Source: Candidatus Methanolliviera sp. GoM_oil | GTDB taxonomy: Archaea > Halobacteriota > Methanoliparia > Methanoliparales > Methanoliparaceae | Direction of reading: 5' to 3' | DNA: 30,589 nucleotides | Assembly: GCA_902158735.1 (NCBI GenBank) | Contig: CABGHG010000001.1 | Location: 1-30,589 of the forward strand | Shown here: piece by piece, positions 1 through 30,589 of the stretch | How the letters are laid out: each line of letters starts with the position of its first letter | How positions within the stretch are numbered: the first letter of the stretch is position 1 | Notes under the pieces: generated by a model | What the model was told of the DNA's origin: nothing | The model's input: only the letters and a program-made list of their open reading frames with translations | The model's database searches: none | Translations under genes and position numbers: made by a program

Positions 1-823
1 CCCTCAATTCAGATCGTAATTGTTCTTTCACTCTTTCTCCGTATCTTCCTCTCTCCTCAATGAATCTTTTATGTTCCTCTATCGCAGATGCCAATTCGCC
101 GACACCATCTCCAGAAGTTGCGACTGTCTTCACGATCTTTGGCAAAAACTCCTTTTTTACCGAACTATATCTAAGAGCTTCTTTTATCACTTGAACGGCC
201 ATCTCCGATTTCGGATCATCTGCCTTATTGACGGCATATATATCTGCATATTCGGTTACACCTCCCTTCATCATCTGAATGTCATCGCCCATCATAGGAC
301 CCACAACGACCACCACGGTATGTACATATCTCGCGGGGCTTATATCCAATTGCCCCGCTCCGACCCCTTCCAAAAAGATGATATCACAGCCGAAGATGTC
401 CATAATCTTAATTGCAGCCCCGACCCCTTGAGGAACCGCTCCATAACCGCCTCTCGATGCCATGCTCCTTATGAAGACATCTTTATCGTTTGCATGGTCT
501 TGCATTCTCACTCTATCCCCCAGGAGTGCCCCATGGCTTAAGGGGCTTGTGGGATCTATAGCGATGACTCCAACTTTATAATTTTTTTTCCTGTATGCCC
601 CGATAAGCCTATTAATCAAGGTGCTCTTTCCAACGCCGAAGGGGCCAATCAAACCGACGATATGGGCATCTCCTCTATATTCTTTATATACCTCTTCCAA
701 TGGTGTATGATCCTCAGTGGGATCTTCCGCCAAACTGATCAATTTTGAGGCAATAGGCTTATCTCCCTCCCGTAATCTTTTTATAATCTCTCCATCAGAA
801 AGATTTTTTAGATTCATACCCAT
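1..823 (-). CDS. meaB: MeaB/ArgK-family GTPase (acyl-CoA mutase chaperone); 3'-partial, runs off the left edge; not in the ORF track
   Basis: Manual translation from ATG 823: MGMNLKNLSDGEIIKRLREGDKPIASKLISLAED...GLIGPFGVGKSTLINRL...AIDPTSPLSHGALLGDRVRMQ...FIRSMASRG...EGVGAGQ...GDDIQMMKGG...VNKAD. These are MeaB motifs, and the gene lies directly downstream of the mutase subunits. Confidence 0.93.
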   Translation of the reverse strand, partial: MGMNLKNLSDGEIIKRLREGDKPIASKLISLAEDPTEDHTPLEEVYKEYRGDAHIVGLIGPFGVGKSTLINRLIGAYRKKNYKVGVIAIDPTSPLSHGALLGDRVRMQDHANDKDVFIRSMASRGGYGAVPQGVGAAIKIMDIFGCDIIFLEGVGAGQLDISPARYVHTVVVVVGPMMGDDIQMMKGGVTEYADIYAVNKADDPKSEMAVQVIKEALRYSSVKKEFLPKIVKTVATSGDGVGELASAIEEHKRFIEERGRYGERVKEQLRSELR

Positions 824-842
824 ATTTACCAGTTATCTCTTT

Positions 843-1262
843 TTATTTTACCTCTTTCCCCAGTTTATCTTTTACAAGTTTTTTGATCATATTCGCAATT
901 TCAGATATCGTTGTGCCGGGAATGAAGATACCATCGACTCCCGAGCGTTTCAAGAGGTCAAAGTCTTCCAATGGAATCGTACCACCCACCAGGACCACGA
1001 CATTCTCAAGCAATTCTCTCTCATTAAGCGCACCCGTTATTGCTGGGATGAGAACATCATGTGCTCCAGATAATATACTGAGACCTATCACATCGACATC
1101 TTCTTGAATCGCCGTCTCAACGATCATCTCCGGTGTATTCCAGAGACCAGCATAGATCACCTCAAATCCCGACTCCGTTAATCCCCTCGAGACCACCTTA
1201 ATCCCTCTATCGTGTCCATCCAATCCCGGCTTTGCCATCAATACCTTAATCGGTTTTATCAT
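843..1262 (-). CDS. Acyl-CoA mutase small subunit (cobalamin B12-binding domain)
   Basis: KPGLDGHDRG (DxHxxG), GLSILSG and VGG motifs; 139 aa; between the mutase large subunit and meaB. Confidence 0.95.
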   Translation of the reverse strand: MIKPIKVLMAKPGLDGHDRGIKVVSRGLTESGFEVIYAGLWNTPEMIVETAIQEDVDVIGLSILSGAHDVLIPAITGALNERELLENVVVLVGGTIPLEDFDLLKRSGVDGIFIPGTTISEIANMIKKLVKDKLGKEVK

Positions 1263-1286
1263 TCAAAAATCTCCAATTTGCACCAT
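1263..1286 (-). repeat. Monomeric copy of the hairpin-module family; fills the spacer between the mutase subunits
   Basis: Minus strand reads ATGGTGCAAATTGGAGATTTTTGA followed by the small-subunit ATG. GGAGATTTTTGA-ATG is identical to the sequence before rps3 and rpl32e. Confidence 0.75.
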
Positions 1287-1287
1287 C

Positions 1288-2982
1288 TCAAAATATGGGC
1301 GGCTCCCTAAATCTACCAAAGACATCCTGGAGCGCATACATCACCTCTCCCATCGTGGCTTTGGCATTCACCGCCTCATATATATGCTCAAACATCGGTT
1401 GAGGTTCGTCGAATTTATTATCCTGCATCTCCTCTGCCGTCTTTCTTATGGTATCAAGGATAGTATCTATCTTATTACCGTCCCTATTCTCTCTATACTC
1501 CTTCAACCATTTCCTTCTTTTCTCCTCGAGATCCAACGGTATTCTTAGAGGTTCAAACGAATATTCTATCGATTCTGGCTTTATATCATTTACACCAACT
1601 TTGATAATTTCATTCTTCTCGATCTTACCCTGGTATTCCGATGCCGATTTTGCAATCTCCCGCCAGAAGTAGCCATCGAGGATCGCCTTTGTGGCACCTC
1701 CCATCTTCTCGATCTTCTCGATCTCCTTCATCGCTCCTTCTGTCATCTCTCTTGTGAGCCATTCCACATAGTAAGAACCGCCGAGTGGATCAACCGTATC
1801 CGTTGCACCGATCTCGTATGCCAGTATCCTCTGGGTTAAGGTGGCAATATCCGCCGCTTTATCCGTCGGCGTACAGATCGCCTCATCGTAAGAATCTGTG
1901 TGTAAGGATTGGCAACCACCAAGCACCGCTGCCATCCCTTGTATGGCAACCCTTGCAATATTTGTCTCCGGATATTGGTATGTCAAGGTACATCCACCGG
2001 TTTGGACGTGGAACCTACACATAAGTGATTTTGGATTCTTAGCCCCGAACCAGTCTCTCATAATCTCCGCCCAGATCTTTCTCGCCGCCCTAAATTTTGC
2101 GACTTCCTCGAAGAAATTATCATGTGCGTTCCAGAAGAAGCTCAACCTCGGAGCAAAGCTATCCACATCCATCTTCCATCTCTCGGTAAGATACCTGACA
2201 AATTCTACGCCATCTGAAATCGTCCAAGCAAGCTCCTGGAGAGCAGTCGAACCCGCCTCTCTGATGTGGTATCCACTTATGCTGATCGTATTCCAGAGCG
2301 GAGCGTTCTTTGTGCAGTATCTTATCAGATCCGTGTTCAGATAGAGATGTGCCTCGGGTGAATATCTATAATGCTTCTGTGAATAAAAATCCTTCAGTGA
2401 ATCGTTCTGCGTCGTGCCACCGACCTTTGAGATCGGTATTCCTCGCTTCTTTGCGAGTGCAAAGTATGATGCGAGGATATATTCTGCCGGCGTGTTGATC
2501 GTGAAGTTAACGGTGATCTCATCCGGTCTAATCCCCGAGAAGAGGGATTCCATATCCTCAAATGTGCAGACAGATACACCACATCTGCCAACTTCTCCAA
2601 GGGCAAGTGGATCGTCGCTATCTATTCCATTTATCGTTGGAAAATCGAATGCCGTGCTCAACCCTGTTTCTCCGTGTGCCATAAGTTCTTTCCATCTTCT
2701 ATTCGTATCTTCTGGACCTCCTAAACCGGAGAACATCCGTATCGTCCATATCCTTCCTCTGAACATGTTGGGGTATATCCCCCGCGTATATGGATATTCG
2801 CCCGGTCTCCCTATATCTTTATCGTAATTTATCTCTCTTACATCTTCTGGAGTGTAAATCCTCTTTACCGGGACCCAAGACAACGTCTCAAAATCATCTC
2901 TTCTTTCAAGACCTTTCTTGGCCCTCTCCCTCTCTTCCATAGCCTTTTTAATCAGCTTCTTGCCCGCCTCTTCACCTATCAT
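1288..2982 (-). CDS. B12-dependent acyl-CoA mutase large (substrate-binding) subunit, isobutyryl-CoA-mutase-like
   Basis: PGEYPYTRGIYP, WTIRMFSG, GLSTAFDFPT, GTTQND, ISISGYHIREAG, HTDSYDEA, DPLGGSYYVE. Likely start is ATG 2982 (purine-rich GGAGAGG upstream); the ORF track extends it to 3015. Confidence 0.95.
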   Translation of the reverse strand: MIGEEAGKKLIKKAMEERERAKKGLERRDDFETLSWVPVKRIYTPEDVREINYDKDIGRPGEYPYTRGIYPNMFRGRIWTIRMFSGLGGPEDTNRRWKELMAHGETGLSTAFDFPTINGIDSDDPLALGEVGRCGVSVCTFEDMESLFSGIRPDEITVNFTINTPAEYILASYFALAKKRGIPISKVGGTTQNDSLKDFYSQKHYRYSPEAHLYLNTDLIRYCTKNAPLWNTISISGYHIREAGSTALQELAWTISDGVEFVRYLTERWKMDVDSFAPRLSFFWNAHDNFFEEVAKFRAARKIWAEIMRDWFGAKNPKSLMCRFHVQTGGCTLTYQYPETNIARVAIQGMAAVLGGCQSLHTDSYDEAICTPTDKAADIATLTQRILAYEIGATDTVDPLGGSYYVEWLTREMTEGAMKEIEKIEKMGGATKAILDGYFWREIAKSASEYQGKIEKNEIIKVGVNDIKPESIEYSFEPLRIPLDLEEKRRKWLKEYRENRDGNKIDTILDTIRKTAEEMQDNKFDEPQPMFEHIYEAVNAKATMGEVMYALQDVFGRFREPPIF

Positions 2983-3050
2983 CTTCCTCTCCTCTCTAAT
3001 TTCTTTGCATTGCATAGCATAAAAAGATATTTACAGGTTAAATGAGTATA

Positions 3051-3085
3051 GATCCCTCGCCATTTAGGGCGGGGAGTATGCCAGA
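3051..3085 (+). mobile_element. Solitary IS200/IS605-type end hairpin vestige
   Basis: GATCCCTCGCCATTTAGGGCGGGGAGTATGCCA is an imperfect hairpin resembling the remembered IS200/IS605 end pattern ..TCCCCGCCCTTTAGGGCGGGGAG(G/T)ATGTCA. No tnpA or tnpB nearby. Confidence 0.55.
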
Positions 3086-3109
3086 ACGTTGATTCTTCGC
3101 TTACGCGGA

Positions 3110-3137
3110 AAATGGGATGATAGAAATGGGATGATAG
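3110..3137. repeat. Perfect tandem duplication of a 14-mer
   Basis: AAATGGGATGATAG at 3110-3123 and 3124-3137. Confidence 0.9.
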
Positions 3138-3192
3138 TTATCTTTATATGGTATACTATTCAATCCTCAAAACAAAAAGAGAGGATTGATAT

Positions 3193-3366
3193 ATGGGAAA
3201 GACAGGAACGACAAAATGGGTAAAGATTAGAAATAAGAAGGGAAGATACAGGCTTGTGCCTCAAAAGAGGGCTAACTATAAAAGACCAGGGCCAAACCAG
3301 AGGCGCGATGGTAAGGGTAAACTCAGGAGAAGACTGAAGAGATCTCCTCAATCGGTGATCAGGTAA
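3193..3366 (+). CDS. Small highly basic protein, 57 aa (DUF5350-like from memory); missed by the ORF track
   Basis: MGKTGTTKWVKIRNKKGRYRLVPQKRANYKRPGPNQRRDGKGKLRRRLKRSPQSVIR. GAGGA SD at 3181-3185, TATA-like TTTATATG at 3143-3150, purine-rich coding-like composition. Confidence 0.75.
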   Translation: MGKTGTTKWVKIRNKKGRYRLVPQKRANYKRPGPNQRRDGKGKLRRRLKRSPQSVIR

Positions 3367-3373
3367 AATTCTT

Positions 3374-3388
3374 CAAAAGGTTTATATC
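3374..3388 (+). promoter_or_regulatory. Putative BRE/TATA promoter for aIF1, probably a leaderless transcript
   Basis: CAAAAGG-TTTATA (TATA at 3381-3386); ATG at 3409; no SD visible. Confidence 0.5.
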
Positions 3389-3408
3389 CTGTCATAGCAT
3401 AATTTTAC

Positions 3409-3723
3409 ATGATGAACCAGGACGTGTGTCCCAAGTGTGGACTTCCAAAAGACCTTTGTATATGTGAAGAGGTTGCCAAAGAGAGCCAAAAGGTAACCAT
3501 AAGGGTGAATAGGAGGCGTTACGGGAAAGAGGTTACGGTTGTGGACGGAATGGATGGGGGAGATATAGATCTTGATGAATTGGCACGTTTTCTAAAATCG
3601 AGACTCGCCTGCGGGGGGACGGTTAAAGACTCGACGATAGAGCTACAAGGGCAACACAAAGCTAGAGTAAAAGAGATGCTCATCTCCAAAGGATTTTCCC
3701 CAGGGCAGATAAAGGTCGTATAA
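3409..3723 (+). CDS. sui1: Translation initiation factor aIF1 (SUI1 family)
   Basis: N-terminal [43 protein letters not shown]. Confidence 0.95.
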
Positions 3724-3744
3724 GGAAGGGACTATCCTTTTTGG

Positions 3745-4452
3745 TTATTTTTGCTCGATATAAATCTCCTTGAAGGGTTTTTTTTGCTTTAAGACGATGT
3801 ATTTTCTGGCAGAGAGAAAGAGAAGCGGCAGATAGGTTAGTATTATGCTTGTGGGATTATTTTTATCCTCTCCCACCAGTTCTGATAGCGTAATGGTCGT
3901 TTTACTCTTAAATCTCTCATCGAGTATCTCTCTCATTCGCCGAATGATGGTTTCCATATCATCTTCATCCAGCATCTCTAAAACTTTTCTTTCCCGTCTT
4001 TCGTCCTCTCTCTCATCTTTTTTATGCGCCTTAGATCTATTTTTCTTCTCTCTCAATTTTATTGCTTTGTCCAATTGATCTATCAGTTCTAAAAGTGTGA
4101 CCGGTCTTTTTTTTAGTTTTACATGATGAAAGAATTTATCTCCCTCCTTTTCACCTATCTCCACCTCTCTTTCATCGGTAAAAAATTCTTCTTCATAAGA
4201 TTCTTCCTTGCACAACGTGCTCTCATTATCCTCTTCTAATAGAACCTCAGATTTCATCCTTAGAAGAATGGAACCATATAAAAGCGTCCTTCCAGATACT
4301 CTCAAGTTGAGCATCTTCATCTCCTTCAGATGCGACAGAAACTCATCCGTTACCTTCACTATATCTATATTCCACGGATCTATCGTCCCGTCCGATGCCA
4401 TCTCGAGGAGTATCTTTATCGGGTCTTCAGGCGGTAAAAGATCTGATTCCAA
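3745..4452 (-). CDS. scpA: Segregation and condensation protein A (kleisin)
   Basis: IDPWNIDIVKVTDEFL, GRTLLYGSILLRMKS, RPVTLLELIDQL, C-terminal YLPLLFL; abuts the smc stop codon. Confidence 0.92.
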   Translation of the reverse strand: MESDLLPPEDPIKILLEMASDGTIDPWNIDIVKVTDEFLSHLKEMKMLNLRVSGRTLLYGSILLRMKSEVLLEEDNESTLCKEESYEEEFFTDEREVEIGEKEGDKFFHHVKLKKRPVTLLELIDQLDKAIKLREKKNRSKAHKKDEREDERRERKVLEMLDEDDMETIIRRMREILDERFKSKTTITLSELVGEDKNNPTSIILTYLPLLFLSARKYIVLKQKKPFKEIYIEQK

Positions 4453-7400
4453 TTAATTCAACCTCACGCCCGTTATGTGAGATATACCATCCATGAGTGT
4501 TACTCCTAGCACACCATGCGCGCCTTCGAGCATCTTCTTCCTGAGTGAGATCACGATGAATTGGGCATCTGATGAGAAGCTTCGGATCATACTTGAGACC
4601 TTTCCGGCATTAACACCGTCAAGGAACATATCAACCTCATCGAAGATGTAGAAGGGTGACGGTTGGAATTTTTGCGCCGAAAATATTAGAGAGAGGGCGA
4701 TCAAACTCTTCTCTCCTCCCGACATCGCTTGTAATCTTTGAGCCACATTTTTACCTTCTGGCATCGCCCTGATCCAAAGCCCCCCATTAAAAGGATCTTC
4801 TTCATCTTCCAGAACCAGTTCCCCGCTTCCCCCCGAGATCCCCCCATATATCTCCTTGAAGTTCTCGTTTATCCCGTTAAACGTGTTCATAAACGCTTCG
4901 CGCTTCATCCCATCAAATTTTCCAATCCTCTCCAATAGATCATCTCGCTCTCGATTTAAAACATCTCTCTTCTCCGCGAGATCTCTGTATCTCCCATCCA
5001 CGGAGCCGTATTCATCGATGGATCTCATGTTGACGGGTTCCATGCTCTTGATCTCTCCAACAAACTCTTCTATCTTCTTTTCGATCTCTCTCTTTGGCGG
5101 AAGATCTTCTGGCACATCCATCGTGGCTACTTTTTCATCGAAGGAGGATATTCTCTCCCTCAATTCATCCAATTTTTCTTTTACAGACTCTTTCTTGGTG
5201 TTTATGATCTCAATATTTTTATTTATCGATAGTTCTTCTCTTTCAAGCGATGAAATTTCATTTAGGATAGCGTCTCTCTTCTCTCGCAATTTAAGTGTCT
5301 TTTCGTCTGCCTCTTCTTCGATCTTTCTCTTCTCCTCCACCAATGCTTTCATCTCTTCTATCTTCTTTTTCTCTCCCTCGATATCATTTTTAAGCATGGA
5401 TCTATCCTTCTCTCCATCCTCAAGCTCCTTTTTGAGCTCTTCGATCCTCTCTTCTGTATGCTTTTTATTCAGGGATCTCTCCCTCAATTCATCCTCTATC
5501 CCCCGTATCTTATCGTTCAACCTCGATACCTCTTCGATCAAAGAATCTCTTCTCTCTGTGAGAGATGGAAGCATCGAAGATCTGATGCCATCCGCCAACT
5601 CATTCTTCTTCGCTTCAAGCTCCTTAAATTCCAGATCTATCTCTCGAATCTTCTTCTCCAGTGAATCCATCTCATCAGAATAGTTTCTTCCCTCTTCTTC
5701 TATCTGGTTTATATCTCTCTCTATCTCTCCGATCTGTTTAGAAACGTCTTCTTTCTCCTTTTCAAAACCCGAGAGAACCGCCTCACATTTATATGATCTT
5801 CTCTCAATCTCCGTTAGGCGATCTCTTCTTCTCTCGATCTCTTCTCTCATATCTGCCAATTTTTCTCTTACCTCTTCTAATTTCATCTCTCTCTTTATAA
5901 TTTCTGCAGATATCTTCTGTAATTCATCTCTTCGATCGACAGAAAACTTTAATCTTCTCTTGAAGGAGCCACCCGTCATCGCTCCGCTCCTCTCGATCAA
6001 TTCGCCATCGAGCGTCACCATCCTGTAGCTATTTTTCATGCCGCATCGAGCATCTTCAAGATTATCGAAGACCAAGGTATCTCCAAATACGTAACCAAAA
6101 ACATCTTCGAACTTCTCATCGTATTTGACGAGATTCAATGTGTAATCGATGAATCCGTTCAGCTTTGGTTCTCTCTGGCTAATCCTGCTTTTTCTTATTC
6201 TGTTGAGCGGTAAAAACGTTGCTCTACCCATATTTTCTCTCTTTAAAAGGGATATGGCATTTGTAGCATCCTCGTCTGTATCTGTTACGATGTGCTGGAG
6301 TCTTCCACCAGCCGCAACTTCTAATGCCACCGAATATCGCTCATCCACCTTCCCAAGTTCCGCAACGGATCCATAGATTCCTCGAAGTTCTCCACTCCTT
6401 TTAGCATTTAATATGAAGCTTGCTCCCTTGCTATATGCGTCTAATTCTTCTGATGCCTTAATTTTTGCCTCTATTTTTGCGCACATCTCTTTTAATTCAT
6501 CTATTTTACCCTCTAACATATCTGCTTCAAGTTTTTCTGATGAATACCGCTCTTTTAGATCACCCAATTCGCCTGAAATTTTATTCTTCTCCCTTCTCAA
6601 TTCGCCAATCTCTTCAAGCGTCTTTTCCATCGAGTTCTCTATCTCTTCCAATCTTTCAGATAGATCGGATCTTTTACCGATCAATCCATCTTTCTCGGAC
6701 GATCTTCTCCTTGAAAAGCTCAATATCCTGTCTTCCTCTCTCAGACTCTCATCTTTTTCGTATCTCTTCTCCCTCATTTCAAATCCAATCTCATCCAATC
6801 TTTTTATCTCTTCCGCGTGAGCTGCCCCGATTTTGTCTATCTTGGACTTTATTCTGTTCAATTCATCATCCATCTCATCTCTTTCCAGATTAAAGATATT
6901 CAGCCCAACTGCCATCTTTTTAATAATCTCATCCATCTCATCAACTTCTTCCCGCGCTCTATTTGATTCGATGAATTTTTTTTTCATTCTATCTCCGATA
7001 GATCCTATCTCTTTCTCCATTGCCTCTATTTTACCTTTAGATTTTGATATACGCTCTGATATCTCTTCAATTTCTCTTTTAACATCTATTTTCCCCCCTC
7101 CTGCTTTAGATATCTCTGAATTTATCTCTTCCGACGCCCCATTCAATACGATGAGTTTGGACTTTATCTCAGAGATCGAGCAGGAGAAGGCATCTTTATC
7201 ACTTTCGTATCTTTCTAACTCCTCTTTCAAGATATTATCTCTTCTATGGAGGTATCTTAGTTCTAAAATTGTCATATAATTTTCATATATCTCTTTCTCT
7301 TCTTTTAAAGATTTATACTTCAAAGCCTGCTCTTTTTCGTATTTCAATTGGTTTAAACGATCTTTTATCTCGTTTAATATTATATCAGCCATCTCTATTC

Positions 7401-7959
7401 GTTCTTTAACAATTTCAAGTTCTTCTAAAGCTTCTTCTTTCTTTTCATCAAACTCGGCAACGCCGGCGATATCGTCTATTATCCTCCTCCTGCGATAATC
7501 GCTCATCTCTATAATATTCGTCACGTCTCCCTGCATGACTACGCTGTATCCATCTGAGCTTATATTCGCTACGGATAGAGTATCGTGAAGGTCTGACAGA
7601 CTTACCGGATGTCCGTTGATGTAATAATAGCTATAATATCCTTTATCTGTCTTTTTTATATTCCTCTTTATCTCTACCTCATCTCCATCAAATCTTAACA
7701 TTCCATCATCGTTGTCCAAGATCAAAGATACCTCTGCATGGGATTTCTCTATTCCATCTCCCTTGAAGATCAGATCCGTGAGTTTTTCGGCCCTCATCCC
7801 TTTTGACCTTGAGATGCCGAGAACGAAGACGATAGCATCAATTATATTGGATTTCCCACAGCCGTTTGGACCAGAAATTGCAGTAAAATCGCTATAGAAT
7901 GGTATAGCCACTTTTTTTAATGATTTAAAATTCCGTATCTCCAACCTCTTTATGTGCAT
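4453..7959 (-). CDS. smc: Chromosome segregation protein SMC
   Basis: Walker A GPNGCGKSN, long coiled coils, hinge (GIYGSVAELG...GRATFLPLNRI), signature MSGGEKS, Walker B DEVDMFLD; 1168 aa. Confidence 0.98.
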   Translation of the reverse strand: MHIKRLEIRNFKSLKKVAIPFYSDFTAISGPNGCGKSNIIDAIVFVLGISRSKGMRAEKLTDLIFKGDGIEKSHAEVSLILDNDDGMLRFDGDEVEIKRNIKKTDKGYYSYYYINGHPVSLSDLHDTLSVANISSDGYSVVMQGDVTNIIEMSDYRRRRIIDDIAGVAEFDEKKEEALEELEIVKERIEMADIILNEIKDRLNQLKYEKEQALKYKSLKEEKEIYENYMTILELRYLHRRDNILKEELERYESDKDAFSCSISEIKSKLIVLNGASEEINSEISKAGGGKIDVKREIEEISERISKSKGKIEAMEKEIGSIGDRMKKKFIESNRAREEVDEMDEIIKKMAVGLNIFNLERDEMDDELNRIKSKIDKIGAAHAEEIKRLDEIGFEMREKRYEKDESLREEDRILSFSRRRSSEKDGLIGKRSDLSERLEEIENSMEKTLEEIGELRREKNKISGELGDLKERYSSEKLEADMLEGKIDELKEMCAKIEAKIKASEELDAYSKGASFILNAKRSGELRGIYGSVAELGKVDERYSVALEVAAGGRLQHIVTDTDEDATNAISLLKRENMGRATFLPLNRIRKSRISQREPKLNGFIDYTLNLVKYDEKFEDVFGYVFGDTLVFDNLEDARCGMKNSYRMVTLDGELIERSGAMTGGSFKRRLKFSVDRRDELQKISAEIIKREMKLEEVREKLADMREEIERRRDRLTEIERRSYKCEAVLSGFEKEKEDVSKQIGEIERDINQIEEEGRNYSDEMDSLEKKIREIDLEFKELEAKKNELADGIRSSMLPSLTERRDSLIEEVSRLNDKIRGIEDELRERSLNKKHTEERIEELKKELEDGEKDRSMLKNDIEGEKKKIEEMKALVEEKRKIEEEADEKTLKLREKRDAILNEISSLEREELSINKNIEIINTKKESVKEKLDELRERISSFDEKVATMDVPEDLPPKREIEKKIEEFVGEIKSMEPVNMRSIDEYGSVDGRYRDLAEKRDVLNRERDDLLERIGKFDGMKREAFMNTFNGINENFKEIYGGISGGSGELVLEDEEDPFNGGLWIRAMPEGKNVAQRLQAMSGGEKSLIALSLIFSAQKFQPSPFYIFDEVDMFLDGVNAGKVSSMIRSFSSDAQFIVISLRKKMLEGAHGVLGVTLMDGISHITGVRLN

Positions 7960-8218
7960 CGTGCTTTAACCTTTACAATTACCGGGGTTTGCCAAGACCC
8001 AGTTATTCCCCTCTTGCATTTGGATATTTCACCCCCAATTTTCTTGCAGATACGCATTTAAATAGATTAGCCAAAAAGCTTGGCAAATATCTTGGCATAG
8101 TAGAAATAAAGAGATGAACATAGGATATACAGAGGCAATATAAATAATTTTCCGATCTCTGATCGGACGGACAAATCACCGTTAGATTAAATAAAGAAAA
8201 AGATAACCTCAAATTAAT

Positions 8219-8965
8219 ATGACACACAAAAGATATGCAGATAAAATCGTGGAATGGATAAGAGAGATTGTAAAAGATGCAGGCGCCGAAGGAGTGGTTG
8301 TTGGGATGAGTGGGGGGATAGACAGCGCGGTTACGTCCGTTCTATGTAAGAAGGCGGTTCAAAATACGTTGGGTTTGATACTTCCAATCTATAGCAGAGA
8401 AGAGGACAAAAAGGATGCAATATCGGTTGCAGAGCAGTTTAAAATAGATTATAAAGTAATCGACCTCTCCTCCATCTTTGATGAATTATGTAGATCCATC
8501 GGGGAGAGAATATCCGAAAGCGATCTTCGGGGAAATATGGCATCCTCAAATCTTAAACCGAGACTTAGGATGATCACACTCTACTATTTTGCGAATAAGA
8601 ACAATTATCTCGTTGCCGGAACGAGTAACAAGAGCGAGCTTGCGATCGGTTACTTCACGAAATATGGAGATTCTGGAGCAGATTTTGAGCCATTGGGGGA
8701 TTTCTACAAGACGGAAGTCTATGATCTCGCGAGAAATCTTGAAATACCAAGAAAGATCATCGATAAAGCGCCGAGCGCCGGTCTTTGGAGTGGGCAGACG
8801 GATGAAGAAGAGGTAGGAATAAGCTACAAAGAACTGGATGGAATATTGTATGGACTGGAGCATAAAGAGAGATTTACAGATACCAAGAAGGTTGAATACG
8901 TGAAGGAACTCGTAAAGCGTTCAGAGCATAAGAGAAGAGCGCTTCCTACATTTAAGAAACTTTAA
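8219..8965 (+). CDS. nadE: NH3-dependent NAD+ synthetase
   Basis: SGGIDS PP-loop, NLKPRLRM, GTSNKSELAIGYFTKYGD, APSAGLWSGQTDEEE; no glutaminase domain. Confidence 0.96.
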   Translation: MTHKRYADKIVEWIREIVKDAGAEGVVVGMSGGIDSAVTSVLCKKAVQNTLGLILPIYSREEDKKDAISVAEQFKIDYKVIDLSSIFDELCRSIGERISESDLRGNMASSNLKPRLRMITLYYFANKNNYLVAGTSNKSELAIGYFTKYGDSGADFEPLGDFYKTEVYDLARNLEIPRKIIDKAPSAGLWSGQTDEEEVGISYKELDGILYGLEHKERFTDTKKVEYVKELVKRSEHKRRALPTFKKL

Positions 8966-9047
8966 TTCCATTCACTTTGCACGGAGAAGGATAAGAGGGA
9001 TACTTTTTTATATTGTTTCTCCTCTTTTTACCCAAAAAGGTGATGTG

Positions 9048-9926
9048 ATGGAAGAAAGAAGCAAAAAGAAAAATATCCCGTTTGACCACGACCTCTTTGC
9101 CGCCCAGATGCGAAGGATAAAGGAGCACCCTTGTTTCAGCGAGCGTGCATGCCATCTATTCGGAAGGATGCACCTTGCGGTCGCTCCCAAATGCAACATC
9201 CAATGCAATTACTGCATACGAGACTTCGACTGTGTGAACGAGAGCAGACCCGGCGTCTGCAGCAGGGTGCTAAAGCCAGAAGAGGCTGTATTTTATGTGA
9301 GAAAGGCAATAAAAGATTTCCCATACATAAAGGTCATCGCGATTGCAGGACCAGGAGAACCGCTCTACAATGAGGAGACGTTTGAGACGCTCGAACTGAT
9401 GAAGGAAAATTTCCCACATCAGATGAAGTGCCTTAGCACGAATGGTCTATTACTTCCAGAGAAGGCAAAAAGATTGAATGATCTTAACGTCGGAAACCTC
9501 ACCGTCACGGTGAACTCGGTAGATCCAAAGATCGGGGCAAAGATCTATTCTTTCGTGAACTATCATGGAAAGATATTGGAGGGAGAAGAGGGCGCAAGGG
9601 TGCTTATGGAGAAACAGTTAGAGGGGATAAAGAAGGCGATTGAATATAAGATGATCGTCAAGGTGAATACGGTATATATCCCCGGAATAAATGATGAACA
9701 CATGATAGAGGTTGCTAAACGCGTGAAAGAGCTCGGTGTCTATATGCAGAATCTAATACCACTCATCCCGCAGTACAAATTTGAAGACATAGAACCACCA
9801 ACACCTGAAGATGTGGAGAAGAAGCAAGAGGAATTAGGAGAAGTTTTGAAGCAGATGACGCACTGCAGACGGTGTAGGGCAGATGCCATCGGGAGACTCG
9901 GGCATGATGTGCAGGATCAGATATAA
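9048..9926 (+). CDS. nifB: Stand-alone radical-SAM NifB (no NifX domain)
   Basis: NifB fingerprint motifs are all present: HPC, CNIQCNYC, ESRP, AGPG, TVTVN, CRRCRADAIG. GGTGA SD at 9039-9043 before ATG 9048 (ORF track uses GTG 9045). Confidence 0.92.
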   Translation: MEERSKKKNIPFDHDLFAAQMRRIKEHPCFSERACHLFGRMHLAVAPKCNIQCNYCIRDFDCVNESRPGVCSRVLKPEEAVFYVRKAIKDFPYIKVIAIAGPGEPLYNEETFETLELMKENFPHQMKCLSTNGLLLPEKAKRLNDLNVGNLTVTVNSVDPKIGAKIYSFVNYHGKILEGEEGARVLMEKQLEGIKKAIEYKMIVKVNTVYIPGINDEHMIEVAKRVKELGVYMQNLIPLIPQYKFEDIEPPTPEDVEKKQEELGEVLKQMTHCRRCRADAIGRLGHDVQDQI

Positions 9927-10066
9927 CTACGCTTACCTTATCCAATAGAACACTCCACTGCCTTCTTCCACCCTGCATATCCCTTCTCTCTCTGCTTCAC
10001 TCCATATAGGCTCGAATTTTCTGTATATCTTATAGATATGATTCCAAGATCGACCATCCGCGTTAT

Positions 10067-10084
10067 ACCAAAGCTTTTTATAAG
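10067..10084 (+). promoter_or_regulatory. Putative BRE/TATA promoter of the ribosomal superoperon
   Basis: ACCAAAGC-TTTTTATAA (10075-10083), about 30 nt before the uL3 ATG. Confidence 0.5.
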
Positions 10085-10111
10085 ATAGTAATCCTGCCAA
10101 AGAAGAGAAAA

Positions 10112-11158
10112 ATGCCAACAAAACATCGCCCAAGGCGTGGATCGCTCGCCTTTAGCCCGAGAAAAAGGGCAAAGAGTGAGATACCACGATATGGGGCATG
10201 GCCACCGTCTAAGAAAGTAAAATTACTTGGATTTGCCGGATACAAAGCTGGGATGACCCACGTTATCATAAAAGATGATCGAGAATATAGTCCAACAAAG
10301 GATGAGGAAATATTCGTCCCGACGACTGTTATAGAGGCTCCAAATATGAAAATAGCCGGTATACGTGCCTATAAAGATACAACTTATGGTCTAAAACCGA
10401 TTGGAGAGGTTTGGACAGTAAATTTGGATAAGGAACTAAAAAGACGGGTGCGTGTCGCAAAAAACCAAGAAAAAAGTGACGAAGAATCGTTTAGGCGATT
10501 GGAGGGAGTAAAAGAGAGCATATCAAAGGTTAGGGCGATCGCCTACACGAGACCAAAGTTGGTCAGCGGAGTTCCAAAGAAGATTCCGGAGATCATGGAG
10601 ATTGAGATAGGCGGAGAAGAGATAGGAGAGATCCTCGAATATTCTAAAAGTCTTTTAGGAAGAGAGATAAAAGTTTCAGAAGTATTAGAAGAGGGAGAAT
10701 TCGTTGATGTCTCTGCTATAACGACGGGAAAGGGTTTTCAGGGTCCTGTAAAGAGGTGGGGCATCATGACGCAGAACGAAAAGCAGGGAAGAGGGGGCAA
10801 GAGGAGACATATTGGAAACTTGGGCCCATGGTTTCCGTCCAGAACCAGGTGGACCGTTCCACAGGCAGGCCAGTTGGGCTATCAGCAGAGGACGGAGTTT
10901 AACAAGGAGATAATATCCATCGGGGAAGATGGGGCAGAGATAATACCGGATGGTGGATTCGTGCATTATGGTGTCGTCAAGAACCCTTATCTTCTCGTCA
11001 AAGGGACCGTTCCCGGACCTAAGAAGAGACTTATAAGGATGAGGGGTGCAATGAGGATGCAATCTGCACAGAAAATTTCCAATATTCACACGCCGGAGGT
11101 CGTTTCTGGCGTCCATAAAGTTGAATATATCAGTGTCAAATCACAGCAGGGTAGATGA
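10112..11158 (+). CDS. rpl3: 50S ribosomal protein uL3
   Basis: HRPRRGSLAFSPRKRA, GFAGYKAGMTH, TTGKGFQGPVKRWG. Confidence 0.98.
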   Translation: MPTKHRPRRGSLAFSPRKRAKSEIPRYGAWPPSKKVKLLGFAGYKAGMTHVIIKDDREYSPTKDEEIFVPTTVIEAPNMKIAGIRAYKDTTYGLKPIGEVWTVNLDKELKRRVRVAKNQEKSDEESFRRLEGVKESISKVRAIAYTRPKLVSGVPKKIPEIMEIEIGGEEIGEILEYSKSLLGREIKVSEVLEEGEFVDVSAITTGKGFQGPVKRWGIMTQNEKQGRGGKRRHIGNLGPWFPSRTRWTVPQAGQLGYQQRTEFNKEIISIGEDGAEIIPDGGFVHYGVVKNPYLLVKGTVPGPKKRLIRMRGAMRMQSAQKISNIHTPEVVSGVHKVEYISVKSQQGR

Positions 11159-11161
11159 TAT

Positions 11162-11926
11162 ATGAACGATGCAAAAAAAGCAAGAATATTTAATATGTCC
11201 GGGGAGGCGGTTGGGGAGATAGATCTGCCCAACACTTTTGGCGAGCCGTACAGGCCCGACATCATCAAAAAAGCCGTTCTCTCCATTCAGTCGAGGAGAT
11301 ACCAGCCACACGGGGTGAAGCCTTATGCAGGCTATGACACGTCCGCAGAATCGTGGGGCGTGGGGCGAGGAGTATCGAGGATTGCAAGGATCAAAAATGG
11401 TAGAAGAGCCGCAAGATCTCCCGGGGCAGTTGGAGGGCGGAGAGCACATCCTCCAAAAGTGGAAAAGAATCTTCTCGAGAAGATAAATAAGAAAGAGATG
11501 AGAAAGGCACTCAGATCTGCAATAGCTGCCACGTCTGATAAGGATCTGGTTATGAGGAGAGGGCACACCTTTGAGGGAGAAGTTCCAATCATTCTAAAAG
11601 ACGAGATAGAGGGATTGAGCAAGACTAAAGAGGTTGAAGAGCTTTTTAAACGTGTTAGGGTTTGGGACGACGTGGAAAGGGCAAAAGAAAAGAAGATAAG
11701 GTCGGGTAAAGGTAAGATGCGGGGTAGAAGATACAAACGAAAGAGGAGTGCCCTCATCATAACGGTAGATGATAAAGGACTTAGGAAAGCATCTAGGAAT
11801 CTGCCTGGGGTCGATTTTTCCCTTCTAAGCGACCTGAATGTAGAGTTACTCGCCCCGGGAACCCACGCCGGAAGATTGACTATCTGGTCAGAGTCGGCGG
11901 TAAAGATGTTAAGGGAGTTTGGATAA
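11162..11926 (+). CDS. rpl4: 50S ribosomal protein uL4
   Basis: SAESWGVGRGVSRIAR, GGRRAHPPKVEK, LLAPGTHAGRLTIWSESA. Confidence 0.98.
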   Translation: MNDAKKARIFNMSGEAVGEIDLPNTFGEPYRPDIIKKAVLSIQSRRYQPHGVKPYAGYDTSAESWGVGRGVSRIARIKNGRRAARSPGAVGGRRAHPPKVEKNLLEKINKKEMRKALRSAIAATSDKDLVMRRGHTFEGEVPIILKDEIEGLSKTKEVEELFKRVRVWDDVERAKEKKIRSGKGKMRGRRYKRKRSALIITVDDKGLRKASRNLPGVDFSLLSDLNVELLAPGTHAGRLTIWSESAVKMLREFG

Positions 11927-11928
11927 AG

Positions 11929-12177
11929 ATGATCTTGAAGAGACCGGTAGCATCGGAGAAGGCGGTACTTGAGATGGAGAAGAACAATGTAGTTTGTTTC
12001 ATCGTCGATAATAATGCGAGAAAAGATAGAATAAAGGACGAATTTGAGGAGCTATACGGCGTGAAAGTAGAAAAAGTTAATACGATATTAACATTTAAGG
12101 GTGAGAAGAAGGCGATGTTGAGACTTTCGGATAAATATAAAGCCGAAGACATCGCTACCAAGCTCGGGATAGTATAA
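11929..12177 (+). CDS. rpl23: 50S ribosomal protein uL23
   Basis: PVASEKA, VKVEKVNT, GEKKAMLRL; operon position. Confidence 0.96.
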   Translation: MILKRPVASEKAVLEMEKNNVVCFIVDNNARKDRIKDEFEELYGVKVEKVNTILTFKGEKKAMLRLSDKYKAEDIATKLGIV

Positions 12178-12179
12178 AT

Positions 12180-12905
12180 ATGGGTAAGCGAATTATCTCT
12201 CAAAATAGGGGAAAGGGTACACCGACATACAGGGCACCACCACATAGGCGTAAAGAGGGATTGATCCACCCCGGGCTCTATGATGGTAAGACTATGAAAG
12301 GAGAGATCATAAAGATTGCTCATGACCCTGCGAGGAGTGCACCGATTGCCAGTGCAGTCTTTGAAGAGGAGAATAAAAGGGAAGAGAAGATGATTTTGGT
12401 TCCAGAAGGGGTCTTTGTCGGACAAAAGATTGTATGCGGAGAGGGGGCACCTTTAGAGGTTGGAAATACCCTTCCCGTTTTGAATATACCTGAGGGAACC
12501 CTAATTTGTAATATAGAATCTAAACCGGGCGATGGTGGAAAATTTGCGAGAGCTTCTGGTGTTTATGGTGCGATCATATCGCACGAGAGAGGAAAGACGA
12601 TCGTTCGGTTACCGAGTGGTGGAACGAAGAAGCTTGATTCTAAGTGCAGGGCAACTATAGGGATCGTCGCTGGAGGGGGCAAGAGAGAGAAGCCATTTTT
12701 AAAGGCTGGAAAGAAACATAACGCCTTAAAAAGTAAGGCACAGAAATATCCGAAGGTCAGTGCCGTTAAGATGAACTCCGTCGATCACCCCTTTGGTGGT
12801 GGAGGTCATAAGCATATCGGCAGACGGAAGTCGGTATCAAGGGGCACTCCGCCTGGTAGAAAGGTCGGGAGCATTAGTCCGAGAAGAACTGGAAGAGGGA
12901 GATGA
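12180..12905 (+). CDS. rpl2: 50S ribosomal protein uL2
   Basis: MGKRIISQNRGKG, HDPARSAPIA, DGGKFARASG, DHPFGGG. Confidence 0.98.
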   Translation: MGKRIISQNRGKGTPTYRAPPHRRKEGLIHPGLYDGKTMKGEIIKIAHDPARSAPIASAVFEEENKREEKMILVPEGVFVGQKIVCGEGAPLEVGNTLPVLNIPEGTLICNIESKPGDGGKFARASGVYGAIISHERGKTIVRLPSGGTKKLDSKCRATIGIVAGGGKREKPFLKAGKKHNALKSKAQKYPKVSAVKMNSVDHPFGGGGHKHIGRRKSVSRGTPPGRKVGSISPRRTGRGR

Positions 12906-12908
12906 AAG

Positions 12909-13313
12909 ATGGTCAAGAAAGATAGAAAAGTTCCAAAGAGGAAAGAATTTACATTTAGGGGTTATAAACAGGATGAATTACAGAAGATGAGCTTAGAGAC
13001 GCTATCAGAGATTTTACCTTCTAGACAGAGAAGGAAGATAAAGAGAGGGTTTAAAGAAGAGGAAAAGACGTTTCTTAAAAAAATCAAGGAGAAAGAAACC
13101 GCTAAGACGCATTTAAGAAATATGATCGTGCTTCCATCGATGATCGGTAAGAAGGTGGGAATACATAATGGTAAGGGCTTCACCTTCGTCGAGATTCAGC
13201 CTGAGATGGTCGGGCACTATCTGGGCGAGTTCGCACTGACAAGAAAAGAGGTGAAGCATGGAAGTGCCGGGCTTGGAGCCACTAAATCGAGCAAGTTTAT
13301 ACCATTGAGATGA
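12909..13313 (+). CDS. rps19: 30S ribosomal protein uS19
   Basis: FTFRGY, KTHLRNMIVLPSMIG, MVGHYLGEFALTRK. Confidence 0.97.
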   Translation: MVKKDRKVPKRKEFTFRGYKQDELQKMSLETLSEILPSRQRRKIKRGFKEEEKTFLKKIKEKETAKTHLRNMIVLPSMIGKKVGIHNGKGFTFVEIQPEMVGHYLGEFALTRKEVKHGSAGLGATKSSKFIPLR

Positions 13314-13325
13314 GGCTAAAGAGAT

Positions 13326-13787
13326 ATGCCGAGCAGACACAGATACTCTATCGATGCAGATCCGGTGCATGGTGTGCATTCTTATGGGCGAGAAATTGCG
13401 ATCTCCCAGAAACATTCTATGGAGATCTGCAGGGAGATTAAGGGAATGAAGGTTGGTACGGCAAAAGGCTATCTAAAAGATGTTATATCACTTAAAAAGC
13501 CTGTCCCTTTCAGGAAACACAACAAAAAGGTAGCACATAGAAAGATGAAGGGGTGGGATGCCGGAAAATTTCCAGAGAAAGCTGCCTCTGGGATATTGAG
13601 ATTACTGGAGAACGCAGAAAAGAATGCAGAATATAAAGGGCTAAATTCCGATGAGATGGTGATAAAGCACATAATGGCAAGCAAGGGGCGGCAGATGATG
13701 GGCTTTTATCCAAGGGCAATGGGTAGAACGACTCCAAAAAGGAAGATCTCTACAAATATTGAGATGATATTGGAAGAGGTGCAATGA
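13326..13787 (+). CDS. rpl22: 50S ribosomal protein uL22
   Basis: ISQKHSMEICREIKG, GKFPEKAA, NAEKNAEYKGL, PRAMGR. Confidence 0.97.
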   Translation: MPSRHRYSIDADPVHGVHSYGREIAISQKHSMEICREIKGMKVGTAKGYLKDVISLKKPVPFRKHNKKVAHRKMKGWDAGKFPEKAASGILRLLENAEKNAEYKGLNSDEMVIKHIMASKGRQMMGFYPRAMGRTTPKRKISTNIEMILEEVQ

Positions 13788-13811
13788 TGTGGGCAAACCG
13801 GAGATTTTTGA
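13787..13811 (+). repeat. Monomeric, degenerate copy of the hairpin-module family; fills the rpl22-rps3 spacer
   Basis: ATGTGGGCAAACCGGAGATTTTTGA then ATG. The first 21 nt match 18587-18607 at 18/21 positions; the last 12 nt are identical to 18671-18682. Confidence 0.8.
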
Positions 13812-14606
13812 ATGCCAGTTGAGAAGAAATTCATCATGGAAGGACTCGAAAAATATAGGTTGAATGAGTTCCTCGCGAAATCTCTCGTGACGGCAGGTTA
13901 TGGTGGAGCAGAATTGAACAGGACACCTCTCGGCATGCAGATAATTGTCTATGTTGAAAAACCGGGATTGGTGATAGGGAGAGGTGGCGAAAAGATAAGA
14001 AAAACCACCGAAGAGATCCGAAAGAAGTTTAATTTAGATAACCCACAGATAGAAGTGGTAGAATCTGAGAATGCACGATTAAATCCCCTAATAATGGCAA
14101 ATAGACTTGCGAATTTGTTGGAGAGAGGGTGGTATTTTAGAAGAGCAGGTCACAACATATTGAGAGAGATAATGGCTGCGGGGGCGCTTGGATGCGAGAT
14201 CGTGCTTGCGGGGAAGCTTACTGGTCCAAGAGCGAGGACGGAAAAATTTGTTAAAGGGTACATGATACATGCTGGAGAACCCGTAAATGATATTGTTAAG
14301 AGGGGATACACCATAGCCAAGAAGAAGCTCGGTGTGATAGGAGTTAATGTACGGATCATTCTTCCTTCCGCACGGTTGCCCGACAAATTCGAAGTTAAGG
14401 AGAAAGAAGAAGTGACGGTAGCAGTTAAGGAGAAAGAAGAAGTGACGGTAGCAGTTAAGGATAAAGAAGAAGTGACGGTAGCAGTTAAGGATAAAGAAGA
14501 AGCTACGGTAGTGGTTAAGGATAAAGAAGGAGCTACGGTAGTGGTTAAGGATAAAGAAGAAGCTACGGTAGCAGTTAAGGATAAAGAAGAAGCGACAGAG
14601 GGATGA
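13812..14606 (+). CDS. rps3: 30S ribosomal protein uS3 with a repetitive C-terminal tail
   Basis: KH motif KPGLVIGRGG, ERGWYFRRAG, GKLTGPRARTEKF, followed by 7 decapeptide repeats. Confidence 0.97.
   Translation: MPVEKKFIMEGLEKYRLNEFLAKSLVTAGYGGAELNRTPLGMQIIVYVEKPGLVIGRGGEKIRKTTEEIRKKFNLDNPQIEVVESENARLNPLIMANRLANLLERGWYFRRAGHNILREIMAAGALGCEIVLAGKLTGPRARTEKFVKGYMIHAGEPVNDIVKRGYTIAKKKLGVIGVNVRIILPSARLPDKFEVKEKEEVTVAVKEKEEVTVAVKDKEEVTVAVKDKEEATVVVKDKEGATVVVKDKEEATVAVKDKEEATEG
14394..14603 (+). repeat. In-frame 30-bp tandem repeat, 7 units, encoding VK(E/D)KE(E/G)(V/A)TV(A/V)
   Basis: Unit GTTAAGGA(G/T)AAAGAAG(A/G)AG(TG/CT)ACGGTAG(CA/TG) starts at 14394, 14424, 14454, 14484, 14514, 14544 and 14574 (last unit diverges at its 3' end). 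Confidence 0.98.
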
Positions 14607-14815
14607 AATTGGCACTGATGAGACCGAGTGAAATAAGAGAGATGAACGAATCTGAGAGAGAAAGAGCGTTAAAGAGGTTTCAATACGATCTTATAAAAGA
14701 GAGGGGCACTATTGCCGCAGGAGGGTCGCTAAAAAATCCTAGTAGGGTGCGGGCGATAAGAAAAGCCATAGCAAGAATAAAAACAATAAATAATGAGCTA
14801 AGGAGAAATAGGTAA
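14603..14815 (+). CDS. rpl29: 50S ribosomal protein uL29
   Basis: RPSEIREM, NPSRVRAIRKAIARIKTI; ATGA overlap with rps3. Confidence 0.95.
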   Translation: MKLALMRPSEIREMNESERERALKRFQYDLIKERGTIAAGGSLKNPSRVRAIRKAIARIKTINNELRRNR

Positions 14816-14820
14816 AAGAG

Positions 14821-15162
14821 ATGAGATTAAAACCGACGAACATATTGTATCACGAATTGATAGGGCTTGATGTAACAGTTGAAGATAGCAAGAATCCATA
14901 TCAGATCGGCATAAAGGGAAAAGTCACCGATGAGACGAAGAAGATGCTCGTGATCTCTGAGAGGTCAGAAGAGAAGAAGATTGCAAAGAAAGATGCAAAA
15001 TTCATGTTTAAAAATCCTTTGAGCGATGATTGCGAATCTTCGATTCGCAAACTTGAAGATGGAACATTTTCAAAGGATACTTGGAAGAATGTTCTGATAG
15101 ATGGAAGGCTGTTGGTCGGTAGGCCAGAGGAGAGAATTAAAAAGATGGGGGATACATCATGA
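14821..15162 (+). CDS. rnp1: Ribonuclease P protein component 1 (Rpp29/Pop4) with an internal insertion
   Basis: [44 protein letters not shown]; canonical position between rpl29 and rps17. Confidence 0.93.
15026..15073 (+). repeat. 48-bp dimeric hairpin element inside rnp1, in frame
   Basis: 40/48 ungapped identity to the minus strand of 27806-27853. Hairpins: TTGCGAATC-TTC-GATTCGCAA (15030-15050) and TTGAAGATG-GAA-CATTTTCAA (15053-15073, one G-T pair). Confidence 0.85.
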
Positions 15163-15473
15163 GAAATATTGGTCTAAACGTTAAACCGCCGGAGAGTGAA
15201 TGCAGCGATATAAATTGTCCTTTTCATGGAAATCTCTCCGTTAGAGGACAAGTCTTTGTCGGCAAGGTGGTAAGCTCAGAGGGTAAAACCGTCGTTGTTA
15301 GAAGGGAGATGAACCGATTTGTGAAGAAGTACGAGAGATATGAGAGAAGAAGCTCTAAGATTCACGCTCATGATCCCCCTTGCATCAAAATTAGGGTGGG
15401 AGACCTGGTAAAAGTAGCGGAATGCAGGCCGATCAGCAAGACCAAATCCTTCGTCGTCGTTGAGAGGCTATAA
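15159..15473 (+). CDS. rps17: 30S ribosomal protein uS17
   Basis: [46 protein letters not shown]. Confidence 0.97.
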
Positions 15474-15871
15474 TGAAAACGATCAAATCTAATGTAACAA
15501 AAGCGTTACAGACGCGCTCCAGACTTCTCTGTGCAGATAACAGCGGGGCAAAGATCTTGGAGATAATCAGTGTTAAAGGGTATAGGGGTGTTAGGAGAAG
15601 GTATCCGAAAGCCGGCATAGGGGATATAGTGGTGGTAACCGTAAAGAAGGGGGCACCTGAGATGAAAAAACAGATCTTAAATGCGGTGATAATCAGGCAA
15701 AAAAAAGAATTCAGAAGGTCAGACGGATCCAGGATTCAATTTGAAGATAATGCGGCCGTAATCATGGATGAAAGTGGTGGGTTGAAGGCTTCGGAGATAA
15801 AAGGCCCCGCCGCGAGAGAGGCAGTAGAGAGATTTTCTAAGATAGCTTCCCTGGCTTCTATGATCGTTTGA
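15473..15871 (+). CDS. rpl14: 50S ribosomal protein uL14
   Basis: [33 protein letters not shown]. Confidence 0.98.
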
Positions 15872-15883
15872 GGGAGTAATAAG

Positions 15884-16273
15884 ATGATCAAAGATCGAAG
15901 ATCTGCGACTGTGCACAAGACGAGATCAAAACAACCGAGAAAACAGAGAAGAGCTCTCTATAACGCACCTCTTCATATTAGACAGAAGCTCGTTAGAGCT
16001 CCATTGAGCACGGATCTGAGGGGGGAGTATGGGAAGAGAAGCGTCCAAGTTAGAACGGGAGATAGCGTTTTGATAATGAGGGGAGATAACAGAGGAAAGG
16101 AAGGTAAGGTTCAAAGGGTGGATCTAAAAAGCGTAAAGATATGGGTGGAAGGGCTGGTCATTGCAAAGTCCGATGGAACGGAAGTTCCAAGAGCCATTCA
16201 TCCGTCGAACGTTATGATAACCAAACTAAACTTGGATGATGAGGAGAGAATAAAGATTTTGGAGAGGAAGTAA
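15884..16273 (+). CDS. rpl24: 50S ribosomal protein uL24
   Basis: [38 protein letters not shown]. Confidence 0.97.
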
Positions 16274-16969
16274 ATGAGTGGATACCAGAAGAGGATATCA
16301 TCCCCACGGGCGTGGCCCATCGGGAGAAAAGAGCATAAGTGGATTGTTAAGCCGATACCAGGCACTCATTCTATAGAGCGGAGCATACCCTTGCTCGTGC
16401 TTCTAAGAGATATGCTCGGAGTTGTGGATAACGGCCATGAGGCAAAATATGCTCTTAGAAAGGGCCGCGTCTTGGTAGATGGCATAGTCAGGAAGGCTTA
16501 CCGGTTTCCGGTTGGTCTATTCGATCTGATAAGTATTCTCCCCGATTCAAACTACAGGGTTTTATTGGGTCATCGTGGAAAGATAACGGTTAGAGAGACG
16601 GATGAGCCAAAGGTAAAGTTATGTAAGATAGAGAAGAAGCAGGTGGTTAGAGGTGGAAAGATACAGATAGGGTTGCACGATGGGACAAACATCCTTACAA
16701 ATAATGATTACAGGAGAAAGGATTCGATCATGATATCTATTCCAGAGAGGGAGATCTTGAAACATATAAGATACGAAGTCGGCAGAGTTGCTCTGGTGAC
16801 AGGCGGAAAGCATACAGGAGAGGTAGGGAAGATAAAGAAGATAGAGGTTAGAGGGGGTTCAAATCCCAACATAGTGACGATAGAGATGGGTGATAAAATT
16901 TTTGAGACGATCGAGGATTATGTCTTTATCGTGGGCGAAGAAAAGCCTCTTCTAAATTTGGAGATCTAA
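16274..16969 (+). CDS. rps4e: 30S ribosomal protein eS4
   Basis: QKRISSPRAWPI, PGTHS, VDGIVRK, LHDGTN, VTGGKHTG. Confidence 0.97.
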   Translation: MSGYQKRISSPRAWPIGRKEHKWIVKPIPGTHSIERSIPLLVLLRDMLGVVDNGHEAKYALRKGRVLVDGIVRKAYRFPVGLFDLISILPDSNYRVLLGHRGKITVRETDEPKVKLCKIEKKQVVRGGKIQIGLHDGTNILTNNDYRRKDSIMISIPEREILKHIRYEVGRVALVTGGKHTGEVGKIKKIEVRGGSNPNIVTIEMGDKIFETIEDYVFIVGEEKPLLNLEI

Positions 16970-16970
16970 T

Positions 16971-17483
16971 ATGAGTGAGAACCCCATGAGAAAACCACGG
17001 ATAGAGAAAGTTTTAGTGCATATGGGGGTAGGGGAGAGTGGCGGACAGCTTATAAATGCGGAGAAAGTCCTTGAGGCGATCACCGGGCAAAAAACCACGA
17101 GAACCTTTGCCAAGAGGACAAGACCAATATTTGGAATCAAGAAAGGAGAGCCAATAGGTTGTAAGGTTACCCTCAGAAAACAGATGGCAAAGAACTTTCT
17201 AAAAGACGCCTTGAATGTGGTAGAGAACACTATCTATGAAGATTGCTTTGATGAGACAGGAAATTTTTCTTTTGGGCTAGAAGAGCATCTGCTCTTTCCA
17301 AATATGAAGTATGATCCAAAGATAGGAATATTTGGTATGGACGTCACGGTTGTACTCGAGAGACCCGGAAAGAGGATCGAAAAGAGGAAGATAAATCGTG
17401 GGAAGGTCTCTAAGGTGCATAAAATTAATAAAGAAGAGGCGATAGAATTTACCAGGGAACACTTGGAAGTGAAGGTGGAGTGA
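16971..17483 (+). CDS. rpl5: 50S ribosomal protein uL5
   Basis: NPMRKPRIEKVLVHMGVGESG, FGIKKGEPIGCKVTLR, GIFGMDVTV. Confidence 0.98.
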   Translation: MSENPMRKPRIEKVLVHMGVGESGGQLINAEKVLEAITGQKTTRTFAKRTRPIFGIKKGEPIGCKVTLRKQMAKNFLKDALNVVENTIYEDCFDETGNFSFGLEEHLLFPNMKYDPKIGIFGMDVTVVLERPGKRIEKRKINRGKVSKVHKINKEEAIEFTREHLEVKVE

Positions 17484-17660
17484 ATGGGAAAAAAACAAAC
17501 CTCAAAGCGATCACGTTCAAAGAAGATGTTTGGCAGAGGGGCAAATGAGTGTAGAAGATGCGGAAGGAAACAGGGACTCATCCGGAGATACGACCTCTAT
17601 CTCTGTAGACAGTGTTTCAGAGAGGTTGCCAGCGAGATGGGATTTAAAAAATATAGGTGA
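17484..17660 (+). CDS. rps14: 30S ribosomal protein uS14 (Zn-binding), 58 aa; missed by the ORF track
   Basis: Manual translation: [58 protein letters not shown]; lies between rpl5 and rps8. Confidence 0.96.
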
Positions 17661-17665
17661 TTATT

Positions 17666-18055
17666 ATGTTACATGATCCACTTTCAGATGCCCTATCATC
17701 TATAAAAAATGCTGATATGGGTGGAAAATTGGAAGGTATTATAAAACCCTCTTCGAAGATGATAGGAAACGTTCTTAAGGTATTCTATGAGCGTGGTTTC
17801 CTAAAGGAGTTCGAGTTCATCGAAGATGGGCATGGGGGTAAATTTGGGGTGAATCTCCTTGGGAAGATAAATGATTGTGGGGTAATCAAACCGAGACACT
17901 CCGTCAAGAGGGGAGAATTTGAGAAGTGGGAGAAGAGATACCTGCCGGCAAAGAACGTTGGCAGTCTGATACTCTCGACCTCGAGAGGTATAATCTCTCA
18001 CCAAGATGCCGAAGAAGCGAAGATCGGTGGGGTGCTTTTAGCATTCGTATATTAA
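17666..18055 (+). CDS. rps8: 30S ribosomal protein uS8
   Basis: DPLSDALSSIKNA, GKINDCGVIKPR, YLPAKNVGSLILSTSRG; AGGTGA SD before ATG 17666. Confidence 0.97.
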   Translation: MLHDPLSDALSSIKNADMGGKLEGIIKPSSKMIGNVLKVFYERGFLKEFEFIEDGHGGKFGVNLLGKINDCGVIKPRHSVKRGEFEKWEKRYLPAKNVGSLILSTSRGIISHQDAEEAKIGGVLLAFVY

Positions 18056-18065
18056 GGTGCCTTTC

Positions 18066-18584
18066 ATGAGAAGAGAGCTAAATATACCAGGGGATGTTGA
18101 AATTACCATCGATAAGGATGTGATAGAAGTGAAGGGGCCAAAAGGGACGCTAAAAGAGAGATTATTCTATATTGGCGTTGAGATATTTAAAGAGGATAAT
18201 AAAGTAATTGTAAGTACCCAAAAAAGCAAAAAAGAACACAGATCCATCATAGGCACGTTTGCATCCCACATAAACAATATGATAGTCGGGATTACGAGTG
18301 GATTCGAGTACAAACTTAAGGTGGTCTATGCACACTTTCCCATCCAACTTGAACTAAAAGATGATAAACTCGTCATAAATAATTTCCTGGGAGAGAAGAA
18401 ACCGAGGGTGGCCAATATCCTTGGGGATGCAAAGGTGAAGATAGATAAGGATACTATAACGGTTACTGGGACAGCTAAGGAAGAGGTTGGACAGACCGCC
18501 GCTAATATGGAACAAGGCACCAAGATCAGAAGAAGGGATCCAAGGGTCTTTCAAGATGGTATCTACCTCATAAGTAGGGGATAG
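18066..18584 (+). CDS. rpl6: 50S ribosomal protein uL6
   Basis: VKGPKG, VYAHFP, NFLGEK, RDPRVFQDGIY; ATG 18066 preferred over GTG 18057. Confidence 0.97.
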   Translation: MRRELNIPGDVEITIDKDVIEVKGPKGTLKERLFYIGVEIFKEDNKVIVSTQKSKKEHRSIIGTFASHINNMIVGITSGFEYKLKVVYAHFPIQLELKDDKLVINNFLGEKKPRVANILGDAKVKIDKDTITVTGTAKEEVGQTAANMEQGTKIRRRDPRVFQDGIYLISRG

Positions 18585-18586
18585 TC

Positions 18587-18682
18587 ATGTGGGTAAATCG
18601 AAGATTTGCATATGCTCAAGCAAAGCTTGGCATGCCAAAAATCCAAAGGATTTTTGAGCACTCAAAAATCGGAGATTTTTGA
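18587..18682 (+). repeat. 96-bp tetrameric array of triloop hairpins between rpl6 and rpl32e
   Basis: AAATC-GAA-GATTT (18595-18607), CAAGC-AAA-GCTTG (18617-18629), CAAAAATCC-AAA-GGATTTTTG (18636-18656), TCAAAAATC-GGA-GATTTTTGA (18662-18682), plus the palindrome TTGGCATGCCAA (18627-18638). Confidence 0.9.
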
Positions 18683-19069
18683 ATGGGAGAAGAACAGAGA
18701 TTATTGGGAGTTCGCAGCACACAAAAGCATAAAAAGCCAAGATTCTCCAGATATGGCTCTAAATATAAAAAAAGAGTTAAAGAAGCGTGGAGAAGGCCGA
18801 GAGGGAGACAAAATAAACAGAGGCGTGGAAAAGTATCAAAACCGGCGGCTGTTAAGGTAGGATATGGTTCTCCTGCACTTGTTAGGGGGTTACACCCTTC
18901 TGGACGTGAAGACACGCTCGTAAGAAACATTAAAGAGCTGGAAAAAGTCGATCCTGAAAAACAGGTGGCTAGAATCGCGAGAACCGTCGGCAGAAAAAAA
19001 AGATTGGAGATAGAGGAGAGAGCAGAAGAGATTGGGATAAAGATCATTAATATGGTGAAGGAACTATGA
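18683..19069 (+). CDS. rpl32e: 50S ribosomal protein eL32
   Basis: KKPRFSR, WRRPRGRQNKQR, GYGSP, RGLHPSG. Confidence 0.97.
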   Translation: MGEEQRLLGVRSTQKHKKPRFSRYGSKYKKRVKEAWRRPRGRQNKQRRGKVSKPAAVKVGYGSPALVRGLHPSGREDTLVRNIKELEKVDPEKQVARIARTVGRKKRLEIEERAEEIGIKIINMVKEL

Positions 19070-19515
19070 CAGATCTTTCCATGCAGAAAAATCTTGCAGC
19101 AAAAGTGATGAAGATTGGAAAAAATAGGGTTAGACTCGACCCGGAAAAGGGCGAGGATATCGCCGTTGCAATAACGAGAGATGATATAAGAGGGCTGATA
19201 GAGGATGGTGCTATCAAAAAAATTCAAAAGAAAGGGGTGAGCAGAGGAAGAGCAAGAGAAAGAGATGCAAAAAGGGCGTATGGCCACAGAAAAGGTCATG
19301 GAAAGAGAAAAGGCGCCAAAAATGCTCGTTCTTCCAAGAAAGGAAGATGGATGAAGACCGTGAGGGCACAGAGAAGGTATTTGAGAGGGCTAAGAGACGG
19401 AGAGGAGATAGACAGATCAGATTACAGGATGCTTTACAACAAATCTAAGGGCGGAGAATTTAGGAGTATCAGGCTCTTGGATACATACATTAAGATGAAT
19501 GATATTAGAAGGTGA
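19066..19515 (+). CDS. rpl19e: 50S ribosomal protein eL19
   Basis: MTDLSMQKNLAA, AITRDDIRGLI, GHRKGHGKRKG, WMKTVRAQR. Confidence 0.97.
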   Translation: MTDLSMQKNLAAKVMKIGKNRVRLDPEKGEDIAVAITRDDIRGLIEDGAIKKIQKKGVSRGRARERDAKRAYGHRKGHGKRKGAKNARSSKKGRWMKTVRAQRRYLRGLRDGEEIDRSDYRMLYNKSKGGEFRSIRLLDTYIKMNDIRR

Positions 19516-19520
19516 CTTAT

Positions 19521-20036
19521 ATGGCAAAAGGCCCAAGATATAGGGTTCCCTTTAGGAGGAGAAGGGAAAATAAGACCAACTATCCAAAAAGATTGAAGTT
19601 ATTGTCGTCAAAAAGACCGCGGATTGTTGTGAGAAAAACGAATAAAAATATGATCATCCAGCTCGTTGGATTTAGTAATAAAGGAGATATCACCTCGATC
19701 TCGGCCATTACGGGAGAACTAATAAAGTATGGATATGATCTTCCCACAGGCAATATTCCCGCTGCTTACCTAACCGGGCTCCTCTTTGGTTTAAAAGCAA
19801 AAGCGAGATTGGAAGGAATAGATAGATCTATATTAGACACCGGTTTAAATACATCGGTTAAAGGATCGAGGATATATGCCTCACTAAAAGGCATGCTTGA
19901 TGCAGGAATGAGCATTCCGCATGATCCAAAAATTTTGCCTGACGAAAGAACAGTTGAGGGAGAACGGATGGGGGTTCAAGAGAAGATTGGAAAAGTGAAG
20001 GAGACTGTTATATCATCTTTTGGGGAATATCAATGA
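19521..20036 (+). CDS. rpl18: 50S ribosomal protein uL18
   Basis: [37 protein letters not shown]; AGGTGA SD before ATG 19521. Confidence 0.97.
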
Positions 20037-20698
20037 AGAGAAGATCGTCGAAGAAGGGGGGAAAGAAGCAAAAAAGATTTAGCCCTGTGCGGAAAGACTG
20101 GATTCCCAGGACAAGGCTTGGTCATCTTGTGCATGAAAAAGAGATACGTGATATAGATGAGGCATTAACGATTGATTATCCATTAAAAGAGGTGGAGATA
20201 GTCGATCTTCTGCTTCCAGATCTGGAAGATGAGGTTCTCGATATAAATATGGTTCAGAGGATGACGGATTCTGGTAGAAGAGTAAAATTTACTGCCACGA
20301 TCGTCGTTGGGAATAAGAGAGGATATGTGGGCGTCGGTGTCGGAAAGGATGCCGAGGTTGGGAATGCAATACGAAAAGGTGCCAATGCGGCAAAACTCAA
20401 TATAGTTAAAGTTATGCGGGGGTGCGGTTCATGGGAGTGCATGTGCGGAACCCCACACAGCGTTCCGTACAAAATTAAGGGTAAGTCTGGTAGTGTTAAA
20501 ATAACGCTGATTCCTGCACCAAAAGGTCTCGGTTTAGCTTCTGGGGAAAAAGCGAAGAAGGTTTTGGAGTTGGCCGGAATAAAGGATGTCTGGACAAGAA
20601 CGGAAGGTAGCACGAGAACAAGCATGAATTTTGCCAAGGCGACGTATAACGCCCTTAAAAACTTATCAACGGTCAAAGGTGTAAATCTGGAAGGGTAA
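20033..20698 (+). CDS. rps5: 30S ribosomal protein uS5
   Basis: [38 protein letters not shown]. Confidence 0.98.
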
Positions 20699-20701
20699 AA
20701 A

Positions 20702-21163
20702 ATGTACGCAGTAGTGAGACTTCGTGGGAGTGTAAACGTCAGAAGAGGAATAAAGGATACGTTGAAGATGATGAGGCTTCATAAAGTGAACCATTGTATC
20801 TTTTTAGGCGAGAATAAATATTCTAATGGAATGCTCCAAAAAGTTAAGGATTATGTGGCATGGGGTGAGATAGACAGAGACACCTTTAAATTGATCTTGG
20901 AGGAGAGGGGAAGAATGATAGGGGGAAAGAGGTTAAAGGAACACTCCTTCAAAGAAGACTCAGATTTTCACTCTTTGGACGAATTTGCAGATGCTCTCTT
21001 CACCGGTAAAATGAATCTAAAGGATGTTTCATATTTAAAACCGGTCTTTAGATTACATCCTCCCAGGAAAGGGCACAATGGCATAAAAAAGAGTTTTAAG
21101 GAGGGGGGAGAGCTGGGTTACCACGGTGATCAAATAAATAAACTTCTTACTCAGATGAGGTGA
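20702..21163 (+). CDS. rpl30: 50S ribosomal protein uL30 (archaeal long form)
   Basis: MYAVVRLRG, GMLQKVKDYVAWGE, FRLHPPRKG, GELGYHG. Confidence 0.97.
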   Translation: MYAVVRLRGSVNVRRGIKDTLKMMRLHKVNHCIFLGENKYSNGMLQKVKDYVAWGEIDRDTFKLILEERGRMIGGKRLKEHSFKEDSDFHSLDEFADALFTGKMNLKDVSYLKPVFRLHPPRKGHNGIKKSFKEGGELGYHGDQINKLLTQMR

Positions 21164-21171
21164 TCTAATCA

Positions 21172-21624
21172 ATGGTAAAAGATAAGACGAGTAAGTATAG
21201 AGGGTCCAGGACTTGCGGTGGAGGAAATGCCAAGAAACGCAGAGGGGGCGGGAGCAAAGGAGGAAGGGGGAATGCAGGGCCATTCAAACATCATTTTGTT
21301 AGAACTATACTTAGGGGGGTTAGAAGAGGGAAATATGGTTTTAAGAGGCCCCCGGCAGTTATAGAAGAGAAAAATACCATCAATGTTGGAAAATTGGATG
21401 AGATAGCCCAAAATCTCGTCTTTAGGGGGCTGGCCACAGAAGAAGGCAGCTTTATAAACGTGGATATGGAGAATCTTGGGATAGATAAAGTCCTCGGTTC
21501 TGGAAGCATTAGAAAGAATAGAAAGTTACGTATCACATCCAAGGCGTTCTCGGTGAAAGCCGTAGAAAAGATTGAGGAAAGCGGAGGAGAGGTCATCTTT
21601 GCCGAGGCAAATATGCCAGAATAG
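21172..21624 (+). CDS. rpl15: 50S ribosomal protein uL15
   Basis: RGSRTCGGG, RRGGGSKGGRGNAG, GKYGF, KVLGSG, AVEKIEESGG. Confidence 0.97.
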   Translation: MVKDKTSKYRGSRTCGGGNAKKRRGGGSKGGRGNAGPFKHHFVRTILRGVRRGKYGFKRPPAVIEEKNTINVGKLDEIAQNLVFRGLATEEGSFINVDMENLGIDKVLGSGSIRKNRKLRITSKAFSVKAVEKIEESGGEVIFAEANMPE

Positions 21625-21629
21625 AGACA

Positions 21630-23111
21630 ATGTCTGACACACAGCTAAAATACATCTTTGAGCCTCTTCTAAGAAAAATTCCGGCTGTGGAACGGCCATT
21701 TGGTCATGTTCACTTCAAGGTTAAGCTGGGGTGGACGCTTGGGATACTCGTCCTCTACTTTGCGCTGATGGAAGTGCCACTCTTTGGGCTACAGCCAGAG
21801 TTAAGAGATTTCTTCGGAGATTTTAGGGCTATAATGGGTGGAGCTCAAGGGTCCATCATACAACTCGGCATAGGGCCGATCGTGATGGCATCCATAATCT
21901 TACAGCTTTTGGTCGGGGCAAAAGTTATAGATCTCAACTTGGGTGACCCAAGAGACCAGGCTATTTACCAGGGAATGCAAAAGATTCTCGTCCTCGTCAT
22001 GATCGTGGCAGAGAGCCTTCCACTAATATTGGGAGGAGCCATAAGACCAGATCTGCTTCTCGCATCTAACCTTGGAATTTCCCCTAATTTCCTGCTCTTC
22101 ATAATATTCATACAGATGGCGATAGGTGGCATCCTGATAATGCTCATGGATGAGGTCGTATCCAAGTGGGGAATAGGTTCCGGTGTAGGTTTATTCATAC
22201 TTGCAGGCGTCTCTCAATCTCTCGTAGTCGGAATGTTCAATCCGATAAATAGAGCGGGTGTTATATGGAGATGGGGCGAGATGGCAAAGGTTGGTACTTC
22301 CGCAATCCTTTCGAGAGAGATGCTCCTCGGACAAGGACAAATTTTAGCCTTGATAAGCACGATAATCGTATTTTTGGTGGTGATATACGCGGAGGGTATG
22401 AGGGTGGAGATTCCGCTCTCTCATCACGCGGTCAGGGGTGCGAGAGGCAGGTATCCCATAAAGCTCATCTATGCAAGCGTTCTCCCTATGATCCTCGTTA
22501 GGTCATTACAGGCCGTCGTACGGGTCTTTGGAACGCTCTTATGGAACTCTAAAATTCCTCTCATCGGGCATAACTCCTGGATAGGTGCTTATGCGGAGAA
22601 CAACGTCCCTATCTCTGGATTGATGTACTATCTAAACCCACTCAGCGGTCCCAATGATTGGATACCGTCCCGTGTAGTTCATGAATTCCAGCTGATGGGC
22701 GAGATTCCTCCACAGACATGGCAGATCATTCTGCACCTCTTTACGGATGCCACCGTTCTGATCGTTGGAGGAATCATATTCGCGATATTTTGGGTTGAGG
22801 TGAGCAATATGAATGCAGAAGCCGTGGCAAATCAGATCCATAGCTCTGGACTGCAAATACCGGGTTTCAGGAGGAGTCCAACGATGCTCAAAAAGAGATT
22901 AGAAAATTATATACCACAGATTACCGTTTTAGGAGGAGCAACGATAGGTGCACTTACCCTATTTGCGAGCTTATTTGGCCTAATTGGGGGGGTGACCGGA
23001 ACTGGAATGCTCCTTGCCGTAGGCATAGCATATAAGCTGTATGAAGATATGGCATCTCAACAGATGATGGAGATGTATCCCATGATGAGGAGATTTTTGG
23101 GGACGGAGTGA
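21630..23111 (+). CDS. secY: Protein translocase subunit SecY/Sec61alpha
   Basis: KVKLGWT, LGIGPIVMASIILQLL, DEVVSKWGIGSGVGLFI, YPIKLIYASVLP, GLQIPGFR; about 10 hydrophobic segments. Confidence 0.98.
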   Translation: MSDTQLKYIFEPLLRKIPAVERPFGHVHFKVKLGWTLGILVLYFALMEVPLFGLQPELRDFFGDFRAIMGGAQGSIIQLGIGPIVMASIILQLLVGAKVIDLNLGDPRDQAIYQGMQKILVLVMIVAESLPLILGGAIRPDLLLASNLGISPNFLLFIIFIQMAIGGILIMLMDEVVSKWGIGSGVGLFILAGVSQSLVVGMFNPINRAGVIWRWGEMAKVGTSAILSREMLLGQGQILALISTIIVFLVVIYAEGMRVEIPLSHHAVRGARGRYPIKLIYASVLPMILVRSLQAVVRVFGTLLWNSKIPLIGHNSWIGAYAENNVPISGLMYYLNPLSGPNDWIPSRVVHEFQLMGEIPPQTWQIILHLFTDATVLIVGGIIFAIFWVEVSNMNAEAVANQIHSSGLQIPGFRRSPTMLKKRLENYIPQITVLGGATIGALTLFASLFGLIGGVTGTGMLLAVGIAYKLYEDMASQQMMEMYPMMRRFLGTE

Positions 23112-23116
23112 GTTTT

Positions 23117-23770
23117 ATGGATATAAAGGATGTAGCGGGAAAGATCGCTCTTGTGGTCGGTTTCGGGTTGATGTTCGGCATAATGATCGGGGGTCAGGGA
23201 TTTAGAGATTCCGTAGGACTCTCTGTAAACTTCATCTTTCACCCATTGGCCGATATTCTAACCGCGAGCAATCTACACATCTTGATCCTGATCCTTTCTG
23301 CCCTGACAGGTCTTTATACCGCATTGATCCAGAAGTATACGATAGACTGGGATCTCATGAAGAGATTCCAGACGAAGATGAAGAAGTTCCAGGTGGAATA
23401 CAAAAAGGCTCAACTATCCGGGGATAAGGAAAGATTGATGAAGTTGAGTGAAGAGAGCAAAAAAACGATGGGGGAGAGCGTAGAGATGCAGAAGCAACAG
23501 CTTAAGCCTATGGGGTACATATCCATACTGACCATTCCGCTCTTCATGTGGCTCTACGTATATTTGAGTGAGGTGTACGGCGTCTATGGATGGGGTGCGG
23601 TGAGTAATTCTATCGCCGGTCCAAGCTTTATCTTCCCCTTCTTCGGTAGTAAACTACTCGTCGATACGGTATTTTGGGGCTTTCAGTGGTGGTTACTTTG
23701 GTATTTCGTCTGTTCCCTCTTCTTCGGGCAGATATTCATGAAGGCATTAAATACGGGTATGAGCATTTGA
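23117..23770 (+). CDS. DUF106 / EMC3-TMCO1 (Oxa1 superfamily) membrane protein
   Basis: TM helix, then coiled coil (DWDLMKRFQ...), then KPMGYISILTIPLFMW and C-terminal WLLWYFVCS; usual position after secY; GGAGTGA SD before ATG 23117. Confidence 0.88.
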   Translation: MDIKDVAGKIALVVGFGLMFGIMIGGQGFRDSVGLSVNFIFHPLADILTASNLHILILILSALTGLYTALIQKYTIDWDLMKRFQTKMKKFQVEYKKAQLSGDKERLMKLSEESKKTMGESVEMQKQQLKPMGYISILTIPLFMWLYVYLSEVYGVYGWGAVSNSIAGPSFIFPFFGSKLLVDTVFWGFQWWLLWYFVCSLFFGQIFMKALNTGMSI

Positions 23771-23796
23771 GAACTATCCAACGGTGAGGTGAAAAG

Positions 23797-24174
23797 ATGG
23801 CAAACGATCTTCTCGGTTATTTTAGAAAGGTAGGATTAGCAGCGCTTTATGATCTGGTCGTACCGGCAATTTTAGAAAAAATTGAGAGAGTAACTCCTCA
23901 AGATATCCGCGATTCTATAGACGAGTGGAAAGACCCGTGGGAGTATATTCCTGCCGAGATGAAAGAGATCCTATTTGAGATGGTCAAGAGATATAAACAG
24001 CTTATCAAGAAGTATATTAACACGATAACGCCGGAGATGATGATGGATCTGTTATTAAAAGCGAGAAGAGATTTGGCCGGAGCTATTATAGATCACAGAG
24101 ACGGGGATAGGTGGTGGGAATGGTGGATAGGGCTGGCGAAAGAGAGGATATTGAAGGAGATATCAAAATCATGA
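23797..24174 (+). CDS. Hypothetical all-alpha-like protein, 125 aa
   Basis: Strong GAGGTGA SD, coding-like composition, ATGA overlap with the next gene; family not recognised. Confidence 0.8.
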   Translation: MANDLLGYFRKVGLAALYDLVVPAILEKIERVTPQDIRDSIDEWKDPWEYIPAEMKEILFEMVKRYKQLIKKYINTITPEMMMDLLLKARRDLAGAIIDHRDGDRWWEWWIGLAKERILKEISKS

Positions 24175-26039
24175 AGGATTTAAGCCCATTGTTCGACCCA
24201 AGATCGATTGCGGTGATCGGGGCAACAAACGACTTTAACAAATGGGGTTTTATCACTTTTTTAAGCACCATAAGTGGATTTAGGGGAAAGGTCTATCCTG
24301 TGAATTGGAATGAAGAGAAAGTACTGGGTTACCCGGCATTTAAAAAGGTGACCGATATACCGGATCCGATTGATCTGGCAATATTCGTTATCCCTGCTCC
24401 TGCTGTTTCTAATGTTATGGAAGATTGTGTCGAAAAGGGCGTCAAATCTGCCGTCATCATCTCCGCCGGATTTGCAGAGATCGGAGAAGAGGGGAAGAGA
24501 TTAGAAGATGAACTCATCAGGGTGGCAAAGAAGGGAAAAATTCGCTTCGTCGGTCCAAATTGTATGGGATTCTGGAGTGCTTCTTCAAATTTGTCGGCAC
24601 TCATGTATCCCACTCCTTTCAGAGACGGTCCATTTGCTCTTGTGACACAGGGGGGAAATCTGGGTGTTGCAATAGCAATGGACGCCTATAAGCGAGGAAT
24701 AGGGTTTCACAGGTACGTGAGTTGCGGACGCGCCGTTGGTATACAGATCGAAGATTATATCGAGTACTTTGGGAAAGACCCCGAGGTAAAGGTGATCCTA
24801 ACTTATATAGAGGGTTTAGATGATGGGAGAAGATTCATCGATAAGGTCAGAGGGGTGACGAGAGAGAAACCGGTCGTCGTGCTTAAACCTGGGAAGAGCG
24901 AAGTTACGGAGAGGGCGATAATGTCTCATTCCGGGGCCCTCTCTGGCTCGTATCAGATTTATGGAGAGGCATTCAAAAAGGCTGGAGCGATCAGGGTAGA
25001 TAGCGCCGAGGAGCTTTTGGATGTAGGTATTGGATTACTATCCCAGCCGCTTCCAACGGGGAGAAATGTTGCCGTCATCACCCCTGGGGGAAGCTACGGT
25101 GTTATGTGTGCCGATTGTTGTGCCCCTCTTGGCCTAAATGTGATCAAACTACCAAAAAATATTATCAATGAATTTGATAAAATGTTTCCTCCTCGATGGA
25201 GCCGCGGTAACCCCATAGATCCGGCGGGAGATCGAGATTTTGTCCCCTATCTGAAGGCGGTTGAGCGAGTGATGGAACTAAAAGAAGTGGATTCATTGAT
25301 CTTTATGGGTTTTGGCAATCTTTCCAGCTTTTTTGAGATGGATTCGCCGCTATTCAGAGATATGATAAAATTTATGCCGGAGATCGTTCCGAATCTACTC
25401 TCCACGTTTGATCTTAGAAAGATCGATATTCAACAATTCTTACCTTTGCTCAATTCTCCATTCTTAAGCTCTTTTTTAGCCTTTTCGTATAAGGGGGTAA
25501 ATGGAGATACAGACGAAAAAGAACTCTCCGAAAAAGTTACCTCATCGATCAATTCTGCCTTTGAGGGGGGTGGAAATATAAGAACCTTTAAAGGATTGAT
25601 CGATTCCGTGATAGAAAAGATCGACCTCGTCGGATTGATATTACCTCTTTTACCTATAATTGCCCCTATCATATCTGCCGGAGAAGAGATAGGCGAAAAA
25701 GAGTTTGTTCCGTTGATTGCCCCAATAATAGAATCCAGCAGATCAGATATAACATCTATAACGAAGAATATGATCTTGGGGATTCCATCTTTCCTTAACC
25801 CTGAAGGGATGGATATGAGCAAAATTTTGGAGGTATTTGATTCCATCATGGGAATGATCGTCCTCTACTGGATCGAGGCATATAAAAAACCAATAATTGC
25901 AACCACCTTCTCCGGGGCGACAACTCCTCTAATAAATTTGAGCAGGGGACCCTACTTTGCATATCCTTCTCCCGAGCGGGCGGCAAAAGTTCTGACAAAA
26001 TTGTTCGAATATAAGGAATATCTGGATTCTTCAAGATAG
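24171..26039 (+). CDS. ADP-forming acyl-CoA synthetase alpha subunit (CoA-binding and ligase domains, no ATP-grasp), 622 aa with a large insertion
   Basis: LFDPRSIAVIGA, GPNCMG, TQGGNLG, YIEG, LKPGKS, phospho-His motif SHSGALSG (His codon 24927-24929), GNPID. GAAGGAGA SD favours ATG 24171 over 24111. Confidence 0.9.
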   Translation: MKDLSPLFDPRSIAVIGATNDFNKWGFITFLSTISGFRGKVYPVNWNEEKVLGYPAFKKVTDIPDPIDLAIFVIPAPAVSNVMEDCVEKGVKSAVIISAGFAEIGEEGKRLEDELIRVAKKGKIRFVGPNCMGFWSASSNLSALMYPTPFRDGPFALVTQGGNLGVAIAMDAYKRGIGFHRYVSCGRAVGIQIEDYIEYFGKDPEVKVILTYIEGLDDGRRFIDKVRGVTREKPVVVLKPGKSEVTERAIMSHSGALSGSYQIYGEAFKKAGAIRVDSAEELLDVGIGLLSQPLPTGRNVAVITPGGSYGVMCADCCAPLGLNVIKLPKNIINEFDKMFPPRWSRGNPIDPAGDRDFVPYLKAVERVMELKEVDSLIFMGFGNLSSFFEMDSPLFRDMIKFMPEIVPNLLSTFDLRKIDIQQFLPLLNSPFLSSFLAFSYKGVNGDTDEKELSEKVTSSINSAFEGGGNIRTFKGLIDSVIEKIDLVGLILPLLPIIAPIISAGEEIGEKEFVPLIAPIIESSRSDITSITKNMILGIPSFLNPEGMDMSKILEVFDSIMGMIVLYWIEAYKKPIIATTFSGATTPLINLSRGPYFAYPSPERAAKVLTKLFEYKEYLDSSR

Positions 26040-26060
26040 TATTGTAGATTAGGCACTATC

Positions 26061-26112
26061 GATTTTTCTAGTGATTTTCAACTTTTTCACATTTTTCAAT
26101 AGCCATTTTTTG
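26061..26112 (+). terminator. Putative oligo-T terminator region after the acyl-CoA synthetase gene
   Basis: Several T4-T6 tracts in an AT-rich stretch directly after the stop codon. Confidence 0.4.
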
Positions 26113-26275
26113 CATGTTAGAAGATTTTAAAACATATTTTACACAATTTTTTTATATTTCTCATCATTATGTTTCAGATGGTGAAAAACCAGAAAACAGT
26201 TCATTTTTATCATAAAAAAAGGGATAGCTATCGCTATTAGATTACTCTTTGATAAACCCAAAAATAGACAAAAAG

Positions 26276-26592
26276 TTATCCAGGATCTAAAAAGGGAATG
26301 AACTTCAAGAATACTTCAAGCAGCGTTTTCTCAGGTTTTTTGAGCATTCCAGCTCTCCTCATTGCAGAGAGCTTTATATGATTTTCAATTCCCTTATCCT
26401 TCCGAAGTTGTTTCTTTCTGTGCGTCTTGAGACTTGTTGAATAATAGTTCTCAAGTAAATTATTAGTGGCAGGAGCTCCTTTCACGAAGTAGAAGCTGTG
26501 AGGTACTTCCAGTTCTTCTTTATCATCTCCAATCTCTTTCTAACAGGTGTGCTAAATGAATAGAACTCCTTCATAAGATCATCGAAGGTCCT
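26276..26592 (-). pseudogene. Truncated, frameshifted transposase C-terminus (resembles methanogen ISNCY-type transposases, from memory)
   Basis: Three frames join as RTFDDLMKEFYSFSTPVRKRLEMI / KKNWKYLTA / FYFVKGAPATNNLLENYYSTSLKTHRKKQLRKDKGIENHIKLSAMRRAG...FIPFLDPG*. At least two frameshifts; N-terminus absent. Confidence 0.7.
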
Positions 26593-26632
26593 CAAAAATC
26601 TTCGATTTTTGGGATCCCACGACGAAGTCGTC
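26592..26632 (-). repeat. Dimeric hairpin element at the 5' break of the transposase fragment
   Basis: CAAAAATC-TTC-GATTTTTG (26593-26611), palindrome TGGGATCCCA (26610-26619), ACGAC-GAA-GTCGT (26619-26631); same layout as 18617-18658. Confidence 0.8.
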
Positions 26633-26833
26633 AGGAGAAAAAGAACAAACCATCGCTAGATTTTCGGACTGTGCCGGTTTGAGAACAGCTGTTTTCAGTG
26701 CTTTAGGTGCGATAACCTTCAACATTTCTTCCTTATGCATTCTTCGATTCATAAATGGATATTCTGCACATAGGCAGTGCGACTGCTATGCTGATTACAA
26801 GGTTTAAATATTTTCTTTACCCTAAAAAGAGCC

Positions 26834-27805
26834 TTATTTTTTTGCCTTTATTCCAGTGATCCCATCTTTTTCAATGTCAAATAGAATCTCCGTCTCTTCA
26901 CCATCTTGCACGATGAGTTTCCTCCCTTCGATTATCTCACCAATTCTTTTTGCGTCGAGTAGATGGTCTTTAAAGACAGTTATCACTTCTGCTGTATCCT
27001 TCTTTTTGCAGGTTACCACAAACCCCATCCCCGGATACATCTTGAGCCATTGTTCCATCTCTAACCCATCAGGTATGGGTATATCATTTATATCTACGAT
27101 TGCCCCGACCCCACTGACCTCAAGAAGCATGCCGAGTGTTCCAAGCATTCCAGGATTACTCAAATCTTTTCCCGCCGTCACAAGTTTTCTTCTTCCCAAT
27201 ATTCTCATGGATTCCATCTGTCTCTTCAACGTCTCACCATCTTTTAAAGTGACGCTATCCCAACATAGGCTACATGTGGGGTAAATTCTGCCGTTCAAAT
27301 CCACGCCCACGACGACATCTTCGCCGACGTTTGCCGTGTGGCTATAGATCACAGAATCTTTCTCTGCTCTTCCTACGATGGTGATACCCAATGAATTGTA
27401 TGAAGTGTTTGGGTGGAGGTGTCCTCCGACGATCGGTACTTTGAACTTCTTTATCGCGTCCTGCATGCCTTTTAAAGCTTCCATGCAAAATTCTTTGGAC
27501 TTCATTGCGAGAATGTTCACCATTGCAAGGGGAGTTCCTCCCATCGCACAGATGTCGTGAATGTTTACAAGTATGGAGCAATAGCCTGCCCAGTATGGAT
27601 CGGCGTCTATCATCTTTTCCCATATACCATCCGCTGACATGAGAATGATATCATCCCCAAAATCGAGGACTGCGGCGTCTTCCCCAAAAGAAGCTATCAC
27701 AAAATCCTCCTTCTCTTCAAACCCCTCTACAATGTGACCTATATCGCTCTTCCTCTTGACACCGTCAAACTCTCTTATTTTATGTAGCAGATCTTTTAGA
27801 TTCAT
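26834..27805 (-). CDS. Methanogenesis marker protein 2 (PurM/AIR-synthase-like)
   Basis: MNLKDLLHKIREFDGVKRK, FGEDAAVL, ADGIW, DPYWAGYCSILVNIHDICAMGG, VGGHLHP, GKDLSNPG. Likely start ATG 27805; the ORF-track extension to 27853 is the hairpin element. Confidence 0.85.
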   Translation of the reverse strand: MNLKDLLHKIREFDGVKRKSDIGHIVEGFEEKEDFVIASFGEDAAVLDFGDDIILMSADGIWEKMIDADPYWAGYCSILVNIHDICAMGGTPLAMVNILAMKSKEFCMEALKGMQDAIKKFKVPIVGGHLHPNTSYNSLGITIVGRAEKDSVIYSHTANVGEDVVVGVDLNGRIYPTCSLCWDSVTLKDGETLKRQMESMRILGRRKLVTAGKDLSNPGMLGTLGMLLEVSGVGAIVDINDIPIPDGLEMEQWLKMYPGMGFVVTCKKKDTAEVITVFKDHLLDAKRIGEIIEGRKLIVQDGEETEILFDIEKDGITGIKAKK

Positions 27806-27853
27806 TTGAAAATCTCCGATTTTCAAGTGTGCAAATCGAAGATTTGCACTCAT
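27806..27853 (-). repeat. 48-bp dimeric hairpin element directly upstream of the marker-2 ATG
   Basis: Two perfect 9-bp stems: TTGAAAATC-TCC-GATTTTCAA (27806-27826) and GTGCAAATC-GAA-GATTTGCAC (27829-27849). Confidence 0.9.
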
Positions 27854-27914
27854 CGTTGATCTCTATTTTAAAAACCGTTAAATATAAATTTTGTTCATCC
27901 TCATTCTATATTGG

Positions 27915-29261
27915 ATGATTATAGACTGGACAGAAAAATATAGGCCAAAAACGATAAAAGAGATCGTCGGAAACGAGAGAGCAGTAGAGCATTTTAAGAG
28001 ATGGATAAAAGATTTTGGAGGTGGGAGGGTCAAAAAAGCATCAATTCTATATGGTCCTCCTGGAGTTGGAAAGACCTCCTCCATTTATGCACTTGCAGGA
28101 GAAGAAGGACATAAATACGATATAATCGAGCTAAACGCAAGCGATCAAAGAACATACAAAGTTATCAAAAGGATAGCGGGCTCTACTTCAAAAACTTCTT
28201 CTTTGGAGGGTAAAAAAAAGATAATACTCTTGGACGAGGCAGATAATTTGCATGGAAACGCTGATAGGGGTGGGGCCAAGGCGATAGGGGAGATAATAAT
28301 GGGAACAAGGCACCCAGTCGTATTGGTAGCTAATAACCTCTCTAAAATTCCTACAGGTGTCAAGAATCGGTGCAAGAAGATAAAATTTGAACAGATAAAA
28401 AAATCTTCCATCTCAAAAGTTTTAATGGATATATGTGAAAGAGAGAATATCACGTTCGACGATGACGCAATAAAGAGAATTTCGGATAAAAATAGGGATT
28501 TAAGAGCCGCTATAAATGATTTACAGGCTATATCTATTGGAAAGACTCATATAGGCGTCGAGGACGTCTCCGTTTATGGAAGGGATGTTTTCTTCGGGAT
28601 GAATAATAGAAGAGATAGATCTCACTTCTTAAACGCCATCTTTAGGAATGATGATCCGAAACCTCTCTTAAAGATGGTGATCAATCTGGATGAAACGCCC
28701 GAAGATTTGATACAGTGGATAAATGAGAATCTATTCAAAGCTTATTGGGGAAATGACCTTATTTTAGCTTTAGATTGCCTATCACGAGCAGATTTGTACA
28801 TGGGAAGGGTATATTCAAATCAAAATTATGGGTTATGGCGTTATGCGGTGGATCTGATGACTACAGGTGTTCAACTCTCAAAAAACAAAAGGTATGAAGA
28901 TATAGACTACTCCAGTCCGTCCAGGTGGAATATACTTGGTAGAGCAAAGAAATCGAAGAAGATTGGAAACGAGGTTTGTTACAAAGTATCAAAAAGGTAT
29001 AATATCTCAATGAAAAAGGCTAAGATGGATGCTCTGCCATATATAAAAAGGCTGTGCATGGACAAACATACGTTAGTAGGTATTAAAAAGGAACTAAACC
29101 TAAAAGAAGAAGAATTAGTGCTTATTTCTGGTATCAAAAGTGAAATTATCAATAATATATTAAAAGAGGAGATAAAACACGATGAAAACGTAAAAAAGAA
29201 GGCGATAGAAGATAAGAGTGGTAAAGCGAGGCAAAAATCCGTCTTTGATTTCTCTTCATGA
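27915..29261 (+). CDS. rfcL: Replication factor C large subunit
   Basis: DWTEKYRPK, LYGPPGVGKTS, IELNASDQR, ILLDEADNL, C-terminal PIP box QKSVFDF. ATG 27915 is about 27 nt after TATA-like TATAAAT (ORF track uses TTG 27891). Confidence 0.95.
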   Translation: MIIDWTEKYRPKTIKEIVGNERAVEHFKRWIKDFGGGRVKKASILYGPPGVGKTSSIYALAGEEGHKYDIIELNASDQRTYKVIKRIAGSTSKTSSLEGKKKIILLDEADNLHGNADRGGAKAIGEIIMGTRHPVVLVANNLSKIPTGVKNRCKKIKFEQIKKSSISKVLMDICERENITFDDDAIKRISDKNRDLRAAINDLQAISIGKTHIGVEDVSVYGRDVFFGMNNRRDRSHFLNAIFRNDDPKPLLKMVINLDETPEDLIQWINENLFKAYWGNDLILALDCLSRADLYMGRVYSNQNYGLWRYAVDLMTTGVQLSKNKRYEDIDYSSPSRWNILGRAKKSKKIGNEVCYKVSKRYNISMKKAKMDALPYIKRLCMDKHTLVGIKKELNLKEEELVLISGIKSEIINNILKEEIKHDENVKKKAIEDKSGKARQKSVFDFSS

Positions 29262-29378
29262 TCTTCGATGACCATCAAGATAGAAAAATGGGCTTGTTCT
29301 CGCTCAAAGATCAAAAACCTGATCTTTGGAAGCACCCGCATATTTTTGTATAGTACTCTGTAAATATCCCATAATAAG

Positions 29379-29484
29379 TGCCGGGGGCGGGATTCGAGCC
29401 CGCGACCTTCAGATATCCCAGGCGTCTCTTCCACACACAAGCACCCTATGAGTCTGACGCCCTAACCAGCTAGGCCACCCCGGC
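29379..29484 (-). tRNA. Elongator tRNA-Met (CAT) with a 32-nt intron (29415-29446); CCA not encoded
   Basis: Acceptor stem GCCGGGG/CCCCGGC-A (G1-C72, so not initiator), anticodon stem TCAGA/TCTGA, anticodon at 29450-29448, intron at 37/38 forming a canonical bulge-helix-bulge (CUCA/UGGG central helix). Confidence 0.95.
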
Positions 29485-29560
29485 AACGGCGAATAATTAA
29501 GGATCGTTAAAATAATTTTCTATGCCGTTGATTTACAGCACTGATCTTCCTATATTACAA

Positions 29561-30070
29561 TTATGGAATCTCTAATCTCCATTTGCAATAACAGTCATCC
29601 GGGTGATCATCCGGGGGGCACACAATGCAGCTCAATTTGGCATCAGAGTCGATTTCGCGGGCAAAATTTGTGAAGTAAAGTATTCCCGGTTCTTTGCACG
29701 GAAATTCACTCTTACCCCATTTAATTCTTGCTTTTTGTGCGGAGCACGATGGATTGCAAAGCACCACATGTTTCTCCGTCTGTTCCAAAACTTCAAATTC
29801 CTCCACAAAATTTTCCGGGACAAACCTAAATGCATTAACGAACCCAGGGATACCTTCTCCTATGTTAAAAATCTTTTTAATTCTTTTCGCGTGTGATCTT
29901 CCAACATCGCCGATTAATTTAAGTTCCAATTTACATGCGGCATCAAGCCCATATTCATCCTCTACGGCAGATCTCCACCTCTGGTGAAGATTCCCCCAAA
30001 ACCACATCATAGTCTCTATTAAATTCTCCATCTGTGCTGTCGAAAGACCTTCCAATTTTTCCGATCCCAT
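29561..30070 (-). CDS. Cys-rich hypothetical protein, DUF6125/V4R-like from memory
   Basis: 169 aa; CSAQKAR, EFPCKE, LSCIVCPPDDHPDDCYCKWRL pattern. Confidence 0.65.
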   Translation of the reverse strand: MGSEKLEGLSTAQMENLIETMMWFWGNLHQRWRSAVEDEYGLDAACKLELKLIGDVGRSHAKRIKKIFNIGEGIPGFVNAFRFVPENFVEEFEVLEQTEKHVVLCNPSCSAQKARIKWGKSEFPCKEPGILYFTNFAREIDSDAKLSCIVCPPDDHPDDCYCKWRLEIP

Positions 30071-30097
30071 TTTATATACACATCCTGTTTAAATTAT

Positions 30098-30589
30098 TTA
30101 AGTGATGTTCTCTATAACCTTCTTCAAAGAGCGTTCTATCTCCTCTCTACATCTTAAATAGCTTGAGTCGTCTTTACCGAACGGATCAGCGATGTCATCA
30201 TCAAAGATCGAAGATTTATAATTATCGTCATCTCTGACGAATTCCTTTAATGTATATACTTCTTTTCCTTTTGCCTCTTTAAACTCTAGCACCTTATCCT
30301 TCTGCTCTCGCGTCATCGATAAAATTAGATCTGATTGCTCTATTAAATCTCTGTGCCATCTTAATGATGTCGTGCGGAAATTTTCAAAGAATTCGTTATA
30401 GAATCCATCATTGTCAAGGGCGAGCCTTGCGTCTAAGGACATAAGTCCACCATTCCTCGCGGCAGAGGAAACCCCTGCCGATCGAACCTCCATGCCATCA
30501 GGTATCATCTTTTTGAGCATGGCTTCTGCCATTGGGCTTCTACATGTGTTTGCACTGCAGACGATCAATATGGACTTATATTCCTTGTG
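30098..30589 (-). CDS. Low-molecular-weight phosphatase (LMW-PTP/YwlE family), probably 5'-partial
   Basis: CSANTCRS (CX5R), SAGVS, DLILSMT, TLKEF, DIADPFG. The frame stays open to the window edge (HKEYKSILIVC), so the start is probably outside the window. Confidence 0.9.
   Translation of the reverse strand, partial: HKEYKSILIVCSANTCRSPMAEAMLKKMIPDGMEVRSAGVSSAARNGGLMSLDARLALDNDGFYNEFFENFRTTSLRWHRDLIEQSDLILSMTREQKDKVLEFKEAKGKEVYTLKEFVRDDDNYKSSIFDDDIADPFGKDDSSYLRCREEIERSLKKVIENIT

Follow-up and report, generated by a model that had tools for sequence, protein, structure and literature searches.

REP elements are short palindromes that occur in many copies, usually in intergenic DNA but occasionally within genes (PMC3733652, PMC2817692). 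Rickettsia palindromic elements (RPEs) are palindromic selfish DNA located in frame in unrelated housekeeping genes, where they are tolerated (PMC10969869, PMC3733652). The single-strand mechanism of transposition has been described for IS608 (PMC6006769).

The window analyzed in this study (the whole stretch of 30,589 nucleotides from Candidatus Methanolliviera, an oil-degrading methanogen) contains triloop hairpin modules, which a sequence-only reading had interpreted as a REP-like selfish family. The hairpin sequences are present as described at all six main sites named in that reading (Table 1), and its picture of dispersed mobile hairpins proved to be largely right; the RAYT/HUH link that it suggested is missing. 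Its two weak candidates were not confirmed as members of the family; one holds a 6-bp palindrome, and in the other only 3 bp pair. The rpl24 palindrome (15884..15908) is kept in the sister species G002, and the N-terminus of rpl24 exceeds that of the sister genus by three codons. The site at 30201..30217, which shows no length change relative to G001, is probably either a chance match or a decayed copy.

Table 1. Hairpin modules and candidate sites of the window, with their positions.
Feature	Position	Strand	Remark
Single 24-nt start-codon module, ATG-GTGCAAATTGGAGATTTTTGA-ATG	1263..1286	-	degenerate, hybrid arms, no stable hairpin
Single 24-nt start-codon module, rpl22 stop to rps3 ATG (13812)	13788..13811	+	
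Two hairpins, TTGCGAATC-TTC-GATTCGCAA and TTGAAGATG-GAA-CATTTTCAA, in Rpp29	15030..15073	+	
Weak candidate, 6-bp AGATC-GAA-GATCT palindrome in first rpl24 codons	15884..15908	+	
rpl6/rpl32e array, module 1, GGGTAAATC-GAA-GATTTGCA	18587..18610	+	
rpl6/rpl32e array, modules 2 and 3, CAAGC-AAA-GCTTG and CCAAAAATCC-AAA-GGATTTTTGG	18611..18658	+	
rpl6/rpl32e array, module 4, start-codon type, TCAAAAATC-GGA-GATTTTTGA	18659..18682	+	adjoins rpl32e ATG at 18683
Two-hairpin element, other subtype, TCAAAAATC-TTC-GATTTTTGG + GATC + CACGAC-GAAG-TCGTC	26592..26636		
Two-hairpin start-codon element, ATGA-GTGCAAATC-TTC-GATTTGCAC-AC-TTGAAAATC-GGA-GATTTTCAA-ATG	27806..27853	-	
Weak candidate, AGATCGAAGATTT, within low-molecular-weight phosphatase gene	30201..30217		3 bp pair only

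Within the window, the excess of modules over chance is marginal (8 matches to the one-mismatch pattern vs 3.8 +/- 1.9 in shuffles), and chance is excluded only by the test across the whole genome. The scanned genome of Ca. Methanolliviera (a 1.7-Mb, 75%-complete MAG) contains 241 matches to the core palindrome AAATC-N3-GATTT (AAATCNNNGATTT) vs 1 for the reversed control, and 254 perfect hairpins (3-nt loop, stem of at least 8 bp) vs 47 in shuffles, in agreement with the predicted excess over composition-based chance. The proposed periodicity of about 24 nt was likewise found across the genome, where neighbouring copies most often lie 23-25 nt apart (as do 45 of the close pairs). In total, ~330 modules are distributed over ~222 arrays, dominated by those with one (135) or two (74) modules; arrays of three (7), four (5) and six (1) modules are also present.

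Each module is a ~21-nt hairpin, in which an 8-9-bp stem ends in a C-G closing pair and an RRA triloop; together with a linker of 3-5 nt, this yields the period of ~24 nt. Most mobile elements consist of two hairpins (48-51 nt), and several subtypes exist. The inner core of the stem (AAATC/GATTT or a near variant) is invariant, and the outer pairs covary: among the 241 copies, Watson-Crick pairs are formed in 81%, 73% and 71% of cases at pairs 6, 7 and 8, respectively (36-39% expected), each of these positions covaries with at least three pair types, and there is no signal past pair 9. The covariation supports the view that the unity of this hairpin family is maintained by structure.

Folding as RNA and as DNA gave four hairpins for 18587-18682 and two each for 27806-27853, 15026-15073 and 26592-26636, with Z-scores of -4.1 to -5.8 for the first three segments and of -2.1/-3.5 for the last. 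The perfect stems proposed earlier fold in these four multi-hairpin segments, but not at 1263-1286 and 13787-13811 (0 and -2.5 kcal/mol, z > 0), which are sequence-related but degenerate or hybrid-arm copies. In orthologous copies, the divergence of the loops is roughly double that of the flanks (11% vs 5.1%), which would fit extrusion of the hairpins in vivo. The stems are only mildly conserved (3.2% vs 5.1%), in a set of copies selected for good hairpins in G000.

An Rfam scan of the window identified a tRNA as the sole match, with no match to the hairpin modules (ARAGORN, which missed this intron-bearing tRNA, reported none in the window). A literature search covering Methanoliparia repeats, archaeal REP/RAYT systems and hairpin elements carrying ribosome-binding sites (RBS) found no published description of the family. 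Features of MITEs were not observed, i.e. there is no target-site duplication of fixed length, and the ends are independent hairpins rather than terminal inverted repeats. These searches agree with the sequence-only reading, in which the family was tentatively taken as undescribed. Genome G034 was considered as a further carrier and set aside: it has 111 matches to the core pattern, the tandem signature is absent, and it is probably without the family.

A closer view of the individual sites (Table 1) revealed the following arrangement. The module at 1263..1286 occupies the gap between the stop codon of an acyl-CoA mutase gene (1288) and the ATG of the next gene (1262). The rps3 module (13788..13811) carries GGAG 8 nt ahead of the ATG; its core reads AAACC here and has the canonical form AAATC in G002, and at the same junction in the sister genus the stop codon abuts the start codon (TGAATG) and the module is absent. 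The Rpp29 hairpin pair constitutes a 48-nt, 16-codon in-frame insertion in an RNase P protein gene (ORF 14821-15162). In the rpl6/rpl32e array, module 1 comes after an ATG at 18587 that is repeated at the end of the array, and modules 2 and 3, missing from G001, G002 and sequencing run X10, form a private 48-nt insertion nested between modules 1 and 4. The element at 26592..26636 lies in a convergent intergenic region and belongs to a subtype shared with the inserts of TnpB paralogues and GatB. That at 27806..27853, which is 92% identical to the element at the rpl14 start of G002, precedes the gene previously labelled marker 2, whose true start is likely the ATG at 27808-27806.

Comparison of filled and empty sites shows that the family is mobile and that its copies insert as DNA, in either orientation. 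At the rpl6/rpl32e junction, the insert measures 96 nt in this genome and 48 nt in each of G001, G002 and X10; a 2.8-kb contig of a tar-pit population joins 18586 directly to 18683 (0 nt) and lacks the whole array. This is the filled/empty polymorphism among relatives that had been anticipated, and filled and empty sites together demonstrate that the ribosomal superoperon was invaded, as had been proposed, by insertion. A 47-nt element at the rpl14 start (rps17/rpl14 junction) is private to G002, and rpl18 carries a 51-nt insert, in frame, solely in G001, X5 and X10. Across 577 kb of alignment with congeners, the most frequent length of indels that contain hairpins is 48 nt (8 cases), and lengths of 51, 27 and 24 nt also occur; multi-module arrays of 96 and ~120-130 nt also vary between species. 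The inserts that distinguish eight TnpB paralogues from one another are 51, 48, 48+51 (nested) and 54 nt long. The presence or absence of copies thus varies between species that are ~5% diverged, ribosomal junctions included, and arrays are shown to enlarge through nested insertion beside existing hairpins.

The 51-nt inserts are without target duplication in all three cleanly resolved cases, in which the junction is G/TAGT and the G before TAGT is the target base. This subtype mostly begins with TAGT, preceded by G in ~14 of the 24 tabulated copies, and a GTAG/CGTC-like end tag is absent from the other subtypes. The hairpin ends and the lack of duplication at the 51-nt inserts are compatible with HUH-type movement of a single strand. 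At both ends of the start-codon insertions, a stretch of 3-13 nt that always contains the ATG is repeated; these repeats may reflect a duplicated target, an end intrinsic to the element, or microhomology. Elements of this type are located at or after an ATG in every case resolved (a small sample), and element boundaries vary by a few nucleotides.

The extragenic location expected of REP elements is wrong for about a quarter of the arrays. According to a coding-potential test, which lets through some chance single hairpins, 47 of the 208 arrays that could be scored are in-frame parts of coding sequence, and ~25 of these are clear family members. Among the host genes are those for Rpp29, GatB, UvrC, a class I aaRS, CobN, TruD and an eRF1-like protein. 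All three Methanolliviera genomes carry the Rpp29 insert, which the sister genus and six other families lack; it maps to a low-pLDDT surface loop between strands of the predicted structure. The GatB insert is also genus-specific, and the second hairpin of this fixed copy is decaying. Every resolved intragenic copy preserves the reading frame (measured inserts of 48, 51 and 54 nt), and palindromes in frame in functional protein genes, as in RPEs, were found in Rpp29, GatB, rpl18 (G001) and TnpB.

Read on the purine-rich strand, the loops are most often GAA (123 copies), AAA (54) or GGA (45). An ATG or GTG is located exactly 4 nt past GATTT in 32 of the 45 GGA copies vs 7 of the 123 GAA copies. 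The GGA of the loop places GGAG 8 nt ahead of the ATG at the element end, an arrangement found, with ATG or GTG, in these 32 GGA-loop copies; 19 of the start-codon GGA copies open ORFs with coding potential. The 3' end of the 16S rRNA is GGATCACCTCCT. The GGA-loop copies are sense to the gene, with none tallied on the opposite strand. Arrays with one coding flank lie at the gene-start side in 60 cases vs 27 at gene ends. The GAA and AAA copies, which make up ~80% of the family, have no preferred strand with respect to genes (GAA loops on the same vs opposite strand: 36 vs 33 upstream and 22 vs 22 downstream of genes), which contradicts a purely regulatory role, the other option raised for the family.

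We also searched for an enzyme that could mobilize the modules. Two matches to PF01797 represent IS605 tnpA-tnpB units, the only Y1 genes of the genome, and neither a RAYT nor a transposase flanked by the repeats was found in it (the MAGs are incomplete). The end hairpins of the resident IS605 elements are GC-rich (CCCCTTCC-GTAA-GGGAGGGG and CCCCATCC-GTAA-GGGTGGGG) and unlike the modules (AAATC-RRA-GATTT), so that the match with resident hairpins that defines PATEs is absent. Numbers of Y1 genes and of hairpins show no clean relation across 41 genomes, and G001 (91% completeness) has 278 hairpin copies and no Y1 match; the linked Y1/HUH transposase that had been suggested thus did not emerge. 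ORFs flanked by arrays on both sides are ordinary genes, apart from one IS630-like N-terminal fragment. The sole tnpA of G031 is followed, after 25 nt, by an array of six modules. This arrangement was rejected as a REPtron, because the sister genome G195 shows arrays inserted in tnpA and in the GC-rich end hairpin of the IS. In the g25 lineage, the other hairpin-rich one, modules interrupt tnpA and do not flank it. A related element with an identical GTATCCCAAAAA linker is present in a distant lineage. The complete chromosome of G031 yielded 4 matches to the oriented linker TATCCCAAAAA, too few for a test of strand bias.

It is probable that the family consists of non-autonomous miniature palindromic insertion elements, which would move via a single-stranded hairpin. 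Such an intermediate would most likely be handled in trans by a Y1 HUH strand-transferase of the IS200/IS605/RAYT kind or a functionally similar enzyme. Since the unit corresponds to 8 codons and is largely stop-free, copies inserted in protein loops would simply be translated and persist. One subtype appears to land exactly at start codons, usually with an in-frame stop before its GGAG-ATG; with the translation start rebuilt in this way, its insertion would be near-neutral. Judging from the sequence, coding copies are presumably translated and the supplied RBS is presumably used.

Three other explanations have to be weighed against such insertion elements. If the hairpins were host signals, selected and non-mobile (an operator of a dimeric regulator, an RNA-protein or processing site, an RBS hairpin or a bidirectional terminator), the sense orientation of GGA-loop copies at a fixed distance to start codons, the enrichment of arrays upstream of genes and the somewhat greater conservation of stems than of flanks would all be expected, and the T5 runs in the hairpin arms would suit a terminator. 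We nevertheless consider this very unlikely, in view of the strand neutrality of the GAA/AAA copies, the location of about a quarter of the arrays within the coding sequence of unrelated proteins, the differences in presence among ~5% diverged species even at ribosomal junctions, and the decay of the second GatB hairpin. Moreover, the outer stem positions covary and do not keep a single sequence, a misfit with a sequence-specific operator.

Spread without a transposase, by hairpin-promoted slippage of replication, template switching or microhomology-mediated gene conversion among existing copies, in 24-nt steps, resembling a dispersed minisatellite, is also unlikely. It is difficult to reconcile with de novo copies at module-free, dissimilar sites (the Rpp29, rpl18 and GatB loops; the rps17/rpl14 TAATG overlap), with the same 51-nt two-hairpin element bearing identical ends at unrelated sites, or with the linker shared by a distant lineage, although it accommodates the lengthening of arrays in 24/48-nt steps beside existing modules, the 3-13 nt that start-codon junctions share with the element end, and the element boundaries shifted by a few nucleotides. 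As for the intragenic copies, archaea are known to splice a few mRNAs, at bulge-helix-bulge motifs. The plain triloop stems of the modules do not have this geometry and all resolved copies preserve the frame, so it is hardly conceivable that they are mini-introns cut from the mRNA, leaving the proteins unaffected.

Beyond the probable insertion elements, a broader interpretation is possible, and we put it forward tentatively: the modules may represent an undescribed class of archaeal mobile DNA, with a ~21-24-nt unit that moves as a single-stranded triloop hairpin and has evolved towards harmlessness at any site (8 codons, nearly without stops, in coding sequence), and with a subtype directed to start codons that carries a stop codon, an RBS and an ATG. 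To our knowledge, a mobile unit of this size would be among the shortest mobile DNAs. If this were true, the modules could rewire translational coupling even within the ribosomal superoperon, and they would be mobilized either by a novel enzyme or by a TnpA of the IS605 type that acts on hairpins different from its own ends. The mobilizer offers a concrete target for enzyme discovery.

REP-/RPE-like selfish hairpins would no longer be confined to bacteria, and are seen here with insertion polymorphism in a methanogen-related oil-seep archaeon that tolerates them in an operon of ribosomal proteins, in RNase P and in a tRNA amidotransferase. They provide natural data on the tolerance of 8-17 extra residues in proteins and of 24-96 extra bases at operon junctions. 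The start-codon subtype could be a naturally occurring, portable cassette for translation initiation, which replaces overlapping stop/start coupling with a hairpin bearing the RBS in its loop; an effect on the stoichiometry of ribosomal proteins is possible. Contigs in sequencing runs terminate at module sites, and 14 arrays are located at contig edges. The repeats may thus break assemblies, and they also lengthen predicted proteins, which is relevant to the annotation of Methanoliparia genomes.

With regard to known systems, the modules share with PATEs and IS608 the hairpin-bearing ends, and perhaps also, judging from the few cases resolved, the absence of target duplication (51-nt inserts) and insertion beside a fixed short sequence (after G; at or after ATG). 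Unlike those of PATEs, their hairpins differ from the resident IS605 ends, and known PATEs are much longer. Like RPEs, they insert in frame in housekeeping genes and add residues to loops; RPEs, however, are bacterial, non-modular and ~100-150 bp long, whereas these elements are built of repeated hairpin units, measure 24-51 nt and are found more often in intergenic DNA and at start codons. The resemblance to REP/BIME elements (REPINs) includes (i) short, imperfect palindromes of high copy number (241 cores and ~330 modules in 1.7 Mb), with hairpins exceeding 100 copies per genome, (ii) regular clusters and larger structures, (iii) a mostly intergenic and partly intragenic location that varies between close relatives, and perhaps (iv) the TAGT/GTAG-like head of one module subtype. 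They differ from REP/BIME elements in their archaeal host, in the lack of any RAYT or repeat-flanked transposase found, in AT-rich stems with a triloop and a period fixed at ~24 nt, in the large share of modules located in frame within genes, and in the subtype that provides an RBS together with a start codon.

The SecY protein encoded within the window shares 97-98% identity with its counterparts in GoM_asphalt and NM1b, two MAGs of Candidatus Methanolliviera, which places the source of this DNA in the class Methanoliparia, as an archaeon associated with alkanes. The assembly of its genome (G000) comprises 1.70 Mb in 218 contigs (75% complete, 42.6% GC), and the window represents one entire contig of 30.6 kb. 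The tRNA included in the table is probably an intron-containing archaeal tRNA. A 30-bp minisatellite located at the 3′ end of rps3 (14393-14603) differs in copy number between G000 and the congeneric genome G002, with several 30-nt indels and staggered self-matches.

Annotated features of the window
Feature	Position	Strand	Remarks
Archaeal ribosomal-protein superoperon, rpl3 to adk	10112-23770	plus	
tRNA, 106 nt, 59 bits	29379-29484	minus	Rfam; not reported by ARAGORN
Rpp29 insert, +16 residues	15030-15073		Present in all three Methanolliviera genomes

The described sequences were found at every position at which the sequence-only reading had placed them. Within the window alone the enrichment was marginal (8 matches to the core pattern with one mismatch, versus 3.8 +/- 1.9). 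Throughout the genome, the core of this approximately 24-nt unit, AAATC-N3-GATTT, occurs in 241 copies, compared with a single copy of the reversed control, and perfect hairpins with a 3-nt loop and a stem of at least 8 bp number 254, versus 47 in shuffled sequences. Hairpins with 5-nt loops were also overrepresented (125 versus 46 in shuffles), and genome-wide no excess over shuffles was observed for loops of 2, 4 or 6 nt. The distance between neighbouring copies shows a sharp peak at 24 nt (n = 31; 23-25 nt, n = 45), and a looser detector recognized approximately 330 modules in 222 arrays of G000, composed of one (135), two (74), three (7), four (5) or six (1) modules. Based on this spacing and these array sizes, the proposed organization into 1-, 2- and 4-mers is right. 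Folding was predicted for four sites of the window, with four hairpins at 18587 and two each at 27806, 15026 and 26592 (z-scores of -2.1 to -5.8). The claim of hairpin structure holds for these sites, but not for the single 24-nt modules (1263 and 13787), which do not fold. Both singles contain a GCAAAT-type left arm and a ATTTTTGA-type right arm; the copy at 13787 has lost the core T in G000, while AAATC is kept in G002. Two further sites (15884-15908 and 30201-30217) are weak candidates for membership.

The 241 core copies were each oriented by their purine-rich loop, which conforms to R-R-A (GAA in 123 copies, AAA in 54 and GGA in 45). Stem pairs 6, 7 and 8 are of the Watson-Crick type in 81%, 73% and 71% of these copies, versus 36-39% expected from column composition, and each comprises several pair types (A-T, C-G, G-C and T-A); from pair 9 outward the pairing is gone. 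What is selected is thus a hairpin of 8-9 bp, one strand of which bears a C-(RRA)-G triloop, and not a fixed-sequence operator. Among 55 orthologous modules compared between G000 and its congeners G001 and G002, divergence amounts to 3.2% in stems, a figure biased downward because the modules were picked as good hairpins in G000, 5.1% in non-coding flanks and 11% in loops. Given this bias, selection on the hairpin after insertion is weak at most. The rapid change of the loops, although based on small counts (18 changes), fits the exposure of bases in extruded hairpins, whose deamination may account for it. The common loops GAA, AAA and GGA are separated by single transitions.

The comparison of filled and empty sites among relatives revealed polymorphism. 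The array at the rpl6/rpl32e junction has a length of 96 nt in G000, 48 nt in G001, G002 and contigs of the public metagenome run X10, and 0 nt in one public tar-pit metagenome contig (2.8 kb), which fuses window position 18586 to 18683 (with ATG as a 3-nt ambiguity) and whose empty state reads stop-TC-ATG. From 0 nt the array grew to 48 and later to 96 nt, the latter by a nested insert of 48 nt between two hairpins. Only G002 has a two-hairpin element of 47 nt placed precisely where rps17 and rpl14 overlap (TAATG); it shares 92% identity with the element at 27806-27853. An in-frame 51-nt insert is present in rpl18 (19816/19817) in G001 and in the metagenome runs X5 and X10. Among the indels that carry hairpins in 577 kb of G000 aligned to parts of G001 and G002, the commonest length is 48 nt (n = 8), others being of 51, 27 and 24 nt, and the bigger differences between these genomes are entire arrays of 96 and approximately 120-130 nt. 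Inserts of 51, 48, 48 and 54 nt distinguish the eight full TnpB paralogues of G000, in one of which a 51-nt element sits exactly between both hairpins of a 48-nt element. Contigs from all four runs tend to stop at module sites, and word depth over 18622-18835 rises approximately 3- to 11-fold, as expected of a high-copy repeat.

The GGA-loop copies constitute a subtype associated with start codons: ATG or GTG lies exactly 4 nt past GATTT in 32 of 45 such copies, compared with 7 of 123 GAA and 8 of 54 AAA loops. This spacing places GGAG 8 nt 5′ of the start codon, and with a 16S rRNA 3′ end of GGATCACCTCCT it reads as a proper Shine-Dalgarno core. Nineteen GGA-loop start copies open ORFs of at least 40 codons with coding potential (all other loops, 3 of 354). 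Relative to the adjacent gene, GAA loops lie on the same or the opposite strand in 36 and 33 cases upstream and in 22 and 22 downstream; there is no opposite-strand tally for GGA loops. All resolved start-codon insertions have ATG repeated at both ends plus 0-10 further bases and leave the old ATG upstream, and in most copies, as judged by inspection, an in-frame stop (TGA, TAA or TAG) immediately precedes the new ATG. Such insertion would replace tightly coupled stop and start codons by a short upstream ORF and a hairpin whose loop holds the ribosome-binding site, and we infer that the subtype survives because a working start is restored. Species-specific gene-start inserts with other hairpins, e.g. 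GGTGCTACC-TTCG-GGTAGCACC followed by AAAACAAAAA, were observed in relatives (L039, 11609-11677; L061, 609-709) versus contigs C53 and C86 of G000; in addition to the present family, one or more other small hairpin families may occur in the genus.

An extragenic location was not borne out for the whole family. Using codon log-likelihood over 40-codon flanks (in-frame median 8; off-frame 99th percentile 1.9), 47 of 208 scorable arrays were found in an uninterrupted reading frame, the other 161 being non-coding. About 25 of the 47 encode typical family peptides (KSKIFE, NRRFL, ENQRFS and similar). Among the host genes are those for UvrC, a class I aminoacyl-tRNA synthetase, CobN, GatB, TruD, an RNA methyltransferase, an ABC ATPase, an eRF1-family protein, UDP-glucose dehydrogenase and a Na/Ca exchanger. 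The Rpp29 insert was not found in the sister genus or six further families; in an AlphaFold model it forms a loop of low confidence, lying between strands 59-64 and 90-94 of a barrel that is confidently modelled elsewhere. The GatB insert is limited to the genus, and its second hairpin decays differently in each species; in the G001 orthologue (G001:C24:10555-12015), a single TGA codon stands in frame at a position beyond the insert. Several TnpB ORFs stay open with one to four hairpin inserts, tolerating 16-33 additional residues at four positions. Two paralogues of approximately 530 aa in G000 (C42, 1986-3584, and C4, near 7275), with an HNH motif and arginine-rich stretches, each carry an in-frame module near residue 76; judged by eye, they look IscB-like. 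In-frame palindromic insertion in proteins was first described for Rickettsia palindromic elements (RPEs) (PMC10969869), and bacterial REPs are also present in-frame within genes, more rarely (PMC3733652).

Concerning the linked Y1/HUH transposase, only resident IS605 units came to light: two intact ones (tnpA and tnpB; contigs C130 and C113), plus six or more additional full TnpB genes (C25, C34, C48, C63, C94 and C163). The ends of these units are GC-rich hairpins with GTAA loops, unlike the modules, and across 41 relatives the number of Y1 genes does not follow hairpin abundance. When 401 genomes of the phylum were scanned for a tandem-module signature (ATC-N3-GAT, 14-16 nt, ATC-N3-GAT), high counts came only from Methanolliviera (57, 70 and 39) and an unrelated genus, g25 (78 and 54; approximately 54% GC in the loci read, acidic-looking proteins), with at most 9 occurrences in every other genome. 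In g25, the modules lie within tnpA, within TnpB and within the IS's own end hairpin; thus, the IS is a victim rather than a demonstrated driver. In one g25 genome (G195), one and the same array of four modules (96 nt), bringing a stop codon, splits two IS200-like tnpA copies (C7 and C49) after YHFVWC, and a 2-module element lies inside the GC-rich end hairpin of the IS. The linker GTATCCCAAAAA is shared by a g25 element and the Methanolliviera 51-nt element, which suggests a common origin or transfer. None of the three cleanly resolved inserts of 51 nt has a target duplication, and each is placed after G, giving G|TAGT. Together with hairpin ends and insertion on either strand, this is best fitted by single-strand HUH-type transposition by a putative enzyme; a transposase-free, hairpin-promoted copying process is a less probable alternative. 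Another genome of the phylum (G034) contains 111 AAATC-N3-GATTT and 24 Y1 transposase matches, and the tandem-module signature is absent; its repeat is probably of another kind, linked to an IS.

No Rfam match to the modules was obtained within the window, and no description of the family was found in the searched literature. Notable traits of the family include its construction from 24-nt modules, its start-codon cassette and, within the ribosomal operon, the series of 0, 48 and 96 nt reached in steps. It did not pass the tests for a MITE or for a PATE of the resident ISs. In its behaviour the family resembles both REP/BIME and RPE, but it differs from the former in that no RAYT was found and it is not purely extragenic, and from the latter in its length, which is not 100-150 bp.

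What the first reader, a model, noticed from the sequence alone, without database searches (positions are those of the whole stretch)
1263..27853. Hairpin elements supply the Shine-Dalgarno sequence and abut the ATG of four unrelated genes
Seen: GGAG-ATTTTTGA-ATG precedes the mutase small subunit (1274-1260, minus), rps3 (13800-13814) and rpl32e (18671-18685). GGAG-ATTTTCAA-ATG precedes marker 2 (27817-27803, minus). The GGAG-to-ATG spacing is 8 nt in all four. At rpl32e and marker 2 the GGAG spans the loop and 3' arm of a perfect 9-bp stem, whereas the stem has decayed in the rps3 and mutase copies. Each element also starts with its own ATG. This gives mini-ORFs ending IGDF*, directly before the gene start, at 1286-1263 and 18587-18682, and an in-frame MSANLRFAHLKIGDFQ extension at marker 2. 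Inference: the element is a portable translation-initiation or coupling cassette, perhaps occluding the SD until a ribosome unwinds it.
Basis: partly seen in the sequence, partly recalled or inferred. Interest (0 to 1): 0.75.

Follow-up and report, generated by a model that had tools for sequence, protein, structure and literature searches.

The report
Start-codon-targeting mobile hairpin repeat
The four "leader hairpins" are copies of a tiny (about 45-base) double-hairpin mobile repeat of the oil-degrading archaeon Candidatus Methanolliviera. It lands exactly on gene start codons, repeats the ATG and brings its own ribosome-binding site, so the gene it hits can still be translated.

Summary
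GGAG-N8-ATG with the same 15-mer sits at all four window sites (4 found, 0.03 expected). The motif is one end of a repeat family found only in this family of archaea. Three Ca. Methanolliviera genomes carry 22, 27 and 30 exact 20-mer copies. One copy occurs in the sister genus, and none in 396 other genomes of the phylum.

The basic unit is 48 nt: ATG, hairpin 1, a 2-nt linker, hairpin 2 with the GGA of the Shine-Dalgarno (SD) sequence in its triloop, then a second ATG. Six clean empty/filled pairs between close relatives show a 47-48-nt insertion directly after a start ATG, with ATG repeated. Two more pairs show stacked units, and metagenome contigs hint at an empty rpl32e allele.

About 78% of 95 copies abut a coding ORF, always in sense. 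GGAG lies at this genome's modal SD spacing. The "decayed" rps3 and mutase copies are a recurrent 24-25-nt short form that lacks 23 internal bases.

The mini-ORF/coupling idea holds for only about a third of copies, and SD occlusion is untested. The closest precedents are MIRUs of mycobacteria and Neisseria REP2. This scan has already noted similar start-codon elements in DPANN and CPR genomes. I rate it a new variant of a known kind.

The parts
27803..27853 (-). Canonical 48-nt unit plus the repeated ATG, at the start of the AIR-synthase-like 'marker 2' gene. Left ATG 27853-27851. Hairpin 1: arms 27849-27841 and 27837-27829, loop TTC. Linker AC. Hairpin 2: arms 27826-27818 and 27814-27806, loop GGA 27817-27815. 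Right ATG 27805-27803.
   Evidence: (two 9-bp hairpins, -17.9 kcal/mol, z -3.7). In the sister genus a TATA-like box lies 22 nt before the single ATG. Here it lies 23 nt before the left ATG. A second copy of the gene on contig C16 carries the 25-nt short form.
18587..18685 (+). 96-nt four-module copy between the rpl6 stop (18582-18584) and the eL32 start (18683). Hairpin 2: arms 18662-18670 and 18674-18682, loop GGA 18671-18673. A 48-nt inner piece at about 18611-18659 is absent in both sister species.
   Evidence: G001 and G002 carry a 48-nt two-hairpin form here, and the sister genus has no element. Metagenome contigs show joints that skip 48 nt, and a joint 18586>18683 that skips 96 nt with 3 shared letters (short sides, so weak).
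13787..13814 (+). 25-nt short-form copy plus ATG, between the rpl22 stop (TGA 13785-13787) and the uS3 start (13812). GGAG 13800-13803.
   Evidence: G002 has the same short form. G001 has the full 96-nt form at this site. In the sister genus TAA abuts ATG with no element.
1260..1286 (-). 24-nt short-form copy plus ATG, between the mutase large-subunit stop (TGA 1290-1288) and the B12-binding small-subunit start (1262-1260). GGAG 1274-1271. It contains the mini-ORF MVQIGDF*.
   Evidence: G002 has the same form. G001 reads ATGGTGCAA directly followed by ATGATAAAA and so lacks the 15 nt that hold GGAG.
15026..15073 (+). Sibling 48-nt two-hairpin unit inserted in frame in Rpp29. It has the same left end (ATGATTGCGAATC), but hairpin 2 has a GAA loop, so there is no SD and no ATG at its right end.
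   Evidence: The 16 extra residues are present in all three Methanolliviera genomes and absent in both genomes of the sister genus.
15473..15475 (+). Unoccupied target: the start codon of rpl14. It is empty here, in G001 and in the sister genus, but carries a 47-nt unit in G002.
   Evidence: This sets the polarity: an insertion in the G002 lineage.

Best explanation
The four sites are copies of one lineage-specific mobile (or at least copy-spreading) DNA repeat of Ca. Methanolliviera.

Anatomy. The unit is two 9-bp triloop hairpins joined by a 2-nt linker, about 45 nt in all. In occupied sites it is bracketed by ATG on both sides, giving 48 nt from ATG to ATG.

Shown here:
- It integrates directly 3' of an ATG, usually AATG, always in the same orientation relative to that ATG.
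- The left ATG is the gene's old start codon, still with its old SD or promoter.
- The right ATG is the one that aligns with the protein's N-terminus.

Inferred:
- Hairpin 2 puts GGAG exactly 8 nt before the right ATG, the preferred SD spacing of this genome. In two thirds of copies a stop codon touches that ATG.
- A ribosome can therefore either start afresh on the element's SD or, in some copies, read a short ORF from the old start and restart.
- In both cases the gene survives the insertion. That would explain why copies accumulate on start codons of unrelated genes while insertions elsewhere are mostly lost.
- The element looks mainly like a selfish repeat built to do little harm, not a dedicated regulator.

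Later changes. Slippage between the two near-identical 5' arms removes 23 nt and gives the 24-25-nt short form seen at rps3 and the mutase. Nested or stacked insertions give the 96-nt and longer forms.

The enzyme, or replication error, that moves the element is unknown.
For: 1. The family is real and lineage-restricted. The exact 20-mer occurs 22, 27 and 30 times in the three Methanolliviera genomes, 1 and 0 times in the sister genus, and 0 times in 396 other genomes of the phylum. The organism was named.

2. Insertions are precise. Six empty/filled pairs differ by 47-48 nt directly after the start ATG, with ATG (often AATG or AAATG) repeated. Two more pairs show an extra unit stacked on the ATG of an older unit. 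For rpl14, only G002 is filled while G000, G001 and both outgroups are empty.

3. Copies sit at gene starts. 30/38, 21/27 and 23/30 copies abut an ORF with coding signal. Start codons make up only 16.8% of non-CDS ATGs.

4. ATG placement is specific to the GGA loop. ATG lies exactly 4 nt after the stem core in 30/45 GGA-loop hairpins. For the opposite-strand reading (TCC) it is 2/45, and for other loops it is 13% or less.

5. The left ATG behaves like an old start codon. An SD-like 4-mer lies upstream of it in 43% of cases. The rate is 46% at called gene starts and 17% at random ATGs. At marker 2, the TATA-to-ATG distance matches the outgroup.

6. The SD is plausible. GGAG peaks at a spacing of 8 nt genome-wide: 82 genes, and 59 without element copies. 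The 16S 3' end reads GGAUCACCUCCU.

7. The stem is kept. The outer 3 bp are perfectly complementary in 57/85 copies, against 20.8 in shuffles, in six different pair combinations.
Against: - No transposase or autonomous parent was found.
- All three genomes are fragmented MAGs. G000 is 75% complete with 4.9% contamination.
- Gene starts come from my own crude dicodon caller. The rule 'ATG followed by a coding ORF' would also accept internal Met codons.
- Start-codon preference could be purely selective rather than targeted.
- Three of the polymorphic sites are not clean (43, 26 and 31 nt).
- At the mutase site, insertion versus a 15-nt deletion in G001 cannot be polarised.
- No transcript, ribosome or structure-probing data exist. 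Use of the element's SD is therefore inferred from sequence alone.
Confidence: 0.75

Rival explanations
1. Dedicated regulatory leader. The GGA-loop hairpin is a selected cis-regulatory RNA shared by 25-30 genes. Candidates are an SD-occluding switch, a thermosensor, or a binding site for an RNA-binding protein. Its spread would then reflect recruitment for co-regulation, and mobility would be only the vehicle.
For: The stem is maintained by matched changes. The hairpin folds at -6.7 kcal/mol, with the last G of the SD and the whole spacer paired. Copies are kept at orthologous sites in three species, for example rpl32e, marker 2 and rps3. Neisseria REP2 is a precedent for a repeat that co-regulates the genes behind it (PMC3184786).
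Against: - The genes are unrelated.
- Many occupied sites are polymorphic between species that are 94-99% identical.
- About a fifth of copies (21 of 95) do not abut a coding ORF. The nine such G000 sites examined lie in spacers, at 3' ends or inside or antisense to coding sequence.
- The short forms at rps3 and the mutase have lost the stem yet keep GGAG-N8-ATG.
- Matched stems can also reflect subfamilies copied from different masters, or a DNA-level need for the hairpin.
- No CsrA-like protein was found and there is no Rfam match.
Confidence: 0.15
2. Mobilisation by a single-strand HUH/Y1 enzyme, of the IS200/IS605-TnpA or RAYT type. The two hairpins would act as left and right ends, the element would insert 3' of a short target (A)ATG on one strand, and its right end would itself finish in (A)ATG.
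For: - Orientation relative to the asymmetric ATG is invariant.
- There are hairpins at both ends and nothing else.
- Empty sites are precise.
- Y1_Tnp genes are present in G000 (2) and G002 (1).
- The genome holds 241 AAATC-N3-GATTT palindromes, including a sister family headed by (G)TAG, as in REPs.
Against: The Y1 genes found are ordinary IS605 tnpA-tnpB units. Their ends carry a different hairpin (CCCCTTCCGTAAGGGAGGGG type) and do not end in AATG. None was found in G001 (91% complete), which has 27 copies. The cleavage sites would lie unusually close to the hairpin feet.
Confidence: 0.25
3. Spread without a transposase. Replication stalls at hairpins, and a nascent strand ending in (A)AATG switches to another locus where an element follows (A)AATG. 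It copies the 45 nt and switches back at the element's terminal (A)AATG. The same slippage would explain the 23-nt deletions and the stacked units.
For: - The repeated flank is 3-5 nt or more and matches the element's own end (AATG, AAATG, AATGA).
- Orientation is fixed.
- Tandem stacking occurs exactly at the ATG.
- The recurrent 23-nt deletion lies between near-identical direct-repeat arms.
- No parent element was found.
Against: 3-5 nt of microhomology is very short for about 30 independent events per genome. It gives no explanation for the restriction to one genus. The six clean events all have the same unit length.
Confidence: 0.2
4. No element at all: unrelated genes converged on the best ribosome-binding sequence of this genome, or the matches are chance.
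For: GGAG at 8 nt is the modal SD arrangement.
Against: The 15-mer is identical at the sites, with 0.03 expected per window. The upstream hairpin modules are shared. Indels of 47-48 nt are precise. Copies occur at non-genes. Other GGAG-N8 leaders are all different from one another.
Confidence: 0.01

Closest known systems
MIRUs (mycobacterial interspersed repetitive units; Supply et al. 1997, as described in PMC12548453 and PMC3184786)
   Same: Both are short (40-100 bp) repeats in tens of copies that appear mobile. Both insert at start codons, often inside operons. Both carry a short ORF that ends at the gene's start, so the insertion has little effect on expression. Both show empty/filled sites between relatives and occur in tandem stacks.
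   Different: MIRUs are bacterial, GC-rich and unrelated in sequence, and their ORF overlaps the gene by 4 nt. Here the host is an archaeon and the unit is two A/U-rich triloop hairpins. The SD sits in a loop, a stop (when present) abuts the ATG with 0-nt spacing, and the internal ORF is intact in only about a third of copies. The built-in SD, not coupling, is the common feature.
Neisseria REP2 (CREN) and Borrelia IR repeats (PMC3184786)
   Same: [quoted passage not shown]
   Different: They are 2-3 times longer, also carry a promoter, and are bacterial. The review read here describes no insertion at the start codon with ATG duplication. The 45-nt unit here has no room for an archaeal TATA/BRE promoter.
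REP/REPIN elements with RAYT transposases, and IS200/IS605-derived palindrome-associated elements (named from my own knowledge plus PMC3184786)
   Same: All are very short hairpin-forming repeats, often as doublets, present in hundreds of copies. They are orientation-specific and lineage-restricted. A Y1 transposase family is present in the genome.
   Different: REPs are extragenic, usually lie 3' of genes, and have a GTAG head. No RAYT flanked by these hairpins was found. The resident IS605 ends differ from these hairpins.
Rickettsia palindromic elements (RPE; listed in PMC3184786)
   Same: These palindromic repeats can sit in frame inside protein genes, like the Rpp29 copy at 15026-15073.
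   Different: RPEs are 105-146 bp and bacterial, and are not known to target start codons or carry an SD.

Membership tests
Classical MITE (DDE-transposon derivative) | Terminal inverted repeats | tested here: met
   The left end TTGCAAATC and the reverse complement of the right end, TTGAAAATC, agree at 8/9 positions. This follows trivially from two similar palindromes.
Classical MITE (DDE-transposon derivative) | Target-site duplication seen in empty versus filled sites | tested here: met
   ATG (3 nt; often AATG or AAATG) flanks the 47-48-nt insert in six clean pairs.
Classical MITE (DDE-transposon derivative) | Insertion in either orientation, and a parent IS with matching ends | tested here: not met
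   All copies have the same orientation relative to ATG...ATG. No longer element bounded by these ends was found in G000.
IS200/IS605-type or RAYT-mobilised hairpin element | Hairpins at both ends and oriented insertion 3' of a short fixed target | tested here: met
   The unit consists of two hairpins, and insertion is always directly after (A)ATG on the sense strand.
IS200/IS605-type or RAYT-mobilised hairpin element | A cognate Y1 transposase whose own ends or flanks carry the same hairpins | tested here: not met
   Y1_Tnp genes at G000 C130 and C113 belong to IS605 units with different end hairpins. None was found in G001 (91% complete).
IS200/IS605-type or RAYT-mobilised hairpin element | Single-strand cleavage and circular junction intermediates | not testable with these tools
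   This needs biochemistry or raw-read searches for right-end/left-end junctions.
MIRU-like start-codon repeats (same strategy, not shared ancestry) | Insertion at start codons of unrelated genes, including inside operons | tested here: met
   74/95 copies abut coding ORFs. Operon-internal examples are rps3, rpl32e and rpl14.
MIRU-like start-codon repeats (same strategy, not shared ancestry) | An internal ORF coupled to the downstream gene | tested here: inconclusive
   The stop is adjacent to the ATG in 17 of 46 copies with a left ATG. A further 8 are fusions, 7 stop early and 14 are out of frame.
Neisseria REP2-like promoter/RBS/ATG cassette | RBS and ATG inside the repeat | tested here: met
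   GGAG-N8-ATG is present in every copy by definition, at the genome's modal SD spacing.
Neisseria REP2-like promoter/RBS/ATG cassette | A promoter inside the repeat, and co-regulation of the genes behind it | not tested
   No TATA-like box is evident in the 45 nt. No expression data were available.
SD-sequestering RNA switch, thermometer or CsrA-type GGA-loop site | SD paired in a metastable stem, or a GGA loop bound by a CsrA-family protein | tested here: inconclusive
   GGA is in the loop, and only the fourth SD base and the spacer are paired (-6.7 kcal/mol). No CsrA homologue was found in G000 (the genome is 75% complete). There is no Rfam family match.

The most novel reading that the evidence does not exclude
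Start codons are actively recognised as the target, not merely tolerated. The recognition would come from an unknown single-strand or transcription/translation-linked mechanism. The family would then have been co-opted in Methanolliviera as a genus-wide translational module. It would convert leaderless or weak-SD genes into SD-led ones and put 25-30 unrelated genes, including ribosomal proteins and a methanogenesis marker, under one hairpin-dependent control such as temperature or a hairpin-binding protein.
Probability: 0.12. Interest if true: 0.85.

Novelty: new variant of a known kind. Interest (0 to 1): 0.6.

Why it matters
It shows how a minimal selfish repeat of only two hairpins can colonise the most sensitive base triplet of a gene without killing it, by carrying a ribosome-binding site and re-creating the start codon.

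In archaea many genes are leaderless. Such insertions turn a 5'-terminal AUG into an SD-led internal start, so they could be a route by which translation-initiation modes change during evolution.

Practical consequences:
- These elements mislead gene callers about start sites and N-terminal extensions.
- They break metagenome assemblies. Depth rises 3-4-fold in the 650-nt bin that holds the rpl32e copy.
- They provide natural empty/filled allele pairs for testing SD-in-hairpin effects in methanogens.

Together with MIRUs and the DPANN and CPR cases noted elsewhere in this scan, this suggests that repeats landing on start codons are a recurrent, under-described class.

Tried and rejected
- RNA evidence: no RNA run was listed for the rpl32e region. 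Only DNA metagenome contigs could be laid.
- Rfam: the only match in the window is a tRNA.
- CsrA-type GGA-loop binding: no CsrA homologue in G000.
- Small GIY-YIG (Ssn-like) nuclease, a lead from earlier scan notes: the only GIY-YIG hits are single 519-535-aa frames per genome, a size I take to be UvrC (not checked), and they are not linked to the repeat.
- Resident IS605 as the parent: its ends carry a different hairpin.
- Autonomous parent bounded by the element's ends: none found in G000.
- Universal mini-ORF coupling: rejected by the frame census. A TTT loop in hairpin 1 even creates an early TGA (MIANL*).
- 'Decayed stems': replaced by the recurrent short form.
- Literature on Methanoliparia repeats: nothing relevant was found.
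- Polarity at the mutase site (insertion in G000+G002, or a 15-nt deletion in G001) could not be settled.
- Strand bias relative to replication cannot be tested in fragmented MAGs.

Full report
**Observation**

All four sites exist as described. The 15-mer GGAGATTTTYRAATG occurs four times in the window, against 0.03 expected from dinucleotide-preserving shuffles. In every case GGAG is 8 nt from an ATG.

Each ATG opens a recognisable gene:
- a B12-binding mutase small subunit (843-1262, minus strand);
- uS3 (13812-14606);
- eL32 (18683-19069);

At rpl32e and marker 2 the GGA is the triloop of a perfect 9-bp stem (-6.7 kcal/mol, z about -3). The rps3 and mutase copies fold no better than shuffles. 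The mini-ORFs and the in-frame extension translate as stated.

**Organism and distribution**

The window is contig 1 of a 1.70-Mb, 218-contig MAG (75% complete, 4.9% contamination; 42.6% GC). Its close relatives are titled Candidatus Methanolliviera hydrocarbonicum NM1b (G001) and Ca. Methanolliviera sp. GoM_asphalt (G002).

Copy numbers of the exact 20-mer AAATCGGAGATTTTYRAATG:

| Genome set | Copies |
|---|---|
| G000 (own) | 22 |
| G001 | 27 |
| G002 | 30 |
| Sister genus, two genomes | 1 and 0 |
| 396 other genomes sampled from the phylum | 0 |

The single sister-genus copy is a complete 48-nt unit behind an SD-like GGAGG.

The motif is one member of a much larger set of triloop hairpins. 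AAATC-N3-GATTT palindromes number 241 in G000, against 0-18 for permuted arms. Their loops are almost only TTC/GAA, AAA/TTT and GGA/TCC.

**Anatomy**

Copies from three genomes were aligned by eye. They give this unit:
- ATG, then A;
- hairpin 1 (TTGCAAATC, a 3-nt loop, GATTTGCAA);
- the linker AC;
- hairpin 2 (TTRAAAATC, GGA, GATTTTYRA);
- ATG.

The distance from the first ATG to the second is 48 nt. Marker 2 carries exactly this form.

ATG follows the stem core at exactly +4 in 30 of 45 GGA-loop hairpins. The figure is 2 of 45 for the opposite-strand reading and 13% or less for other loops. A sister 48-nt family that begins (G)TAG has TTC/GAA loops in hairpin 2 and is never followed by ATG. 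The GGA loop plus ATG is therefore a property of this subfamily, not of the hairpins in general.

The outer three base pairs of hairpin 2 vary, and the two sides match: TTA/TAA, TTG/CAA, TCA/TGA, CTA/TAG, GTG/CAC and GTA/TAC. 57 of 85 copies are perfect, against 20.8 in shuffles, and no shuffle out of 2000 reached 57. This shows the stem is kept. It does not show whether DNA or RNA needs it, and subfamily structure could contribute.

**It is an insertion at the start codon**

Orthologous junctions were compared with the two sister species and with the sister genus.

Six pairs are clean. Each is a 47-48-nt insert directly after the start ATG, with ATG repeated (often AATG, AAATG or AATGA):

| Filled | Empty |
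|---|---|
| G001 locus L043 | G000 C12:3267 |
| G002 L075 | G000 C80:7116 |
| G001 L047 | G000 C120:1673 |
| G002 L062 | window 15473 (rpl14) |
| G002 L067 | G000 C75:3155 |
| G002 L071 | G000 C86:3844 |

- For rpl14 the site is empty in G000, G001 and both outgroup genomes. The insertion therefore happened in the G002 lineage.
- In two further pairs (L073 versus L037, L064 versus L058) G002 has an extra 48-nt unit stacked on the ATG of an older unit.
- Three other polymorphic sites are not clean (43, 26 and 31 nt).

The window's own sites:
- **rps3.** The sister genus has TAA abutting ATG. G000 and G002 have the 25-nt form, and G001 has a 96-nt form.
- **rpl32e.** G000 has 96 nt, G001 and G002 have 48 nt, and the sister genus has none. 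Metagenome contigs show joints that skip 48 nt. One joint skips the whole 96 nt with three letters shared between the sides. Those joints have short sides and count only as weak support.
- **marker 2.** The outgroup has a TATA-like box 22 nt before its single ATG. In Methanolliviera the same box lies 23 nt before the left ATG, while the protein aligns from the right ATG.

More generally, an SD-like 4-mer precedes the left ATG in 43% of copies. The rate is 46% at called gene starts and 17% at random ATGs. The left ATG is therefore the old start codon, which explains why "each element starts with its own ATG".

**Short and long forms**

The two 5' arms are near-identical direct repeats 23 nt apart. 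Losing the stretch between them gives ATG-ATTGCAAATC-GGA-GATTTTYRA-ATG, a 25-nt form.

That form is seen at nine or more loci. It alternates with the 48-nt form at orthologous or duplicated sites:
- window marker 2 versus the copy on contig C16;
- C117 versus C138;
- G001 L034 versus G000 C71 and G002 L068.

The rps3 and mutase copies belong to this form. At the mutase site G001 lacks just the 15 nt that hold GGAG, and the direction of that change is unresolved.

**Placement statistics**

With my own dicodon-based gene caller, the copies that abut an ORF with coding signal are 30/38 in G000, 21/27 in G001 and 23/30 in G002.

Start codons are 2.2% of all ATGs and 16.8% of ATGs outside coding sequence. 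The binomial P values are 1e-11 or lower.

Two caveats apply:
- The rule would also accept internal Met codons. 45% of unrelated GGAG-N8-ATG sites pass it.
- The caller is crude.

The ortholog comparisons above are the stronger evidence.

I looked at nine G000 sites where the ATG opens no long coding ORF. They lie in a 5' leader, between convergent genes, inside or antisense to coding sequence, or inside other repeats. A sibling unit without the SD loop sits in frame in Rpp29 in all three Methanolliviera genomes and not in the sister genus.

**How it probably works**

- GGAG at 8 nt is the modal SD arrangement of this genome: 82 genes, and 59 without element copies. The 16S rRNA ends in GGAUCACCUCCU.
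- The triplet before the right ATG is a stop in 64 of 95 copies.
- The frame from the left ATG ends at that stop in only 17 of 46 copies with a recognisable left ATG. A further 8 are fusions, 7 stop early (a TTT loop creates a TGA) and 14 are out of frame.
- Termination-reinitiation is known to need near-zero spacing in an archaeon (PMC10666635). It can therefore apply to some copies only.

The feature shared by all copies is the SD plus ATG. I infer that the element is tolerated on start codons because it rebuilds a working initiation site. Whether the -6.7 kcal/mol hairpin damps initiation is untested.

**Mobilisation**

This is unknown. Three observations fit a single-strand HUH/Y1 mechanism or microhomology-guided template switching better than a cut-and-paste DDE transposon:
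- the orientation is fixed relative to an asymmetric target;
- there are hairpins at both ends;
- empty sites are precise.

Y1 genes exist in G000 and G002, but they belong to IS605 units with different end hairpins, and none was found in G001. No small GIY-YIG gene and no parent element were found.

**Comparison with known elements**

- MIRUs of mycobacteria are described as mobile repeats that insert at start codons, with an internal ORF coupled to the gene (PMC12548453, citing Supply et al. 1997; PMC3184786).
- Neisseria REP2 and Borrelia IR repeats carry a promoter, an RBS and an ATG directly upstream of genes, with two stem-loops (PMC3184786).

The Methanolliviera element uses the same strategy but differs in several ways. 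It is archaeal and unrelated in sequence. It consists of two triloop hairpins, with the SD in a loop. It duplicates the ATG, and it relies on the SD more than on coupling.

Earlier notes of this scan report comparable start-codon repeats in DPANN archaea and CPR bacteria. I did not test those.

**Verdict**

I rate the element a new variant of a known kind.

Noticed in passing
Whole genome G000; e.g. C98:6269-6401, C22:9109-9212: The genome holds a superfamily of triloop hairpin modules. There are 241 AAATC-N3-GATTT palindromes, plus GTGAAAATG-GAA-CATTTTCAC, CCTACC-GAA-GGTAGG and ACGAC-TTCG-GTCGT types. They are combined in 1- to 6-module arrays. One sister family is a 48-nt doublet headed by (G)TAG, and one array has six tandem copies.
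   Followed up: partly
Hairpin 1 of the units, genome-wide: Loops occur in both complementary forms on the same stem (TTC 75 versus GAA 48, AAA 29 versus TTT 25 on one strand). It looks as if loops flip while stems stay. In the start-codon subfamily, hairpin 2 is GGA in sense almost without exception.
   Followed up: partly
G000 C3:16152(-), C2:23555(-), C3:5129(+), C15:1489(+): A second, smaller hairpin type, AAACC-AGA-GGTTT, puts AGAGG in its loop and 3' arm. An ATG follows 2-6 nt later and opens ORFs of 162-483 codons in 4 of 5 copies with an AGA or AGC loop. This is an independent case of an SD in a loop next to a start.
   Followed up: partly
window 15026-15073: A 48-nt two-hairpin unit is inserted in frame in Rpp29. 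It adds 16 residues in all three Methanolliviera genomes and is absent in the sister genus.
   Followed up: yes
G000 C130:2427-4000 and C113:1-1800; also C25, C79, C87, C152: IS605-type tnpA-tnpB units are present. Several tnpB 3' ends and right-end regions have AAATC-type hairpin modules inserted where intact copies have a CTTCTC-AAA-GAGAAG hairpin.
   Followed up: partly
window 26300-30589 versus G000 contig C16 (about 9.4 kb; 16S rRNA 3' end at about C16:13200): The marker 2 region is present twice at about 97% identity, on C1 and on C16. G001 also has two copies, on C17 and C25. This is either a true duplication next to the rRNA operon or strain heterogeneity in the MAGs. The two G000 copies differ by the 23-nt long/short element polymorphism.
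   Followed up: partly
window 29379-29484 (-): The tRNA match spans 106 nt for a 71-position model, so the gene probably contains an intron.
   Followed up: no
window 18114-18764 and 25926-27878: Metagenome contig depth rises 3- to 20-fold over bins that contain hairpin repeats. Many contigs end or join other loci there, which shows that these repeats fragment assemblies.
   Followed up: no
GATTTTTGA / GATTTTTAA 3' arms, e.g. window 18674-18682: Most copies place a run of five T directly before the start codon. Oligo-T is the archaeal intrinsic termination signal (from my own knowledge), so the element might also attenuate transcription.
   Followed up: no

Follow-up and report, generated by a model that had tools for sequence, protein, structure and literature searches.

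In-frame insertion of a miniature hairpin element into the RNase P protein Rpp29 of the archaeon Candidatus Methanolliviera

Introduction

Until now, selfish palindromes that sit in frame in essential genes have been known as an oddity of Rickettsia and of a small number of REP-rich bacteria. The Rickettsia palindromic elements (RPE-1 to RPE-10) are described as sequences of about 100–150 bp found in frame in many conserved, presumably functional genes that are unrelated to one another, at positions that are compatible with the protein fold (Ogata et al. 2000/2002, summarized in PMC10969869 and PMC3733652). REP, BIME and REPIN elements have been described for bacteria and are mobilized by RAYT transposases of the Y1 HUH type (PMC2817692, PMC3116915, PMC3733652). 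Tiny, multicopy and non-autonomous elements are further represented by MITEs and by the IS200/IS605-derived PATEs of haloarchaea. Our literature search returned no prior description of archaeal in-frame palindromic elements, of archaeal REP/RAYT systems, or of Methanoliparia repeats of the kind reported here; RepRanger counts generic palindromes in archaea, not the AAATC-N3-GATTT family that is the subject of this study (PMC12306157).

The locus analyzed here lies in a 30,589-nucleotide stretch of the Candidatus Methanolliviera sp. GoM_oil genome (GCA_902158735.1 CABGHG010000001.1:1-30589), hereafter the window. A preliminary description of the window had pointed out a 48-bp palindromic element within the gene of the RNase P protein Rpp29 and had proposed an archaeal analogue of the Rickettsia elements. 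The comparisons below bear this out at the level of behavior: a dispersed palindromic element has inserted in frame into Rpp29, in an archaeon that is uncultured, degrades alkanes and is related to methanogens. The units are much smaller, and the family has clearly been mobile in recent times. We consider it about 85% probable that the 48 bp represent a miniature mobile element that entered Rpp29 once the lineage had separated from the sister genus and before the sampled Candidatus Methanolliviera species diverged.

Results

Rpp29 carries 16 additional codons throughout the sampled genus

The MAG that holds the window (G000) comprises 1.70 Mb in 218 contigs and is 75% complete. It was compared with two genomes of the same genus (G001 and G002) and two of the sister genus in the same family (G003 and G004); the closest genomes are those of Candidatus Methanolliviera sp. 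GoM_asphalt and Ca. M. hydrocarbonicum NM1b. The ribosomal-protein operon in the window has the order uS3, uL29, Rpp29, uS17, uL14, uL24, eS4 and onward, and the identity of the gene between uL29 and uS17 is clear: its ORF matches the Pfam profile RNase_P-MRP_p29 across the whole Sm-like barrel domain (profile positions 2–84 of 84, E 6.2e-22), its PDB matches are the Rpp29 proteins of M. jannaschii and Pyrococcus (phmmer to 6k0a_E, E 2e-17), and an AlphaFold2 model based on a 29-sequence alignment (mean pLDDT 80) superimposes on 1v76 and 6k0a_E with target TM values of 0.84–0.85. The coordinates of the gene, of the parts of the element and of related features in the window are given in Table 1.

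Table 1. Rpp29, its inserted element and members of the same hairpin family in the window (positions counted from the first nucleotide of the window).
Feature	Position	Strand	Remarks
Rpp29 (RNase P protein component 1) CDS	14821..15162	+	113 aa; ORF listing, Pfam PF01868
Left ATGA, 4-nt direct repeat copy	15026..15029	+	Sequence; ATGT in Ca. M. hydrocarbonicum
Hairpin 1: 21 nt, 9-bp stem, loop TTC	15030..15050	+	Fold; same in all three Methanolliviera species
AC two-base linker joining the hairpins	15051..15052	+	Sequence
Hairpin 2: 21 nt, 9-bp stem with one G.T pair, loop GAA	15053..15073	+	Fold, alignment
Right direct-repeat copy, degenerated to AGGA	15074..15077	+	ATGA in both congeners
Empty site at the uS17 stop / uL14 start overlap	15472..15473	+	G002 comparison
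Same-family hairpin array	18592..18681	+	Ahead of the gene starting at 18684
Further family member CAAAAATC-TTC-GATTTTTG adjoining a TCCTGACGAC-type hairpin	26593..26611		
Closest full-length paralogue (40/48)	27806..27853	-	ATGA-flanked double hairpin, 5' leader of a minus-strand gene

Both congeners encode an Rpp29 of the same length with the same 48 nt (93% and 90% amino acid identity), and the Rpp29 genes of both sister-genus genomes have exactly 16 codons fewer. The protein is shorter in all 26 other aligned relatives of the phylum (24 beyond the sister genus), so that the earlier statement on homologues about 16 residues shorter proved correct, and the case that would have spoken against an insertion, orthologues with the same loop but no repeat, was not encountered in these comparisons. 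Every other archaeal tblastn match among those listed (78 of 117) is shorter as well, with query residues 1–108 covered by 222–267 nt versus 324 nt here. M. jannaschii Rpp29 (6K0A chain E) aligns to residues 3–64 and 91–108 with 21 fewer residues between them, and Methanosarcinales-like Rpp29 sequences have 6–11 extra residues at the same loop; as the length of this loop varies in other lineages, the loop tolerates variation. The exact boundaries of the insertion depend on a comparison at 58% amino acid identity. With the insert removed, the sequence NPLSDDTWKN aligns gap-free to NPKCNESWNE of the sister genus. The filled allele is also present in contigs of four further public DNA metagenomes (marine sediment, tar pit), in which neither an empty allele nor joints were seen at the Rpp29 site. 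Assembly depth over 15034–15064 is 4–5 fold that of the flanks and metagenome contigs break there, both of which would be expected for a repeat.

The insert is a double hairpin flanked by a short direct repeat

The insert comprises a double hairpin of 44 nt and a direct repeat of 4 nt (ATGA), so that the gene has gained 48 nt or 16 codons. The right repeat copy, degenerated in the window, reads ATGA also in three other metagenome populations (15075 G to T). Compared with the reverse complement of its closest paralogue, the element at 15026–15073 has 40 of 48 identities, against 7–17 in neighboring registers. RNA folding of either copy yields two adjacent 9-bp triloop hairpins, with energies of −17.0 and −17.9 kcal/mol (z = −3.9 and −4.3; 0 of 200 shuffles were as stable). 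For the 43-nt pattern of the element, 0.00 chance occurrences are expected in the window, and Rfam at gathering thresholds detected a single tRNA in the window and no match at the Rpp29 element. Hairpin 2 belongs to the TGAAAATG-GAA-CATTTTCA subfamily and has a perfect stem in the congeners, a hairpin identical to hairpin 1 is found at C11:9240-9263, and the same layout of two hairpins joined by AC recurs in a G002-specific in-ORF insertion.

These observations decide against the view that the loop is ancestral or a local duplication whose likeness to the repeat is due to chance or convergence. The variable length of the loop elsewhere, including the longer Methanosarcinales-like forms, would be in its favor, but it is effectively refuted by a paralogue of like two-hairpin layout that is identical at 40 of 48 positions, the identical copy of hairpin 1 on another contig, the sister-genus gap of exactly 16 residues, and the lack of the long loop in all other archaea compared.

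The preliminary description had further noted that the differences between the two copies preserve pairing, and for six of the eight differences this is correct, as they make up three compensated pairs: G-C to T-A and A-T to G-C in the stem of hairpin 1, and the closing C-G to G-C in hairpin 2. The remaining two, both in hairpin 2, are an A to G change that leaves a G.T (G.U) pair and one loop base (GGA to GAA). What we could not uphold is the interpretation of these changes as compensatory evolution at the Rpp29 locus, since TGAAAATG-GAA-CATTTTCA and TGCGAATC-TTC-GATTCGCA recur as subfamily variants at other places in the genome. On the sequence comparison, the "compensatory changes" are differences between paralogous subfamilies and as such a real property of the family. 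Among the three congeneric species, hairpin 1 is invariant, and hairpin 2 differs at a single position, an A to G replacement (Asn to Asp) that has no compensating partner. Nor did the proposed maintenance of the Rpp29 hairpins by selection find support, with 1–2 differences per 48 positions inside the element and 16–22 per 294 in the rest of the gene (p about 0.5).

The insert lies in a variable loop of the Rpp29 barrel

In the alignment, the insert falls between two strands of the beta-barrel, FxF and VxVDG, whose connecting hairpin loop varies in length. The element keeps the frame, as had been claimed; the peptide originally given for it is read from 15024–15071, with an offset of 2 nt relative to the coordinates given. 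Residues 65–89 have pLDDT values of 48–61 in the AlphaFold2 model and connect strands 59–64 and 90–94, with about 90 in the remainder of the protein. The three substitutions that separate the species within the insert or next to it are all non-synonymous (D/V, N/D, N/K), which is consistent with an unconstrained peptide. We read this as a tolerated loop that is flexible in the predicted structure. It is most likely translated, what speaks for translation being the preserved frame, and would then form a flexible, hydrophilic 16-residue loop that the enzyme tolerates rather than needs. For the M. jannaschii holoenzyme, the described Rpp29 contacts involve Rpp21, the edge of the barrel, where the tail of Rpp30 adds a beta-strand, and the C-terminal tail of Rpp29; the paper is silent on the loop that bears the insert here (PMC6565675). 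We infer that the inserted residues are likely to be surface-exposed and neutral, and the Rpp29 copy can be described as an old, genus-wide, in-frame insertion that is probably neutral.

The element belongs to an abundant family of small hairpins

The MAG contains 254 perfect hairpins with 8-bp stems and 3-nt loops where 31 are expected, and nearly all of them are of the type AAATC-N3-GATTT. Sites with at least 7 of 8 pairs number 231 in 152 clusters, spaced by 23–24 nt, and the modules are found singly, as dimers and in nested arrays. A search for canonical dimers with a strict regular expression was too narrow and recovered 2 copies only. The AAATC-N3-GATTT core is found 241 times in G000, 278 times in G001 and 209 times in G002 (controls, 1–2), 49 and 15 times in the sister genus, and mostly 0–15 times in 146 other genomes of the phylum. 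When copies were picked by the core alone, each of the outer three stem positions had three pair types and was Watson-Crick paired in 71–81% of the copies, compared with 16–36% just outside the stem.

A few genomes of the phylum are core-rich outliers, and one of them, G031, which belongs to a different family (2.1 Mb, 99% complete), has 104 cores, 36 of them with a TTC or GAA loop, and multi-hairpin arrays of similar modular build (loci L170, L173 and L176); the hairpin family is therefore not restricted to Methanoliparia. In the sister genus, G003 has a two-hairpin family array about 70 nt upstream of the Rpp29 start (C3:149478; L008 about 1820–1870). Repeat-derived insertions in Methanoliparia call for caution when odd insertions in marker genes are annotated, and assemblies break at them.

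Related genomes show recent mobility and a filter for the reading frame

Scanning the ORFs for further in-frame copies, as a comparison with orthologues, revealed them in several conserved proteins. UvrC of G000 has a 48-nt insert that is missing from both congeners, which are 95–96% identical at the amino acid level, and from G004. This 48-mer recurs identically at C17, C48, C79 and C94 and with one mismatch at C34, the loci being TnpB paralogues and one other ORF. A class-I aminoacyl-tRNA synthetase (aaRS) has 16 additional residues in G000 and G001 and an empty site in G002. Relative to the sister genus, GatB is longer by 16 residues, an aRF1-like protein by 14 and CobN by 15, and the CobN insert has ATGCGAC on both sides. 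Within long ORFs, the hairpins fall in each of the three frames (25, 9 and 27 copies) and have either loop orientation. Beyond the proteins compared with orthologues, more than 10 Pfam-supported ORFs have internal hairpins; hosts include NrdD, an eIF-2B-like protein, a THUMP methyltransferase, UDP-glucose dehydrogenase, IscB-like RRXRR-HNH proteins and several TnpB genes.

The stems of the aaRS hairpin are identical in G000 (L116, C7:4049-6691; HKSKICV) and G001 (L179; HKSSICV), and its loop is GAA in the former and TTC in the latter, which reflects either an inversion of the loop or an independent insertion in opposite orientation. The TnpB (IS605 OrfB) paralogues at C34:2395-3768, C25:10762-12051 and C48:8549-9838 and on C63, C120 and C94 contain one to seven in-frame modules each, some of which fall in the 3' region that is expected to encode the omega-RNA as well; in the C34 tnpB, two extra modules (51 nt) are nested between two modules common to C25 and C48. 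Two IscB-like RRXRR + HNH proteins of about 530 residues (C42:1986-3584 and C4:5920-7503) have two in-frame hairpins each, located within the N-terminal 75 residues, upstream of the Pfam-matched region.

Comparison of 378 kb of G002 against G000, of which about 308 kb aligned, revealed about 25 hairpin-containing indels. Those in ORFs of at least 100 residues are 24, 27, 42 or 48 nt long, and the intergenic ones include lengths of 44, 47, 49, 54 and 66 nt. Copies in ORFs change the length by multiples of three and intergenic copies do not, which demonstrates a frame filter. This pattern also bears on the idea that the 48 nt are excised from the transcript as an intron would be, perhaps through the archaeal splicing endonuclease, leaving the Rpp29 protein unchanged. 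Archaeal mRNAs can contain bulge-helix-bulge introns, but spliced elements need no multiple-of-three rule, and the in-ORF copies keep to it and are free of stop codons in a way that the intergenic copies are not. At Rpp29, both the minimum-energy and the centroid fold consist of two separate hairpins, and the flanks are direct rather than inverted repeats, so that a helix that would bring both junctions into a bulge-helix-bulge is missing; the arrangement of 3-nt bulges flanking a 4-bp helix at both junctions does not occur in the Rpp29 insert. With the multiple-of-three rule and the absent bulge-helix-bulge taken together, splicing is very improbable.

In the stretch covered by the window, G002 has at the uS17/uL14 junction (L150 about 15311) a 47-nt double hairpin with a GGAG loop and AATGA on both sides, where the window has the empty site, and at about 18613, 49 extra nt nested between two hairpins distinguish G000 from G002. 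The presence of related hairpins at several junctions of the ribosomal-protein operon could suggest that the Rpp29 insert is kept for a role of its RNA hairpins in pausing, stability or processing of the polycistronic ribosomal-operon mRNA, with the peptide as a by-product. Both hairpins are stable, with z of about −4, hairpin 1 does not vary among the three species, and the single change in hairpin 2 leaves a G.U pair, all of which would fit such a role. However, the conservation of the element does not differ significantly from that of its flanks, the same family is found at arbitrary positions, in all three frames and in unrelated genes, and presence or absence varies between close relatives, which argues for tolerance rather than function. 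We therefore regard an RNA role as unlikely, and the preferred reading of the Rpp29 copy is still that of a tolerated mobile element.

Target sites and start codons

AAATC-GGA-GATTT hairpins stand immediately in front of 32 start codons in the genome, so that a GGAG lies 8 nt ahead of the ATG; 12 of these 32 have an ATGA 25 nt (monomer) or 48–49 nt (dimer) upstream. In the closest paralogue of the Rpp29 element, the loop and 3' arm of hairpin 2 contain GGAG 8 nt before ATG. The positions of the start-codon copies suggest that they may supply ribosome-binding sites. Perfect flanking repeats of ATGA or ATGC were found at 7 of 168 clusters genome-wide, with about 0.7 expected. Most family members, including the UvrC-type 48-mer, have no flanking duplication, so that the subfamilies may not all be explained by one mechanism. 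The Rpp29 copy belongs to the ATGA-flanked class, and its site is not a start codon but an internal G-ATGA-T within two Asp codons; the frame is preserved because the insert equals a dimer plus 4 nt.

Copies are kept in three kinds of place: at start codons, where GGAG-bearing loops come to lie 8 nt before the ATG, between existing hairpins, and inside genes if the change in length is a multiple of three and the site is tolerant. The movement itself might be brought about by a single-strand, hairpin-recognizing activity of the HUH/Y1 type or by another structure-specific activity, which is our best guess, or alternatively by a DDE enzyme that makes 4-bp target duplications.

Candidates for mobilization

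No autonomous partner of the hairpin family was recognized in the 75% complete MAG. Full genes of Y1 transposases (PF01797) occur twice, in both cases as IS605 tnpA beside tnpB with end hairpins of the CCCC...GGGG type, and the flanks shown contain none of the AAATC type. As the only Y1 genes are of this IS605 type with unrelated end hairpins, we did not adopt a RAYT/REPIN model, and a PATE model was rejected because the LE and RE hairpins of the resident IS605 differ in sequence from the AAATC hairpins. The AAATC hairpins within IS605 elements are secondary insertions only, some inside tnpB and one in the LE hairpin loop. In several IS copies, a 51-nt hairpin dimer is inserted in the left-end hairpin loop (cccctatg^ctttagcttgggg), at C5:6512-6554 and C133:1162-1204 and on C161, C103, C22 and C35. 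The sole DDE_Tnp_1 ORF examined merely contains hairpins inside it, and a search for solitary half-site termini around a transposase-sized ORF gave noise only.

A different route would be spread by template switching during replication or by gene conversion between hairpins, in which ATG-containing microhomologies set the junctions and fold-back copying keeps the stems perfectly complementary. Such a process would be in line with flanking repeats of 4, 5 or 7 nt or none, with the frequent position of new modules between or inside existing hairpins, including the IS605 end-hairpin loop, with the inverted aaRS loop between unchanged stems, and with the lack of a recognized dedicated transposase in the MAG. 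On the other side, exact 48-nt units with sharp identical ends at unrelated loci resemble the excision and integration of a defined element, and the strong preference for ATGA or ATGC suggests sequence-specific recognition. We consider template switching between hairpins a live alternative to transposition, albeit the less probable one by our estimate.

Discussion

How does the Rpp29 element relate to the described systems? Like the RPEs, it belongs to a dispersed palindromic repeat that lies in frame in many unrelated conserved genes (Rpp29, UvrC, GatB, the aRF1-like protein, CobN and the class-I aaRS, each as judged against orthologues) and whose presence differs between related species. Unlike the bacterial RPEs of about 100–150 bp, the units are hairpins of 21–24 nt, typically in dimers of 44–48 nt, and the host is an archaeon. 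In comparison with what is described for the RPEs, the family also uses all three frames and both orientations, and many of its copies sit on start codons with a Shine-Dalgarno-like GGAG. The parallel is one of behavior, with no apparent sequence relationship, and neither Rfam nor any other family gave a hit at the Rpp29 element.

With the REPs, the family shares short (20–40 nt), high-copy hairpins that form imperfect palindromes, clustered mosaic arrays, stem covariation between subfamilies, and occasional in-frame copies in ORFs. The GTAG/CGTC tag of REPs is not a general feature here: GTAGT...ACTAC is present in some subfamilies only, and some copies have GTAG...CTAC stem extensions, whereas the Rpp29 copy and its ATGA-flanked class have no GTAG tag. 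Unlike in REP-RAYT systems, no RAYT flanked by AAATC hairpins was found in the 75% complete MAG. The non-autonomous, tiny and multicopy nature of the family is also that of MITEs and of the PATEs, and the ATGA-class subfamily has inverted termini, as each hairpin is palindromic, together with a short flanking direct repeat or a fixed target tetranucleotide (ATGA/ATGC). Such repeats flank the Rpp29 copy and at least 7 others, and most copies are without them. In contrast to MITEs, 44 nt is below the usual size range, and no autonomous IS with the same termini was recognized in the MAG; in contrast to PATEs, the hairpins differ from those at the ends of the resident IS200/IS605 elements.

The Rpp29 element is a selfish element of RPE-like behavior, novel in being archaeal, ultra-small and ATG-targeting. 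Beyond this locus, we propose tentatively, and at slightly less than even odds, that Methanoliparia and at least one other lineage of the phylum may host undescribed ultra-small hairpin transposable elements, with a 21–24 nt module and a 44-nt dimer, that target ATG-containing tetranucleotides; these would act as portable ribosome-binding sites at start codons and, as 48-nt insertions, add 16-residue loops to essential proteins (Rpp29, UvrC, GatB, aRF1 and tRNA synthetases), and they would be mobilized by an enzyme not yet linked to such elements in archaea. The family points to a hairpin-mobilizing activity in archaea, and its natural pairs of filled and empty alleles at 95% identity provide material for studying how proteins tolerate loop insertions of 16 residues.

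Two further features of the window may be recorded. The C-terminus of uS3 (14363–14602) is encoded by seven 30-nt tandem repeats (KEKEEVTVAV units), and this array is length-polymorphic, as G000 has two units (60 nt) more than its congener G002. On the minus strand, an Rfam tRNA match with 59 bits spans 106 nt at 29379–29484, a length that implies an intron; ARAGORN at default settings reported no tRNA in the window.
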